This document shows positions 1-64,000 of a stretch of 64,000 nucleotides of DNA, one piece after another. The stretch lies in NCBI GenBank assembly GCA_964276145.1, contig CAXYDN010000007.1:1464-65463 (forward strand). Reading direction: 5' to 3'. Position 1 is the first letter of the stretch. Every line of letters starts with the position of its first letter. A program made the translations under genes and the position numbers. This DNA comes from an uncultured SAR86 cluster bacterium. Its GTDB lineage: Bacteria; Pseudomonadota; Gammaproteobacteria; Magnimaribacterales; D2472. The notes beneath the pieces were generated by a model. That model did not search any database. It was not told where the DNA came from and saw only the letters and a list, made by a program, of their open reading frames with translations.

Positions 1-2
1 AT

Positions 3-248
3 TTTAACTTTGCTGATAGATTAGCAACTAATCATTCTGGCGCTAAAAAAAGCTTAAGATTAAGCACCGAACAACATTTTTCTGTATCGATAAATAGTAT
101 TAATGGTTTATTAGAAGCTCGAGGTCCATTAGTTAATAAAATAAAAAAAATGCAACATTTTACAGGTGATTTACACAGCTATGATGTCATGCTTTTTTGG
201 GGTTGTTTGAGAAATAATATTAAGGATAGAATAGGTGCATATCTATAA
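3..248 (+). CDS. 3' part of a DUF3089-like alpha/beta-hydrolase-fold protein (5'-truncated by window edge)
   Basis: Open frame from 3 to TAA at 246-248 reads ...FTGDLHSYDVMLFWGCLRNNIKDRIGAYL*, resembling the H-x-YD-x-x-LFW...R-I C-terminus of DUF3089 proteins; not in the ORF track because there is no start codon in the window. Confidence 0.55.
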   Translation, partial: FNFADRLATNHSGAKKSLRLSTEQHFSVSINSINGLLEARGPLVNKIKKMQHFTGDLHSYDVMLFWGCLRNNIKDRIGAYL

Positions 249-1209
249 AATTCTTTTTTTTATTATGTCTTTATCTCCTGCAATACATTCGTTCGAAGAA
301 GGCTCTGTATTCAACGAAGATGTAAAAATTATATATAGAGATTATGGTCCCAAAGACGCTGAACCAATTCTTTTGGTGCAAGGTCTTGGTGGTCAACTTA
401 TCAATTGGCCCGATCATCTTATAGATTTTTTAATTTCAAATAATTTTAGGCCTATAGTTTTTGATAATCGTGATACAGGCTTATCATCAAGGCTGACAGA
501 TGATCGTTTTGCAGAGGGTAATAGATCTAAAACTATAAATTCTACATACTTAAAATACTACTTTAGGTTGCCAATTAATCCGCCTTATACATTAGATGAC
601 ATGGCAAGTGACGCTATCTTAATACTAGATAAATTAGATATTGATAAAACTCATCTATTAGGCATGTCTATGGGTGGAATGATTGCACAAATAATTGCTG
701 CAAATCACCCAGAGCGTATCAATTCATTTACATTAATTGCATCATCAATTTCCGCCCCCAGTCCGTTAAATGGTCCTACAAGAGACGTTCGAAGGCTTTT
801 AATGAAAAGATCTGCAAACCCTTATTCAACAAATGATGAACGTATTGAGAGAAGTAAAAAAATATTTAGTTTAATTGGTTTGGAAGGTTATGACCTTGAT
901 ACAGAAGAATTTTATAACAAATCAATCGAATCAATTGAAAGAGCTGGTCCTGATGATACAGGTTTCAGTCGTCAAATCATGGCAATTTTAGGATCAAAAA
1001 ATAGAATAAAAAAAGTTAAGTCAATAAAGGCTAACACTCTTATTATTCACGGAAAGGAAGATCCTCTAATCAAAGTCAAAAATGCATATAAAACTAATAA
1101 GCTTATTAAGAATAGCTCTTTAATAATTTTGCCCAACATGAGACATTTAATTGAACCACCTGTATTTGATTTATTTAAAGATGATTTACTAGCTCACCTT
1201 AATAAATAA
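235..1209 (+). CDS. Alpha/beta hydrolase (esterase/lipase-like), probable signal peptide
   Basis: GMSMGG nucleophile elbow, FDNRDTGLS, HGKEDPL acid, C-terminal His; hydrophobic N-terminus. Confidence 0.85.
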   Translation: MHIYKILFFIMSLSPAIHSFEEGSVFNEDVKIIYRDYGPKDAEPILLVQGLGGQLINWPDHLIDFLISNNFRPIVFDNRDTGLSSRLTDDRFAEGNRSKTINSTYLKYYFRLPINPPYTLDDMASDAILILDKLDIDKTHLLGMSMGGMIAQIIAANHPERINSFTLIASSISAPSPLNGPTRDVRRLLMKRSANPYSTNDERIERSKKIFSLIGLEGYDLDTEEFYNKSIESIERAGPDDTGFSRQIMAILGSKNRIKKVKSIKANTLIIHGKEDPLIKVKNAYKTNKLIKNSSLIILPNMRHLIEPPVFDLFKDDLLAHLNK

Positions 1210-2609
1210 TGCTGTCAACTAGATTTAAATTTAATTATTCATCAGGTGCCATAGCCAATGGCATTAAGACGGATATGTTCACATTTTTTTTACTATTTTT
1301 TTATTCAAGAGTTATTGGACTTGACCCACTTTTAGCATCTTTAGCTATTGGCCTCGCATTAATTGTTGATTCATTTACAGATCCAATAATGGGCACCATT
1401 TCCGATAGAACGAATAGCAAATTTGGTAGACGACATCCTTTTATGTTTGTTTCATTTTTACCCGTTGGTATTTTTTATATTTTATTATTTTCACCAACAC
1501 CTGAATGGGATATTTCTCAAAATCAATTATTTTGGTGGATGTTCATCTGTACTAGTTTTACAAGAATTGGTATGACTCTTTTTGATGTGCCACATAGATC
1601 ATTTGGAGCTGAAATTACAAAAGATTATATAGAACGTACTAAGCTTTTTTCTTGGCGTGAAATGTTTTCTTGGATTGCAGGTATTTGTAATGCATTTCTT
1701 GCATATAACATTTTTTTTAAATCTACTTCGGAATATCCATTTGGTCAATTAAATCCTGAAGCTTATTTTCCTCTGGCATTAACAGGGGCATTTTTTATGA
1801 TGTTGGGTATTTTATATTCAACTATAAGCACAAGAAATAATATTAATTTATTGTCATCATGGACCGGTGGCACTTCTCTGAGTCAAATCATATCAGAGCT
1901 AAAAATAGCTATCTCAAATAGATCATTTATTTTATTTTTCTTAGGTAATTTAACACTATCTATTTCATGGGGTCTGCTTAATAGTTTAACCCTATTTATA
2001 AATACAGACTTTTGGGGTTTGAGAGGAGACCAAATAGGAATCTTTTTATATTTATACTTTGCTGCAGCATTTCTTGCCTTTGCAATAACTCCCAAATTTG
2101 TATCAAAAATTGGTAAAAGAAATTTCGTACTATTCTGCGTATCAGGAGTTGCCTTAACATCTCCAATGGCATTTATTTTTTATAATTTAGGTCTCACTCC
2201 TGAAAAAGGTACCACAGAATTAGTTTTATTTTTATGCTTACCACTTATCTTTGTTTCTACATTAAGCATTGCAGGCAATATGGCAAGAGATGCAATGATT
2301 GGAGATATAGCAGATGAGGTTGATTTGCAAAGTGGTAAACGTCAGGAAGGGGTCCTATATTCAGCAGTTTCTTTTATACAAAAGGTTAATACTGCATTTG
2401 GAGCCTTAACTGGAGGCCTTACACTATGGGTTCTAAATATTTCTAAAGATACTCCCACATATGATCAGGCTTATGCATTATTTTTTGTTCAAGGCGTAAT
2501 TGGGCCGATTTTATTAGTAATCCCGCTCATATTCTTTTATTTCTATTCTTTAGATAAGAAAAGACATTCAGAAATATTAATGAAGATTGAAGAAAGGAAT
2601 AATTTTTAA
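1209..2609 (+). CDS. MFS transporter, GPH (glycoside-pentoside-hexuronide):cation symporter family
   Basis: DSFTDPIMGTISDRTNSKFGRRHPF motif, GKRQEG loop, ~12 hydrophobic helices. Confidence 0.85.
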   Translation: MLSTRFKFNYSSGAIANGIKTDMFTFFLLFFYSRVIGLDPLLASLAIGLALIVDSFTDPIMGTISDRTNSKFGRRHPFMFVSFLPVGIFYILLFSPTPEWDISQNQLFWWMFICTSFTRIGMTLFDVPHRSFGAEITKDYIERTKLFSWREMFSWIAGICNAFLAYNIFFKSTSEYPFGQLNPEAYFPLALTGAFFMMLGILYSTISTRNNINLLSSWTGGTSLSQIISELKIAISNRSFILFFLGNLTLSISWGLLNSLTLFINTDFWGLRGDQIGIFLYLYFAAAFLAFAITPKFVSKIGKRNFVLFCVSGVALTSPMAFIFYNLGLTPEKGTTELVLFLCLPLIFVSTLSIAGNMARDAMIGDIADEVDLQSGKRQEGVLYSAVSFIQKVNTAFGALTGGLTLWVLNISKDTPTYDQAYALFFVQGVIGPILLVIPLIFFYFYSLDKKRHSEILMKIEERNNF

Positions 2610-4027
2610 GAAAGTAATTTCTCAATTGAAGCAGAAATTCGTTTCCATAAATTCTTTTCAGCAGCAACTGGTTTCTTTGATAAATTATTTAAAAAATGTG
2701 CTATCAAGCCTTCCAATGTATCTAAATCATTAGAGGATTTATTAAACTTATTGGTAAGCATTTCTAGTTGGATACTTTGTCTCAAATCAGCATCTTTTTT
2801 TAAAGAATCAAGACCAGCTATAAGTTCTAATTTTACACATGCATATTGAAGATTATTCAAATCTGATTTTGTTGGAGAATCTGTATTGAGTTTATTTTTT
2901 ATTGAAGCGGGTATGTCAGACTTCTCTATATCATCACTTAAATAAGATTCTAAAATATTTATATATGAAGTAATTTTTAATATTTGCTGTTCTTTGGTTT
3001 TTTTCTGTTTAATGGAGATTATTTCTTTTTTTAATTGATCCAGTTCTTTTGATTTATTAATATTTTTTAAAGCCTGAATTTCGTCATTAGCTTCATTGGT
3101 AGATATTTGACCATCTTTTAGCTGAGCCAATAACTCATTCACTTTAGTTATTTCAGATTCAATAACCTCTTTTTTTGCTGTAAAGAATCTATCAGCTGAC
3201 TTATTAAATTTTTCCCACAACTTGTTATCAGTCTTTCTTCCGGCCGAACCAGCATTTTTCCATTCATTTTTAAGATCATTGAACTGCTTAATACTTATAT
3301 CGTTATCTTCGTTTGATATTGCGTTCACCTTTGCTATTAGGCTTTCTTTAGCATTAATAACAATTTGTTCTTGTTTTTTTATAGCATCATTAATTGGTTT
3401 CTTAGCTTCTATATAAGCTTTTCTTAATTTATTTAAATCTTTGTCTAATACAGGAGCAAATTCCTGCCATTTATCAAAAGTGCTTCTTAGATACTGAATA
3501 AGAAATTTAGCTTGAGGCCATTTAGTTGAATTATTGGAAACATATTCGTTGATTTCTGAAATGATTAATTCTCTTTCTTGAGCATTATTAATTTTTATTT
3601 CTTTAAGTTCATCAAAGTACTCTTTACATGGTTCCCAGGCTTTATTTGTTAATTCATTGAATAAATTCCATTGGTCTCTAGAAGCAGGTCTGCTTGATAA
3701 ATCTAATAATTGCCACTTAGTTTGAATATCATGAATAAGGTGAGCCTGTTTCTTTGGACTATCAAGTGGTGTATCAATCACTTTATTAATTTCACTTATT
3801 AACTCTTCTCTTTTAGGGTTAGTAGCAAAAGATGACATTTCATCAAAGTATCTTGATTGGCCAATAGCAAAATTTAATTTATGTCTTAATTTATTAGGTA
3901 TTTTTCCGATACCTTTAGTTTTAGACATGACATCACGCACTTTTTTTTGAGCGTTTTTAATTGAACCTTTACTAAATAAAGCCTCAGCTTCGTCTAATTG
4001 TTTAAATAAATCTTGACTAGTTTCCAC
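2606..4027 (-). CDS. DUF349-family helical repeat protein
   Basis: Repeated LxxEWKxxG...LWxxF motifs in an all-helical protein. Confidence 0.7.
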   Translation of the reverse strand: METSQDLFKQLDEAEALFSKGSIKNAQKKVRDVMSKTKGIGKIPNKLRHKLNFAIGQSRYFDEMSSFATNPKREELISEINKVIDTPLDSPKKQAHLIHDIQTKWQLLDLSSRPASRDQWNLFNELTNKAWEPCKEYFDELKEIKINNAQERELIISEINEYVSNNSTKWPQAKFLIQYLRSTFDKWQEFAPVLDKDLNKLRKAYIEAKKPINDAIKKQEQIVINAKESLIAKVNAISNEDNDISIKQFNDLKNEWKNAGSAGRKTDNKLWEKFNKSADRFFTAKKEVIESEITKVNELLAQLKDGQISTNEANDEIQALKNINKSKELDQLKKEIISIKQKKTKEQQILKITSYINILESYLSDDIEKSDIPASIKNKLNTDSPTKSDLNNLQYACVKLELIAGLDSLKKDADLRQSIQLEMLTNKFNKSSNDLDTLEGLIAHFLNNLSKKPVAAEKNLWKRISASIEKLLS

Positions 4028-4045
4028 AATAATCTCTTTTGATGT

Positions 4046-4057
4046 TTATAATTATAA
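4046..4057. promoter_or_regulatory. Palindromic bidirectional -10 element (TTATAATTATAA) between the divergent DUF349 gene and trpS
   Basis: Perfect 12-bp palindrome giving TATAAT on both strands within a 33-bp intergenic gap. Confidence 0.45.
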
Positions 4058-4060
4058 CAA

Positions 4061-5053
4061 ATGAAAAAGCGAATTCTAACAGGTATTACGACAACTGGTA
4101 CTCCTCATATAGGAAATTATTTAGGTGCTATCAAACCAGCTCTTGAACTTGCTAAAGAATATGATGAATCTTTTTATTTTTTAGCTGATTACCATGCAAT
4201 TATAAAAAATTCAAAAAGCACTGAAGTCACAGACTCAGTAAAAAATGTTGCTCTTGCATGGCTAGCATCTGGACTTAATCCAAACAAATCATTTTTTTAT
4301 AGACAGTCAGACGTACCTGAAATATTAGAGCTTAGTTGGGTATTAAATTGTGTTACAGCTAAAGGTCTTATGAATCGCTCTCATGCATACAAAGCAGCCA
4401 CAACCCTAAATAAAGACGATGAAGACAAGGGTATAACTATGGGTTTATTTTCTTACCCTATATTAATGGCAGCAGATATCCTAATGTTTAATGCAACTCA
4501 TGTTCCAGTAGGCGCTGATCAGATTCAGCATATAGAGATGACAAGAGATATTGCCGGAAGGTTTAATCATCTATATAAAAAAACTTTTATACTTCCTGAG
4601 GCTATAATTCAATCAACTAACGAGACAGTTCCTGGCATTGATGGTCAAAAAATGTCTAAGTCTTATGGAAATATTATTCCTTTACTATCTACTGAAAAAC
4701 AACTAAAAAAATCTATTGCTAAGATAGTTACTAATTCTCTGGAGCCTGGCGACCCAAAAGATCCATCAAATTGCACAGTCTTTGCTTTATATAAATATTT
4801 TGCTTCAAAACCAATGGTTGATGAACTTTGTGATGATTATAAAAAAGGTATTAGCTGGGGAGATGCTAAAAATAAATTATTTGAAGTTGTAAATAATGAA
4901 ATTACTCCCATAAGAGAATCATATGAAAAACTCCAAGAAGATAAAGATTTTATAAATGATTTGCTCAGTGATGGTTCAAATAAAGTAAGGCCTATCGCTA
5001 AAGAACTTTTAGATTCTATTAGAAGTTCAGTAGGTATTAATAAAATATCTTAA
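4061..5053 (+). CDS. trpS: Tryptophan--tRNA ligase
   Basis: HIGN and KMSKS class I motifs, YPILMAADIL, VPVGADQ. Confidence 0.97.
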   Translation: MKKRILTGITTTGTPHIGNYLGAIKPALELAKEYDESFYFLADYHAIIKNSKSTEVTDSVKNVALAWLASGLNPNKSFFYRQSDVPEILELSWVLNCVTAKGLMNRSHAYKAATTLNKDDEDKGITMGLFSYPILMAADILMFNATHVPVGADQIQHIEMTRDIAGRFNHLYKKTFILPEAIIQSTNETVPGIDGQKMSKSYGNIIPLLSTEKQLKKSIAKIVTNSLEPGDPKDPSNCTVFALYKYFASKPMVDELCDDYKKGISWGDAKNKLFEVVNNEITPIRESYEKLQEDKDFINDLLSDGSNKVRPIAKELLDSIRSSVGINKIS

Positions 5054-6243
5054 TGAAATCGTCTGCCTCAACATGGCTTAAATTTGGTCTATTTACTGTT
5101 GGGTTAGGACAATCTTTTGTTTTTGTAATTGTTCCTCCTCTTGCAAGAGATCTTGGTTTGTCAGAAATACAAGCTTCGCTTGTATTTGCTTTCTCAGCTA
5201 TAGCTTGGGCACTTACTAGTGCAGCATGGGGAAGGGCTAGTGATAAATACGGAAGACGCAACATTGCAATACTTGGGCTTATAGGATACTCAGCCTCTCT
5301 ATTAGCCATGATAGTTCCATTATTCCTAGTTGAAAAAAATCTTTTAGATATCGTATTTTTATTTCCACTTCTTGTTTTTGGGAGAATGCTTAATGGTCTA
5401 ATTGGTTCAGCTACAAGACCTGCAACATTTGCATATATAGCTGATACATCTAGTAGGGAAAAAAGAACTGTTAAATTTGCTAGATTAGAGTCGAGTTTTT
5501 TAGTTGGAACAGTAGCAGGGCCGCTTATAGGAGGCTTTCTTATTCTAATAACAAAAGAGACTCCTTTTTATGTATTTAGTATATTAGCTTTAATAGCATC
5601 TATAGGTATTTATAAAAATGTTGATAACACTGCTAGAGATAAAAAAAGTGTTCTCCAATCAGAAAAAATATCATGGAAATCTAATACCGTTTGGCCTTTT
5701 TTGGTATTAGCCTCTATTTCCAGCTTATGTCTTGCATCATTAATTCAAACTATAGGTTTTTATTTGTTTGATGTATTCCCAAATATTGATGATTTACCAA
5801 TCTTAATAAGCATGACTTTTGCACTTTTATCCATATCAACAATTGTTAGCCAGTACCTTTTTACGGATGCATTTCCTCTATCTAATAATAAATTACTGTT
5901 ATGCGGTGTTTTATTACTATTATTTTCATATATAACAATGGCTTTATTCCCAAAGATTTCTATTTATTATTTATCCATAATAATAAATGGTATTGGTGGT
6001 GGTATGTTAAGACCAGCTATATCTTCATCATTATCTCTATCACAAACACCGGAGCATCAAGGAATTGCAGCAGGCTATCTGGGTTCTGTTTATCCCGTTG
6101 GCCATATATTAACTCCTGTTCTTGCAATGCCTATATATGCAATTAATCCATCATATCTATATTATTTTTCATCAATGCTATGTCTTATCTGTTTTATATT
6201 TATAATAAGTCATCCTATTTTTAGAAAAGAAATAAGAATATGA
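5053..6243 (+). CDS. MFS transporter (DHA1-like)
   Basis: WGRASDKYGRR motif A, GPLIGG motif C, ~12 TM helices. Confidence 0.85.
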   Translation: MKSSASTWLKFGLFTVGLGQSFVFVIVPPLARDLGLSEIQASLVFAFSAIAWALTSAAWGRASDKYGRRNIAILGLIGYSASLLAMIVPLFLVEKNLLDIVFLFPLLVFGRMLNGLIGSATRPATFAYIADTSSREKRTVKFARLESSFLVGTVAGPLIGGFLILITKETPFYVFSILALIASIGIYKNVDNTARDKKSVLQSEKISWKSNTVWPFLVLASISSLCLASLIQTIGFYLFDVFPNIDDLPILISMTFALLSISTIVSQYLFTDAFPLSNNKLLLCGVLLLLFSYITMALFPKISIYYLSIIINGIGGGMLRPAISSSLSLSQTPEHQGIAAGYLGSVYPVGHILTPVLAMPIYAINPSYLYYFSSMLCLICFIFIISHPIFRKEIRI

Positions 6244-7256
6244 AAAAAAGTTTACTAATAATTAATCTAGGCACACCTGATAGTCCATCTTATTTTGATG
6301 TTTTTAAATATTTAAGAGAGTTTCTATCTGATGAAAAAGTTTTAAATATTAATCCAATACTAAGATTTATTCTCGTTAACTTTATTATTTGTCCTTTCAG
6401 ATCTTTTAGTTCCTCTAAAATATATAAAAAAGTTTGGCATAAAGATTATGGTTCTCCGTTACTTCATAATACCAAGGAACTAACTAAGTTATTATCAGAA
6501 CAATTGGCTGACGTTGATGTTCAATTTGCAATGCGATATCAATCACCTTCTATTGCAACAACTATTGATCAAATGCTTGCCAAGAACCCAGATGAGATAG
6601 TCATTCTCCCTTTGTTCCCTCATTATGCTGCAGCTACGACAGGGTCAGTATTTAAAGAAGTATCGAAATGTTTAGCTGATAAATGGGTAGTACCAAAAAT
6701 TACATTTATAAATCAGTTCTATGACAATGATGTATTTATTAACGCCTGGATAACTAAGGCTAATAAATTTGATATTCACTCATATGATAAAGTAATTTTT
6801 AGCTATCATGGCGTTCCTAATAGTCATGTTGACAATGTATATCCCGATTCTTTATGTAAAGATAATAATTGTGAATTAGGGATAACAGATGCTAATAAAT
6901 TTTGTTATAAAGCAACTGTCTACGAAACAACTAAACTTATAGCTCAGAAGCTAAATTTAGATAGTTCTAAGTACATAGTGTCTTTTCAATCAAGACTCAC
7001 AAACAAATGGTTAGATCCCTTTACAGATGAGGTTTTAGAAAAACTACCTGCTCAAAATCATAAAAAAGTTTTAGTATTCTCACCAGCATTCACAGCAGAC
7101 TGTCTTGAGACTATTATTGAGATAGGTGATGAATACCAAGAGCTATTCATTGATGCAGGCGGAGAAGTGCTTGATTATGTCCCTTCTCTGAATTATTCAA
7201 ATGAATGGGTGGATGCAATTATAGATATTACAAAACTAGGTCATACAAATGTTTAA
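6240..7256 (+). CDS. hemH: Ferrochelatase
   Basis: NLGTP, YLREFLSD, LPLFPHY, FSYHG, SFQSR, FTADCLET.EI. Confidence 0.95.
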   Translation: MKKSLLIINLGTPDSPSYFDVFKYLREFLSDEKVLNINPILRFILVNFIICPFRSFSSSKIYKKVWHKDYGSPLLHNTKELTKLLSEQLADVDVQFAMRYQSPSIATTIDQMLAKNPDEIVILPLFPHYAAATTGSVFKEVSKCLADKWVVPKITFINQFYDNDVFINAWITKANKFDIHSYDKVIFSYHGVPNSHVDNVYPDSLCKDNNCELGITDANKFCYKATVYETTKLIAQKLNLDSSKYIVSFQSRLTNKWLDPFTDEVLEKLPAQNHKKVLVFSPAFTADCLETIIEIGDEYQELFIDAGGEVLDYVPSLNYSNEWVDAIIDITKLGHTNV

Positions 7257-8122
7257 AAAAGATTTATTAAAAGATAAAAATATATTAGTAACTGGTGGAG
7301 GAACAGGACTGGGTAAAGAGATGGCTACTCACTATGCTGAACATGGAGCAAATATATTTATTTGCGGAAGAAGAGAAAACGTCCTTAAGGAAACAGCTAA
7401 TGAGATTATGGATAAGCATGATGTATCAGTAGAGTACGAAACACTAGATATAAGAGCGCCACAAGATGTTGATAACTATATTGATAGAATCTTTCAAAAA
7501 TCACCTCTTGATGGTTTGGTTAATAATGCAGCAGGAAATTTTATATCACCAACAAAAGATTTATCGCCTAAAGGGTTTGATGCAATTGCAAACATTGTAT
7601 TTCATGGTACTTTCTATATGACTCATTCTGTTGGTAAAAGATGGATAGAAAATAATCAAAAAGGTTCAATAATATCTATCCTAACTACTTGGGTATGGAC
7701 AGGTTCTCCCTACGTGGTTCCATCAGCAATGTCTAAATCAGGCCTAAATGCAATGACACAGTCACTAGCTGCAGAATGGGGAAAATATGGAATTAAAGTG
7801 AATGCTATAGCTCCTGGACCTTTTCCAACTAAAGGGGCATGGGATCGTCTAAATCCTGGTGGAGACAATGATTCTGGTTATATGGGAGATATACCCTTAC
7901 AAAGGGTTGGTGAAATGTCTGAACTACAAAATCTAGCTACTTTTTTGATGGCAGATGGGTGTGACTATTTAACTGGTCAGACAATAGCTATTGATGGTGC
8001 ACAATATTTAACAGGCGGCGGGTACATTCTCTAAACTTGATAAACTAAGTGATGAAGATTGGGAACAGATGAGAGCTATGATAAGGTCATCTAATAATAA
8101 AGATAAAGCTAATAGAAGTTAG
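7249..8122 (+). CDS. SDR oxidoreductase, 2,4-dienoyl-CoA reductase-like; apparent +1 frameshift at ~8020-8022
   Basis: TGGGTGLG, NNAAGNF, AIAPGP. Removing one G from GGG restores GGGTFSKLDKLSDEDWEQMRAMIRSS...* ending at TAG 8120-8122, just before the next gene. Confidence 0.85.
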
Positions 8123-8132
8123 AGGGGTATAT

Positions 8133-9563
8133 ATGGAAAATTCAATGAATGATATGCAAAGAGTACTGGATGCTCAAAAAAAACATTTTATAGATGAAGG
8201 CTCGCCATCAATTGAGTTAAGGGTTGATAGATTAAATCGTTTAAAGTCATTAATAATTGATAATAGGTATGATTTTGTTGATGCGCTAAATGAAGATTAT
8301 GGAAATAGATCAAAAAATACATCAATAATGACAGATGCCTATAGCATTGTTCCAGATATCAATAATGCTATAAAAAATATAAAAAAATGGACTAAAACTG
8401 ATAAGAGATCATCTAACTTTCCTTTCGGACTATTTGGTGCAAAGTCATATGTAAGACACGAGCCCTTAGGTACAGTTGGTATGGTTTCTCCTTGGAATTT
8501 TCCTGTAAATTTATCATTTAAGCCCTTAGCTGCAATCTTTGCTGCAGGTAATCAAGTTATGCATAAACCAAGTGAGCTAACACCCTTAACAGCAGCTCTC
8601 ATTAAAGATTTGTGTGACAAATCATATGATGAAAATGAATTTGCAACTTTTTTAGGTGGACCAGAAGTTGGTGAGGCTTTTACTAAACTTCATTTTGATC
8701 ATCTTTTATATACAGGGTCAGGAAATATTGGTAAACATGTTATGCAGTCAGCATCACAAAATTTAGTTCCAGTGACTCTTGAGCTTGGAGGTAAGTCACC
8801 TGTAGTGATTGGTAATTCTGCTGATATGAAAGTTTCAGCTAAAAGAATTATGTTTGGTAAAACACTTAATGCTGGACAAATATGTTTAGCACCAGATTAT
8901 GTAATCGTTCATAAAGACAAGAAGGAAGAATTTATCAAAGAAGCCGAAAATGCTATTAAAGAATTTTATCCATCTATTAAGGATAATGATGACTATTCAT
9001 CCATCATTAATGAACGTCACTATAATAGAATTAATTCACTGGTTGATGATGCAAAAGAGAAGGGTGCACATATAAATCAAATTAATCCCTCTAGTGAAGA
9101 TTTCTCTCAACAGCAATTTTATAAAATACCACCAACTATCGTTACTAATGCTACTGATGATATGAAAATAATGAATGAAGAAATATTTGGACCTGTGTTG
9201 CCAGTAATTGAATACGATGAACTTGACGATGCTTTATCAACAATTAACTCTAAAGATAGACCTCTTGGTTTATATTATTTCGGCACTGATAAATCTGAGG
9301 AATCAAAAATAATGAATAATACGTCCTCAGGTGGTGTCACTATAAATAACGTTGTTGGACACATTCAGCAAAAAGATCTTCCTTTCGGTGGAGTTGGGCC
9401 TTCAGGTATGGGAAGGTATCAATCTTATGATGGTTTTAAGAACTTCTCTAATCCTAGAGCTTTTTATAAAGATGTTGGATTTAAATTTGATAAATTATTT
9501 GATGGAATTAGACCTCCATATACAAAAAGCATTGAAAATCTTTTAAAAAGTTTATTAAAGTAG
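8133..9563 (+). CDS. Coniferyl-aldehyde-dehydrogenase-like ALDH (ALDH3/CalB family)
   Basis: PWNFP, KPSELTP, LELGGKSP, catalytic GQICLAPDY, EEIFGP, PFGGVGPSGMGRY. Confidence 0.85.
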   Translation: MENSMNDMQRVLDAQKKHFIDEGSPSIELRVDRLNRLKSLIIDNRYDFVDALNEDYGNRSKNTSIMTDAYSIVPDINNAIKNIKKWTKTDKRSSNFPFGLFGAKSYVRHEPLGTVGMVSPWNFPVNLSFKPLAAIFAAGNQVMHKPSELTPLTAALIKDLCDKSYDENEFATFLGGPEVGEAFTKLHFDHLLYTGSGNIGKHVMQSASQNLVPVTLELGGKSPVVIGNSADMKVSAKRIMFGKTLNAGQICLAPDYVIVHKDKKEEFIKEAENAIKEFYPSIKDNDDYSSIINERHYNRINSLVDDAKEKGAHINQINPSSEDFSQQQFYKIPPTIVTNATDDMKIMNEEIFGPVLPVIEYDELDDALSTINSKDRPLGLYYFGTDKSEESKIMNNTSSGGVTINNVVGHIQQKDLPFGGVGPSGMGRYQSYDGFKNFSNPRAFYKDVGFKFDKLFDGIRPPYTKSIENLLKSLLK

Positions 9564-9569
9564 TTTTTT

Positions 9570-10793
9570 GTGTATAAGCTTCCTCTTAGATTAGCTTTTA
9601 AGTATTTTAAATCTAATAAAGGTGGAATATTTTCGTTTACATCATTTTTAGCTGTCACTGGTTTAACTATTGGCGTATCTAGTTTAATAATAGTTATGTC
9701 TGTAATGAATGGCTTTGAAAAAGAGTTACAAGACAGAATTTTAGGCGTTGTACCTCATGCAGTTATTTATTCAGATGAGCCAATAGCTAATTATGAGGAA
9801 CTAATTAGTGAATTGAAATTATCTGAAGGAATTGAAGAAGCAGTTCCATACATTTCATTTCAAGCCTTGATAACATCTAATTCAGTTAGCAAAGGAGTTT
9901 CTGTTAACGGCATAGATGTAAAGTCAGAGAATAAAATCTCTATTCTTCCTGATTATATGATTTATGGAAAACTCGATAGCTTAACTGATGATAATACAAT
10001 TGTTATAGGCTCGTGGCTTGCATCTTATCTTGGTATTTTTATTGGCGACACCATCACAATAACAACTTCTGATATAAAAACTTCTATAATTGGGTCTTAC
10101 CCAAGGTCTGTATCACTGAAAGTTGTTGGAATTTTTGAGCTTAGAGCCGAAATAGATCAATCTTTGGTTTTAATATCACATAAATTAGCTCAAAAATTTA
10201 AATCATTAAATAACGAAACTTTGTCTATTAGATTGAAAACATCTAATTTGTTTATTGCAGATAAGATAGCTTATTTTGCTATACCAGATAATACAGGTTT
10301 AATGTCCTCTTCCTGGAAAGAAACCCACGGAACACTATTTGAAGCAATCCAGTTTGAAAAATTATTAATAAGCTTGATGTTATTTTTGATAGTTGCAGTT
10401 GCATCTATACTGGTTTTATCCACTATTGTTATGACAGTTAAATCAAAAGAAAGAGAAGTTGGCATTCTCAAAACTATAGGAGCTAACAATTTACAACTAG
10501 TAATGATTTTTTTCTTTCAGGGATTAATGGTAAGTTTTATAGGACTTTTAATGGGTTTAATTTTAGGATTAATAATTACATTTAATATAAATAATTTTAT
10601 TACTTTCTTAGAAAATGTTATGAATCGAAATCTATTAGAAGCATATTTTATAAACTATTTTCCTTATTATGTTGACTATAAACAAATTGGTTTAATATGT
10701 TTTATATCACTTGTCATCAGTTTATTAGCATCATTATTACCAGCACTAAGAGTTATTAAGCTTAATCCAATAGAGATACTTAGACATGAATAA
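9570..10793 (+). CDS. lolC: Lipoprotein-releasing ABC transporter permease (single LolC/E-type subunit)
   Basis: VMSVMNGFEKELQDRILG, EVGILKTIGA, C-terminal PIEILRHE. Confidence 0.9.
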   Translation: MYKLPLRLAFKYFKSNKGGIFSFTSFLAVTGLTIGVSSLIIVMSVMNGFEKELQDRILGVVPHAVIYSDEPIANYEELISELKLSEGIEEAVPYISFQALITSNSVSKGVSVNGIDVKSENKISILPDYMIYGKLDSLTDDNTIVIGSWLASYLGIFIGDTITITTSDIKTSIIGSYPRSVSLKVVGIFELRAEIDQSLVLISHKLAQKFKSLNNETLSIRLKTSNLFIADKIAYFAIPDNTGLMSSSWKETHGTLFEAIQFEKLLISLMLFLIVAVASILVLSTIVMTVKSKEREVGILKTIGANNLQLVMIFFFQGLMVSFIGLLMGLILGLIITFNINNFITFLENVMNRNLLEAYFINYFPYYVDYKQIGLICFISLVISLLASLLPALRVIKLNPIEILRHE

Positions 10794-11451
10794 AATAACC
10801 TGTACAAATATTGCTAAAACTTTTGTTGTTGAGGGTAATAATATTAAAGTTTTAGAGAATATAAATCTAACTATAGAAAAGGGTGACTTGGTAGCAATTT
10901 CTGGTCAATCAGGTGCAGGAAAATCTACACTCTTGCACATTATTGCCTCACTGGACGAGGCTTCATCGGGTAATATTCTCTATGATGAAAAACCAATAGA
11001 AGGACATACAAATTTTGCTTTAAGTAATATTCGTCTTAATAATTTTGGTTTTGTATATCAATTTCATCATTTATTAGAAGATTTAACTGTTCTTGAAAAT
11101 ATTATGATTCCTTTACAACTTGCAGGACATACGACAAAGCAAAATGTATACAATATTATTGATGAAGTAGGTCTATCTTCAAGAGTCAATCATTTACCAT
11201 GGAAATTATCCGGTGGTGAGAAACAAAGAGTAGCAATAGCAAGAGCTTTGATTAATAATCCAGATTTTATATTTCTTGATGAACCTACTGGAAATCTGGA
11301 TGAAGAAAATGCTTCGATCATTCAAAATCTTTTACTAGAAATTTCTAAAAGAAATAATATTGCTTTAGTGACCGCTACTCATGATAATAACTTCATTGAA
11401 AGTTTTAATAAAACCTATTACCTAAAAGACTTTAATTTAGTAGAGGCTTAG
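10786..11451 (+). CDS. lolD: Lipoprotein-releasing ABC transporter ATPase
   Basis: GQSGAGKST, GFVYQFHHLL (LolD motif), LSGGEKQR, DEPTGNLD. Confidence 0.93.
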   Translation: MNKITCTNIAKTFVVEGNNIKVLENINLTIEKGDLVAISGQSGAGKSTLLHIIASLDEASSGNILYDEKPIEGHTNFALSNIRLNNFGFVYQFHHLLEDLTVLENIMIPLQLAGHTTKQNVYNIIDEVGLSSRVNHLPWKLSGGEKQRVAIARALINNPDFIFLDEPTGNLDEENASIIQNLLLEISKRNNIALVTATHDNNFIESFNKTYYLKDFNLVEA

Positions 11452-12051
11452 ATGACAGAATTTATAATTGCAGGCGGACCTTTTATGTGGCCATTACTAG
11501 CTTGTAGTATTTTAATTATTACTATTTCCATTGAACGTCTTTGGTTTCTTCAGATTAGGCTTGTATCACCCAAAGGTTTAACCAATCAAATTGTTAATCT
11601 CTTTAATAAGAATCTTATTAATAACAAGCAAGCAGATGAGATATCAGAATTATCATCACTTGGGTTTTTACTAATCTCATGTATTCAATACAAAGATCTA
11701 CCTCGAGAAAATTTAGAATCTAAAATTGAAGAAAAAGCTGTAGAAATAAAATATTCCTTGGAGCGAAATTTGAATATGCTCGGAACAATTGCAACTATTA
11801 GTCCACTTCTAGGACTTCTTGGAACAGTCATAGGTATGATTGCTGCCTTTACTGGGCTCAGTGAAGTGACTGGTGCCAATCCTGATGCATTAGCAGCTGG
11901 CATATCACAAGCTTTAATTACAACAGCTTTTGGTTTGTTTATAGCTGTGCCTGGTTTAGTTTTGCATAAATACTTCGAACAGAAGGTATCTTACTTGTTA
12001 ATTACATTGCAAATAGAGGTATCGCGCTTTATAGATGTAATTAATAAATGA
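11452..12051 (+). CDS. MotA/TolQ/ExbB proton channel protein
   Basis: [14 protein letters not shown] and [13 protein letters not shown] motifs. Confidence 0.9.
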
Positions 12052-12452
12052 AATTTATAAATCAACAAAAAACATCTTTTTCAATAGAAATTACACCTCT
12101 TATTGATATTGTTTTTTTATTAGTAATTTTTTTTGTTGTAACTTCAAAGGTTGGTGACTCTCAATTTCTTAGTTTAGATCTTCCAAAAACTGAATCTTTC
12201 GAATATAACGTTGTCGAATCTAATAATGAGATTTCTATAACTTCAGATGGAAGTATTTATATAAATGAAATTGTTTACAACATAAATAATATAAAGGAGA
12301 TTGAACAAGCTATTTTTGAATTAGATAATCAAAGTAATTCAATCATATTAAGCGCTGAAGCCACCTCTCTTCATATTTGGATTGTAGGTATAATGGATAT
12401 TCTTAATAAAAATGGATTTAATGAAGTTCAAATACGAACTATAGAAAAATGA
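12048..12452 (+). CDS. ExbD/TolR family protein
   Basis: [17 protein letters not shown] motif. Confidence 0.9.
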
Positions 12453-15208
12453 AATCAGGTAGTTTAAGAAGAGTATTAGGCTATACCTATAGATATAGGT
12501 GGTCATTTCTAATCAGCGTTATTGGCTTTATATCATTTGCTGCAGCAGATATTGCTGCTGTAGATTGGTTGAGAAGAATAATTAGTTATATAGATTCAGA
12601 TGATGAAAGTTTAAATACTTTACTTGCAATGTCATTAATATTTATTGCAATAGGAAGGGGTCTTGGATTCTTTATTGGTAATTATTTTATGTCGCGTGTT
12701 GGTTTTGGAATAGTTCATGATTTAAGAGCTGAATTATTTCAAAAATTACATGATCTACCAAAGTCATATTTTGATGCCAACCAGTCTGGCCAATTAATTA
12801 ACAGAATTACTTTTACAACAACACAAGTATCTGGCGCTGCATCAAATGCAGTTAAAACTTTTGTTAGAGAAGGGTTTCTTCTTATTGGCTTATTTGTTTA
12901 TCTTTCTATTTTAAATTTTAAATTAACTATACTTCTGGTTGGAACAGCTCCATTGATTGCTTTGATTGTCTATGTTGCAGGTAAGAGACTAAAAAAACTT
13001 GCAACTAAAATTCAAACAGCAATGGGAGATGTTACTCATATTGCGTCTGAAGCAGTAGATGGTCATGTTGAAATAAAAAGTTTTAATGCAGAGAGCTATG
13101 AAAATAAAAGGTTCCTTGAAGCAAATGCATCAAATAAAAATCAAAATTTAAAATTAGAAGCTACAGGTAACCTTGCTACCCCAATTATCCAAATATTGGT
13201 CTCAATTTCTTTGGCTTTGGTAGCTTATTTTGCCTTAGGTTCTCAACTTGGAATTAGTTTAGATGCCGAAACTTTTGTAGCTTTTTTTACAGCTGCTGGT
13301 TTGATGGCTAAACCCATACGACAACTATCAAATATAAATATTATTGTTCAAAAAGGTTTGGCTGCAGCTAATGAAATATTTGATCAATTAGATCAGCAAA
13401 ATGAGGATAATTCAGGTGATATTGATTCACTTATATTGGGAGATATAGATTTTAAAAATGTATCTTTTTCATATAATACTGGTGGCTTAATAATCGATAA
13501 CATATCTTTTTCAATTGCTAAAAATGAAACTATCGCCATTGTTGGTAAGTCTGGTTCAGGTAAATCAACAATAGCTAATTTAATTCCACGTTTTTATAAC
13601 CATACATCAGGAGATATTTTAATTGATGGGATTTCAGTTAATGAATATTCTCTTCAACACTTAAGATCATCTATTTCAATTGTTAATCAGTCTCCATCAT
13701 TATTTAACGACACCATTGCTAAAAATATTGCATACGGTGATGATGAAATAGATGTTGAAAAGTTAAAAGAGTCTGCATTACAAGCAGGCTGTATAGAGTT
13801 TATTGAAAGCTTGCCTGAAGGCTTTGAATCTGAAATAGGTGATGATGGTGTGCTCTTGTCAGGAGGACAAAGACAAAGACTAGCTATTGCTAGAGCTTTC
13901 TATAAAGATTCTCCAATCATTATATTAGATGAGGCTACATCATCTCTAGACACAGAATCTGAATTAATAGTTCAAGAAGCTCTTGAAAAATTAATTACCA
14001 ATAGAACAACTATAGTAATAGCACATAGACTATCAACTATAGAAAATGCTTCTAGAATAATTGTTTTAGATAATGGGGTCATATCAGAAACAGGAACTCA
14101 TTCAGAATTATTAGATAATAAAGGTATATATCAGTCACTTTATAAGAATAAATTTGAAGACTCTCCTAAGAAAAAATCCAAAGCTCCCAAATCATCTCAA
14201 CTATATATTCCAGAATTTGAAGATGAGTATAATTCCAGTATTGTTATAGACAGTTGGTATAAAAAAAGTTTATGGCTCTATCTCTTATTACCTTTTTCTT
14301 TAGTTTTTTCATACTTAACAAATCGAAGAAGAAGAAAGTTTGTTAAATCTAAAAAACTTAGTTATAAATCGGACATTCCATTAATTGTTGTTGGTAATTT
14401 AACAATTGGCGGAACTGGAAAGACACCTTTAGTAGCATATATAGCTTCTGAATTAGTTAAAAAAGGCTATAAACCAGGTTTGGTTAGTAGAGGTTATGGT
14501 GGAAAATTTCGTGAAACTCTGCATGTAACAAATGACACACCTGTAAAGCAGACTGGTGATGAGGCCCAAATTCTTTCAAAGTTAAATTTACCATTTTATA
14601 TTGATAAAAATAGAGTGCGAGCCATTAAAACACTGGAAGAGAATCATGACTGCGATGTCATCATCTCTGATGATGGTTTACAACATTACAATATGAATAG
14701 AGATATAGAAATCGTAGTTATAGATGGTAAGAGACGTTTTGGTAATAATCTTACTTTCCCAGCAGGTCCATTAAGAGAGTCAAAAACAAGACTTAGTAGT
14801 GTTGATTTTATTGTTAATAATTCTGGACCTACCCAAGAAGATGAGCATCTTATGAATATCAGTCCTGCTAAATTTGTCCACTTAAAATCTGGTAAATCCT
14901 ATCCCATTGAAAAATGGCCAATGCATAAACAAGTTCATGCTGTTGCAGGCCTAGGAAATCCTGGAAGATTTTTTGACTTGCTTGCTAGGCTGGGATTCGA
15001 AATTATTAGACATCCTTTTCCTGACCATCATAATTTTGATGAATCTAATATATTTTATTTAGACCATCTTCCTATAATTATGACTGAAAAGGATGCTTCA
15101 AAATGTAGATCTTTTGATAATAATAAAATTTGGTACTTAACAATTGAAGCTGATGTTTCTGATAAGTTTATAGAAGAGCTCGATAGCAAATTAAAAACAC
15201 TTAATTAA
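12449..15208 (+). CDS. msbA-lpxK: Fused lipid A flippase MsbA (N-terminal ~570 aa) and tetraacyldisaccharide 4'-kinase LpxK (C-terminal ~320 aa)
   Basis: ABC TMD plus GKSGSGKST, LSGGQRQR, DEATSSLD, IAHRLSTI; then LpxK motifs VVGNLTIGGTGKTP, SRGYG, GDE, SDDGLQH, PAGPLRE, FPDHH, TEKDASK in one frame. Confidence 0.9.
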   Translation: MKSGSLRRVLGYTYRYRWSFLISVIGFISFAAADIAAVDWLRRIISYIDSDDESLNTLLAMSLIFIAIGRGLGFFIGNYFMSRVGFGIVHDLRAELFQKLHDLPKSYFDANQSGQLINRITFTTTQVSGAASNAVKTFVREGFLLIGLFVYLSILNFKLTILLVGTAPLIALIVYVAGKRLKKLATKIQTAMGDVTHIASEAVDGHVEIKSFNAESYENKRFLEANASNKNQNLKLEATGNLATPIIQILVSISLALVAYFALGSQLGISLDAETFVAFFTAAGLMAKPIRQLSNINIIVQKGLAAANEIFDQLDQQNEDNSGDIDSLILGDIDFKNVSFSYNTGGLIIDNISFSIAKNETIAIVGKSGSGKSTIANLIPRFYNHTSGDILIDGISVNEYSLQHLRSSISIVNQSPSLFNDTIAKNIAYGDDEIDVEKLKESALQAGCIEFIESLPEGFESEIGDDGVLLSGGQRQRLAIARAFYKDSPIIILDEATSSLDTESELIVQEALEKLITNRTTIVIAHRLSTIENASRIIVLDNGVISETGTHSELLDNKGIYQSLYKNKFEDSPKKKSKAPKSSQLYIPEFEDEYNSSIVIDSWYKKSLWLYLLLPFSLVFSYLTNRRRRKFVKSKKLSYKSDIPLIVVGNLTIGGTGKTPLVAYIASELVKKGYKPGLVSRGYGGKFRETLHVTNDTPVKQTGDEAQILSKLNLPFYIDKNRVRAIKTLEENHDCDVIISDDGLQHYNMNRDIEIVVIDGKRRFGNNLTFPAGPLRESKTRLSSVDFIVNNSGPTQEDEHLMNISPAKFVHLKSGKSYPIEKWPMHKQVHAVAGLGNPGRFFDLLARLGFEIIRHPFPDHHNFDESNIFYLDHLPIIMTEKDASKCRSFDNNKIWYLTIEADVSDKFIEELDSKLKTLN

Positions 15209-15209
15209 G

Positions 15210-15932
15210 ATGGAAACTAATTTTGTTATTCTTATTCCGTCAAGAATTGGCTCAACTCGGTTAAGAAAAAAACCTCTTATAGATATTAACGGCATGTCAT
15301 TGATTGAAAGAGTCTATAAAAATTCAATATCAATCTCGAATAACTCTTATATTGCTACAGATTCTGATGAAATTTTAAATCATGCTCAAACATTTACTAA
15401 AAATGTAATCAGTACCAATAACAAGCATATTTCTGGTACTGATAGAATTTTTGAAGCTGCAAAAAAACTTAAAATTGATGATGAGACTTTAATAATTAAC
15501 CTTCAAGGGGATGAGCCATTTATGCCAATTGATTTAGTCAATCAGTTAATAAATGATTTTAATAACAATGAATGTGATGTCATTAGTGCCTGCCACCCAA
15601 TTAAGGACCTTAATGATTTAGAAAATCCTAATTGCGTTAAAGTTCATTATGATAATAAAAATTATGCTAAGAGTTTCCAAAGAAAACCTATTAATAAAGA
15701 TACCTATGAAAGGCATATAGGAATCTATGGTTATAAGATGAAAACTTTGAAGAAGTTGGTTAATTTAAAGCCAACACAAAACGAATTAATACATAAATTA
15801 GAGCAATTAAGATTTATGGATAATAACTACACTATCTTTATGAGTAAATATCTATCTGAAGTGCCCTCAGGTATTGATACTCAAGAAGATGTCGATAATG
15901 CTATAAAATATTTATTGTCTAATGAAAATTGA
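15210..15932 (+). CDS. kdsB: 3-deoxy-manno-octulosonate cytidylyltransferase
   Basis: IPSRIGSTRL..KPL, SGTDR, NLQGDEP, HIGIYGY, LEQLR. Confidence 0.93.
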   Translation: METNFVILIPSRIGSTRLRKKPLIDINGMSLIERVYKNSISISNNSYIATDSDEILNHAQTFTKNVISTNNKHISGTDRIFEAAKKLKIDDETLIINLQGDEPFMPIDLVNQLINDFNNNECDVISACHPIKDLNDLENPNCVKVHYDNKNYAKSFQRKPINKDTYERHIGIYGYKMKTLKKLVNLKPTQNELIHKLEQLRFMDNNYTIFMSKYLSEVPSGIDTQEDVDNAIKYLLSNEN

Positions 15933-16914
15933 AGAAAATGCGTTCATCAATAATTCCCTTGGAATTAATTCACGATGTAAGCTTTTAGCTAATTTAGAAA
16001 GCATAGAAGATTTAAATAATATAGAAGCTTTGATAAATGCTCATAAGAAATATTATATTTTAGGCGAGGGTACAAATATTATCCCACCGTCTTTTTATGA
16101 TGGGCTAATTTTAAAAGTTGAGTTCAACAATATTAACAATAACAACAATATATTGAGTGTTGGAGCATCATATAACTGGTCAGAGTTAGTTGCATTTTGT
16201 ATAAGAGAAAATATAAATGGTTTTGAAAATCTGATTGATATACCGGGCAGTGTTGGAGCTAGCCCAATTCAGAATATTGGTGCTTATGGAGCAGAGGTTT
16301 CTAGATTGATAGATAGTATTGATTATTTCTGTTTAGATTCATTTTCTAAAAAATCTTTTTCAAATACAGAGTGTCATTTTTCATACAGAGATTCAGCCTT
16401 AAAGAATTCACATTACCTAATTTATAACATTAATTTTAAATCAAATCTCAAGAAAAATATTTCGTATCAATACAAAAGCATAAAAAAATATATAAACGAT
16501 AATTTAATTAATCCAGACAATCTAATGATCGGAGATATCGCCAAAATAATATCAACTATACGATCAGAAGCATTGCCAAATCCAAACAAAATTCATAATG
16601 CAGGAAGCTTTTTTAAAAACCCAATCGTTGATAAAAATTTAATAAATTTTAAAAACTTTACAGAAGAACAATTAATTATTTGGAACTATTCAAATTCTTT
16701 GGTAAAAGTTGGTGCTGCAAGACTTATAGAGCTAATCAAAGATAAGTTAATACCATCTAAAAATGTTTCAATTTATAAAAACCATTCATTAGTTTTAATA
16801 ACCAATGGCAAAGCTTCACAAAATGAGGTTCTAGATTATGCATCTCAAATAAATCAATTAGTATATAAAAATTTCAATATATCTCTTGAAATCGAACCAA
16901 ACATAATTAATTAA
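15922..16914 (+). CDS. murB: UDP-N-acetylmuramate dehydrogenase
   Basis: LGEGTN, IPGSVGASPIQNIGAYG, FSYRDS, NAGSFFKNP, LEIEP. Confidence 0.93.
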   Translation: MKIEENAFINNSLGINSRCKLLANLESIEDLNNIEALINAHKKYYILGEGTNIIPPSFYDGLILKVEFNNINNNNNILSVGASYNWSELVAFCIRENINGFENLIDIPGSVGASPIQNIGAYGAEVSRLIDSIDYFCLDSFSKKSFSNTECHFSYRDSALKNSHYLIYNINFKSNLKKNISYQYKSIKKYINDNLINPDNLMIGDIAKIISTIRSEALPNPNKIHNAGSFFKNPIVDKNLINFKNFTEEQLIIWNYSNSLVKVGAARLIELIKDKLIPSKNVSIYKNHSLVLITNGKASQNEVLDYASQINQLVYKNFNISLEIEPNIIN

Positions 16915-16916
16915 TT

Positions 16917-17522
16917 ATGTTTATCTGGTCTTCAATAGCACACCTCATTGCGCTAACTAGTCCAGGTCCTGACACTGCAATAATTATCAGACAAGTAAAC
17001 TTGTATGGAAGAGTTGCTGGAATATATGCTGCCTTTGGAATTGGCATTGGTATTTATTTGCACTGTCTTTTAGCTATTAATGGAATATCATTATTTATTA
17101 TTTCTAATGATTTATATAAATTTATAATTAGTCTAATAGGAAGTGTTTATATAATTTATCTAGGAATTATGATGGTTTTGCCAAGTACTATTTCCACAAA
17201 CAACACCAAAATAAACAATACTTCAATTCGAAATAGTTTTTTATCTGGATTAATTACTAATATATTTAATGTAAAAGCTTTTATTTTTTTTGTGTCTCTT
17301 TTTTCAATTCTTATAGACTCTATTGAAGGAATATTTTTTTATATCTACCCAATATACTTCTCAATAACATCCTCGTTATGGTTTGTATTTTTGAGCTATC
17401 TATTAACTTCATCTAAACATATTAATATTCAAAGTAGTAATTTGATTAATAGATTGTTAGCTATAATACTATGTAGTATAGGCGTATTTATTTTTATAAA
17501 ATCTATTCATGAGTATTTCTAA
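16917..17522 (+). CDS. LysE/RhtB family translocator
   Basis: SPGPD motif, G..Y..YLG, F..G..TN..N.KA. Confidence 0.85.
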   Translation: MFIWSSIAHLIALTSPGPDTAIIIRQVNLYGRVAGIYAAFGIGIGIYLHCLLAINGISLFIISNDLYKFIISLIGSVYIIYLGIMMVLPSTISTNNTKINNTSIRNSFLSGLITNIFNVKAFIFFVSLFSILIDSIEGIFFYIYPIYFSITSSLWFVFLSYLLTSSKHINIQSSNLINRLLAIILCSIGVFIFIKSIHEYF

Positions 17523-18042
17523 AATAGCAAAGAATATAAAAAGTGATAAATCAGATTTTCCACCCGTACATCTATGGGAGCCTGAATTATGCATAGGTCA
17601 GGAAATTACTATAAACAGAGAAGGGGATTGGCTTTATAATAACTCTCCGATCAAAAATACTAAACTAGTCAAACTATTTAGTTCAGTTTTAAGAAATGAT
17701 AATGGAAGTTATTTTTTAGTTACACCTTATGAGAAAGTTCCAGTTTTCTCAGAGTTAGCCCCTTATGTAATTACAGACTTTGATATAAGCGATAAGATTA
17801 TCACTCTTCATACTAATCTAGATTATTCATTCCCATTAAATGATCAAAACACAACAAGATTAGTAAAATATCAAAATACAATAATTCCATTAGTCCATGT
17901 GAGAAATGGCATTGATGGGTTTTTTAATAGAGCAACTTACTATAAGTTAGTTGATCTAGCGCTTGAAGAAAATATCATTATTAATAATATATTGCATATC
18001 AAAAGCGGTTCAGGCCATTATTCATTAGGCACCATTGCATAA
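17509..18042 (+). CDS. DUF1285 family protein
   Basis: PPVHLWEP...I..EGDW...LVKLFSSVL...YFLVTP.EKV. Confidence 0.85.
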   Translation: MSISKIAKNIKSDKSDFPPVHLWEPELCIGQEITINREGDWLYNNSPIKNTKLVKLFSSVLRNDNGSYFLVTPYEKVPVFSELAPYVITDFDISDKIITLHTNLDYSFPLNDQNTTRLVKYQNTIIPLVHVRNGIDGFFNRATYYKLVDLALEENIIINNILHIKSGSGHYSLGTIA

Positions 18043-18193
18043 AAAAGCTACATTACCATCTAAAATCTGTTTGATTTGTCAGAAAGAATTTAAATGGAGA
18101 AAGAAATGGGAAAAAGATTGGAAAGAAGTTAAGTATTGCAGCGAAAGATGTAAAAGATCTAAGAATTCAAAGACTCTTCAATCCAATCATTAA
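18035..18193 (+). CDS. DUF2256 family small Cys-rich protein (52 aa, TTG start; absent from the ORF track)
   Basis: Hand translation MHKKATLPSKICLICQKEFKWRKKWEKDWKEVKYCSERCKRS... matches the DUF2256 pattern LPxKxCxxC..FxWRKKW...W.EVKYCSERC. Confidence 0.85.
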   Translation: MHKKATLPSKICLICQKEFKWRKKWEKDWKEVKYCSERCKRSKNSKTLQSNH

Positions 18194-19958
18194 TATAGTC
18201 TTCTAAAATGTCTAACGGAAGCGATCCTCTCTTAAGAAGTTCATGGTGAAAATCTTTAATATCATATTTATCGCCTAATTCTTTTTCTGCTTTATTGCGT
18301 AATTCAAGCATTTTCAATTGACCAATTTTATATGCTAAAGCTTGACCAGGCCATGCTATATACCTATCAACTTCATTTTCTATATCAAGCTTAGATTTAG
18401 CTGTGTTTTCTACAAATAAATCTATCGCCTCTTGTCTAGACCAATTCTTGTAATGCATTCCTGTATCAACAACTAAACGAATAGCTCTCCACATATCATA
18501 AGTTAATTGACCAAATTTATCGTAAGGATCATCATATAGATTCATGAACTCTCCCAATTCTTCACTATACAAACCCCAGCCCTCAACAAACGCAGTAAAG
18601 CTTTGATATTTTCTAAATGTAGGAACATTTTCTAATTCTTGTGCTATTGATATTTGAAAGTGATGTCCTGGAACTGCTTCATGGACTGTTAATACTGGAA
18701 TCTCATACTTAGGTCGAGATTCTGGCTTATACAAGTTAGCGTAAAAGTAACCAGGCCTACCTTTGGCTGGTGAGTTGTAATATGCAGTTGTAGTGTATGG
18801 TGCTGATTCAGCTGGTATTGGAATAACTCCATATGGAGCTCTTGGAAAGACCTTGAATATTTTTGGGAGTAGCGGATCTATTGATTTCGCCATAATCAGA
18901 TAAGCATTTAATAAATCTTCTGGATTATCATAATAAAACCTAGGACTTGTTCTTAGGTAGTTAAGAAATGATTTAAAATCTCCATCCCAATCCAAGTCAG
19001 TAATAATCTGCTCCATTTCTTTTCTAATTCTTAGGACTTCTTTTAGTCCAATATCATGAATTTCATCAGGAGTTAAGTCTGTTGTGGTGTGATATCTAGC
19101 TGCATATTCATACCATTTATCTCCTCCTGGAACACCATTAAGTCCAATACTTGATCTTGAGTTTGGTAAATAAGTATTTTTAAGAAAATTATTTAAATCA
19201 ACATAGGCAGGAATAATTTGTGACTTAATTAATAGAGTTGCTCTATTAATCAAATCTTCTTTCTCACCTTTATTAAAAAAAGAATTATCTGCAGTTAAAA
19301 AAATCTTTAGATAAGGGTTATCTACAATCTCTGAATTTAATATATTATCAATTTGTAATATTACTTGCCTAGTAACAAGTTGTGGTTGCGTATAACCTTT
19401 TTTCAAACCATCTTCTATGTTGGTTTTTGTATTAGCTATATTGTCAGCATATTTAGAAAGTCTTATTAACCAATCTTCATAGTCTTGCTTAGATTCATAA
19501 ACTAACCTATCTCCAGTCTCAAAATAACTTTGAACCCCACCTCTTTGATTTAAGCTCATATAATAGGAGGGGTATTCTGCAGCTTCTATTGAGTTATTAA
19601 GACTAATTCTTTTTAATTTATAGTTTAATTTATTATCGCTATTTAGCTTTTCATAATTAAACCTATTTAGGTTGATTAAATCCTTTTGAAGCTTAGCTTT
19701 ATTCTTAACAAATTCTTGAATGCTATTAGATGTAATATCTTGATTAAAACTCTTGTTACCCAAGAGCGATGCAAATATTGGTCTATCTTTTAAGTTTTGT
19801 TCCCATTGGTTTGAAAGATATTTTTCAAATACTATATTTTCATCTATTACTTGTTTTTGAAGATCATCGCCTAAGTTAACATTACTATCAATTTGACATG
19901 CAGAAGTAAAAAATATTAAAAAGATTGATAGACTAGTTTTTTTATTAAAAAAAACCAT
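18159..19958 (-). CDS. DUF885 family lipoprotein (putative metallopeptidase)
   Basis: Lipobox FTSAC, HEAVPGHHFQ, FVEGWGLYSE, EVDRYIAWPGQALAYKIG. Confidence 0.9.
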   Translation of the reverse strand: MVFFNKKTSLSIFLIFFTSACQIDSNVNLGDDLQKQVIDENIVFEKYLSNQWEQNLKDRPIFASLLGNKSFNQDITSNSIQEFVKNKAKLQKDLINLNRFNYEKLNSDNKLNYKLKRISLNNSIEAAEYPSYYMSLNQRGGVQSYFETGDRLVYESKQDYEDWLIRLSKYADNIANTKTNIEDGLKKGYTQPQLVTRQVILQIDNILNSEIVDNPYLKIFLTADNSFFNKGEKEDLINRATLLIKSQIIPAYVDLNNFLKNTYLPNSRSSIGLNGVPGGDKWYEYAARYHTTTDLTPDEIHDIGLKEVLRIRKEMEQIITDLDWDGDFKSFLNYLRTSPRFYYDNPEDLLNAYLIMAKSIDPLLPKIFKVFPRAPYGVIPIPAESAPYTTTAYYNSPAKGRPGYFYANLYKPESRPKYEIPVLTVHEAVPGHHFQISIAQELENVPTFRKYQSFTAFVEGWGLYSEELGEFMNLYDDPYDKFGQLTYDMWRAIRLVVDTGMHYKNWSRQEAIDLFVENTAKSKLDIENEVDRYIAWPGQALAYKIGQLKMLELRNKAEKELGDKYDIKDFHHELLKRGSLPLDILEDYINDWIEESLNS

Positions 19959-21589
19959 TACATATTTGGATAATTGGGGCCACCTGGACCTTCAGGACTA
20001 ACCCAATTAATGTTTTGAGATGGGTCTTTTATATCGCAAGTTTTACAATGAACACAATTTTGAGCATTAATTACAAATTTCTTTTCGTTATCTTTTTCAA
20101 CGACCTCATAAACACCTGCTGGACAGTATCTCTGAGCCGGTTCATCGTAGAGAGGTAAGTTAATACTAATTGGTATTGATGGATCTTTTAATTGTAGGTG
20201 ACACGGCTGATCTTCTTCATGGTTAGTATTTGATAGATATACTGATGAAAGCTTATCAAATGAATAAACCCCATCAGGTTTTGGGTAATCAATCTTAGGC
20301 ATTTCGTCTGCTTTTTTAAGGCATGCGTAATCTGGAGTAGAGTGGTTTAATGTAAAGGGTAGATTGCCTCTAAATATAAATTGGTCAATAACATTCATAG
20401 CTGCTCCTATTAAGGCTCCAAATTTATGGAAAATAGGGCCAAAGTTTCTAGATTTATATAATTCTTCATATAACCATGAGTCATGAACTTTATCGTCATA
20501 TGAAATACCTGTAGAGATATCGTTATTAAGATTTTGATAGATGTGTTCACCAGCTATAAGTCCTGATTTCATTGCGGTATGTGAACCTTTTATTTTTGAA
20601 AAGTTAAGAGTCCCAGCATTATCACCAATTAATAAGCCTCCAGGGAATTCCATTTTTGGTAATGACTGAAGACCACCTTTTATTAGTGCACGAGCACCAT
20701 ACGATCTTCTTTCAGCACCTTCAAGATATTTTTTTATAGAAGGATGTGTTTTCCATTTTTGAAACTCATCAAATGGACTTAAATGTGGGTTTTTGTAATC
20801 TAAAGGCACAACAAATCCTATATATGCTTCTTTGTTCTCCCCATGGTAAAAATATGATCCAGCTGGAGTATCTGTTGATGTCGGCCACCCATTTGTATGT
20901 ATTACAAGGCCTTCCTCATGCTTATCTTCTTGAAGTTTCCAAACTTCTTTAAAACCTATACCATAATGTTGAGGATCTTTATCTTTAGATAAGTCAAATT
21001 TTTCAATAATCTCTTTACCTAAATGACCTCTACAGCCTTCACCTAAAATTGTATATTTTGCTCTTATTTCAATACCTGGTTCATTGCCGGGTTTAAGTTC
21101 TCCACTTGCATCAATACCCATATCTCCAGTTTGAACGCCTACAACTTTATCTCCTTCATATAATAGTTTACTTGCAGGAAAACCTGGAAAAATTTCTACA
21201 CCAAGATTCTCAGCTTGCTCTGCCAACCATCTGCATAGATTACCAAGACTTATTACATAATTTCCATGATTGTTCATAGTCGGCATAATAAAAGCGGGTA
21301 CAGGCAAACTTATTTTTTCAAGAAGAAATAAAAGTTTATCTTTTTTAACAGGCACATTTAATGGAGCATTTAAATCTTTCCAATTAGGAATTAATTCGTC
21401 AAGAGCTGTAGTTTGAAATACATTACCCGATAAAATATGAGCTCCTATTTCAGAACCTTTCTCAAGTAAGCATATAGAATAGTCTGTACCATTTTCTTTA
21501 TTCATTTGAGCAAATTTAATTGCTGTCGATAATCCAGAAGGACCACCGCCAACGACGACTACATCATATTCCATAGTTTCTCTTTCCAT
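19958..21589 (-). CDS. Electron transfer flavoprotein-ubiquinone oxidoreductase (likely start at 21589, MERETMEYD)
   Basis: VVGGGPSGL FAD motif, GAHILSG, C-terminal CPAGVYE...NCVHCKTCDIKDP 4Fe-4S motif; GAGG RBS upstream of 21589. Confidence 0.95.
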   Translation of the reverse strand: MERETMEYDVVVVGGGPSGLSTAIKFAQMNKENGTDYSICLLEKGSEIGAHILSGNVFQTTALDELIPNWKDLNAPLNVPVKKDKLLFLLEKISLPVPAFIMPTMNNHGNYVISLGNLCRWLAEQAENLGVEIFPGFPASKLLYEGDKVVGVQTGDMGIDASGELKPGNEPGIEIRAKYTILGEGCRGHLGKEIIEKFDLSKDKDPQHYGIGFKEVWKLQEDKHEEGLVIHTNGWPTSTDTPAGSYFYHGENKEAYIGFVVPLDYKNPHLSPFDEFQKWKTHPSIKKYLEGAERRSYGARALIKGGLQSLPKMEFPGGLLIGDNAGTLNFSKIKGSHTAMKSGLIAGEHIYQNLNNDISTGISYDDKVHDSWLYEELYKSRNFGPIFHKFGALIGAAMNVIDQFIFRGNLPFTLNHSTPDYACLKKADEMPKIDYPKPDGVYSFDKLSSVYLSNTNHEEDQPCHLQLKDPSIPISINLPLYDEPAQRYCPAGVYEVVEKDNEKKFVINAQNCVHCKTCDIKDPSQNINWVSPEGPGGPNYPNM

Positions 21590-21709
21590 ACTTAACCTCA
21601 AATATTGTTGTAAAATGCACAAAAGGAATTACAATTGTGCAGTATTACTGATTATAACTATCATTTATAATCTTAGACACAATATTTACTACAAAAATAT
21701 ATATAAATT

Positions 21710-22462
21710 ATGAAAATATTAGTACCAATTAAGAGAGTTGTTGATTACAACGTTAAAGTTAGGCCTATGCCGGATAACTCAAATGTTGATTTAAATAATG
21801 CAAAAATGTCTGTCAATCCGTTTTGTGAAATAGCTTTAGAAGAGGCTGTCCGTATTAAAGAAGCTGGTAATGCCGAAGAGGTTATTGCTATTACGGTTGG
21901 CAAAAGTGAATCCCAAGAACAATTAAGAACAGCTTTGGCTTTAGGAGCTGACAGAGCTATTCTAATTGAAACAGATTCACTACTTGAACCTTTAGCTATT
22001 TCAAAGGTATTAGCAAAAGTCGTTGAACAAGAACAACCCGACCTAGTAATTTTAGGAAAACAAGCTATAGATGGTGATAATAATCAAACAGGACAAATGC
22101 TTGCAGCTCTTCTAGATTGCCCTCAAGCGACAAATGCATCAGAAGTTATCTTAGACGAATCAAGCGTTACTGTAACTAGGGAAATTGATGGTGGACTTCA
22201 AACATTAAAATTAAATAAACCTGCTGTAGTAACCACAGACCTAAGACTTAATGAACCAAGATATGCATCATTACCAAACATAATGAAAGCCAAGAAAAAA
22301 GAGTTAACTGTTACTAATATATCTGATCTCGGTGTAGATGTTAGTCCACGAACTGAGCTGCTTTCAGTTGAACTACCGCCATCAAGAGATGCTGGTATTG
22401 TTGTTGAATCTGTTGATGAGTTGGTTGAAAAACTTAAAAATGAAGCGAAGGTGATCACATGA
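21710..22462 (+). CDS. etfB: Electron transfer flavoprotein beta subunit
   Basis: [33 protein letters not shown]. Confidence 0.95.
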
Positions 22463-23388
22463 GTATATTAGTAATTGCAGAACATGATAATTCCTTAATA
22501 AAGGGAGCTACTTTAAATACAGTTGCAGCAGCTTCTCGTTTAAATGCTGAGGTGACTCTTCTTGTTGCCGGTTGTGATATATCTGGCGTTTTAGATGAAG
22601 CTAAAAAAATCTTAGGAGTTTCTAAGATAATTTCTTGCGATGATGAGTTATATAAAAACTTTCTTGCTGAGGATTTTTCAAAATTAGTTTTAAGTATTGC
22701 TGATTCATATTCTTATATATTTGCACCTGCAACAACATTTGGTAAGAATTTAATGCCTAGGATTTCAGCCAAACTAGACACACAACAAATATCAGATATT
22801 ATTTCTGTTGAATCAGAAGATACATTCAAAAGACCTATATATGCTGGAAGCTGTATAGCTACTGTTAAGTCCAATGATTCTGTTAAGTTGATCACAGTTA
22901 GAGCTACAGCTTTTGATCCAGTAACACTTGATAATAATGATGTGCCTGTTGAATCAATTGGTGCAGTTGATGCATCTAAAATTAGCGAATTTGTTTCTGA
23001 AGAAATAGCGAAAAGTGATAGGCCTGAATTAACTGCTGCTAATATTGTTATCTCTGGCGGCCGTGGAATGCAGTCAGGTGATAATTTTCATTTACTTGAC
23101 TCTATCGCAGATAAATTAGGAGCTGCCGTTGGAGCTTCAAGAGCAGCTGTAGATGCAGGTTTCGTTCCAAATGACTATCAAGTAGGTCAAACTGGTAAAA
23201 TAGTAGCACCTGATTTATATATTGCAGTCGGTATATCTGGTGCTATACAGCATTTAGCTGGCATGAAAGATTCAAAAGTAATTGTTGCTATTAATAAAGA
23301 TGAGGATGCTCCTATCTTTCAGGTAGCTGATTATGGTTTAGTAGCTGATTTATTTACTGCTTTGCCAGAACTAGATTCAAAACTTTAA
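22459..23388 (+). CDS. etfA: Electron transfer flavoprotein alpha subunit
   Basis: [34 protein letters not shown]. Confidence 0.95.
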
Positions 23389-23411
23389 ATATTTTTTAAT
23401 ATTTTTACTTC

Positions 23412-23439
23412 AATAGGGCTTTGTAGCCCTATTTTTTTT
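23412..23439 (+). terminator. Rho-independent terminator after etfA
   Basis: AATAGGGCT-TTGT-AGCCCTATT stem-loop followed by a T-run. Confidence 0.85.
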
Positions 23440-23497
23440 CTTATTCATATGTAGAATAAAGTAATGTATATACAATATATAACTTTTATTTTAAAAG

Positions 23498-24448
23498 ATG
23501 GCTGAAAATAGATTCTTTTATTTTTATGCTGCGCTCTCTATATCATTCATATTTTTGTTTGTTTTTTTTACATTAAGTTCATTTGGTCTTATACAGTCAT
23601 CGGAAGGCGCTGGTTTAATTGGGGAGGCATCAAGGTGGTGTGAAAGAGTTTCTGGCGGCCTTTTCAGGGAACCATTAAATACTCTTAGTAATCTAGGCTT
23701 TATGGTTGTTGGACTGTATATGTTTTGGATCATATGTAACGACAGACAAAACTCCACTAATCCCTTTATAGGAATTACACCAATATCCTTGCTCTATGCG
23801 TCTGTTGTTATTTTTCTTGGTCCAGGATCAATGCTTATGCATGGAACAAATACTGTGTGGGGTGGTTGGGCAGATAATCTTAGTATGATCATGTTTATAA
23901 TACTTCCATGGCTTTATAATATATACAGCATGTCCAATTGGACTTCTAAACAATTATTATCAATCTACGTATCCATAGTAATTATATATTCAATCTGGAG
24001 ATGGTTTACAGACTGGGGTCTGGGTATAAATTTTAATCTTTTTGGTGTGTCAATAGGTTTGTGGGCTATATCAGAGACGCTTTATAGGTTTTGGTCACCT
24101 TCATTTAGATTTCTATCAGGTTTTGTAGGCTTTGTTGTTTTAATGTTATTCGGAACTATGCCAAATGAGGTATTTAGTAACTTCTCTGAGTATTGGTGGG
24201 TTATCTTGTTTTGGTTACCTGGATTATTAGCTACAAATAAGCCACTTAATACAAGGACTTACAAATGGTATTTTCTTGGAATGATTGCATATTTTTCAGC
24301 ATTTGCAATATGGCTAACTGGGGTTCCAGATAATGAATTATGTGAACCAGATTCAATTATTCAAGCCCATTCAATCTGGCACTTACTATCAGCTTTAGCT
24401 ACTTACTTCTTCTTTTTACATTTTAGAGACGAGAAAGTCTCAAGTTAA
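23498..24448 (+). CDS. Ceramidase-like (CREST superfamily) membrane hydrolase
   Basis: WCE...EPLNTLSN, GSMLMH, D and H.IWH Zn-ligand motifs; multiple TM helices. Confidence 0.75.
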   Translation: MAENRFFYFYAALSISFIFLFVFFTLSSFGLIQSSEGAGLIGEASRWCERVSGGLFREPLNTLSNLGFMVVGLYMFWIICNDRQNSTNPFIGITPISLLYASVVIFLGPGSMLMHGTNTVWGGWADNLSMIMFIILPWLYNIYSMSNWTSKQLLSIYVSIVIIYSIWRWFTDWGLGINFNLFGVSIGLWAISETLYRFWSPSFRFLSGFVGFVVLMLFGTMPNEVFSNFSEYWWVILFWLPGLLATNKPLNTRTYKWYFLGMIAYFSAFAIWLTGVPDNELCEPDSIIQAHSIWHLLSALATYFFFLHFRDEKVSS

Positions 24449-24454
24449 AGAGGT

Positions 24455-24673
24455 CTATCTCCCTCTAAAGGTAATTCTGCCAACTGTTAAATCATAGGGA
24501 GTCATCTCTACTTTAACTTTATCACCAGTTAAAATTCTAATGTAATGCTTACGCATTTTTCCTGATATATGGGCAGTAATAACGTGATCGTTTTCTAGTT
24601 TTACTTTAAATTTAGTATTAGGCAAAGTTTCAATAACTTCACCTTCAAACTCTAGTGCATCTTCTTTTGACAT
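24455..24673 (-). CDS. infA: Translation initiation factor IF-1
   Basis: [11 protein letters not shown]...[28 protein letters not shown]. Confidence 0.98.
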
Positions 24674-24699
24674 GACCGCTATTTTACACTATTAATTAG

Positions 24700-25101
24700 T
24701 TATTTATTATCTTTATAAGCTAAAAGAAGTGAGATGGTTTGAACTACAAGAACTACAATAAAGGAAAGTATATTTAATGGAATGTTAAAAGGTCTCAATT
24801 CATCAACTCCAATACCAACAGCAAGTCCGTTGTAAAAAGGCATAGTAATAACTGAAATCATAAAACCCAGAATCATACACAAACTTAAAAGTGAAGCTAT
24901 GGAATGCATATTCTTCTTCCATATCAAATAAAGTCCTAAAAAAGCTATCATGAAGTTTGTTGCCAATCTCCAAACCTCATGAACTCTTGAATGCTCATCC
25001 CAGTCAGGATTAAATAGATGAGTATCGCCAATATCCAATAATAATGGACCTATGCCTGCTAATATTAAGCAAAGTGAAGTTAATAACTTAGGTATCGTCA
25101 T
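24700..25101 (-). CDS. Small 4-TM membrane protein with H.FNP.W..H.R.H motif (DUF6640-like)
   Basis: DTHLFNPDWDEHSRVHEVW; overlaps the 3' end of the FAH gene. Confidence 0.6.
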   Translation of the reverse strand: MTIPKLLTSLCLILAGIGPLLLDIGDTHLFNPDWDEHSRVHEVWRLATNFMIAFLGLYLIWKKNMHSIASLLSLCMILGFMISVITMPFYNGLAVGIGVDELRPFNIPLNILSFIVVLVVQTISLLLAYKDNK

Positions 25102-25999
25102 TCGTTGGTATTCTTCCTTTTAAAAATTCTGGCATAAAGCTTATATTTGAATGATCGTTAATTCTAATACACTTATTTTTAATAGTTCCAATTTCTTTAA
25201 TTGATGTTGTGACAATATCACCATCTTTAAGTAATTTACCTTGAGTTGCGCCAACACCTGAAGGTGTTCCTGTAAATATAAGATCTCCAGTATTTAATGT
25301 TAGGAATTCTGATATGTAAGAAATAATATCTGGAACTGTAAATATTAAGTCATCGGTACTTGATTCTTGTCTTAATTCATCATTTATATAGCATTCAAGG
25401 TGAAGAGCATCTTTATTGACAACCAAATCTGGAGATACTAAGTAAGGACCTATAGGTCCAAATGTATCAAAGGATTTGCCAAGATTGAATTGAGGAGGAG
25501 TGGCGTGAAATTGAACAGCTCTATCTGAGATATCTTGTCCTACTGTTAATCCAGCCACATGATTCCAAGCAGCTTCTTTCGATATGTTTTTACCTTCTTT
25601 GCCTATCACAAGGACAAGCTCTGCCTCATAATCAACAATATCACTCTTCATTTCAACATTGTCAAAAGGCCCAACAATACAACTAGTATGTTTTGTAAAG
25701 ACCATTGGAAATGGTGGAATCTCCATGCCACTTTCTTCAGCATGCGCTCTATAGTTCAGACCTACAGCAAAACAATTTCTAGAATCTGTTACTGGTGGTC
25801 CTAACAAAGAGTTTTCTATTAATCCTGTTGGTTCAAAGTTATCAATTTTGGTAGATAACTCATGTAAATCATCTAATGAGTTTAGAATTTTTGACGGATC
25901 TGATGTGATCTTACCTTGTGAAATTGTATTAATATCATAATAGGAATCACCATGGATAAGTGCTGATTTACCATTAATATTTGCTAACTTAAATCCCAT
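25088..25999 (-). CDS. Fumarylacetoacetate hydrolase family protein
   Basis: AVGLNYRAH, VDYEAEL, QDISDR, GKSFDTFGP.GP, GDLIFTGTPSGVG. Confidence 0.92.
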   Translation of the reverse strand: MGFKLANINGKSALIHGDSYYDINTISQGKITSDPSKILNSLDDLHELSTKIDNFEPTGLIENSLLGPPVTDSRNCFAVGLNYRAHAEESGMEIPPFPMVFTKHTSCIVGPFDNVEMKSDIVDYEAELVLVIGKEGKNISKEAAWNHVAGLTVGQDISDRAVQFHATPPQFNLGKSFDTFGPIGPYLVSPDLVVNKDALHLECYINDELRQESSTDDLIFTVPDIISYISEFLTLNTGDLIFTGTPSGVGATQGKLLKDGDIVTTSIKEIGTIKNKCIRINDHSNISFMPEFLKGRIPTNDDT

Positions 26000-26071
26000 T
26001 ATGACTCCTTGATAAAATTACTTATTGATATTATTTAACTGTAAAAATTTGAATGTTATTTTTTAAAGGGG

Positions 26072-26108
26072 GACGTGGTAAGAATAAATAATTTAAACTT
26101 ACCACATC
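26072..26108 (-). terminator. Stem-loop immediately downstream of the TonB receptor (terminator or mRNA-stabilising hairpin)
   Basis: Minus strand GATGTGGTAAG-N15-CTTACCACGTC: 11-bp stem with one G.U pair; no canonical U-tract. Confidence 0.6.
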
Positions 26109-26125
26109 TATGCATTTCTAAATAA

Positions 26126-28618
26126 TTAGAAATTTGCTCTATATCTCATCCCAACTTCTCTACCTGGTTGAAGATAACCAACATGAGAACCACTAACAAG
26201 TGGAAGATCGACTCCAAATGATTGACCAACTTCATTTGTTACATTTCTACCAAACACAACCAATGACCATTTATTATCATCAGCTTCAATACCTATACGA
26301 ACATTAACTTTTGTTGTTTCAGGGGACAGATTAAAAGGATCTAGATCATTTTGTGTAAAGTATTCATCAATTTTATTTACATCAGCTCCGAGAACTACAT
26401 TGAATCCATTTGCTGTATTTATTATATATTTCGAATATAGTGAAGATGACATTTCTGGTGCGTTAACCCCTGTTTTACCTTTTAGATCTTGAGAACATGT
26501 TCCATAAATTGTCATCGGCCCCATTGGAGTATTAACAGTATTATTATTAGCAGCTCTGAAAGCAATATCTTGAGCAGCAGTACATCCTCCAATAAACTCA
26601 TCAAACGTGAAGTCAAGATAAGTAAAAGCTCCGCCTACATATAGACCATCAAGAGGAGACCATTCAAAGTCGCCCTCAAAGCCTTCAATTGTTGATGCAC
26701 CTGCATTAGAGACAACAAAAGATGCTCCAACAAAAGCTGAAACCTGCATATCCAAGTACTCAGTACTAAATGCAGCTAGATTAGCTCTTAAATTTTGGTC
26801 TTGTAAATCAAATTTAAGACCAATCTCTGTTGTTGTAGCTTCTTCAGAAGTAAACCTGTTTGACGGATCTGGAGTCGTGTAATTAACTCTTTTTACATTA
26901 TCAGATGCATCGAACCCACCAGATTTATAACCCTCAGCCCAACTTAAATACATCCTTGTTGTATCTGAAAATTCGTAGTTAATTTTTACAGATGGCGTGA
27001 CATGATCTTCGGCCATTTTTTGAAGAGGAAACTCGTACCTATCTCTTCCCAAAACACCAAATAATATGTTTCTGACAAATAAATTATTATCAGTTGATGC
27101 AGCTTCGGCTGTATTTCCACTTGTTAAATCAGATCCTAAAAACTGACTATCCATTAACTCTTTTTCTTCATCAGACCAACGAACACCAGCAGTTAAGCTA
27201 AGTTGATCATTTAGGTACCAAGTACCTTCAGCAAAAACTGATTGACTACTTGTTTCTAAATCATGATGGTGATGGGTGCTTAATACTTTAGCAGGAAGCA
27301 TTCCTCTTGAAAAAGCATTCCATAGTGTGCCGCCAATGCCAAGAGCACCAGTTAGCACAGCATTTGTTACAGGAGCACTACCAAGGTCTCCATTAAGAAA
27401 TCCTTCATTTTGAAAAGAGTATTCAGTCTCTTCTATAAAAAAACCAGCAATATATTCAAACTTATCATTAGAAGGTGAGGTAATTACTAGTTCATGTGTT
27501 GTTGACTCATATTGTTCATTACCACTTACAGACAAGAAGTCTAAAGGTGACATATCAGCATCAGCCCCTTCAGTGAAATCATATTCAGACATTGTAGATG
27601 TCCATGATAGATCATGATCACTTAATGATGTTTTGATATTTAGAATTGTATTTTCAGCATCATTAGTACCACCGTTAGGATTCCCATCTCCATAAATATT
27701 CATTGAATTAGTTGAAGTAAAGTCTTTTCCAACATTTTGTCCTATTTGTGGAAATGCAATATTTGCTACAGTAAAAGCTGCCACGGCTACAGTTCTTCCT
27801 GCAGCTATTATTGATGGTGGTGGCGCTGATAGACCCCAATGTGTTACTTGTGAGTGTTGTCCAGTTCTATCAGATTCAGATTTAAATAGCTTTAAATTAA
27901 CCTCCATATCATCTAGCTCATATAGGAATGTAGCTCTAATAGCATCATGACTACTTGATGGTTCTTGCTTAAATGTAAAAGCATTATCAACCCAACCATC
28001 AGAAGTAGTAGACGACAATGCAATACGCATAGCAAAATTATCATTTAAAGGTATATTTGTAGCCATACTTGTTTTACGCGATGACCAGTCTGGAACAAAT
28101 TCATGCGATATAAATGCATCTAAATCACCTCCAATAACTGGACTTTTACTTACTGTATTTATGACTCCGGCAATTGTATTTTTTCCAAATAAAACACCTT
28201 GTGTTCCTTTAAGAACCTCAATTCTCTCTAAATCAAGTAAAGGGACAGTATACTGCTGGCTTCTAGTGACAGACATTCCATCAACAAACTGTGTTACAGA
28301 TTGTTCGAAACCTTTATTAGTTCCAGAACCTACTCCTCTCATATAGATTGATTGTTCCTGAACACCTTTTGCAACAGTTAGACCTGGAACATATTGAGCT
28401 ATTTCTTCCCATGAAGAAACACCCATATCAGTAATTCTTTCTGATGAAAGAACTTGAATTGAAATAGGAACCTCTGAAAGACCTTGCTCTTTCTTCTGAG
28501 CAGTAACAACGACTTCTTCAAGTCTAGGTTCAGAACTTTCTTGGGCAATCGCATCCTGAACATAAAGACCTGTAAAAATAAAAAACGTTGATATTAAAAA
28601 TAATTTTTTAATAGACAT
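26126..28618 (-). CDS. TonB-dependent outer-membrane receptor
   Basis: Signal peptide, LEEVVVTAQK TonB box, DLERIEVLKG.QG.LFG.N plug motif, GYKSGGF, C-terminal Phe. Confidence 0.95.
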   Translation of the reverse strand: MSIKKLFLISTFFIFTGLYVQDAIAQESSEPRLEEVVVTAQKKEQGLSEVPISIQVLSSERITDMGVSSWEEIAQYVPGLTVAKGVQEQSIYMRGVGSGTNKGFEQSVTQFVDGMSVTRSQQYTVPLLDLERIEVLKGTQGVLFGKNTIAGVINTVSKSPVIGGDLDAFISHEFVPDWSSRKTSMATNIPLNDNFAMRIALSSTTSDGWVDNAFTFKQEPSSSHDAIRATFLYELDDMEVNLKLFKSESDRTGQHSQVTHWGLSAPPPSIIAAGRTVAVAAFTVANIAFPQIGQNVGKDFTSTNSMNIYGDGNPNGGTNDAENTILNIKTSLSDHDLSWTSTMSEYDFTEGADADMSPLDFLSVSGNEQYESTTHELVITSPSNDKFEYIAGFFIEETEYSFQNEGFLNGDLGSAPVTNAVLTGALGIGGTLWNAFSRGMLPAKVLSTHHHHDLETSSQSVFAEGTWYLNDQLSLTAGVRWSDEEKELMDSQFLGSDLTSGNTAEAASTDNNLFVRNILFGVLGRDRYEFPLQKMAEDHVTPSVKINYEFSDTTRMYLSWAEGYKSGGFDASDNVKRVNYTTPDPSNRFTSEEATTTEIGLKFDLQDQNLRANLAAFSTEYLDMQVSAFVGASFVVSNAGASTIEGFEGDFEWSPLDGLYVGGAFTYLDFTFDEFIGGCTAAQDIAFRAANNNTVNTPMGPMTIYGTCSQDLKGKTGVNAPEMSSSLYSKYIINTANGFNVVLGADVNKIDEYFTQNDLDPFNLSPETTKVNVRIGIEADDNKWSLVVFGRNVTNEVGQSFGVDLPLVSGSHVGYLQPGREVGMRYRANF

Positions 28619-28658
28619 ATATTCCCCCTTTGGATATATTTTTATAAGTTAATTTATT

Positions 28659-28702
28659 CTAACCACTTGGATAAAAAAATACAACTATCCAGTTGGATAA
28701 AA
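28659..28702. promoter_or_regulatory. Tandem palindromic operators (putative TetR sites) in the TBDR/GST divergent promoter
   Basis: CTAACCACTTGGATAAAA (28659-28676) and CTATCCAGTTGGATAAAA (28685-28702); the core TATCCA-NN-TGGATA is palindromic. Confidence 0.7.
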
Positions 28703-28752
28703 TAATAATTTATGTTTTACTTAATACACAGTAAATTATTTAGTCTACTTAA

Positions 28753-29613
28753 ATGAACAAAATAGAACTATATGGATACGGTGAATCAGTTGCCTCAAAT
28801 ATGGCAAGGGTTGCTCTGTCCGAAAAAAATATTTCTTTTAAGTACAATCTTTTATATTTGGAGTCAAAAGGGGATCATCTATCAAAAGGTTACAAAAAGT
28901 TAAATCCTAAAAATCTTGTTCCTACTATGATCGATAACGGAAATATTATTCCTGACAGTATTCAAATAATGCTTCATATCAATTCTACCTATTCCCAAGG
29001 TACAGATCTTTTTCCTGAAGACATTAATCAAGATAGATTTAATAACCTTCTAGATTTTGTAAAACTTGATGAAGACAAAGAACTTGGTGAGACATTAGGA
29101 ACAACCGCTGGTGGTATTTCAGCAACTGTTTTGGTAAGACTTTTATGTAAAAGATCTTTATTGAGTGTTATTTGGGATTATTCAACCAAACATTCCATAA
29201 AAAAAAGAATACCTATTTTCATCCTATTAAGGGTTCTTGGAAAACCACCAGAAAAATTATGTAAAAAAATGGCTTTAGCATTATCAAAACATCTAATTTC
29301 TATTGAGAATATTCTTAATCATAAAAAAGAATTTATGATGGGAGATCAATACACAGCAATTGATTCTTGTATGACCTCCATACTGCATAGAATAGATGAG
29401 ATGAGATTTACCAATCTATTAACAAGTGAGTATTTACCAAATTTAGCTAAGTATTGGAAAACTATTCAAGCTCGACCTAGTTATAAAGAGGGAATATTAG
29501 ATTATGTTACTGGCGAATGGGAGATAGAAATACAATCATTATACGGAAGTGGATCAAATAAATATGAAGATCTTGCTTTATCAGAAATTAGTAGACTACT
29601 AGAGGAGAAATAA
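28753..29613 (+). CDS. Glutathione S-transferase family protein with a long central insertion
   Basis: LNPKNLVPT...DS thioredoxin-domain motif; C-terminal GDQYTAID...LPNL..YW.....RPSY. Confidence 0.85.
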   Translation: MNKIELYGYGESVASNMARVALSEKNISFKYNLLYLESKGDHLSKGYKKLNPKNLVPTMIDNGNIIPDSIQIMLHINSTYSQGTDLFPEDINQDRFNNLLDFVKLDEDKELGETLGTTAGGISATVLVRLLCKRSLLSVIWDYSTKHSIKKRIPIFILLRVLGKPPEKLCKKMALALSKHLISIENILNHKKEFMMGDQYTAIDSCMTSILHRIDEMRFTNLLTSEYLPNLAKYWKTIQARPSYKEGILDYVTGEWEIEIQSLYGSGSNKYEDLALSEISRLLEEK

Positions 29614-29615
29614 TT

Positions 29616-30716
29616 ATGAAAGAACCTATATGTAAAATAGCTGATATTATTTATGTCAGGTTTGAGCTTAAGGAATTTGAGGCCCAAAAGAAATACTTAA
29701 ATCATTTTGGAATGATTCTCGCACATGAAGATGAAAATAGTATTTTTTTTAGAGGAACAGGTACATCACCTTATATATATGTAGCTACCAAAGGTAATGA
29801 AAATAAATACATAGGGTCAGCATATAAAGCTAATAATTATTCTGATTTGGAAGCCTTATCTAATGAATTTAATGTTGATATTGTCAAAAATAATGAGCCT
29901 GGTGGGGGGCATAAAGTTACTATTATTGATCCTGACGGTATTGAAGTTGAGGTTTGTCACGGAATGGTATCTGCAGAACCTGTTGCTATTGTTTCAAAAG
30001 TATTAAATACAGGTCAATCAAAGCAAAGAGAAAATGAATTACAGCGTTTTGGACGAGCATCTGATGAATGGCAGGTTCATGGTGATAAATGGGTGTATGA
30101 GTTAACTTCAAAAGTAAAAAGATTAGGGCATACCGCTATTAATTGTAAAGATCCACAAGCATCTGTAGATTGGTATGCAAACACTCTTGGTTTTTTAACA
30201 AGTAATAACTGTATTGGTCCTGACGGCAACTCAATGGGTGCTTTCATGAGATGTGATCAGGGAGATAAGCCTGTTGATCATCACACCCTAAATAATATGG
30301 GCTTGCCAGGTGATATGGATGTTGTTGCATATGGACATGCTGGTTATGAAGTAACTGATTCGGTGGATGACTTAATGGCTGGCCACTATCATATGAAAAC
30401 AGTTGATGAGTACTATCATGAATGGGGAATAGGAAGACATTTACTTGGTAGTCAGATGTATGATTATTGGCGCGACCCGCATGGGTTTACTCATGAACAT
30501 TGGACGGATGGAGATCTAATAGATGCTTCAGTTCCAACCGAAAATTCAGGATTCAGAGATTTAGCTATGGCTCAATATGGACCAGAAGTGCCAAATACAT
30601 TTGGTATAACTATGCCTGTTGATCAAATCGATAAAGCTAGAGCTGAAAACCCAACAATACCAGGAATGATTAAAGAAATGGAAATAGCTGCTAAAGCTTC
30701 TACTAGTGAGGAATAA
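29616..30716 (+). CDS. VOC-fold extradiol dioxygenase, trihydroxytoluene (THT) oxygenase-like
   Basis: Two VOC modules; RLGH, VDHH and HEWGIGRHLLGSQMYDYWRDP.G..HEHWTDGD typical of the THT-oxygenase C-domain. Confidence 0.8.
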   Translation: MKEPICKIADIIYVRFELKEFEAQKKYLNHFGMILAHEDENSIFFRGTGTSPYIYVATKGNENKYIGSAYKANNYSDLEALSNEFNVDIVKNNEPGGGHKVTIIDPDGIEVEVCHGMVSAEPVAIVSKVLNTGQSKQRENELQRFGRASDEWQVHGDKWVYELTSKVKRLGHTAINCKDPQASVDWYANTLGFLTSNNCIGPDGNSMGAFMRCDQGDKPVDHHTLNNMGLPGDMDVVAYGHAGYEVTDSVDDLMAGHYHMKTVDEYYHEWGIGRHLLGSQMYDYWRDPHGFTHEHWTDGDLIDASVPTENSGFRDLAMAQYGPEVPNTFGITMPVDQIDKARAENPTIPGMIKEMEIAAKASTSEE

Positions 30717-30718
30717 TA

Positions 30719-31381
30719 ATGATTGAATTAACTGATGATCAAAAAAAAGCAGTTGCTGCTGCACAAGAAACTTTTTCTACTTTAAAAAATAATACTGATT
30801 CATTAACTGAATCTCAATTAAACTTATTGTTTGGTGAAGCAAGAAGTATGAATGGTTGGCAAGATAAAGATGTCTCTGATGAATTAATTAGATCAATTTA
30901 TGAACTTACAAAAATGGGCCCAACTAGCACAAATTGCTGTCCTGCCCGATTTAAATTTATAAAAAGTGATGAACAAAAACTTAAACTCAAAGAATCTCTT
31001 TTACCTAATAATATAGATAAAGTTATGTCCGCTCCTGTTATTGCTATTATAGGATTTGATTTAGATTTTTCTGACAATATGGGCAAGCTGTTTCCTCATA
31101 TGGACGTTACTCCGATGTATAAGGGAAATGAAATAATGAATCATTCAACTGCTTTTAGAAACAGTAGTCTTCAAGGTGCTTATTTAATGATGGTATCAAG
31201 AGCTTTAGGTTTAGATTGTGGTCCTATGTCTGGATTTGATAATGCAATGGTTGATGAAATATTTTTTAACGGAACGAATATAAAATCAAACTTTCTTTGC
31301 TGTATTGGATATGGAGACCCATCTAAAATATTTATGAGGCTTCCACGCTTAGATTTTGAGGAGGTTTGTGAAATTATCTAG
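30719..31381 (+). CDS. rutE: RutE-like nitroreductase-fold flavoprotein (malonic semialdehyde reductase family)
   Basis: LFGEARS.NGW, GPTSTNCCPARF, RNSSLQGAY, GLDCGPMSGFD, RLPRL.FEE.C. Confidence 0.8.
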   Translation: MIELTDDQKKAVAAAQETFSTLKNNTDSLTESQLNLLFGEARSMNGWQDKDVSDELIRSIYELTKMGPTSTNCCPARFKFIKSDEQKLKLKESLLPNNIDKVMSAPVIAIIGFDLDFSDNMGKLFPHMDVTPMYKGNEIMNHSTAFRNSSLQGAYLMMVSRALGLDCGPMSGFDNAMVDEIFFNGTNIKSNFLCCIGYGDPSKIFMRLPRLDFEEVCEII

Positions 31382-32924
31382 CTTTGTAGCTTTTGTATGC
31401 AAATCTGCATGTTACAAAAAAAAGTATTAGTCCTATTAGTTGATATTTAAATGATTGAATTAAAACCCACATCATTATAAAGAAACCTGCAGTCTTTGAT
31501 ACAGGCTGATTAAGTTCATAATCTCTGTCCAACCAAGGTGAACCTATAACATCTCCACCTTCAGTATCGCCATGTAAGTAGGCATGCACAGGATCTATTA
31601 TTCCTATACTATTAAGCTCTTTAATATTCATTAAAGTATCTTTCATTTCATTAAAAATATTTATTTCAGTACTTGATAAGTCCTCTTTTTCATAAGGATC
31701 ATTGACTATATTAAAAAGCTTAAATTTACCTTCTACATCAAACATTACTGGTTTTTTATAATAAAGCTTCCAATCGTTATTAAAGAGTGCTCTCTCATCA
31801 AAAATAATCTTATTTCCAACAAATGCATTATCAGGGGGTGTGATTTTATTTGTTATTAAATTAGACCATCTATCGACTCCATCAATTAGTAAATCTTCGT
31901 CATAACCAATCTCTGTTGCTGTTAAGAGTGTTGGAAGTAAATCTTGTATAAAAATAAATTGATCAGTTTTTGATTTTTCAAGTACTCCTTTCCACCAGAT
32001 AGCTGCAGGTACTCTTATTCCACCATCAAGAGCTGAAGTTTTGCTTCCTCTAAGACCAGCAGTACTGCCTTTAGATTTTGTTAAACCAGGTGCAATTGTT
32101 TTAACTATTGGATTTATATCAAAAACAGGTCCATTATCACTTAAAAATATAATGATAGTTTCTTCAAGTATTCCTAACTCTTTTATTGAATTAATAATTC
32201 TACCAATTTCAATATCAAGTTTACTTATGTTTGCTGCATAGTTTCTATCTAATTCATCTTCTATATGTAAAAAATTGTTAACATCTTTTTCTGGTGCCTC
32301 AATTGGCGTATGAGGGGCATTGAATGCAACATAGAGAAAAAGAGGACGGTCATCATCTTTATTTTTAATTATATTAATTGCCTCATCAGCTATTAATTCT
32401 GTAGAGTATCCATCTTCACTTAATGAGACGCCATCTCTATGCCAGTCCATTCTATTGGTGTGAACATGATCATAATAGCCAATACCACCTAACATATGAC
32501 CATAACTAGAATCAAAACCTCTATTGGTTGGTAAATATTCTTCTTTATGCATGCCTAGATGCCACTTGCCAGATAATGCTGTCTGATAACCAGCTTCTTT
32601 AAAATATTCTGGCATTATTTTTAGATGTTCTGGTAGACCTGTTTGTTCTGCCGATGGGTTCATAAAGGGCCTAATAACTCCATGATTAAATATATGAAGT
32701 CCTGTTAATAATGACGCTCTAGTAGGACTACATGTCGGATTAGCATAAAACCTATTTAATTCAACACCACTAGAAACAAACTTATCAATATTTGGAGTTG
32801 GTATAAATCCACCATGATATGAAACATCTCCCCAGCCTAGATCATCAGTGAGGATTATTATTACATTGGGTTGACTATATATAGACAGAGTAAAAAATAA
32901 TAGTAAATAATTATAAAACTTCAT
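31374..32924 (-). CDS. Arylsulfatase (Cys-type, formylglycine-dependent) with signal peptide and C-terminal membrane anchor
   Basis: PNVIIILTDDLGWGD, CSPTRASLLTG, GKWHLG, FNAPH, SDNG; hydrophobic C-terminal tail followed by basic residues. Confidence 0.92.
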   Translation of the reverse strand: MKFYNYLLLFFTLSIYSQPNVIIILTDDLGWGDVSYHGGFIPTPNIDKFVSSGVELNRFYANPTCSPTRASLLTGLHIFNHGVIRPFMNPSAEQTGLPEHLKIMPEYFKEAGYQTALSGKWHLGMHKEEYLPTNRGFDSSYGHMLGGIGYYDHVHTNRMDWHRDGVSLSEDGYSTELIADEAINIIKNKDDDRPLFLYVAFNAPHTPIEAPEKDVNNFLHIEDELDRNYAANISKLDIEIGRIINSIKELGILEETIIIFLSDNGPVFDINPIVKTIAPGLTKSKGSTAGLRGSKTSALDGGIRVPAAIWWKGVLEKSKTDQFIFIQDLLPTLLTATEIGYDEDLLIDGVDRWSNLITNKITPPDNAFVGNKIIFDERALFNNDWKLYYKKPVMFDVEGKFKLFNIVNDPYEKEDLSSTEINIFNEMKDTLMNIKELNSIGIIDPVHAYLHGDTEGGDVIGSPWLDRDYELNQPVSKTAGFFIMMWVLIQSFKYQLIGLILFFVTCRFAYKSYKAR

Positions 32925-33522
32925 TTAAACCCGATTGTCTTGCTTTAAAGAAAAAATCCATGAATTTTTTCATTTCTTTTTCATTGATATCCAAAACTTC
33001 CATAATATATGGCTTCATTGATGCAAGGCCAAATTCTACAACCATAACTATTGCAATTGCGGCTTTCATCTCAGCTGTCGGTTTTTTTTCATTTTTTAAC
33101 TTAACTAACTGATCTAGGGTTTTTTTAGACATAGATAGATTTGAATCAACCTGCACTCTAACTAAGTCCATGCGGTTGTCTAGCACTGCTCTGATGATTG
33201 CTTTAAAGTAATTGTTTGTGATATCTCCTAGAGGCTCTCTAATTAAATTATCAACCGAAACATTTCTTCTTTGTAATTGCTCTATATGTTCAAAAGCAAG
33301 TAACTTATATGTAGCTGTAAGAAGTCCATCTTTACCACCAAAATAGTGGTGTATTTGAGCATGATTTACTCCTGCATGATCTGCTATATCTCTAATAGTT
33401 AATTGATTTGGTCCTATAGAACCAACAAGCACTGCAGCTGATTCAATTAATTTCTTCTCAACATTCTGTCTGGCTTTTGTTTTATTGCTTTTAATTGTTT
33501 TTAATTTAGATACTTTGTTCAT
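32911..33522 (-). CDS. TetR/AcrR family transcriptional regulator
   Basis: LTIRDIADHAGVNHAQIHHYFGGKDGLL helix-turn-helix. Confidence 0.92.
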   Translation of the reverse strand: MNKVSKLKTIKSNKTKARQNVEKKLIESAAVLVGSIGPNQLTIRDIADHAGVNHAQIHHYFGGKDGLLTATYKLLAFEHIEQLQRRNVSVDNLIREPLGDITNNYFKAIIRAVLDNRMDLVRVQVDSNLSMSKKTLDQLVKLKNEKKPTAEMKAAIAIVMVVEFGLASMKPYIMEVLDINEKEMKKFMDFFFKARQSGLNEVL

Positions 33523-35085
33523 GTTAGCTCACTTATTAATTTTTTATTTAATTCATCAACTTTTGTAATCATTGATTCATTATCACAACATCCATATACA
33601 TGCCTGTCTGGTCGTATTATAACTGCTGAAATTTTATTATCTCTTTTCCACTTTATAAAATTACTATCTTCATTAAATGGACTATCTTTATTTATTAAAT
33701 AAATATTATCTTCAAATATTTTTGAGCTTTCTAGAGCTTTAATATCATTAAGTAATTTTTCATTTTGATCAAACACTATTAATGCAAAGTTATAACCTAT
33801 GTATTGATCAAACGATTTATTATCTACTTTAAGATCTAAATTCGGTTGGGATATAACAATCCCATTTGCTTTGTTGGGATATAAGGACTTATCTATCAAC
33901 CCAGTAGTAATTTGCCAAGGATGATAAAAATCAAAAAAGCTTAATAATTTTGGAAAAATTCTAGCCACATTAAGCAATGTATCTCTAATCAAGGCTATAT
34001 ATTTATTCTGGGTTCCAATAACCCCGCCATGTTTAATAGCAGTTTCAGTAACTGATTTAACAATTGATATTCGCTCATCAGAATATGTTTCTAATACCCT
34101 GTCAGCATACTTACCTTCTAATCACTCCATCTAACTTCCAATGAAGGTTATAGACGTCCTTTATTCCTTGACACAAGCCTTGACCAAGAAAGGGGGGCAT
34201 TTGATGGGCTGAGTCTCCAACAAAAAAACAATTATTTGACTTAAAGGTTTCTGCCACAAGCCCATGAAAAGTATATTTACTAGCTCTAAGTATATTACCA
34301 GTATTGATATCAATATCAGGATTTAGTCGCCATGCATGTTTTTTCATCATTGAACGAATTGAGCTATGCTTTTCTATTTCATTAACATCGTCGCCTTCAT
34401 TAAATTTAAATTCCCATCTAACGTGTTGTCCTGCAATGTGTGCAAGCGTTGTAGGTCTATGATAATCACATATATGCATAGGACCTGCTAAAATTTTATA
34501 TTTTGGATCTATTTCATAATCCACAACAATCCAATCTTGATCACATTTATAATCAAAGGATTTTATATTAAGCTTTTGTCTTACAAAACTATTAGCACCA
34601 TCACATGCTAATACATAAGTTGATGAAATTTTCTCTTCTTCACCTGTGTCTACATTAGTTACAGTTAAATAATTATTATTAACTTCTGAGGATAATTCTG
34701 AAAGGGACTCACCTAATTTAAAAGTTATATTTTCATATTTTGACGCTCTAGATCTCAAATCTTTTTCAAGATTAGGTTGACTAAATCCAACAGTTTCATA
34801 GTATCCATTGGGTTGAGGATTGTTTGAAAAGTCAACATAAACGATCTCTTTACCTCTTTTATTTATAAATTTAAGTCCTTCGAATGAAGTTCTGGCGATA
34901 TCATTAATAATGCCCATTGACTGAAAAATTCTTTGAGTTTGCCCATCAAGAGCAACAGCTCGAGGTATATCCCATATATCTTTTTTAGGTTCAACAACAA
35001 CAACATTATGACCGCTAGCTCCAAACATGTTGGCAGCTACTGCTCCAACAGGCCCATAACCAATTATTGCTATATCGAAATGCAT
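33519..35085 (-). CDS. MhpA-like FAD-dependent phenolic monooxygenase; apparent +1 frameshift near 34122
   Basis: IIGYGPVG, PRAVALD, ACDGANS.VR, GDSAHQMPPFLGQGLCQGIKD..NL.WKL. Removing one base restores VLEGKYADRVLETYSDER, joining the C-terminal IRPDRHVYG domain. Confidence 0.85.
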
Positions 35086-35119
35086 TTAATATATATATAC
35101 ATAAATTTTATTGATTAAG

Positions 35120-35136
35120 TTTAGTCAAGTGGTTAG
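35120..35136 (-). promoter_or_regulatory. Third copy of the putative TetR operator, in the monooxygenase/mmsA divergent promoter
   Basis: Minus strand CTAACCACTTGACTAAA, 15/17 identical to CTAACCACTTGGATAAA at 28659. Confidence 0.65.
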
Positions 35137-35181
35137 GATAGTCAATATAAATATAACAAATTATACTGTTAGGAATTCAAT

Positions 35182-36669
35182 ATGTATCAAGTAACAAATT
35201 ATATAAATGGCAAGGAATGCTCTGAGTCTAACGAGTCAATAGCTATTATAAATCCATCATACGGGACTGATATAGGTGAAGTTCTATATGCTACCAAGGA
35301 TAGTGCTAATAATGCCATTGATGCAGCAGCCAAACGATTTAAAACTTGGTCTAAAACAGGTTTAAGTTATAGGGCTGAATTGATATTAAAATTAAGACAA
35401 GGAATTATTAATAGATCTGACGAAATTATTAATATTTGTGTAAGTGAGGCTGGTAAAACACGGCCTGATGCTGAGGCAGAATTAGACAGAGCTATTCAAG
35501 CACTTACTCATACTGCTGGTGTTCAACATTTTTATCCATCTATTATGAGTCCTAATGTTGCAGGAGGAATAGATATAACAGATGTTAGGTATCCAATTGG
35601 AGTTGTTGTTGGTTGTGGGCCATTTAATTTTCCAATATTAATACCTATACTTCATGCCTCTATGGCTATAGTAACTGGTAATACATTTATTGCTAAACCC
35701 AGTGAAAAGGTTCCATCAATTTCAAGATTGTATGCAGATATATTTAAAGAATCTGGTTTCCCAGATGGTTGTTATAACGTCTTAAATGGCGGCAAGGATA
35801 TTGTTGAGCAATTAGTTTGTCATGAAAAAGTAGCCGGTTTAGCGTTTATAGGAAGCACGCCTGTGGCAAAAAGTTTAAAAATTTTAGGAGTTGAGAATAA
35901 TACTAAAGTGCAAGCTCTTGGTGGAGGTAAAAATCATATGGTTGTCCTGCCAGATGCTGACCTTAATATGGCTGCTGATGCAGCTGTTTCTGCAAGCTTT
36001 GGAGCAGCTGGACAAAGATGTATGGCCGTTTCTGTTGTTGTTGCTGTGGGTGATATTGGTGATGAATTAGTAGATAAAATAAAAGAAAGAATGCCCAGTC
36101 TTATAATGGGTAAAACAGATAATCCTGATACGCAACTAGGCCCAGTTATATCTCAAGAAAATAAAGATCGTATATATGCGTTCATAGATTCAGCAGAACC
36201 TGACGGGGCAACTTTAGTTGTTGACGGAAGACCTTTGTCTGATAAGGAGGAGGGCTCTTTTGTTGGTGCTACTCTAATTGATCATGTAAAACCTGGGATG
36301 TCTGTTTACGAAAACGAGATATTTGGTCCTGTTTTATGTTTTGTAAGAGCTAAATCATATGAAGAAGCGATGGATATCACCGATGGTCATAAGCTTGGTA
36401 ATGGAGCTGCTTTATTTACTCGTGATGGCGGGGTTGCTCAAAAATGGGCTAACGAAGTCCAAGCTGGATCAGTTGGTATCAATGTTCCCATACCTCTTCC
36501 TACATACTCTCATAGTTTTGGTGGCTGGAAAGATAGTGGTTTTTCAGAAACCAAGGCATTTGGGAGCTCTTCAATAGAGTTTTATACAAAAACTAAATCA
36601 ATTACCTCAAGATGGCCTAATCCAGCTGATAGTAAAGTAGATTTAGGCTTTCCAAAAAATGATAATTAA
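35182..36669 (+). CDS. mmsA: CoA-acylating (methyl)malonate-semialdehyde dehydrogenase
   Basis: PFNFP, KPSEK, GGKNHMVVLPDAD, GAAGQRCMA, EIFGPVL, GINVPIP.P...SFGGWK.S. Confidence 0.88.
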   Translation: MYQVTNYINGKECSESNESIAIINPSYGTDIGEVLYATKDSANNAIDAAAKRFKTWSKTGLSYRAELILKLRQGIINRSDEIINICVSEAGKTRPDAEAELDRAIQALTHTAGVQHFYPSIMSPNVAGGIDITDVRYPIGVVVGCGPFNFPILIPILHASMAIVTGNTFIAKPSEKVPSISRLYADIFKESGFPDGCYNVLNGGKDIVEQLVCHEKVAGLAFIGSTPVAKSLKILGVENNTKVQALGGGKNHMVVLPDADLNMAADAAVSASFGAAGQRCMAVSVVVAVGDIGDELVDKIKERMPSLIMGKTDNPDTQLGPVISQENKDRIYAFIDSAEPDGATLVVDGRPLSDKEEGSFVGATLIDHVKPGMSVYENEIFGPVLCFVRAKSYEEAMDITDGHKLGNGAALFTRDGGVAQKWANEVQAGSVGINVPIPLPTYSHSFGGWKDSGFSETKAFGSSSIEFYTKTKSITSRWPNPADSKVDLGFPKNDN

Positions 36670-37917
36670 ATGGTAGATTTTTTTCTAAGAGTATCCACAT
36701 ATTTTATTTTTATATTCATTGATTCTTATATTTATTTAAGAATATTTTTAAGAGAAAAGTTTTTTTACAAACCGATAATAGAGCTTTCAAATTTTAGGAA
36801 GTATTTTGTTACTATTAACAATGAAGATCACTCAGTATGGGAAATTGGAAATAAAGATGCTGTTAAAGAAAAAACTCTAATATTAATTGGAGGAATACCT
36901 ACAGATCCGCTTAAGTCTATGTCCTGGATGGCAGATTGTCTAAATACAATCGATAATTCACTGAGAATAATAATATTTAATATGCCATATTATGAAGATC
37001 ATTTTAATATTGATGTTTCAAATTCATTAGCAATATCAAATGGAGAAAGTTTAACTAGCAAGAAAATAATAGATTTTTCTAAATTAAAAGTAGATCCGAA
37101 GTATAGTCATGTTAATCAGTCTAAAACTATAAAATTATTGATGAATGAAATGGGTATAGATGCGGCTCATTTAGTAGGACATGATAGGGGAGCTGTGATA
37201 CTTGAAAATCTTTGCATGATTAGCCCAGACAAAGTTTTATCTTATTCAAGAGGTTCTCAAGTTTGGAATTATTATGATCCACAATGGAGAAAACTAGCAC
37301 CAGAAGTACTTGTAGGTCCTCCTCATAGCATCATGTCTTCATATCATCAGTTAAGACTTCTTCTATTTGCTGTTATCTTTTTAAATAGACCCATACAACT
37401 TCTTTCTCAAGGTTTTGTTAGTAAGGCTAGAAAAGCTAAGAAGGGCACACATTTGTTTGATAGATATACCCATTTAAAACTTACATCTCAAGTTGCTTAT
37501 AAAAGCTACTTCAATAAGTTTAAACAGTCTTTGATGCAAGGTGGTTTGAGCTTCGAGGTTGAGAATAGAAATAAATTCAAAGATATAAATATACCTATTA
37601 TGCAATTCCAAGGTGAAGATGAATTTAAGGAAGCTCCAAATGGAGTTCTCATTTCAGATCAACCATATTTTGGTAAATATAATTTATATAAAAATGAGAT
37701 AGAGGATATTTATCCAGGCGCTATTCATCAATCCTCAGGAGTTGCTTGCCAAAGCCAGTTCATTACTGATAAAAATACCTATAAGATGATACAAACAAAA
37801 GTTGGATCAAAATTTAGCAGATTCTGCCTAATACCAGAATCTGCTCATTTTAATGTGATAGAAAATCCTAAATCATGCGCCAATGCAGTGTATGATTTTA
37901 TAATTAGTTTGAGATAA
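36670..37917 (+). CDS. Membrane-anchored alpha/beta hydrolase with Asp nucleophile (GHDRG; haloacetate dehalogenase/epoxide hydrolase-like)
   Basis: HLVGHDRGA elbow, QGEDE, C-terminal SAHFNVIENP; hydrophobic N-terminus. Confidence 0.7.
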   Translation: MVDFFLRVSTYFIFIFIDSYIYLRIFLREKFFYKPIIELSNFRKYFVTINNEDHSVWEIGNKDAVKEKTLILIGGIPTDPLKSMSWMADCLNTIDNSLRIIIFNMPYYEDHFNIDVSNSLAISNGESLTSKKIIDFSKLKVDPKYSHVNQSKTIKLLMNEMGIDAAHLVGHDRGAVILENLCMISPDKVLSYSRGSQVWNYYDPQWRKLAPEVLVGPPHSIMSSYHQLRLLLFAVIFLNRPIQLLSQGFVSKARKAKKGTHLFDRYTHLKLTSQVAYKSYFNKFKQSLMQGGLSFEVENRNKFKDINIPIMQFQGEDEFKEAPNGVLISDQPYFGKYNLYKNEIEDIYPGAIHQSSGVACQSQFITDKNTYKMIQTKVGSKFSRFCLIPESAHFNVIENPKSCANAVYDFIISLR

Positions 37918-37932
37918 ATAAGGAATATAAAT

Positions 37933-38247
37933 ATGAGTGACATAACAGTATATATGGTAGTAAATTTAAAGATTAACGATGCAGATGAATATAAAATATA
38001 TGAAAAGGGTTTTTTTACTTTTCTTAAAAAACATAATGGATCATTTATCACCTTTGACGACTCACCATTGTGTTTGGAGGGAAATGAACCCAGTCAATTT
38101 GATAGAGTCATACTATTTTCTTTTCCATCTGAAGATGATGCTGATAATTGGTGGGATGATACTGGGTATCAAGAACTATGTAAACATAGAAGAGCTGGTG
38201 CTGAAATAACGTTGCAAAGAGTTAAAGGAATGCTCCCAAGAAAATAG
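37933..38247 (+). CDS. DUF1330 family protein
   Basis: LEG....DRVILFSFPS...A..WW....YQ....HR. Confidence 0.85.
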   Translation: MSDITVYMVVNLKINDADEYKIYEKGFFTFLKKHNGSFITFDDSPLCLEGNEPSQFDRVILFSFPSEDDADNWWDDTGYQELCKHRRAGAEITLQRVKGMLPRK

Positions 38248-38315
38248 TATTTATCTGTAATTAGCTGTTTTAAATAATTTACATTTAGTCTAACCACAAT
38301 GATATATTTCTTCTT

Positions 38316-39896
38316 ATGAAAAGAAGATCTTTTTTTAAATTTTTTAGCCTTTTAATTCCTGTGTTAAATATAAGAGTTTTAGCAGAAGAAAGTGATGAAA
38401 AAGTATTATTTAATTATGGTGTTGCCAGCGGTGATCCGACTCATGATAGAGTTGTAATTTGGTCTAAAATTACAAAAAATACTAATAAAAAAATAAACGC
38501 TGAATGGCAAATATCAAATAAAAAAGACTTCTCAAACATAATTAGTTCAGGGATTACAAAGTCCTATGCTCATAATGATTTTACACTAAAGGTAGATGTA
38601 AAAATCCCTTCAAAATATAATGCAAATGAAATCTATTATCGTTTTATTGTAAATAATAACCATTCTCCGATTGGAAAAACCAAGACTTTACCCATTTTAA
38701 ACCCAGATAAATTTAATTTAGCATTTTGCAGTTGCTCTAATTATCCAGCTGGTTTTTTCAATGCATATCGTGAGATAGCACTAAATGATGATATTGATCT
38801 AGTTTTACACTTAGGTGATTATTTATATGAATATGGAGTAGGGGGCTATGCTACAGAAGATGCAGCAAAACTTAATAGGCAAGTTGATCCTATCAATGAA
38901 ATCCTCAGCTTAGAAGATTATAGAAAACGCCATGCGTTATATAAGACAGACCATGATCTTCAATTATTACATGCATCAAAACCAATGATTGCAGTCTGGG
39001 ATGATCATGAATTTACTAATGATTCATGGAAAAATGGGGCTGAAAATCACTCATATGATGAGGGTTATTTTGCTTCAAGAAAAGCAAATGCGATAAAAGC
39101 TTATTATGAATGGATGCCTATTAGAGAAACTGATTCTAAATTAAAAATATGGAGAAAATTTGAAATCGGATCTTTATTTCAATTATTTATGTTAGATACA
39201 AGATCTATATATAGAGATAAACAATTAGATATGGAAAGCTATTTTACTGAAAATGGTTTTAATAAAATAAAATACAAAAAAGATTTAATTAAAAATAGAA
39301 ATCTTGTAGGAAAAGAACAATTTGATTGGCTGGATAAAAATATTGATAGTAAATTTAACTGGTCCATTATTGGACAACAGGTTCTTGTTTCACCAACTGT
39401 TTTACCAGAAATATTTTCTAAATTGGATAAAAAATCCTTACCAGAATATATTCATAAGTATTTGAAACTTGGCGGCTTGGAGATTCCTTTTAATACTGAT
39501 TCATGGGATGGTTATCCAAATGAAAGAGATAAGTTATTTGAAATATTATCTAAATCACAATCAAATATTATTCTAACAGGCGATACTCATAATTCATGGC
39601 TATCAAATTTATTTAACAATAATAATTTTCTTGGTGTAGAGATAGCTACACCTTCGATATCTTCACCAAATACGATCGATACATTTGGTTCAATAACTGA
39701 TGATATAGATAATGACTTTGTTAAATCAAATAAAAACCTTAAATATACAAATGGTTCTGGTAAAGGTTTTGTACAGTTAACAGTTCACTCAAGCCATATT
39801 GATACAAAGTTTGTCTATGTTAGTACTATTAAGTCTAAAGACTATAAAGTAATAGATAACAATACCTTTACCATTAATCATAATAAACCATTATAG
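38316..39896 (+). CDS. phoD: Alkaline phosphatase D family protein, Tat-exported
   Basis: KRRSFFK twin-arginine signal, GVASGDP, SCSNY, HLGDYLYEY, WDDHE..ND, LDTR, DSWDGY, TGDTH. Confidence 0.93.
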   Translation: MKRRSFFKFFSLLIPVLNIRVLAEESDEKVLFNYGVASGDPTHDRVVIWSKITKNTNKKINAEWQISNKKDFSNIISSGITKSYAHNDFTLKVDVKIPSKYNANEIYYRFIVNNNHSPIGKTKTLPILNPDKFNLAFCSCSNYPAGFFNAYREIALNDDIDLVLHLGDYLYEYGVGGYATEDAAKLNRQVDPINEILSLEDYRKRHALYKTDHDLQLLHASKPMIAVWDDHEFTNDSWKNGAENHSYDEGYFASRKANAIKAYYEWMPIRETDSKLKIWRKFEIGSLFQLFMLDTRSIYRDKQLDMESYFTENGFNKIKYKKDLIKNRNLVGKEQFDWLDKNIDSKFNWSIIGQQVLVSPTVLPEIFSKLDKKSLPEYIHKYLKLGGLEIPFNTDSWDGYPNERDKLFEILSKSQSNIILTGDTHNSWLSNLFNNNNFLGVEIATPSISSPNTIDTFGSITDDIDNDFVKSNKNLKYTNGSGKGFVQLTVHSSHIDTKFVYVSTIKSKDYKVIDNNTFTINHNKPL

Positions 39897-39897
39897 A

Positions 39898-39925
39898 ATT
39901 GAACATAATATATATTATGCGAAGT
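39898..39925 (-). other. dif: dif chromosome-dimer resolution site (XerC/XerD)
   Basis: Minus strand ACTTCGCATAA-TATATA-TTATGTTCAAT versus E. coli dif GGTGCGCATAA-TGTATA-TTATGTTAAAT; 11-6-11 architecture, intergenic. Confidence 0.85.
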
Positions 39926-39997
39926 CATATATCCTAGATCAGGAAATATTGTTAGCCACCCACTCTATACAGAAATAATATATAGTTCGTTATTACA

Positions 39998-42090
39998 ATG
40001 TTCTTAAGAAATATAATAATACTAATAATATGTACTTCTTGTACTGTTGATAATATGAATAAACCAAACCCAAAAAAGATACCATTTGAATTAACTCAAC
40101 ACGATGATATAAGAATTGATAACTATTATTGGATGAGAGATGATTCAAGATCTAATAGTGAAGTTATTGACTATCTTAAGACTGAAAATAGTTACACTGA
40201 TAATTGGTTCTTAAAGCAGACCGACTATAAGACCCCTATTGTTAGTGAGTTAATGAATCAGGTACCTGAAACTGAAATATCTTTCCCGGTTAAGAACAAT
40301 GGATATCTATATTATCAAAAAATTAAAAAAGAGGAACAGTTACCTAAATATTATAAAAAAGGTATAGATGATGGGATGAAATTATGTTTCTTGATGCTAA
40401 TTTAAAGCTTCAGTCACAAAAATATTATTCTATTAGAACCATATCCCCTTCTAATGACAACAGTATGATTGCATTTGCAGAAGATAATAATGGCAGAAGA
40501 GAATTTACTATCAAGATTTTAGATGCAAATACCTTAAAAGAATTAGATACATTAATAGAAAATACTACAGGAAGAATAATTTGGTCTCATGATGATAAAT
40601 ATATTATTTATCTAAAAAAAGATCCTATAACACTCATTGCAAACTCTGTTTATATTCATGAGTTAGGAGTGCCCTCTTCCGATGATATTCTTCTATATAA
40701 AGAAAATGATCCTGAGTTTGAATTATCCATATCATTATCGAGAACAAAAAAATTTGCATTCATAAATATTGAATCAACTAACTCAAATGAAATAAGAGTT
40801 ATTGATATAAATAAACCAATGTTGGATCCCCATCCTTTTATTGAGAGAAGTACAAATCATCTATATTACTTGGAACATCTTTATAATGAGAGTTTTTTTG
40901 TAAGATCAAATTTAGATGCTCCAAATTTTAAAATATTAAAATCTAGCTCATTTGAAGATAATGAGATACCTAATCTTCAAACAATTGTAAGTCACGATGA
41001 ATCAATATTTATAAGTGATATTCTCTATTCAAACAACAATCTTGTAATGGAGGTTAGGGAGAATGGATTACCTGAGTTAAGCATTCTTAACTTAAAAACC
41101 AATAAATTAAATTATATCGACTTTGGTGATAATGCCTATGATGTCTCACTTTCATTCAACAATGAAATAGATGGTAAATCATTTAATTATTATTATTCCA
41201 GTCTTACAAAAGCTCCCCGCATTATTACTTATGATCTTATAAACAATACAGAGGATATTGTGTGGTCAAAACAAGTGCTTTCATTTGATGAAAATGACTA
41301 TCTGGATAACAGGTTCTTTATAAATTCTAGAGATGGAACTCAGGTACCAGTTGTAACAATTGCACATAAATCTACTGATTTAACCGCAGCACCAATTTTA
41401 TTTTATGGGTATGGTTCATATGGAATAAATATTGATGCATCATTTAGATCATCATTAATACCTCTGCTTGATCGAGGATTCATTTTTTCTATCATAAACA
41501 TCAGGGGTGGTGGTGAAATGGGTAAGCACTGGTATGAAAATGGCAGAATGAATAATAAGCTCAACACTTTTTATGATTTTAATGATGGTGTAAAAGCTGT
41601 TTTAAAAAAAGGTATTGGTGATCCAAATAATGTATTCGCAAGAGGTGGTAGTGCCGGAGGTTTACTTATGGGAGCAATAATAAATCTCGAACCTCATTTA
41701 TATAAAGGTATTCTATCCGGGGTTCCATTTGTTGATGTTTTAACAACCATGTCAGATCCATCTATACCTTTAACAACTTTTGAATATGATGAATGGGGCA
41801 ATCCGGCAAATAAAGATGAATATTTTTATATGAAACAATACTCACCGTATGACAACATAGAAAATAAGAACTACCCTGCTGTTTTCATAACATCTAGTCT
41901 ATATGACTCGCAGGTCCAATACTTTGAACCAGCAAAATATACTGCAAAATTAAGAGAATTTAATACATCAAGTGCTCCCATTTTAATGAAAATGAATTTG
42001 ATTGGTGGCCATGGCGGCATGAGTGGAAAAATTAATCAGTTTGAAGAAATTGCAGAGGAATATACCTTTATTCTTAACTTGATAGATTGA
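39998..42090 (+). CDS. ptrB: Oligopeptidase B (S9A), possible lipoprotein; apparent -1 frameshift at ~40373-40375
   Basis: DNYYWMRD N-terminus, YGYGSYG, IRGGGEMG, GGSAGG, DSQVQYFEPAK, GHGG; the two track ORFs join if one G is added to GGG. Confidence 0.88.
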
Positions 42091-42134
42091 CTAAATAAAA
42101 TGATTCTTTGTGCTTTCTAGATTAGAATTAATCT

Positions 42135-44990
42135 ATGAATAAATTTATACAAACATCATTATTATTAACATTAGCAGCCTATTGCTCTGCTGAGGTTTTA
42201 AAAAATCCCACAACCTACTCATCTGATCTTTATAAAGAAGTTATATTGAATGGAAATTATGATTCATCAATAGATCATCCTAGTAAATTTCTAGATTTTA
42301 ATTATGGGGAAAGAGTCGCATCTCCAGAACAAATAGAAGATGCAATAAATGCTTATAAAAAGCAATCTAATAAAATTAAACTTATAAATTATGGCACAAC
42401 TCATGAAGGACGCCCTCTTCATGCATTGATGATATCTTCGCCAGATAATATTTCTCAATTAGATACAATTAAACAAAATTTATCTTCTCTCTCAGATGCA
42501 AGAAAAACTAATGATAGAGAAGCAAAAAAGATTATTGATTCTCTCCCTGCAGTTGCATGGATGGCCTACTCAATTCATGGAAATGAAACATCTGGCGCAG
42601 ATGCTGCCCTTGGGTTAATTTATCATCTTATAGCTAGTAATGACTCAGAAGTTACTAACCTTTTAAACAATATGATTATTATTGTCGACCCAGTCATGAA
42701 TCCTGATGGTCGAGCCAGATTTGTTAAATCTCTAGAGCAATATAGAGGCACTGCACCAAATTATGATGATCAATCATTGATTCATACTGGTGACTGGCCC
42801 TATGGAAGAACAAACCATTATTATTTTGATTTAAATAGAGATTGGATTTATCTAACACAACCCGAAACCCAGGGTCGTGTTTCATTAATAAACGAATGGA
42901 AACCTCAAATACTTGTTGATGCACATGAAATGGGTGCTCAAGATACTTTTATGACAGGGCCTGCACGTGAGCCAATTAATAAGAACATGGATAGAGATCT
43001 GGTTAAATGGGGAAATGTATTTGCTCAAGATCAAGGATCTGAATTTGATAGAAGAAATTGGCGTTTTTATACAGGCGAATGGCATGAAGACTTATACCCT
43101 GGCTATTCTTTTTATGTAAATTTTAGAGGCACTTTGGGAATACTATATGAACAATCACGTATGGCTGAAGATGGTGTTCGAAGACCGGAAGGAACCATTC
43201 AATCATACAAAGAGTCTGTTCATCATCAATTTATCAGCTCTCTAACAAATCTAAATACTTTGCTAAATAACAGTAAGGATATGTATAACGACTACTGGGA
43301 AGCAAGGAAGTTAAATGTATCAAAAGAAAGTGAGTGGGCTAATCAAACATTTGTGATATTGCCAACAAAAAATTCATCTAGAATTAACACTCTTGCTGAT
43401 AAATTAAAATCTCAAAATATTGAAATCTTCACCAACAAACAAAATATTAATGTTAAAAATGTTTTGAAACAGACTGGTGATCTTATTGAAGAATTTAATA
43501 TTCCAGCTGGCAGTATGATAATTCCTAATCGTCAACCTGAAGCTCCGTTAATTTCAGCTATATTAGAATTTGATGCAGAAATTGATGAAGATGTTCTTAA
43601 AAAAGAGAGAGAAGCAACCTTAAGAGACGGCTCATCTATTATGTATGATACAACTGCTTTTAATTTTACTATGATGTATGGGTTAGAAGCTGTGACAGTC
43701 CCAGAATATGTAAAAGAAATCTTTCGTTATGGGACCCCTCCTCTGTAGAAATAGACGTTGATGATAAGGCTATTATGTGGATTGTTGATGGTGACAGACG
43801 ATCTATCAGTCACCTTTGCAGCAAGATTAATGGAACAAGATGTTCAGGTAAGAATCGTTGATAAAGATATTACTCTTTCTGGTAAAAACTTATCTAGAGG
43901 AAGTCCTGTTGTAATAGCTATGGATAATCCTAAAAATTCTAAGTTAGTACAATTAATTAAGAATACTGCTAAAAATTTGAATGTTTCAGTATCATCACTT
44001 TATACAGGTTTTGGTCCAGAAGAATTACCTGATTGGGGTGGCAGACATTTTAGATTGCTTAATAAACCTCAAATTGCAATATTAAGTCATGAAGGTTTTA
44101 GTTCATATGATGTAGGTGTTAGCTGGTGGTCCCTTGATCATCATTTAGGGATTAGACATAGCCAATTAAATACATCAATGATCGGCTATGCTGATTTAAG
44201 AAGATATAACACATTAATAATGCCAAGCGGCTATAGATCTCTTAATCAAGCTGAAATGTCTGTTCTGAAAGATTGGGTAAAACAAGGTGGAACATTAATT
44301 GCTAATAATGGCAGTACAAGAATGCTTATATCTGATAATTCAATTACAAGCATCAAAGATGTAAGTGATTCATTTGAAAATAGTCATGACTACAACATAA
44401 AGTTACAAAGAGAATTTTTATCAAAAAATATATCCATAGACTTAGACTATGTGAATAGTAATAAAATTAGTACAGATATCTCATATCCATGGGAAGAAAC
44501 TGAAAATAGAATCGACTCTGATACATTGAAAAAACGCGATAAATGGCAATCATTATTTATGCCATCAGGAGCTTTTGTTTCAGGAAGAATTGATGATAAA
44601 CATTGGCTTACATTTGGAACAATAGATACTTTACCCCTTCTGTACTCAAATTTTCCTATATTAATGACTGGTTCAGGTTCAAAAGCTGTAGTAAGAGTTG
44701 GTGAATTAATTAAAAATACTAATGAAGATACATATAAGACTATTAACTGGTCTGATATTCCTGCAGGTAATGATTTAAACATAAGAATGAGTGGTTTGGT
44801 ATGGCCTGAAGCTTCAGCAAGAATTGCGAATTCAGCATATTTAACTCAAGAAAGATATGGTAAAGGTCAAATAATTTTATTCTCTGGGGAACCTAATTTT
44901 AGAGGCTCTAGTTTAGGAACAAACCGACTATGGCTTAATTCAGTTGTGTATGGATCAGGGCTTGGTACAAGCTCTAGAATAAAACTGTAG
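42135..44990 (+). CDS. Secreted M14 zinc carboxypeptidase-family protein (~950 aa) with two compensating indels (~43715 and ~43793)
   Basis: SIHGNE, NPDGR, DLNRDW, DAHEM. The two track ORFs share one frame, and the intervening ~80 nt read sensibly in the -1 frame (NLSLWDPSSVEIDVDDKAIMWIVDG). Confidence 0.82.
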
Positions 44991-44995
44991 ATTTT

Positions 44996-45187
44996 TTATA
45001 TACTTAAATCTTCTAAATTATAGTCTTTTAAATCTTGTCTAGCCTGACTATCCCAAATATAAGTTTTTTGTGAATTTATAAAAGGCTTATAATCATATGG
45101 TTGTTCATCTTTGTATTTAGCTTTTCTAGCATCAATGGCATAACCAATAGATTTAGATCTTCTTTCAATTATTTTATCGTCAAATAC
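44996..45187 (-). pseudogene. 5'-truncated gene remnant resembling the C-terminus of phytanoyl-CoA dioxygenase (PhyH)-family proteins
   Basis: 63-codon frame VFDDKIIERRSKSIGYAIDARKAKYKDEQPYDYKPF...WDSQARQDLKDYNLEDLSI* directly preceded by an in-frame TAA, with no start codon; family assignment from recalled motif only. Confidence 0.55.
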
Positions 45188-45297
45188 TTATAGATAATTT
45201 ATATCTAAATAATTTACATTTTTTTTTCATATTTCAATATAAATTGAATTTATTTATATTAATATTGAATGTCATTTATTTTAAAAGGGAGAGAAAA

Positions 45298-45681
45298 ATG
45301 ACTGAATATCAAATATTCAATATGATGTATGTAGGATTTATTAGTAATTCTATGTATTTTGTTGGCATGGTGTTATTAACATGGCTTGGTTTTAGAATGG
45401 CTAATAATATCTACAATAGCTCTGATGTAAATATGTCTGCAAAGGTACTTACATCTGTTTATTGTATTCTTGTTGGGATAATGTTCTTTTATACTCAACA
45501 AATTGGAGCTGCAATTTTAGATACAGCGGTTACATCTTTAGCTGATATTGGTTCAGCGACTGCTGAAAGAATGTTTCAATATGTTGAGAATCCATTAACT
45601 ATTGGCGGACCTGTTCAGACATTGTTTGTTGTTGTTGTTGTTGCATTTCAATTAGCAATCGTTTGGAATAAGAAGGCTTAA
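45298..45681 (+). CDS. Hypothetical small membrane protein (likely start 45298)
   Basis: GGGAGAG RBS before ATG at 45298; about three hydrophobic helices. Confidence 0.75.
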   Translation: MTEYQIFNMMYVGFISNSMYFVGMVLLTWLGFRMANNIYNSSDVNMSAKVLTSVYCILVGIMFFYTQQIGAAILDTAVTSLADIGSATAERMFQYVENPLTIGGPVQTLFVVVVVAFQLAIVWNKKA

Positions 45682-45686
45682 CTATT

Positions 45687-46412
45687 ATGAAAAAATATAT
45701 AATTGCGTTTTCATTAATTTTTGCATTTTCATTGTCAGCTGATGGTCATTCTAATGTAAAACCAGGTGAGGAAACCGGAGAGTTTCATTATTTTAATGTT
45801 ACAAATCCTGCTAAATTTGTTGAAGCAATGGATGAGCATTATGCATCAGATTGTGCTGCAAAATGGCAAAAACAATCAGGCGCTGAAATTGTTTTAATGC
45901 AGGTACTAGGATCAACACATAGTCATTTTATTTATGTGGGTTATAAAAATAATGACATGTTAGAAAAAGGTCGGATGTTATTTGGAAGCTGCGAAGAATC
46001 TGCAAAATTGATTGCTAAACTTAATAAATACTCTGAATCATCTGATTACGTAAGCAGACTTGGTGAGCAATCTTTAGAGGTTGGAGATTGGACCACAGAT
46101 AATCATTTTATGAAATTTGATTTCAATGTAGAGTTAGGTAAAGCATCTGTTTATGCTAATGAATGGACAAAAATGATGAATTCATTAGAGCAAACAAATT
46201 CTGCTGGTTTAATAACTCATAGGGCAGGAAGTGGCTGGATGTCACATTTTGTATATGTTGGTGGCAACAGTATAGATGATTTGTATTCTACATTTGATGC
46301 CAATTCTCAAACCGATGCATTTCAAACTTTTGTTAAAAATGTAAGCTCGATTAGAGAACTAAGAAATGTGAGTTTAATATCTCCTGCAAAAGCTTATCCA
46401 TCAAAAAGATAA
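45687..46412 (+). CDS. Hypothetical secreted protein with two tandem repeated domains
   Basis: Signal peptide ending SLSA-DGH; internal repeat FNV...SHFIYVG / FNV...SHFVYVG. Confidence 0.75.
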   Translation: MKKYIIAFSLIFAFSLSADGHSNVKPGEETGEFHYFNVTNPAKFVEAMDEHYASDCAAKWQKQSGAEIVLMQVLGSTHSHFIYVGYKNNDMLEKGRMLFGSCEESAKLIAKLNKYSESSDYVSRLGEQSLEVGDWTTDNHFMKFDFNVELGKASVYANEWTKMMNSLEQTNSAGLITHRAGSGWMSHFVYVGGNSIDDLYSTFDANSQTDAFQTFVKNVSSIRELRNVSLISPAKAYPSKR

Positions 46413-46427
46413 TCTAATCTAGTTAAT

Positions 46428-46457
46428 AAAAGAGGACTTAATGTCCTCTTTTTTTTT
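46428..46457 (+). terminator. Rho-independent terminator
   Basis: AAAAGAGGAC-TTAAT-GTCCTCTTTT followed by a T-run. Confidence 0.9.
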
Positions 46458-46536
46458 GGTAAGTTTTTATGTAGAAAGTTAATTAAAATAAATTTTTAAT
46501 ATGCTAGAATCATTTTTTTTATTACCTAAAATAAAC

Positions 46537-47574
46537 ATGATATACCCAAGTATTCTCAAGACAGTAGGCAATACACCTTCAGTAAAAATTAATAACTTAG
46601 CTCCAGAGGGTATTAATCTATATGTTAAAGCAGAATTTTTTAATCCAGCATCATCTGTTAAAGATAGATTAGCTCTTAGTATTATTAACGAAGCTGAAAA
46701 ACAGGATATTTTGAAACCTGGACAAACTGTTGTTGAAGCAACAAGTGGTAATACTGGTATCGGATTGGCATTTGTTTGTGCTGCTAAAAACTATCCATGT
46801 GTTATTACGATGCCAGAAAGCGCATCAATAGAAAGAAGAAAAATGATGCGATTTCTTGGAGCTAAAGTAATTATCACCCCTGCTTCTGAAGCTGGTTCTG
46901 GTGCATATAAAAAAGCAAAAGAACTAGCTGATGAAAATGGATGGTTTTATGCGAGACAATTTGAAAATGAAGCAAATGCAAATATTCATGAATCCACAAC
47001 AGGTCAAGAGATAGTATCTGACTTTAAAGAAACTAGTCTTGATTATTGGGTGTCTGGTTATGGAACAGGTGGGACGTTTTCTGGTGTAGCGCGAACACTT
47101 AGAGAATCTATGCCAGAAACAAAATTAATAATGGCTGAACCTGATGTTGCTCCTCTTGTTGCTCATGGCACATCTCAAAAAAGAACTGATGACGGTGCCC
47201 CAGCAAGCTCACATCCTGATTGGAATCCTCATCCTATTCAAGGATGGACAACAGACTTTATACCTCTTGTCTTACAAGAAGCTATAGATAAACAATTTAT
47301 AGATGAAATAATTCCAGTTGCTGGTATTGATGGCATTAAATGGTCACAAAAACTTGCAGCTAATGAAGGAATTCTTACAGGGATTTCTGGTGGTTCTACT
47401 TTTGCAGTTGCCATGGAAGTTGCAAATAAAGCACCTAAAGGATCAACTATATTATGCATGTTAGCTGATACAGCTGAGCGGTATTTATCAAGCCTATTAT
47501 TTGAAGATATATTACCTGATATGAATAATGAGGAACTAGAAATTCTAAATTCTACCCCATCTTTTAAAGAGTAA
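46537..47574 (+). CDS. cysK: PLP-dependent cysteine synthase family protein (likely start 46537)
   Basis: NPASSVKDR PLP lysine, EATSGNTG, GYGTGGT, HPIQGW. Confidence 0.85.
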   Translation: MIYPSILKTVGNTPSVKINNLAPEGINLYVKAEFFNPASSVKDRLALSIINEAEKQDILKPGQTVVEATSGNTGIGLAFVCAAKNYPCVITMPESASIERRKMMRFLGAKVIITPASEAGSGAYKKAKELADENGWFYARQFENEANANIHESTTGQEIVSDFKETSLDYWVSGYGTGGTFSGVARTLRESMPETKLIMAEPDVAPLVAHGTSQKRTDDGAPASSHPDWNPHPIQGWTTDFIPLVLQEAIDKQFIDEIIPVAGIDGIKWSQKLAANEGILTGISGGSTFAVAMEVANKAPKGSTILCMLADTAERYLSSLLFEDILPDMNNEELEILNSTPSFKE

Positions 47575-47587
47575 AAATTATATAAAT

Positions 47588-48508
47588 TTAGTTTATTGCT
47601 GCGACGTAAGCGAGAGGTATAACAATAAGCCATACACTTACAGCAACTATAAATGGCTTATATCTAAAGTCACTTAAATCTAATTTCGCTGATTGCAAAC
47701 CTATCGAAAAAATACCATATGAAATAAATATTTTACTAATAACTTTTAAATATTCAATAACTTCATATGAGAGGTTCATTAAGTTTGAAAAAATAACAGC
47801 AATGATAAAAAATATTATAAATACAGGAAATGAATTTTTTACATTACCGGTATTAAACTTTGCATTAAGAAGAACAATTAATGGTATGAGCCATAAGATT
47901 CTTAAAATTTTAAGAGATGTAGCAACTTCAACTGAATTATCGCTAAATTGAAGTGCTGAACCTATAACAGAACCCGTATCATTAATTGCAAGCGCGGAAA
48001 AAATTCCAAATTCATCATTATTCATATTTAAATATGTGCCCAAAAGTGGAAATAAAATAATAGCTACTGTATTTATAATAAAAATTATTGCTAGAGCTAT
48101 TAATAATGTATTCGGTTTAGCCTTTATTAAAGGTGCTGTTATAGCGATTGCTGTAGCTCCACATATAGATAAACCACTTGATAACAATAGATTTAATTTA
48201 TTGTCTAAACCCATCAATCTGCCTAATAGGTAGCAAGTAAAAAAGGACAATATGACAAAAAATGAAACCCAAATAAAATAATCTTGAACTATAAGTAGTA
48301 AAGAGTCTGAACTAATTGTTAGTCCAATAAGAACGATACCAATCTGCAATGGATATGAGGATAGTTTTTTAGAAATAGTGTTTGCTTTAACTTTATATAA
48401 AGAAGCAAAAAATATTCCAAGAACTATAGATATAATTGGGCTTATAAAAGTAACAACAAAAAGTGAGAAAATAATAAAGAAAAAATTAGACAAAGCTATA
48501 TTTCTCAT
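47588..48508 (-). CDS. YeiH/putative sulfate exporter family membrane protein
   Basis: GLSICGATAI, AINDTGSV, KILRILWLIP. Confidence 0.85.
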   Translation of the reverse strand: MRNIALSNFFFIIFSLFVVTFISPIISIVLGIFFASLYKVKANTISKKLSSYPLQIGIVLIGLTISSDSLLLIVQDYFIWVSFFVILSFFTCYLLGRLMGLDNKLNLLLSSGLSICGATAIAITAPLIKAKPNTLLIALAIIFIINTVAIILFPLLGTYLNMNNDEFGIFSALAINDTGSVIGSALQFSDNSVEVATSLKILRILWLIPLIVLLNAKFNTGNVKNSFPVFIIFFIIAVIFSNLMNLSYEVIEYLKVISKIFISYGIFSIGLQSAKLDLSDFRYKPFIVAVSVWLIVIPLAYVAAIN

Positions 48509-48523
48509 TTTTTAAATATTTAA

Positions 48524-50767
48524 TTAAACCTTAACTTTCTCTTGTAATTCTGTAAATTTAAGATTTCCTGATTTTATATCTAGTTTAATTTGACCACCAG
48601 ATTTAAGGTTACCAAATAATAATTTATCTACTAGAGGCTTTTTAATATTCTTTGATATAAATCTTTCCATTGGTCTTGCACCCATTTCTTTGTCATAGCC
48701 ATTTTCTGCTATCCAGTTTATAACAGCTTTAGAAACAACAATCTCAACATTTCTTTTATCTAATTGAGCTTGGAGTTTTGTTAGGAATTTATCAACAATA
48801 GATAAGATGATTGATTTATCTAAATAATTAAATTGAATTGTTTCATCCAGTCTATTTCTAAATTCTGGTGTAAATAGTTTATTTAATGAGTTCATTGCAT
48901 CAGATTCATTAGATGAAGAGCTAAAGCCTATATTTCTTTTTGCAAGAAGCTCTGCACCAATATTAGTTGTCATGATAAGGATTACATTTCTAAAATCAGC
49001 CTTTCTTCCATTATTATCAGTAAGAACACCAGCATCCATTACCTGAAGTAATATGTTAAATATATCAGGGTGAGCTTTTTCAATTTCATCAAGCAATAAG
49101 ACACAATGTGGTGATTTGACTATAGCCTCTGTTAATAGACCACCTTGATCAAAGCCGACATAACCAGGAGGCGCTCCAATCAATCTAGAAACAGTATGGC
49201 GCTCCATATATTCACTCATATCAAAACGAACTAAATCAATACCCATTATCTCTGAAAGCTGTTTAGATATTTCTGTCTTTCCCACACCCGTGGGTCCAGT
49301 AAATAAAAAAGATCCTATTGTTTTATTATCATCCCTTAAACCTACTCTTGATAGTTTAATAGCGCTTGATAAAGTCTCAACAGCTAAGTCTTGGCCAAAA
49401 ATAACTCGTTTTAAGTTTTCTTCTAAACTCTTAAGATCTTTTTTATCAGCAACTGTAATGTTTTGTTCTGGAATTTTAGTGATTTTTGAAATAGTTTTTT
49501 CTATATGTTGTTGATTTACAGTAATATTTTTTTTATTTTTTCTTGCTATATTTAGCATAGCTCCAGTTTCATCTATAACGTCAATAGCCTTATCTGGTAA
49601 AAATCTATCGTTTATGTATTTAGACGAAAGATCAACAGAGGACTTGATTGCATCTGGTGAATAGGTAACATTATGATAATCCTCATATATACCTTTAATA
49701 CCATCAATTATTTCAACACATTCATCATAAGATGGTTCAATTACATCAATTTTCTGAAATCTTCTTGATAAGGCTTGATTTTGATCGAATATACCCCTGT
49801 ATTCTTGAAATGTAGTAGATCCTATACATCTTAGAGATCCTTTACCTAGTGCTGGTTTAAGAAGATTTGATACATCCAGAGAACCCCCGGAAGCGGATCC
49901 AGCACCTATTATGGTATGTATTTCGTCGATAAATAATATTGCTTTATCTTTTGTTTCTAGAAACTTTAAAACTTCCTTTAATCTTTTTTCAAAATCACCT
50001 CTATATTTTGTACCCGCTATTAAGGCAGCTATATCTAAAGAGTAAATAATGGAATCGTCTAATATTTTAGGTACCTTGTTATTGCAAATTAAGTAAGCTA
50101 ATCCTTCAGCAATAGCTGTTTTTCCAACGCCAGACTCTCCTACAAGTAATGGATTGTTTTTGGTTCTTCTTGATAAAATTTGTATAAGCCTATCCACCTC
50201 TTTAGTTCTTCCAATCAAGCTATCTATTTTATTTTCATAAACTAGGTTATTTAAATTAATTAAGTAAGCATTTTCTTCGGATTTTGTTTTATCATCACCG
50301 TCATCATTTTTGTCAACAATCTCGGCACTTTGTTCTGTCTTTTGTGGTGAGCCATGAGATATATATGTAACAACATCAAGTCGATTAATATTATTTTTAT
50401 TTAGAAGATAAACAGATCTTGATTCTTTTTCTGAAAAGATAGCAACCAAAATATTTATAGGCTTAACTACGCCCTTTCCAGATGATTGAATATGAAAAAC
50501 TGCTCTTTGAAGTACTCGTTGAAAACCTAGTGTTGGTTGAACTGCTTTTTGATTATCAGTCCTCATAATACTGGATTTTTTTAGATGCTCATTTAATTCA
50601 TCTTTCAGCGTTTCAATTCTTACATCATGAGACTCTATAAAATCTTTCACATCAAAATCACTCAGAATCATTAAAAATAAATGCTCAACAGTAAGATACT
50701 GAATATTTATTTCATGAGCTTTATCAAATAAATTTGCAATGGAAACTTCTAAATCTTTACTAAACAT
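48524..50767 (-). CDS. clpA: ATP-dependent Clp protease ATP-binding subunit ClpA
   Basis: PTLGFQRVLQRA, GESGVGKT, GPTGVGKTE, RFDMSEYMERHTVSRLIGAPPGYVG. Confidence 0.96.
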   Translation of the reverse strand: MFSKDLEVSIANLFDKAHEINIQYLTVEHLFLMILSDFDVKDFIESHDVRIETLKDELNEHLKKSSIMRTDNQKAVQPTLGFQRVLQRAVFHIQSSGKGVVKPINILVAIFSEKESRSVYLLNKNNINRLDVVTYISHGSPQKTEQSAEIVDKNDDGDDKTKSEENAYLINLNNLVYENKIDSLIGRTKEVDRLIQILSRRTKNNPLLVGESGVGKTAIAEGLAYLICNNKVPKILDDSIIYSLDIAALIAGTKYRGDFEKRLKEVLKFLETKDKAILFIDEIHTIIGAGSASGGSLDVSNLLKPALGKGSLRCIGSTTFQEYRGIFDQNQALSRRFQKIDVIEPSYDECVEIIDGIKGIYEDYHNVTYSPDAIKSSVDLSSKYINDRFLPDKAIDVIDETGAMLNIARKNKKNITVNQQHIEKTISKITKIPEQNITVADKKDLKSLEENLKRVIFGQDLAVETLSSAIKLSRVGLRDDNKTIGSFLFTGPTGVGKTEISKQLSEIMGIDLVRFDMSEYMERHTVSRLIGAPPGYVGFDQGGLLTEAIVKSPHCVLLLDEIEKAHPDIFNILLQVMDAGVLTDNNGRKADFRNVILIMTTNIGAELLAKRNIGFSSSSNESDAMNSLNKLFTPEFRNRLDETIQFNYLDKSIILSIVDKFLTKLQAQLDKRNVEIVVSKAVINWIAENGYDKEMGARPMERFISKNIKKPLVDKLLFGNLKSGGQIKLDIKSGNLKFTELQEKVKV

Positions 50768-50769
50768 AA

Positions 50770-51108
50770 CTAATCACTCAATGGTTCTATTTCACTTAAT
50801 AATGGATGGTTGTGATGTTTTGCCATATTGTTAACCTCATAAGACATCATCTCAGCTATCTCTTTAGAAAATATACCACAAACACCTTTGCCTTTTGTAT
50901 GAACAGCCATCATTATTTGTGTTGATTTTTCATGCGTATGATTAAAAACAGTTTGGAGGACATAGACTACGAATTCCATTGGTGTGAAGTCATCATTAAT
51001 AAGAACCACTTGATAAAGAGGCGGCTCTTTTAGTTCTGGATCTTTTTCTAATACTGCTGAACCTAAATCATTTGATGAATCAATGGTATCTTTAGATAGC
51101 CTTATCAT
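50770..51108 (-). CDS. clpS: Clp protease adaptor ClpS
   Basis: PPLYQVVLINDDFTPMEFVV...MMAVHTKGKGVCG. Confidence 0.96.
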   Translation of the reverse strand: MIRLSKDTIDSSNDLGSAVLEKDPELKEPPLYQVVLINDDFTPMEFVVYVLQTVFNHTHEKSTQIMMAVHTKGKGVCGIFSKEIAEMMSYEVNNMAKHHNHPLLSEIEPLSD

Positions 51109-52361
51109 TACATCCTTTTAACCATTTCTTCACCAAATCCTGAGCAAGATACTAAGTCTGCACCATCCATCATTCTTTCAAAATCATAAGTGACTTTTTT
51201 AGCTAGGATAGTTTTTTCCATCGAAGAGATTATTAAATCAGCAGCTTCAGTCCAACCCATGTGCCTTAGCATCATTTCTGCAGATAATATTAAACTTCCT
51301 GGGTTTACTTTATCTTGACCTGCATATTTTGGAGCTGTTCCATGAGTTGCTTCAAAAACAGCATACTCATCTGAGATATTAGCACCAGGAGCTATACCTA
51401 TACCACCTACACAAGCTGCTAACGCATCAGATATATAATCACCATTAAGATTCATAGTCGCTATAACGTCATAGTCTTTAGGTCTAAGTAATATTTGTTG
51501 CAGAAATGCATCACAAATAACATCATTAATAATAATATTTTTACCATTTTTTGGGTTCTTGATTATTTGCCATGGTCCACCATCTAGGTCTGTAGCTTCG
51601 TATGATGATTTTGCAAGTTCATAACCCCAATCTCTAAAAGCACCTTCTGTGTATTTCATGATATTGCCCTTATGAACAAGTGTCACAGAAGTTCTATCAT
51701 TTTCAATTGCATAATCAATTGCTTTCTTTACAAGTCTTGAAGTACCTTCTTTTGAAATTGGCTTTACACCAATACCAACGGTATCTGGAAAACGTATTTG
51801 AACTATTCCAAAATCCTCTTCAAGAGTTTTTACAATCTTTTTTGACTCATCTGATTCTGCTTTAAATTCAATACCGCAATATATATCTTCTGAATTTTCT
51901 CTAAAAATTACCATATCAGTGTCTTGAGGTCTCTTAACAGGAGAAGGCACACCATCAAAATATCTAATAGGCCTTAGACATACATATAGATCTAAAATTT
52001 GTCTTAACGAGACGTTTAATGATCTTATACCTCCACCAACAGGAGTTGTTAAAGGACCTTTGATGCTAACAACGTATTCTTTTAGCGCTTCAATAGTTTC
52101 ATCTGGTAACCATGTATCTTTTTCGTAAACTTTTGTAGATTTTTCACCACAGTAGACTTCCATCCATTCAATTTTTCTTTTGCCATCATATGCAACCTTT
52201 ACAGCATTATTAACAACATTTAACATTGCAGGTGTAATGTCTGCACCAATACCATCACCTTCTATGTAAGGTATAATTGGATTATCTGGAACATTTAATA
52301 CACCATCAATATATGATATTTTTTGTCCTGAATTTGGTTCCTTTACTTTATTAAATTTCAT
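51108..52361 (-). CDS. icd: NADP-dependent isocitrate dehydrogenase (dimeric, E. coli type)
   Basis: [56 protein letters not shown]. Confidence 0.97.
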
Positions 52362-52457
52362 TTGAATTAATGGTCCTTTTTAATAGGTTTTAGTGCTTTT
52401 AAGGGCCATTATTATACTATTAATTATTAGAATATAATATGGATAAAAATAAAGAAA

Positions 52458-53537
52458 ATGACTAAAAAAACAGTGGTTGTAGGACTTTCAGGTGGTGTTG
52501 ACTCATCTGTATCAGCTTTTTTATTAAAAGAAGCAGGATATGAGGTCAAGGCATTATTCATGCAAAATTGGCAATCAGAACCTGGTGAGGTGTGCACATC
52601 TGAAATTGACTTTAAAGATGCTTCTAAGATATGCGACAAACTTGATATTCCATTACATAGAGCAAATTTTTCAGATGAATACTGGGATAGGGTCTTTACA
52701 AATTTCTTAAGTGAGCATGAGAAAGGAAGAACACCTAATCCAGATATATTATGTAATAGAGAAATTAAATTTAAATCCTTTCTTGATTATGCCTTCAAAA
52801 TTGGAGCTGACTATATTGCAACAGGTCATTATGCAAAATTAGAGACAGTTAATAATATTAAATATCTCAAAAGAGCAAAGGATTTAGAAAAAGATCAAAC
52901 TTATTTTTTACATGAAGTTAGTGAAAAAGAATTTGAAAACTGCCTATTTCCGCTCGAAAATTTAACAAAGTCTGAAGTTAGATCAATAGCAAAGAAGAAT
53001 GGTTTAATCACAGCTGATAAGAAAGACTCAGTAGGCATATGCTTTGTTGGTGAAAGAAATTTAAAGGATTTTTTAAATAGATTTATTAAATTTGAAAAAG
53101 GCTTAATAAAGGATGAGGAAGGTAACATTGTAGGTGAGCATCAGGGATCAATTCTTTATACACAAGGACAAAGACAAGGATTAAATATTGGTGGTGTCAA
53201 GGGTAGAGATGAACTTCCATGGTACGTATATAAAAAAGATATAAAAAATAATGAAATCTATGTGTGTCAGGGTGTTGATAATGACTTACTTATGAATAGT
53301 GGCTTAAATCTAGAACAGATAAACTGGATCAATAATATTAATTATGAACTTCCATTAAATTGTAGTGTTCAAATTAGACACCAACATAAACCTATAAATT
53401 GCAAACTTGTTCATGAAAATGATCTATTTAAAACCATATTCTCAGAACCAATTAGAGCAATAGCGCCAGGCCAATCAGCTGTTTTTTATAATAATGAAAT
53501 ATGTTTGGGTGGTGGGATAATTACAGAGACTTTTTGA
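52458..53537 (+). CDS. mnmA: tRNA-specific 2-thiouridylase
   Basis: SGGVDSS, TPNPDILCN, ATGHYA, KDQTYFL, GICFVG, APGQSAV. Confidence 0.96.
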   Translation: MTKKTVVVGLSGGVDSSVSAFLLKEAGYEVKALFMQNWQSEPGEVCTSEIDFKDASKICDKLDIPLHRANFSDEYWDRVFTNFLSEHEKGRTPNPDILCNREIKFKSFLDYAFKIGADYIATGHYAKLETVNNIKYLKRAKDLEKDQTYFLHEVSEKEFENCLFPLENLTKSEVRSIAKKNGLITADKKDSVGICFVGERNLKDFLNRFIKFEKGLIKDEEGNIVGEHQGSILYTQGQRQGLNIGGVKGRDELPWYVYKKDIKNNEIYVCQGVDNDLLMNSGLNLEQINWINNINYELPLNCSVQIRHQHKPINCKLVHENDLFKTIFSEPIRAIAPGQSAVFYNNEICLGGGIITETF

Positions 53538-53577
53538 TATATAATTCAAATGAATTTAACAGATCGTACAATAATTT

Positions 53578-54933
53578 ATGAAATTTGATCATGATAATAT
53601 TTCACCTCTTGATAGTAGATATGCAAACAAAATATCTAAATTAAGAGAAAACTTCAGTGAATCAGCTTTAATTAAAATAAGATTTGATATAGAAATTGAA
53701 TGGCTTTTATATATCTGCGTCAATCTTCCAAGAACTTTCAAACCCTTATCCAAACAATCTATAAAAAAAATTGCTAAATTTAAGGATAGTTTTGATAACA
53801 AATCAGTACTAAAAATAAAAAAAATAGAATCGACAACCAATCATGATGTTAAGGCTGTTGAATATTATATAAGAGACTATTTCTTAAAAGATAAGGTTTT
53901 ATCAAGCTACACACATCTCATCCATTTTGGATTAACAAGTGAAGATATTAATTCCTTAAGCTATGCGCATATGATTAAAAATGGTATTTCTATTTATATC
54001 AAAGAGCTCGATAAAGTTAATAAGATTTTAAAAAATTATTCAAAGAAATGGGCTAAGCAACATTTTTTAGCTAGAACTCATGGTCAAGCAGCCTCTCCTT
54101 CTACTTTAGGAAAAGAATTTAAAGTTTTTCATGAAAGAATTAATAAAGAAATGCAGCATTTAAATTCGATCAAACCTCTGGCCAAATTTAGTGGTGCAAC
54201 AGGAAATTATCACACATTTGATATTGTAGATTCTAAATTAAATTGGATTAAACTAAATAAAAAATTTATCAACTCTTTTGGTGTAAATCACAATGAATAT
54301 ACTACCCAAATAGAGCCACATGACTGGATAGCCGATGTTAATCATTCAGTCGTTAGAATTAATAATATCTTAATAGACTTATGCCAGGATTTATGGATTT
54401 ATATTTCGAATGATATTTTTGCATTAAAGCTATTAAAAAATGAAGTCGGCTCCTCAACAATGCCTCATAAAGTCAATCCTATAGACTTTGAAAATGCTGA
54501 GGGAAATTTTGGAATGTCTAATGCATTAAATGAATTTTTTGCAAATAAACTGCAAAAATCGCGTCATCAGAGAGACTTATCTGATTCAACAGTTCTTAGG
54601 AATATTGGATTAGGTTTTGGATACTCTGCATTAGCCTTAATATCAACAAGTAAAGGTCTTGAGAAAATTACTCCAAATAAACTAAAAATTAGTGAAGAGC
54701 TTGATAATAACTGGGAAGTTTTAACTGAAGCAGTTCAGACTTTAATGAGATATGAAGGAGTTCCAGATGCCTATGAGCAATTGAAAAATTTATCTCGAGG
54801 CTCAAAACTAAATAAAGAAACTTATATTTCTTTCGTTAAAACATTGGCTATTAGCAAGGAATCAAAAAATAAGTTACTTCAACTAAAACCAAGTACATAC
54901 ATAGGTATTGCTGAAGATTTATCTAAAAATTAA
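53578..54933 (+). CDS. purB: Adenylosuccinate lyase
   Basis: SPLDSRY, TNHDVKAVEY, ARTHGQ, GSSTMPHKVNPIDFEN. Confidence 0.96.
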   Translation: MKFDHDNISPLDSRYANKISKLRENFSESALIKIRFDIEIEWLLYICVNLPRTFKPLSKQSIKKIAKFKDSFDNKSVLKIKKIESTTNHDVKAVEYYIRDYFLKDKVLSSYTHLIHFGLTSEDINSLSYAHMIKNGISIYIKELDKVNKILKNYSKKWAKQHFLARTHGQAASPSTLGKEFKVFHERINKEMQHLNSIKPLAKFSGATGNYHTFDIVDSKLNWIKLNKKFINSFGVNHNEYTTQIEPHDWIADVNHSVVRINNILIDLCQDLWIYISNDIFALKLLKNEVGSSTMPHKVNPIDFENAEGNFGMSNALNEFFANKLQKSRHQRDLSDSTVLRNIGLGFGYSALALISTSKGLEKITPNKLKISEELDNNWEVLTEAVQTLMRYEGVPDAYEQLKNLSRGSKLNKETYISFVKTLAISKESKNKLLQLKPSTYIGIAEDLSKN

Positions 54934-54947
54934 TAATTGATCATAAA

Positions 54948-54964
54948 ATGTAGTCAAACTACAT
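54948..54964. promoter_or_regulatory. HexR/RccR-type operator upstream of aceA
   Basis: Perfect dyad ATGTAGT-CAA-ACTACAT matching the TGTAGT-N3-ACTACA type of site bound by RpiR-family HexR/RccR regulators. Confidence 0.65.
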
Positions 54965-55074
54965 CTAAAATTATAAAAAAAACCTATTAAATCAACATTT
55001 ATACTAATATGTTGACATAAAATACCTAATATTATTTACTACACTACATATTAATTATTAAATAGGGTGTAGTA

Positions 55075-56655
55075 ATGATAAACCACGGTGATAATAAAAC
55101 TAAAGCATCAGATATTCCTGAAATGTCTACGTCTAACTGGAGCTCTATTAGCCCAGAATATGTCGCAAGAATGCGAATGCAAAATCGTTTTAAGACAGGA
55201 TTAGATATTGCTAAATATACAGCAGGAATAATGCGAAAAGATATGGATGAATATGATTCTGATACATCTAAATATACCCAATCCCTTGGATGCTGGCATG
55301 GTTTCATAGGACAACAAAAATTAATTTCAATAAAAAAACATTTTCAAACAACTGATAAAAAATATCTTTATCTTTCAGGTTGGATGATTGCAGCCTTAAG
55401 GTCAGAATTTGGTCCCCTTCCCGATCAATCAATGCATGAAAAAACATCAGTTGCTAGTTTAATTGCTGAGCTATACACTTTTTTAAGACAAGCTGATGCT
55501 CGAGAGCTAGGTGATTTATATAGACAATTAGATAAGGCAGATGATAGCTCTAAATCTGAATTTCAGAATAAAATTGATAACTTTCAAACCCATGTTGTCC
55601 CTATAATTGCCGATATTGATGCGGGTTTTGGTAATGAAGAAGCAACTTATTTAATGGCGAAACAGATGATTGAAGCTGGCGCTTGTGCTATTCAAATTGA
55701 GAATCAAGTATCAGATGAAAAACAATGTGGTCACCAAGATGGAAAGGTTACAGTTCCTCATGCCGACTTTCTAGCAAAGATTAATGCAGTTAGGTATGCA
55801 TTTCTTGAATTAGGAGTAGATGATGGGATTATAGTAGCAAGAACAGATTCATTGGGCGCTGGTCTAACAAAACAAATTGCCATAACGAATGAAAAAGGCG
55901 ATTTGGGTGATCAATATAATTCATTTTTGGATTTAGAAGAAGTTGCACAAGAAGACATGAAACATGGCGATGTAATGATTAATAAAGATGGCTACTTAAT
56001 GCGACCTAAAAGATTGCCTAGTAATCTTTATCAGTTTAGAGAAGGTACTGGTGAGGCAAGGTGCATCTTAGATTCTATTACAAGTTTACAAAATGGTGCT
56101 GATCTAATTTGGATTGAAACTGAAAAACCTCATATTGGTCAAATTGGAGCAATGATGGATGAGATTAAAAAAGTAGTGCCAAATGCAAAGCTTGTTTATA
56201 ACAATAGTCCATCTTTTAATTGGACATTAAATTTTAGACAACAAATTTTTGATTCTATGGAGAAAGATGGTAAAGACATCTCTTCATATGACAGAAGTGA
56301 TCTTATGAATATTTCATATGATGAAACTGAACTTGCAATTGAAGCTGATAATAAAATTCGTACTTTTCAAGCTGATGCCGCCAGAGAAGCGGGAATTTTT
56401 CACCATTTAATTACATTGCCAACTTATCATACTGCTGCACTATCAACTGATAATCTAGCTAAAGAATACTTTGGCGACCAAGGCATGTTGGGCTATGTTG
56501 CTGGCGTTCAGAGAAAAGAAATTAGAGAAGGTATCGCATGTGTAAAACATCAAAATATGTCAGGCTCTGATATGGGTGATGATCATAAAGAATATTTTGC
56601 TGGTGAAGCTGCATTAAAAGCAGCAGGTGAAGATAATACTATGAATCAGTTTTAG
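55075..56655 (+). CDS. aceA: Isocitrate lyase (long, Pseudomonas-type)
   Basis: QNRFKTGLDIAKYTA, YLSGW, DIDAGFG, EKQCGHQDGK, YNNSPSFNW. Confidence 0.95.
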   Translation: MINHGDNKTKASDIPEMSTSNWSSISPEYVARMRMQNRFKTGLDIAKYTAGIMRKDMDEYDSDTSKYTQSLGCWHGFIGQQKLISIKKHFQTTDKKYLYLSGWMIAALRSEFGPLPDQSMHEKTSVASLIAELYTFLRQADARELGDLYRQLDKADDSSKSEFQNKIDNFQTHVVPIIADIDAGFGNEEATYLMAKQMIEAGACAIQIENQVSDEKQCGHQDGKVTVPHADFLAKINAVRYAFLELGVDDGIIVARTDSLGAGLTKQIAITNEKGDLGDQYNSFLDLEEVAQEDMKHGDVMINKDGYLMRPKRLPSNLYQFREGTGEARCILDSITSLQNGADLIWIETEKPHIGQIGAMMDEIKKVVPNAKLVYNNSPSFNWTLNFRQQIFDSMEKDGKDISSYDRSDLMNISYDETELAIEADNKIRTFQADAAREAGIFHHLITLPTYHTAALSTDNLAKEYFGDQGMLGYVAGVQRKEIREGIACVKHQNMSGSDMGDDHKEYFAGEAALKAAGEDNTMNQF

Positions 56656-56821
56656 AACATGAGTTCATTTCGGTTTTACCACAAATATTACAAACTCCAT
56701 CTTCAGATGTCATAACCCCTCCACAGGATCCTTCAATTGGTTTGTTTCTTATAATCAAGCCAATTGCTAAACCTGCAAAAGCTATACCTATAACAATAAA
56801 TGTGGCTAAAAACGTGCTCAT
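56639..56821 (-). CDS. nqrM: Na+-NQR maturation factor NqrM
   Basis: TM helix followed by I.GSCGG...C..C...C; lies downstream of apbE. Confidence 0.85.
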   Translation of the reverse strand: MSTFLATFIVIGIAFAGLAIGLIIRNKPIEGSCGGVMTSEDGVCNICGKTEMNSCSKTDS

Positions 56822-57804
56822 AGTCCTAAATCATACCATTTGTTAGAATAAATTAGCTCTGACTCACCTTCTGAACCAATAACTAACATCATAGCAATAT
56901 TATTATCGTTAGCGATATTTAGCGCATCAGGATAGCCAATAACATTAAATGCAGTTGCCATAGCGTCTGCTTGAGTAGCTGATTCCTCATGCGCAATAGT
57001 TACAGATAATATTTTTGAATCAATTGATAGTAGAGTTTTAGGATCAATAGTATGAGTAATCATTTTATTGTCAGAGATTTTAAAATTTCTATATTCCCCA
57101 GATGTAGCTATAGCTAAAAAATTATCGTTATTTTTTATTACATGAATAGCTTTATCATTAAATGAATTAGGGTCTTGGATTCCTATCATCCAGGGGGTTG
57201 AATGATTTGAACCATTGACTATTAATTCACCACCTATATCAATAAGGTGATTAGTTAAGTTATTGGTAATTAGATATTCATGAATTAGTTGAACTGCATA
57301 ACCCTTTGCAATAGATGATAAATCAAACCAATTTTTAGATTGTTTTATTAACTTGTTATCATTAATTAATAAATATCCATCTTCCTTATCTTGTATTAAG
57401 TCCATATTAAAATCAGGAGCAAAACCTAATTTACTGGAAACTTTTCCTAACATGATGTTATAGGCTCCATTAGATAATTTATTGATATCTTCTGCAATAT
57501 TTAAAATATTGTATAAATCATTACTTATATAGAGTTCAGTATTTGTGGGTTGTTTATTAATTATGGCAATCTCAGAATTAATCTTATAATTAGAGGCCAC
57601 AAGGTCTATATGATCAATAATCTTAATAATATTTTTTTCATGATGGTCTGCTATATATGAAGAAGATACTATTGACCAACTAGTTCCGTAAGCATTCCCG
57701 CTTATGCTATAAGTTTTATTTGAATTTGAGTTATAAGCTATGAATACACAGAATAAGCCAACACATAATGCAATAAGCTTTGATATTAGTTTTCTTGATA
57801 ACAA
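56818..57804 (-). CDS. apbE: FAD:protein FMN transferase
   Basis: DLSSIAKGYAV, IDIGGE, IATSGEYRN, HTIDP.T, ADAMATA. Confidence 0.92.
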   Translation of the reverse strand: MLSRKLISKLIALCVGLFCVFIAYNSNSNKTYSISGNAYGTSWSIVSSSYIADHHEKNIIKIIDHIDLVASNYKINSEIAIINKQPTNTELYISNDLYNILNIAEDINKLSNGAYNIMLGKVSSKLGFAPDFNMDLIQDKEDGYLLINDNKLIKQSKNWFDLSSIAKGYAVQLIHEYLITNNLTNHLIDIGGELIVNGSNHSTPWMIGIQDPNSFNDKAIHVIKNNDNFLAIATSGEYRNFKISDNKMITHTIDPKTLLSIDSKILSVTIAHEESATQADAMATAFNVIGYPDALNIANDNNIAMMLVIGSEGESELIYSNKWYDLGL

Positions 57805-57810
57805 GTCTAT

Positions 57811-59037
57811 TTAGCCACCAAAATCATCTAGAGCAATATTCTCAGGTTCAACACCAATATTTGTTAATAGATCAATTACTGCTTTGTTCATCATTGGAGG
57901 ACCGCACATATAATATTCGCAGTCTTCTGGAGCTTCATGGTGTTTTAAATAATTTTGATATAAAACGTTATGAATAAAACCAGTATCACCATCCCAGTCA
58001 TCTTCTGGTTGCGGATCTGATAACGCAACATGCCATTCAAAATTTTCATACTTTTCTGCTAAATCATTAAATTCTTCAACGTAGAACATTTCTTTTAAAC
58101 TTCTTGCGCCATACCAAAATGTTATTTTTCTATCTGTATGGATTCTTAATAATTGATCAAAAATATGCGATCTCATTGGTGCCATACCAGCACCACCGCC
58201 AACAAAAACCATTTCATTTTTTGTCTCTTTAGCAAAAAACTCACCAAAAGGTCCAAATACTTTAACTTTATCACCAGGCTTTAAATTAAAGGTCCAAGAT
58301 GACATTATTCCAGGAGGAAAATCGCTTCCTGGAGGCGGTGAAGCAATTCTTATATTGAATTTAATAACACCCTTCTCTTCTGGGTAATTTGCCATAGAAT
58401 AAGCCCTAATAACTGGCTCAGGGTTAATAGATTTATTCTCCCAAATTTTAAATTTATCCCAATCAGTATGATATTCTTTTTGTATATCGAATGATTTATA
58501 GTCTATTTCATATGCAGGAGCTTCAAGCTGAACATATCCACCAGCTCTAAAATCAACATTTTCACCTTCAGGCAATTTTAAAACTAATTCTTTAATAAAG
58601 GTTGCAACATTATCATTTGAAATAACTTCACACTCCCATTCTTTTACACCAAAAATTTCTTCAGGTACCTCAATTTTCATATCACTTTTAACAGGTACCT
58701 GACATGAAAGTCTCCATCCTTCATTTTTCTCTCTTGAGTTAAAATGCGATTCTTCGGTTGGTAAAATTGAGCCACCTCCATCGAGAACAACGCACTTACA
58801 TTGACTACAAGTTCCTCCGCCGCCACAAGCAGATGACAAAAATATTTTATTTTCAGCTAAAGTTTGAAGTAATTTTGAACCTGCTGGCACAACGATGGGG
58901 TTCGAGGAATCACCATTAATCTCAATAGACACATCTCCTGTTGAAACAAGCTTAGATCTAGCTCCGATAATAACTGCTACTAACGCAAGTACTATTCCTG
59001 AAAAAGAAATAACTCCAAGTATTAAATCAATCTGCAT
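57811..59037 (-). CDS. nqrF: Na+-translocating NADH:quinone reductase subunit F
   Basis: [48 protein letters not shown]. Confidence 0.97.
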
Positions 59038-59054
59038 AGTTAAACTCTCTTATT

Positions 59055-59666
59055 TTAAAGAGATATACCTCCAAATGACATGAATCCAAAACTCATAAGA
59101 CCAACAATTATAAATGTTGCTCCTAAACCCTTAAGACCCTCAGGTATATCTGAATATTTTAATTTTTCTCTTATACCGGCAAGTATCACTATAGCCATAG
59201 CCCAACCAAAGCCAGCTCCCAAGCCATACACAACACTTTCTCCAAATAATAGATCTTTTTCTATCATAAAAAGTGAAGCACCCAAGATTGCACAATTAAC
59301 TGTAATCAAAGGTAAAAATACACCTAATGCATTATATAAGGCTGGGACATATTTATCTAAAAACATTTCTAATATTTGTACTACAGCTGCGATAACACCT
59401 ATATAACTTATTAATTCAACAAATTCTAAATTTGTATCAGGCAATCCCGCCCATGCCAAAGCACCATCTCTAAGTATAAAATTATAAATGAGATTGTTTA
59501 GAGGAACTGTTATAAGACAAACAACTATAACAGCAATACCTAAACCAATAGCTGCATCAATTTTCTTTGAAATAGCAATGAATGTACACATACCTAGAAA
59601 TACTGACAAAGCAATATTTTCTATAAATACAGTAGTAATAAATATATTTAAGTAATGTTCAAACAT
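59055..59666 (-). CDS. nqrE: Na+-NQR subunit E
   Basis: [30 protein letters not shown]. Confidence 0.96.
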
Positions 59667-60345
59667 TGAGCTCTCTCTTTGTTAAATCTGGGCTTGTTGA
59701 ATGTTTAGAAAGTGCAAAGTCATCTTCTTCGATCTGTGCAGGCTTGTAAGATCTAATAGCCCAAATAAATAAACCAATGATGATAAATGAGCTTGGTGGA
59801 AGAAGTAATAAATTATTTGCCATGTACCAACCACCGTTTGATACTAGTGGAAGTATTTCATAACCAAACAAGGTACCTGCTCCAAAAAGCTCTCTTATTG
59901 TTGCAACACCGATTAAAATAACACTATAGCCAAGTCCGTTACCCAGACCATCAAAAAAACTTAATAAAGGTTTTTCTTTCATTGCAAAAGCCTCTGCCCT
60001 ACCCATAACGATACAGTTAGTAATAATTAAGCCAACAAAAACAGATAACTTTTTACTAGTTTCATAATCATAAGCTTTTAAAAGCTCATCAACGACTATA
60101 ACCAAAGAGGCAATAATGGTCATTTGTACAATAATTCTAATACTGCTTGGTATGTGATTTCTAATTATTGATATGAATAAATTTGAAAAAGCTACTACGC
60201 TTGTTAACGCAACACACATAACCATTGTTACTGAAAGATTGTTTGTTACAGCCAATGCGGAACAAATTCCTAATATCTGTAAAGTGATAGGATTCTCATC
60301 TATCAATGGTTTTACTAATACATCTTTATATTTCTTAAGACTCAT
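59659..60345 (-). CDS. nqrD: Na+-NQR subunit D (likely start 60345)
   Basis: [38 protein letters not shown]. Confidence 0.96.
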
Positions 60346-61124
60346 ATTCCAACTCACTGAATAAATTTGCATACCCTGAATCACTGAACCAATATTTCAA
60401 CATATTAGTTACACCTCTACTGGTTAAAGTGGCTCCTGACAAACCATCAACTTTATAAGCTAAATTTTGATCGTCAGAAGGAACTTTTCCTTTGATAACT
60501 TCCAATGAAACAACTTCATTTTTATATAGTTGTTTTCCAGGCCATAAGGCTTTCCATTTAGGGTTATCAACTTCTGCTCCAAGACCTGGTGTTTCTTTGT
60601 GATCGTAAAACTCTAAACCAGCAACAGTATTAAAATCATTTTCAATAGAAATATAACCGAAAAGAGTTCCCCACAAACCATAACCTCTAACAGGAAGAAT
60701 AACTTTTTCTATAAAATTATTTTTATCTCTAAGAACAAAAAATTTACCGACATTTTCTCTATTTTTAATAATAGCAATATCCTGAGATGCATCTAAAGAT
60801 GTTGAGTACTCTGGATTTCTAGTTGCAGCTATCTGATCATAATCACCCTTATGTTCTTCTAAAAAATCTTCAAGCTCTGTACCTTTTAAAAGTTTTCCAG
60901 TATTAAAGTTAATATATTTTGCTTCTAACTGATTAAATTGTTCTTTGATATCTTTATTGGGATTAAAAATACCTGCAGCTTGAAGAATTTTTGTTCTTTT
61001 ATCATTTGCTTTATTTTCATTCTGCATATCACGAAGACTTACTGCTGTTGATGAAACAACTAGATGAACAAACCAAACAAATTACAAAAGCAACTCCTAA
61101 TGTTTTAACTATTGAATCATTCAT
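60335..61124 (-). CDS. nqrC: Na+-NQR subunit C; apparent +1 frameshift at ~61064
   Basis: ATG at 61124 gives [20 protein letters not shown]; removing one T continues [14 protein letters not shown] into the track ORF; [25 protein letters not shown] site. Confidence 0.92.
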
Positions 61125-62347
61125 TGTGCTAAAGCCTTTCTTCTATTTATATTTGACATCATTACCATATGATCTATAACAGGCGCTAATAAGTTAGCAA
61201 ATAATATTGCAAGCATCATACCTTCAGGGAAAGCTGGGTTAATAACTCTAATTAATATAACTGTTATACCAATTATAAACCCATATATGCATCTACCAGT
61301 ATTGGTTCCAGAGCCTGAAACAGGTTCTGTGGCCATAAAAACAAGGCCGAATGCAAAGCTTCCTATCACAGCATGCCAGTACCAAGGAACTTCAAACATT
61401 GGATTTGTATCTGAACCTACTATATTTAGCAAACTTGACATTGCTATCATACCAATGAATGTCCAAAGAACAATTCTCCAGGAGGCAACTTTAGTAGCTA
61501 ATAAGATTATTAAACCAATACCTATAGCAATTATAGATGTTTCTCCAATAGAGCCAGGAATATTTCCTAAAAATGCATCCATCCAGGTGAATTTGTCATA
61601 GATACCTGCCATACCATTTTCAGCAGCCACGCCAAGAGCAGTTGCACCGCTATAACCTTCTGGAACTATATTATTATCAGCCAAGCCAGCGATCCATACT
61701 TTATCACCTGATATTTGAGATGGATATGCAAAATAAAGAAATGCTCTACCAGTTAATGCAGGGTTTAAGAAATTTTTACCTGTACCCCCAAATATTTCCT
61801 TACCAATAACTAAACCGAAAGTTATTCCTAATGCAGCCTGCCATAGAGGAAGATCAGGTGGGCAGCTAAGTGAGAACAAGACTGTTGAAACAAAGGCACC
61901 CTCATTGATCTCATGCTTTCTTACAACAGCAAATATAGTTTCCCAACCAATTCCTACAACAAAAACAGTTATATAAATAGGCATAAAGTAGCATGCGCCA
62001 AACCATAATTTTGAGATAAAGCTTGATGAATCATAACCAACAAGATTAACTAGTGGGTGGTGCCAATCACCAGTATTTAATTGATTAATTGATTCAAGAT
62101 ATTCAAGTGAGTGTGATCCAAGATTGTACATTCCAAAAAACATTGCGGGGAATGTAGACAACCAAACAATTACCATAATCTTTTGAATATCAACAGCATC
62201 TCTAATATGAACAGGGTTTGATGTTTTTGTTTGTGTAGAAAAAATAAAATTTTCAACAGCATCAAATAAAGGAAACCATTTGGAATATTTTCCATCACCA
62301 ATAAAATTTGGTTTTACTGAATTAATGTAGTTTCTTAATGCATTCAT
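61121..62347 (-). CDS. nqrB: Na+-NQR subunit B
   Basis: KEIFGGTGKNFLNPAL, SGAT FMN site, GSIGETS, FMATEPVS. Confidence 0.96.
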   Translation of the reverse strand: MNALRNYINSVKPNFIGDGKYSKWFPLFDAVENFIFSTQTKTSNPVHIRDAVDIQKIMVIVWLSTFPAMFFGMYNLGSHSLEYLESINQLNTGDWHHPLVNLVGYDSSSFISKLWFGACYFMPIYITVFVVGIGWETIFAVVRKHEINEGAFVSTVLFSLSCPPDLPLWQAALGITFGLVIGKEIFGGTGKNFLNPALTGRAFLYFAYPSQISGDKVWIAGLADNNIVPEGYSGATALGVAAENGMAGIYDKFTWMDAFLGNIPGSIGETSIIAIGIGLIILLATKVASWRIVLWTFIGMIAMSSLLNIVGSDTNPMFEVPWYWHAVIGSFAFGLVFMATEPVSGSGTNTGRCIYGFIIGITVILIRVINPAFPEGMMLAILFANLLAPVIDHMVMMSNINRRKALAQ

Positions 62348-63661
62348 TGTTCTAAATATAAATTATTTAAATTATTAGCCAGAATCGAACAGTAATCATA
62401 TTTACTTGGACATATGTATGACGCGAGTGCTAGATCTTCTGGTGCTAACTCAAGCATTCCAAGATCAACAGCCTGTTCAATATCTCCCACAACTAGAGAT
62501 TTTAATAATTGTGGAACCAATATATCCATCGGAAGTATTTCATCATAAGTTCCAACTGGGACTATCGCCCTATCTCCACCATTTAATGAAGTATTAAATG
62601 TGAATTTATTGGGTTTTAGCATTGATGATGAAAATACATTCAAATTAGAGTGCAATTGTGAACCCGGCATAAGCCAATTCAAGAAAATGTTATTAGCCTC
62701 GTCTGGTATTACAGATATGATTGAATCATAGAAACCTAAGTAATTCATAATACCCTCTGAGGAATGTCCATAAATAAGTGATCCAGATACAACCCTAGAG
62801 TTATTATCAATTTTTCCAGCAGTTAATTGATCTATATTTCCAGATATTCTTGCGTTAATAAGGGAGGGTTTAAATACAGATGGTCCGCCTAATGCAATTA
62901 ATTTATGGGTTCTTAGAGAATTATTTTTTAATAAATAACCCAAAGAGATAATATCTTGATAACTGATAGTCCAAGCAACTCTATTAAGATTAACTGGGTA
63001 TATTTGACTAATATGAGTACTAGATAAACCAGCGGGATGAGGTCCAGATACTTGATGATAATTAATATTTTCAACAATTGTTTCAAGATTACTGTTTTGA
63101 TAGGTGCAGTGTATAGGACAAGAAAATAATATGTCTAAAGCCTCTAACCCTTTATTAAAAGCTATCTTTGTCTTGATCTATAATAAAAAAAGGATCTACT
63201 GATAAAGGATTGGTATCACAAGCATTTACAAAGACTGCATCAGGTGCTGAATCTACTTTTGGAGTTCGATTGAAAGGTCTAGTTCTAAAAGCATTCCATA
63301 GACCAGAATTAATAAGTAAATTTGTAAGACCTTTTGAGGTATTTTCATAGTGAAAAGATTCAGCTTCTTCATTTTCAGTTATTTCAATTTCTATAGAAAG
63401 GAATTTTCTTTTATCACCTCTGCTAATATCTTTAACAGTTCCTCCAGCAGGAGAAGTAAAAAAGATACCGGGATTTTTTTTGTCTTCAAATAACTTAGTC
63501 CCTCTTTTTACAATATCTCCAACCTTAACCATCATTGTAGGTTTCATGCCTACAAAATCATTGGCAAGAAGTGAAACAGAGGTTACGTTTGGTGTATCCG
63601 AAATAATAGGGTCAGGTGTACCCGAAATTGGCAAATTGAGACCTTTAGAAGTTTTTATCAC
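62344..63661 (-). CDS. nqrA: Na+-NQR subunit A; apparent +1 frameshift at ~63157-63160
   Basis: KGLNLPISG.P, RTRPF. Removing one T restores FNKGLEAL...GPHPAGL...TISYQD, joining the C-terminal ORF (EDLAL..ICPSKYDY). Confidence 0.92.
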
Positions 63662-63739
63662 GCGTGCTATACCTGAGTAAATTTATATACATCAAAAACG
63701 TGATGATTATAAATCTAAAGCGATATTGATTCTATAGTT

Positions 63740-64000
63740 TTATGAAATTGGTTTAGGCAATCTTTGCAATGAGATCCCAGCTATTTTTTTTGCTAAATTA
63801 ATAACTTGCTTTGAATAACCATATTCATTGTCATACCAGCAATATAATGTAACTCTCTTACCGCTTGTAATAGTTGCTTGTGAATCAATTATTGATGCGA
63901 AAGGACTGGAATAAAAATCTGTAGAAACTATCTCAGGTGAATTTACAAAACCTAATGTCTCTCTGTATTTTGAATGAAAAGCCATTGATTTAAGGTAATT
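63740..64000 (-). CDS. gap: Glyceraldehyde-3-phosphate dehydrogenase, 3' end (5'-truncated by window edge)
   Basis: SPEIVSTDF...SIIDS.AT...LYCWYDNEYGYS; frame open to the window end; gap precedes nqrA as in Pseudomonas. Confidence 0.88.
   Translation of the reverse strand, partial: NYLKSMAFHSKYRETLGFVNSPEIVSTDFYSSPFASIIDSQATITSGKRVTLYCWYDNEYGYSKQVINLAKKIAGISLQRLPKPIS

Follow-up and report, generated by a model that had tools for sequence, protein, structure and literature searches.

The locus described here raises the question whether the genes for a TonB-dependent receptor, a sulfatase, a phenol monooxygenase and a glyoxalase-fold (VOC) dioxygenase, which lie together in a marine gammaproteobacterial genome of 1.2 Mb (1.19 Mb) and 31% GC, serve a single catabolic pathway, and which compound this pathway would degrade. 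The host is probably SAR86. ORF translations of the window (the whole analysed stretch of 64,000 nt) were searched against Pfam and NCBIfam profiles, and the family calls given below derive from these searches, which together with the ORFs confirmed the coordinates and families assigned to the island genes in a preliminary description. Our literature search found no paper describing the cluster. We conclude that the island is a real, conserved and previously undescribed gene cluster, and that it is related to a known pathway type.

The extent of the island is defined by comparison to G007, a genome of the same genus without the VOC gene. G007 is collinear with the window through 24692 and resumes at 37080, with 89% nucleotide identity in both flanks. 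The block of 12.4 kb that is missing from G007 (24693–37079) starts with the gene for a small membrane protein and stops inside the 5′ part of an α/β-hydrolase gene. Four units read outward from two divergent intergenic regions (28619–28752 and 35086–35181), and the earlier layout of four transcription units and two divergent promoters was correct. The glutathione S-transferase (GST) and VOC genes, and likewise the VOC and RutE-like genes, are separated by 2 nt each, and overlaps of 4–14 nt connect the genes for the FAH-family hydrolase and the membrane protein, the sulfatase and TetR, and TetR and the monooxygenase. No inner-membrane transporter is encoded within the island.

In a survey that covered 25 genomes of the genus, counting G000, the VOC gene, the RutE-like gene and this type of sulfatase were present in the same five genomes (G000, G002, G009, G018 and G024). 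A (methyl)malonate-semialdehyde dehydrogenase (MMSDH) was found in four of these, and in the fifth, G024, a copy is cut by the contig end; the remaining 20 genomes gave no hit for any of these four genes. The cluster enzyme, MmsA, is the only MMSDH above the cut-off in G000. Within the genus the MmsA and RutE-like genes were found only in island-bearing genomes; they belong specifically to the island and do not have a housekeeping function. A wider comparison comprised 21 loci with a VOC protein of at least 51% identity. The GST gene lies directly upstream of the VOC gene in 17 of them, and the RutE-like gene is present in 15, the TonB receptor and TetR in 14 each, and MmsA and the monooxygenase in 11 each. 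The FAH gene is found in 11 loci, with four further loci having it just outside the fetched flank, and a sulfatase of at least 37% identity in 12 (16 when weaker matches are counted). Carriers beyond the genus include SAR92 isolates, Porticoccaceae, Luminiphilus and Maricurvus; the island is common to several abundant ocean bacterial groups. Of 15 loci that are more distant (Sphingomonadales, Hyphomonas), 12 have a simpler core of VOC, FAH and monooxygenase genes. These three genes also lie together on pNL2 of N. aromaticivorans and on a plasmid of Microvirga; a Burkholderia stagnalis plasmid carries VOC and FAH genes without the monooxygenase. The search for the same neighbourhood elsewhere, which had been suggested as a check, revealed co-occurrence both within the genus (5/25) and in other orders.

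A TetR-family repressor (32911–33522, minus strand; TetR_N, 3.5e-11) is encoded within the monooxygenase-sulfatase unit and presumably binds a palindrome with the consensus TAaCCA-NN-TGGtTA. Two predicted 14-bp operator copies lie between the receptor and GST genes (28660–28699; TAACCACTTGGATA at 28660 and TATCCAGTTGGATA at 28686), and a third between the monooxygenase and MmsA genes (35122–35135; TAGTCAAGTGGTTA). With up to two mismatches the palindrome has 61 matches in the 1.19-Mb genome, three of them inside the two divergent intergenic regions, which together comprise 230 bp. The sites are kept in G018, G024 and the loci L023 and L033; G018 and G024 share all 28 bases around the operator at 35122, and L033 differs at two of them. 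In G002 and G009, both divergent regions carry TAGTCA-NN-TGACTA in place of the palindrome, and the TetR proteins of these two genomes are divergent (58–70% identity), so that the change of the operator parallels that of TetR. Because the palindrome is present in both promoter regions and co-varies in these two relatives, all four units presumably form one regulon, in which TetR would repress transcription by binding to the predicted operators. Synteny, co-occurrence, the clean indel and the common operator show that more than chance adjacency holds these genes together, and the indel block, the co-occurrence in five genomes, the co-varying palindrome and the recurrence in other groups mark them as one functional unit.

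To get an idea of the chemistry, we considered the VOC protein (29616–30716, plus strand). Its AF2 model (pLDDT 91.2) gave VIA Z scores of 26.8–33.2 to nine chains of catechol-type extradiol enzymes, among them 3b59, AphC, HPCD, catechol 2,3-dioxygenase, HsaC and BphC. The next class was HPPD, with Z of at most 16.8; Foldseek was concordant, and no hydroquinone dioxygenase was among the matches listed in either comparison. The candidate metal-binding and catalytic residues H172, H222, H223, H241, Y284 and E294 are invariant in all 24 aligned homologues. As judged from the model, the VOC protein is a two-domain type I extradiol dioxygenase of the catechol type, and it belongs to an uncharacterised clade: it scores far below every cut-off of the curated extradiol families in NCBIfam, no characterised enzyme or curated family closely matching it was found, and the labels of its named homologues do not go beyond hypothetical protein, glyoxalase, VOC family protein, or catechol 2,3-dioxygenase-like lactoylglutathione lyase family enzyme. 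The marine form is distinguished by a 17-residue insert and C-terminal helices, both of which are missing from a distant short form of about 305 aa.

The FAH-family protein (25088–25999, minus strand; PF01557, 1e-62) is a proposed acylpyruvate (2,4-diketo acid) hydrolase. Among curated families, 2,4-didehydro-3-deoxy-L-rhamnonate hydrolase scores highest (186 bits versus a cut-off of 500), and the best PDB matches are 6v77, a "putative HpcE" (1.5e-58), and 8gsr, L-2,4-diketo-3-deoxyrhamnonate hydrolase (1e-40). The nearest curated relative converts a 2,4-diketo acid to pyruvate and an acid. Acylpyruvate-type hydrolases are also said to cleave the triketo acid of the orcinol route further, as reportedly found by Chapman and Ribbons in 1976. 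MmsA (35182–36669, plus strand) is assigned to the CoA-acylating (methyl)malonate-semialdehyde dehydrogenases (TIGR01722, 496 bits versus a cut-off of 448.5) and contains QALGGGKNH and GQRCMA, and it is divergent, the cluster enzymes scoring 479–498 bits versus 741–778 bits for MmsA of a sister family. The RutE-like FMN protein of nitroreductase fold (30719–31381, plus strand; NF003768, 274 bits versus a cut-off of 152) may be a malonic semialdehyde reductase or a quinone reductase; among PDB entries it is closest to the IstO FMN oxidoreductase (6e-36).

The monooxygenase (33519–35085, minus strand; FAD_binding_3) is a group A FAD-dependent phenol hydroxylase. The preliminary description called it MhpA-like, and this family assignment stands; what it missed is that in this assembly a one-base insertion near 34113–34120 causes a +1 frameshift that divides the coding region into an N-terminal part (34111–35085) and a C-terminal part (33519–34121). 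The orthologue in G018, with 92% identity, reads TTAG-AGG where one additional A gives TTAGAAGG here. The intact G018 protein reaches 390.5 bits for the NF004829 subfamily (cut-off 390), and the best PDB matches of the monooxygenase are PnpA, 2,4-dichlorophenol 6-monooxygenase and 2-hydroxybiphenyl 3-monooxygenase. Because of the frameshift, this strain may have lost a working pathway. The GST (28753–29613, plus strand; 286 aa, GST_N and GST_C) is a proposed isomerase of the ring-fission product. It scores 60.5 bits for the maleylacetoacetate isomerase family maiA, below the cut-off of 171, and its N-terminal motif ESVASNMARVAL is of the Ser type without Cys; Ala stands where zeta-class and PcpC enzymes carry a functional Cys. 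By language-model features, 24 of 30 matches fell into the family set of a plant TCHQD-class row (score 0.96), which is to be taken as a lead only.

Uptake and desulfation would be provided by the receptor and the sulfatase. The Cys-type S1 sulfatase (31374–32924, minus strand; PF00884, 1.7e-58) has a CSPTR motif, a signal-peptide-like hydrophobic N-terminal leader of about 17 residues, which would fit the periplasmic desulfation put forward earlier, and a hydrophobic C-terminal tail. Among its solved relatives, carbohydrate sulfatases (ARSB, 8e-57; carrageenan sulfatases) rank above the P. aeruginosa arylsulfatase (5e-46). A formylglycine-generating enzyme (FGE) was not found in G000, G018, G002 and G009. 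In three of the four sister-family genomes that have both, the orthologous sulfatase lies at least 47 kb from the VOC-monooxygenase pair. The TonB-dependent receptor (26126–28618, minus strand; plug and barrel domains) varies among close relatives: it shares 46% identity with its counterpart at the same place in G018, versus 85–96% for the adjoining genes, and is missing in G002 and G009.

At the left border, a 133-aa membrane protein (24700–25101, minus strand; weak DUF6640 match below the cut-off), with probably four helices and the His-rich loop DTHLFNPDWDEHSRVHEVW, is encoded by a gene that overlaps the FAH gene by 14 nt; relatives adjoin FAH in L033 (60% identity) and L020 (30%). At the right border, the accessory α/β-hydrolase (36670–37917, plus strand; 415 aa, weak Abhydrolase_1 and epoxide-hydrolase matches) carries GHDRGA, which we take to be the Asp-nucleophile motif of the epoxide-hydrolase/dehalogenase type. 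Its gene is intact in G002 and adjoins the monooxygenase gene in L024, L029 and L054, which are Porticoccaceae loci. A DUF1330 gene (37933–38247, plus strand; PF07045, 1e-19) lies outside the indel block and is weakly associated; it is present in L033 and was not found in the G018 locus. These last two genes, which the preliminary description counted in the system, are not constant in it: the hydrolase is reduced to a 75-aa remnant in G018, and the island-less G007 retains DUF1330 and a 5′-truncated remnant of the hydrolase gene.

Our preferred interpretation, to which we would give somewhat less than an even chance, is a TetR-controlled catabolic island that imports a sulfated phenolic, desulfates it, hydroxylates it to what is likely a hydroxyquinol and opens the ring to yield pyruvate and a semialdehyde. 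The data show to which families the genes belong, the fold class of the VOC protein, where the unit begins and ends, the co-occurrence, the synteny across orders and the common operator. We infer the substrate and the sequence of reactions with its intermediates and products, and likewise what the GST, the RutE-like and membrane proteins and the α/β-hydrolase do. The TonB-dependent receptor would take the anionic sulfated phenolic through the outer membrane, the secreted sulfatase would remove the sulfate in the periplasm, and the neutral phenol would pass into the cell. There, the monooxygenase would produce a vicinal diol or triol, most likely hydroxyquinol; should a quinone be formed instead, the RutE-like protein could reduce it. 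The extradiol dioxygenase would cleave the ring adjacent to the diol, the GST might isomerise or tautomerise the ring-fission product, and the FAH-family enzyme would split the resulting 2,4-diketo acid into pyruvate and malonate or methylmalonate semialdehyde. MmsA could convert the semialdehyde to acetyl- or propionyl-CoA, or the RutE-like protein could convert it to 3-hydroxypropionate. The earlier pathway reading is partly supported, by the co-occurrence, the single regulon and indel unit and the five enzyme families. On the other side, the α/β-hydrolase, DUF1330 and the receptor vary between genomes, the monooxygenase is frameshifted and FGE was not found in four genomes of the genus.

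Several observations count against the proposed route. MmsA and the RutE-like protein would be redundant if both acted on one product. The VOC protein and the GST score below the curated and isomerase cut-offs, respectively, MmsA is divergent and the monooxygenase is frameshifted. The sulfatase has carbohydrate-sulfatase relatives and, in three of four sister-family genomes, an orthologue far from VOC; no FGE was found in the four genomes named above, the receptor is variable, and the island has no inner-membrane transporter.

The same regulon could instead lead to an ordinary substituted catechol (alkyl-, acyl- or carboxy-) made from a monophenol and not to hydroxyquinol, the sulfatase still yielding the phenol and the FAH and MmsA-like enzymes using other keto-acid and aldehyde products. 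We consider this unlikely. In its favour, the nearest VOC structures are dioxygenases for catechol, alkylcatechol, homoprotocatechuate, biphenyl-diol and seco-steroid substrates, the monooxygenase is as similar to ortho-hydroxylating phenol hydroxylases as to PnpA, and since MmsA is divergent its aldehyde could differ. However, Pfam and NCBIfam profile searches revealed no aldolase, 4-oxalocrotonate-type tautomerase, decarboxylase/hydratase family or acetaldehyde dehydrogenase in the island, none of the curated profiles that the FAH protein matched at E ≤ 0.01 was a hydratase or decarboxylase, and MmsA exceeds the MMSDH cut-off and reaches 235 bits for 2-hydroxymuconic semialdehyde dehydrogenase, where 693 are required. 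Degradation of halogenated (brominated) phenols or hydroquinones in the manner of PCP or lindane is decidedly less probable. Here the monooxygenase would form a quinone by oxidative ipso-substitution, the RutE-like protein would reduce it, the GST would be a reductive dehalogenase similar to TCHQ dehalogenase and the α/β-hydrolase would be an Asp-type dehalogenase. The language-model matches of the GST, the PnpA and 2,4-dichlorophenol 6-monooxygenase matches, and the presumed Asp-nucleophile motif with its weak epoxide-hydrolase matches agree with these roles, but the GST has Ala in place of the Cys of zeta-class and PcpC enzymes, VOC groups with catechol-type enzymes, no maleylacetate reductase was detected in the island by the same profile searches, and the α/β-hydrolase is dispensable in G018. 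A quinone reductase is also needed in the DNT route, according to the parts of the description used here (PMC10602510).

A smaller probability still is assigned to an fde- or ifc-like reaction, in which the island would open the A-ring of some larger polyphenol that is sulfated, for instance a flavonoid. The presence of a TonB receptor points to a substrate whose size or charge prevents passage through porins, and the α/β-hydrolase adjoins the monooxygenase in the three Porticoccaceae loci; the α/β-hydrolase of the island is, however, of the Asp and not the Ser type and is not constant, the Variovorax record with a monooxygenase relative has no VOC relative, and MmsA and the RutE-like gene would be left unexplained. 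The fde and ifc clusters do contain a FAD monooxygenase, a glyoxalase-fold dioxygenase and an α/β-fold C-C hydrolase, as outlined in PMC11069340. That the genes lie side by side but share no pathway, with the sulfatase desulfating sulfolipids and MmsA serving valine or β-alanine catabolism, for example, is very improbable. Arylsulfatases of SAR86 were interpreted as sulfoglycolipid desulfatases in the relevant part of a genome paper (PMC11582366), and the sister-family sulfatase is often distant from VOC, but the co-varying operator in both promoter regions, the single indel block, the matching co-occurrence in 25 genomes and the synteny across orders speak against this.

How does the island behind our preferred interpretation compare to known systems? 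With fde of Herbaspirillum and ifc of Variovorax it shares the three families just named, on the basis of their description in PMC11069340, but unlike these clusters as described there it has no cupin genes, and its α/β-hydrolase is Asp-type and dispensable. Classical meta-cleavage (xyl/dmp/mhp/bph) likewise uses a phenol hydroxylase followed by a type I extradiol dioxygenase, and the VOC fold matches XylE, BphC, HsaC and HPCD with Z of 27–32.5; in contrast, the island lacks a hydratase, an aldolase, an acetaldehyde dehydrogenase and a meta-cleavage-product hydrolase of the Ser type, and its aldehyde dehydrogenase is of the MMSDH type. In the uncharacterised triads of Hyphomonas, Sphingomonadales, the Microvirga plasmid and pNL2, the same core families are adjacent, often together with TetR. 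VOC identity between alpha- and betaproteobacterial triad loci and the island is 34–40% and FAH identity 38–49%; the triads have the short form of VOC and no GST, RutE-like, MmsA or sulfatase genes, and some carry an acyl-CoA synthetase or amidohydrolase instead.

In methylhydroquinone degradation by Burkholderia sp. SFA1/NF100 (the Mhq route) and in orcinol degradation by Pseudomonas putida, a FAD monooxygenase forms trihydroxytoluene, which an extradiol dioxygenase opens to the triketo acid 2,4,6-trioxoheptanoate (PMC8571283). These two steps resemble those proposed here, MhqA and MhqB being compared by description; the Mhq route, as far as that source presents it, is described without MmsA, GST, sulfatase and TonB receptor, all of which the island has. 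The SFA1 plasmid with a VOC match (31.5% identity) is not the Mhq plasmid, and the gene context differs. The closest likeness in enzyme set, again by description and at the family level, is to the Burkholderia DNT lower pathway, for which the sections of PMC10602510 considered name the monooxygenase DntB, the quinone reductase DntC, the trihydroxytoluene oxygenase DntD, the isomerase/hydrolase DntG and the CoA-dependent methylmalonate-semialdehyde dehydrogenase DntE. Each of the five families, of which the preliminary description had named those of DntB, DntD, DntG and DntE, has one member in the island: a FAD monooxygenase, a flavoprotein that may be a quinone reductase, an extradiol dioxygenase, a FAH-family hydrolase and a CoA-acylating MMSDH. 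The proposed order, too, is alike: hydroxylation, possibly followed by reduction of a quinone, leads to a 1,2,4-triol, the product of its extradiol cleavage is hydrolysed to pyruvate and a malonate-type semialdehyde, and the semialdehyde undergoes CoA-acylating oxidation. Unlike the DNT system, the island is chromosomal, unlinked to nitroarene dioxygenase genes and found in streamlined marine bacteria. At the level of enzyme families, the proposed route is plausibly analogous to the lower pathway of DNT degradation. Beyond that set, the island encodes a separate GST, a TonB receptor, a secreted sulfatase, a small membrane protein and a TetR repressor with its own operator.

The genome that carries the window (G000; 1.19 Mb, 11 contigs, estimated to be 85% complete) has relatives that form one order of four families, with genomes of 0.9–1.8 Mb. 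The available text of PMC11582366 gives four families for the SAR86 order. From this agreement, and from a 58%-identical homologue of the monooxygenase discussed below that NCBI names 'SAR86 cluster bacterium', we infer that the host is a SAR86 bacterium. The window lies on a 409-kb contig and is AT-rich (27–35% G+C in 2-kb windows).

The ORF list together with the Pfam and NCBIfam scans recovered the genes between 24700 and 38247 as the preliminary description had listed them. Genes for a TonB-dependent receptor (26126–28618), an FAH-family hydrolase (FAH, 25088–25999) and a 133-aa membrane protein (24700–25101) lie on the minus strand, and are followed on the plus strand by genes for a GST (28753–29613), a VOC-fold protein, the dioxygenase of the cluster (VOC, 29616–30716), and a RutE-like flavoprotein (30719–31381). 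An S1 sulfatase (31374–32924), TetR (32911–33522) and an MhpA-like FAD monooxygenase (33519–35085) are again encoded on the minus strand, while MmsA (35182–36669), an a/b-hydrolase with the motif GHDRGA (36670–37917) and a DUF1330 protein (37933–38247) are encoded on the plus strand. Two divergent intergenic regions, at 28619–28752 and 35086–35181, send these four units outward, the inner two converging at 31374–31381. A promoter scan gave 60 promoter-like sites, fewer than the 71.8 in shuffles, and a terminator scan gave none of use.

Comparison with G007, a genome of the same genus that has no dioxygenase, revealed sharp boundaries. Both genomes are collinear through ETF-beta, ETF-alpha, a ceramidase-like gene and infA up to position 24692, and collinearity resumes at 37080 within the a/b-hydrolase gene and extends over DUF1330 to the gene for a prolyl oligopeptidase. 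The 12.4 kb absent from G007 (24693–37079, the island) encode the membrane protein, FAH, receptor, GST, VOC, RutE-like protein, sulfatase, TetR, monooxygenase and MmsA, and also comprise the first 137 codons of the a/b-hydrolase gene. G007 retains a 5′-truncated remnant of the latter that is 92% identical at the protein level, and its state looks as if an island already present had been deleted there, and not as if G000 had gained one by insertion. The infA frame (translation initiation factor IF-1; 72 codons, about 24470–24690, minus strand), which lies between the ceramidase-like gene and the island at the left indel edge, is below the size limit of the ORF list and was recognised by eye in a six-frame translation of the homologous G007 stretch. 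To the right of the island, a PhoD-like phosphatase gene (38316–39896, plus strand) is present in G018, another genome of the genus, and was not found in G007, G010, G020 and G023.

Within the genus the dioxygenase occurs in 5 of 25 genomes (G000, G002, G009, G018 and G024), and the RutE-like family and the sulfatase type of the island occur in the same five. Four of these also encode a methylmalonate-semialdehyde dehydrogenase (MMSDH) over the family cut-off, the copy of G024 being cut by a contig end. None of the four proteins was found in the other 20 genus genomes (56–94% complete), and MmsA as a housekeeping gene was rejected on this ground; neither MmsA nor the RutE-like protein is a housekeeping protein here. 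Since the genus genomes are kin and not independent, the co-occurrence counts as a single gain or loss event, or a few of them.

The longest word that both divergent intergenic regions share is an 11-mer that forms part of a 14-bp palindrome, TAaCCA-NN-TGGtTA, with copies at 28660, 28686 and 35122. With up to 2 mismatches the palindrome occurs 61 times genome-wide versus 66–94 times in five shuffles, and 3 of the 61 sites lie inside the 230 bp of the two divergent regions, a count that is partly circular as the motif was discovered in these same regions. The evidence from other genomes is stronger than this count. The sites are kept in four relatives (G018, G024 and the homologous loci L023 and L033), and L033 has a perfect TAACCAAGTGGTTA. 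In G002 and G009, where TetR is 58–70% identical, both promoter regions carry TAGTCA-NN-TGACTA in place of the palindrome, and the site lies directly between FAH and GST, the receptor gene being absent. Such a joint change at both promoters is as predicted for a common repressor. The cluster has a palindromic operator shared between its promoters, as a TetR-controlled regulon should, and binding of TetR to it is predicted. A half-matching operator word, TCTAACCACAATGATA, was also seen at about 38285–38305, upstream of the PhoD-like gene.

The preliminary description had called for a search of other genomes, and the neighbourhood does recur beyond the genus. A scan with one genome per species found 36 loci, at which gene presence was scored by tblastn with the proteins of the window; several loci are cut by contig ends. 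At the 21 loci with a VOC of at least 51% identity, the GST gene is directly upstream in 17 and the RutE-like gene downstream in 15. Receptor and TetR were each found at 14 of these loci, the sulfatase at 12 (at least 37% identity; 16 if weaker matches are counted), and MmsA, monooxygenase and FAH at 11 each. For four SAR92/Porticoccaceae genomes an FAH orthologue (58–60% identity) was located just past the fetched flank. According to record titles the carriers include SAR92 isolates, Porticoccaceae, Luminiphilus, Maricurvus nonylphenolicus and other Pseudomonadales. Records of SAR92 isolates show two divergent groups, one with FAH, a second GST, sulfatase and monooxygenase and the other with MmsA, receptor, GST, VOC, RutE-like protein and TetR.

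More distant loci (VOC 34–40% identical; Sphingomonadales, Hyphomonas) have only the VOC-FAH-monooxygenase core in 12 of 15 cases. A Microvirga plasmid and the plasmid pNL2 of Novosphingobium aromaticivorans likewise have these three genes as a group, and a Burkholderia stagnalis plasmid carries VOC and FAH without the monooxygenase; annotation is generic in all of them. The order on pNL2 (L061) is amidohydrolase, MhpA-like hydroxylase, heme-binding protein, VOC, FAH and a/b-hydrolase, and one may speculate that the amidohydrolase is a resorcylate-type decarboxylase feeding a similar route. On the B. stagnalis and Microvirga plasmids (L058, L059) a gene for an acyl-CoA synthetase of about 650 aa takes the place of MmsA after VOC-FAH (plus the hydroxylase in Microvirga), which might hint, again speculatively, that the acid released is another one, for example a fatty acid if an alkylresorcinol is degraded. 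A tblastn search of plasmids with VOC and monooxygenase gave only generically named relatives of up to 36% identity among the matches listed, with no Dnt-bearing record of the plasmid collection among them. A match of VOC on an SFA1 plasmid was considered as the Mhq locus and rejected, the record representing another locus. A Variovorax record with a relative of the monooxygenase yielded no relative of VOC.

The preliminary description was right about the gene and family of the monooxygenase and had overlooked that its frame is split. The N-terminal part of the protein is encoded by an ORF of 324 aa and the C-terminal part by a second ORF in a different frame, because of a single extra A in comparison to the 92%-identical orthologue of G018; its close homologues in the protein collection all have 521–528 aa. 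Of 23 genes of the window that are comparable with G018, three have a split frame. Besides the monooxygenase gene these are the prolyl oligopeptidase gene (39998–42090, plus strand), which consists of two overlapping ORFs in different frames (about 40390) and is one frame of 681 aa in G018, and a gene at 62383–63547 (minus strand) that is split across two frames near 63160 and encodes 400 aa in G018. The number of such cases suggests indel errors of the assembly, which is a hint and not a proof. An exact 31-mer of the frameshift allele matched no metagenome contig and a 30-mer of the intact allele matched 7; these contigs are just 85–93% identical to the window and therefore stem from other lineages, so that they leave the frameshift question unsettled. 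A run search with words of 33400–35200 returned six RNA runs (shares 0.64, 0.48, 0.28, 0.24, 0.18 and 0.15), which do not represent evidence for expression, and 14 further rows at shares of 0.86–0.93, of which 12 are marked 'DNA?' and 2 have no mark for their kind.

The monooxygenase belongs to the group A flavoprotein phenol hydroxylases. The unbroken protein of G018 barely exceeds the cut-off of the broad subfamily NF004829 (390.5 versus 390 bits) and remains below that of every equivalog, reaching at best 306 versus 546 bits in the test for MhpA. Its closest solved relatives are PnpA, 2,4-dichlorophenol 6-monooxygenase, 2-hydroxybiphenyl 3-monooxygenase and phenol hydroxylase.

For the dioxygenase, an AlphaFold (AF2) model was built on a 24-sequence alignment (pLDDT 91.2) and compared to 48,161 chains by VIA, which is independent of Foldseek. 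Nine entries stood out at Z values of 26.8–33.2. Eight of them are catechol-type two-domain extradiol dioxygenases (AphC, homoprotocatechuate 2,3-dioxygenase, catechol 2,3-dioxygenase, HsaC, two BphC, 2,2′,3-trihydroxybiphenyl dioxygenase and 1,2-dihydroxynaphthalene dioxygenase), and the ninth is the uncharacterised Mn-bound protein 3b59. Individual values were Z 32.0 for 1mpy (rmsd 2.7, 286 aligned), 32.5 for 1q0c and 7q2a, and 27.6 for 1han; the next class, 4-hydroxyphenylpyruvate dioxygenases, reached at most 16.8. Foldseek was concordant (E values 1e-17 to 1e-20). The model has the two-domain paired beta-alpha-beta-beta-beta fold of catechol 2,3-dioxygenase/BphC (type I extradiol). H172, H222, H223, H241, Y284 and E294 are invariant in all 24 homologues and stand in the usual sequence contexts; H172, H241 and E294 would fit the usual His/His/Glu metal triad, and H222, H223 and Y284 the catalytic His and Tyr of the C-terminal domain, with a putative role in acid-base catalysis. 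With this fold and these residues, VOC should cleave next to a vicinal diol.

By sequence, VOC stays far below the NCBIfam cut-offs of all curated extradiol families: HpaD 45.7 versus 321 bits, BphC 38.6 versus 366, catechol 2,3-dioxygenase 37.9 versus 320 and HsaC 26.3 versus 450. In a PDB sequence search 3b59 was the only detectable match (5e-15); the VOC of pNL2 was considered as this solved protein, and the identity was rejected on the 3b59 alignment. Hydroquinone 1,2-dioxygenases of the PcpA/LinE type were found neither at E≤0.01 in the sequence search nor among the Foldseek and VIA matches listed, an absence from lists that does not amount to exclusion. Named homologues bear only labels such as 'VOC family protein' or 'glyoxalase', and VOC belongs to a clade without a characterised member. 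At L033, a locus from a single-cell genome, MmsA, RutE-like protein, FAH and GST are 70–80% identical to those of the window and the dioxygenase just 57%, so this allele may have been replaced.

Among the enzymes that could act after ring cleavage, FAH has L-2,4-diketo-3-deoxyrhamnonate hydrolase both as its nearest curated family and as one solved relative. As its name indicates, that enzyme acts on a 2,4-diketo acid, from which it releases pyruvate and an acid. In NCBIfam, FAH had no match at E≤0.01 to the hydratase and decarboxylase families known from classical meta pathways. MmsA passes the model for CoA-acylating MMSDH over its full length (TIGR01722, 496.2 versus 448.5 bits); it is a low-scoring member (479–498 bits versus 741–778 in a sister family), and in G000 it is the sole MMSDH over the cut-off. 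The RutE-like protein passes NF003768 (malonic semialdehyde reductase RutE) with 274.4 versus 152 bits, and among solved structures the FMN oxidoreductase IstO is closest to it. Its gene stands between those of VOC and the sulfatase, and no rut-like family that would indicate a rut operon was found among the island genes.

The GST reaches 60.5 bits versus a cut-off of 171 for the zeta-class maleylacetoacetate isomerase TIGR01262, with its N-terminal domain only, and maleylpyruvate isomerase 2v6k matches it at 3e-6. Its N-terminal motif is of the Ser type and lacks the zeta/PcpC cysteine. By language-model features, 24 of 30 matches fall into the family set of a plant TCHQD-class row, which serves as a lead only. 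The a/b-hydrolase is highly divergent, with an Asp-type motif (GHDRGA); a PDB search gave only marginal matches to epoxide hydrolases, and the Protein Atlas only generic a/b-hydrolase clusters. In G018 (L012, 3431–3662) two short pieces of 28 and 47 residues are left of it between MmsA and PhoD, a case of gene decay beside an otherwise retained island. As it is a remnant in G018, and as DUF1330 lies outside the indel, both were treated as accessory.

The sulfatase shows the features of formylglycine-dependent S1 enzymes (PF00884, 1.7e-58; C/S-x-P-x-R motif as CSPTR). Its sequence starts with a hydrophobic leader of about 17 residues and has a hydrophobic tail at the C-terminus, from which we predict that it is exported and perhaps membrane-anchored. 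Among solved structures it is related to arylsulfatase B, to carrageenan sulfatases and to the Pseudomonas arylsulfatase. A maturase of the FGE type (PF03781) is present in two SAR92 genomes, whereas the search gave no match in G000 (85% complete), G018 (a single contig, 90%), G002 and G009. The receptor is variable: between G000 and G018 it is 46% identical, while neighbouring genes are 85–96% identical, it is absent in G002 and G009, and among close relatives (the window versus L012, L015, L023 and L033) it is 43–46% identical with flanks at 70–96%. It looks as if the receptor has been swapped like a cassette inside a conserved cluster.

Indel, co-occurrence, operator and synteny are independent and agreeing lines of evidence that the genes form one unit. 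They contradict the view that the genes are mere neighbours, which is hardly credible. Regarding the chemistry, an MmsA dedicated to the island, an FAH nearest to a pyruvate-releasing diketo-acid hydrolase and a VOC of catechol type favour an intermediate of the 1,2,4-trihydroxybenzene type. This intermediate would be broken down into pyruvate and (methyl)malonate semialdehyde, the GST, whose gene keeps its place beside that of the dioxygenase in the marine clusters, isomerising the ring-fission product; the RutE-like protein could drain off malonate semialdehyde alongside MmsA or, as the more economical option, act as quinone reductase. The receptor and the exported sulfatase fit a substrate that is an anionic sulfate ester and loses its sulfate in the periplasm. 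No inner-membrane transporter is encoded in the island, and the neutral phenol could cross this membrane without one.

An ordinary substituted catechol as substrate of ring cleavage would be permitted by the fold matches of VOC; we regard it as unlikely, given that the island has no classical lower-pathway genes and that MmsA is an MMSDH. Even less probable is a halophenol or halohydroquinone route with the GST as dehalogenase: the TCHQD-like features of the GST, the PnpA-like monooxygenase and the Asp-type hydrolase would suit it, but VOC is of catechol type, the GST lacks the cysteine and there is no maleylacetate reductase in the set. The same three families also occur in fde/ifc-like systems, as described in the accessible part of PMC11069340, yet A-ring cleavage of a sulfated flavonoid would leave MmsA unexplained and is very improbable. 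The chain of sulfate ester import, desulfation, triol route and semialdehyde outlets, built from families and context, stays our preferred reading, and as a whole we consider it plausible although slightly short of probable.

Few heterotrophs of the surface ocean are as abundant as SAR86 and SAR92, and the diet of SAR86 is largely guessed from annotations. The enzymology of the island represents known families recombined. We found no published description of the cluster in the text passages of the literature searched; supplements such as Table S5 of PMC11582366 may list the genes. In its accessible text, this paper on SAR86 genomes reports numerous 'catechol dioxygenases', GSTs, TonB receptors and arylsulfatases without connecting them, and reads the arylsulfatases as sulfolipid enzymes. 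The island joins one dioxygenase, GST, TonB receptor and arylsulfatase into a single repressor-controlled unit with sharp boundaries, which provides a concrete, testable hypothesis for one aromatic part of marine dissolved organic matter. What makes the island valuable is that it is abundant and widespread in ocean bacteria, that the regulon is sharply defined and that cultured carriers exist: as the cluster is present in cultured SAR92 isolates (record titles), it is directly testable, and the TetR operator offers a handle on the inducer.

Somewhat doubtful, and put forward tentatively, is the wider proposal that the island is a dedicated regulon for aryl-sulfate catabolism in abundant ocean gammaproteobacteria (SAR86, SAR92 and OM60/NOR5 relatives), in which TonB-dependent capture, periplasmic desulfation and hydroxyquinol meta-cleavage to pyruvate and malonate semialdehyde constitute a natural reservoir of the DNT/Mhq lower pathways. 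To our knowledge, genetic documentation of such meta-cleavage is so far limited to man-made nitrotoluenes and to metabolites of pesticides. If the proposal is true, the chemistry of these xenobiotic pathways would gain a natural context, the DNT/Mhq lower pathways would have been recruited from this reservoir, and sulfated phenolics would be a defined carbon source of SAR86.

As far as described in the available text of PMC10602510, the lower pathway of 2,4-dinitrotoluene (DNT) starts with a monooxygenase that forms a hydroxyquinone, a non-specific reductase generates trihydroxytoluene, and an extradiol oxygenase opens the ring. An isomerase/hydrolase then releases pyruvate and methylmalonate semialdehyde, with a CoA-dependent dehydrogenase as the last enzyme (same source). 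A route of Burkholderia SFA1, in the passages of PMC8571283 at hand, leads from methylhydroquinone via trihydroxytoluene to 2,4,6-trioxoheptanoate. The preliminary description had modelled the cluster on the DNT pathway, and the five families are indeed found in one co-regulated cluster, as seen from the Pfam and NCBIfam scans, the operator and the indel. The island holds all five enzyme families of the DNT lower pathway (DntB/C/D/G/E) under common regulation, a likeness at family level in which the RutE-like protein is the counterpart of the reductase by assumption.
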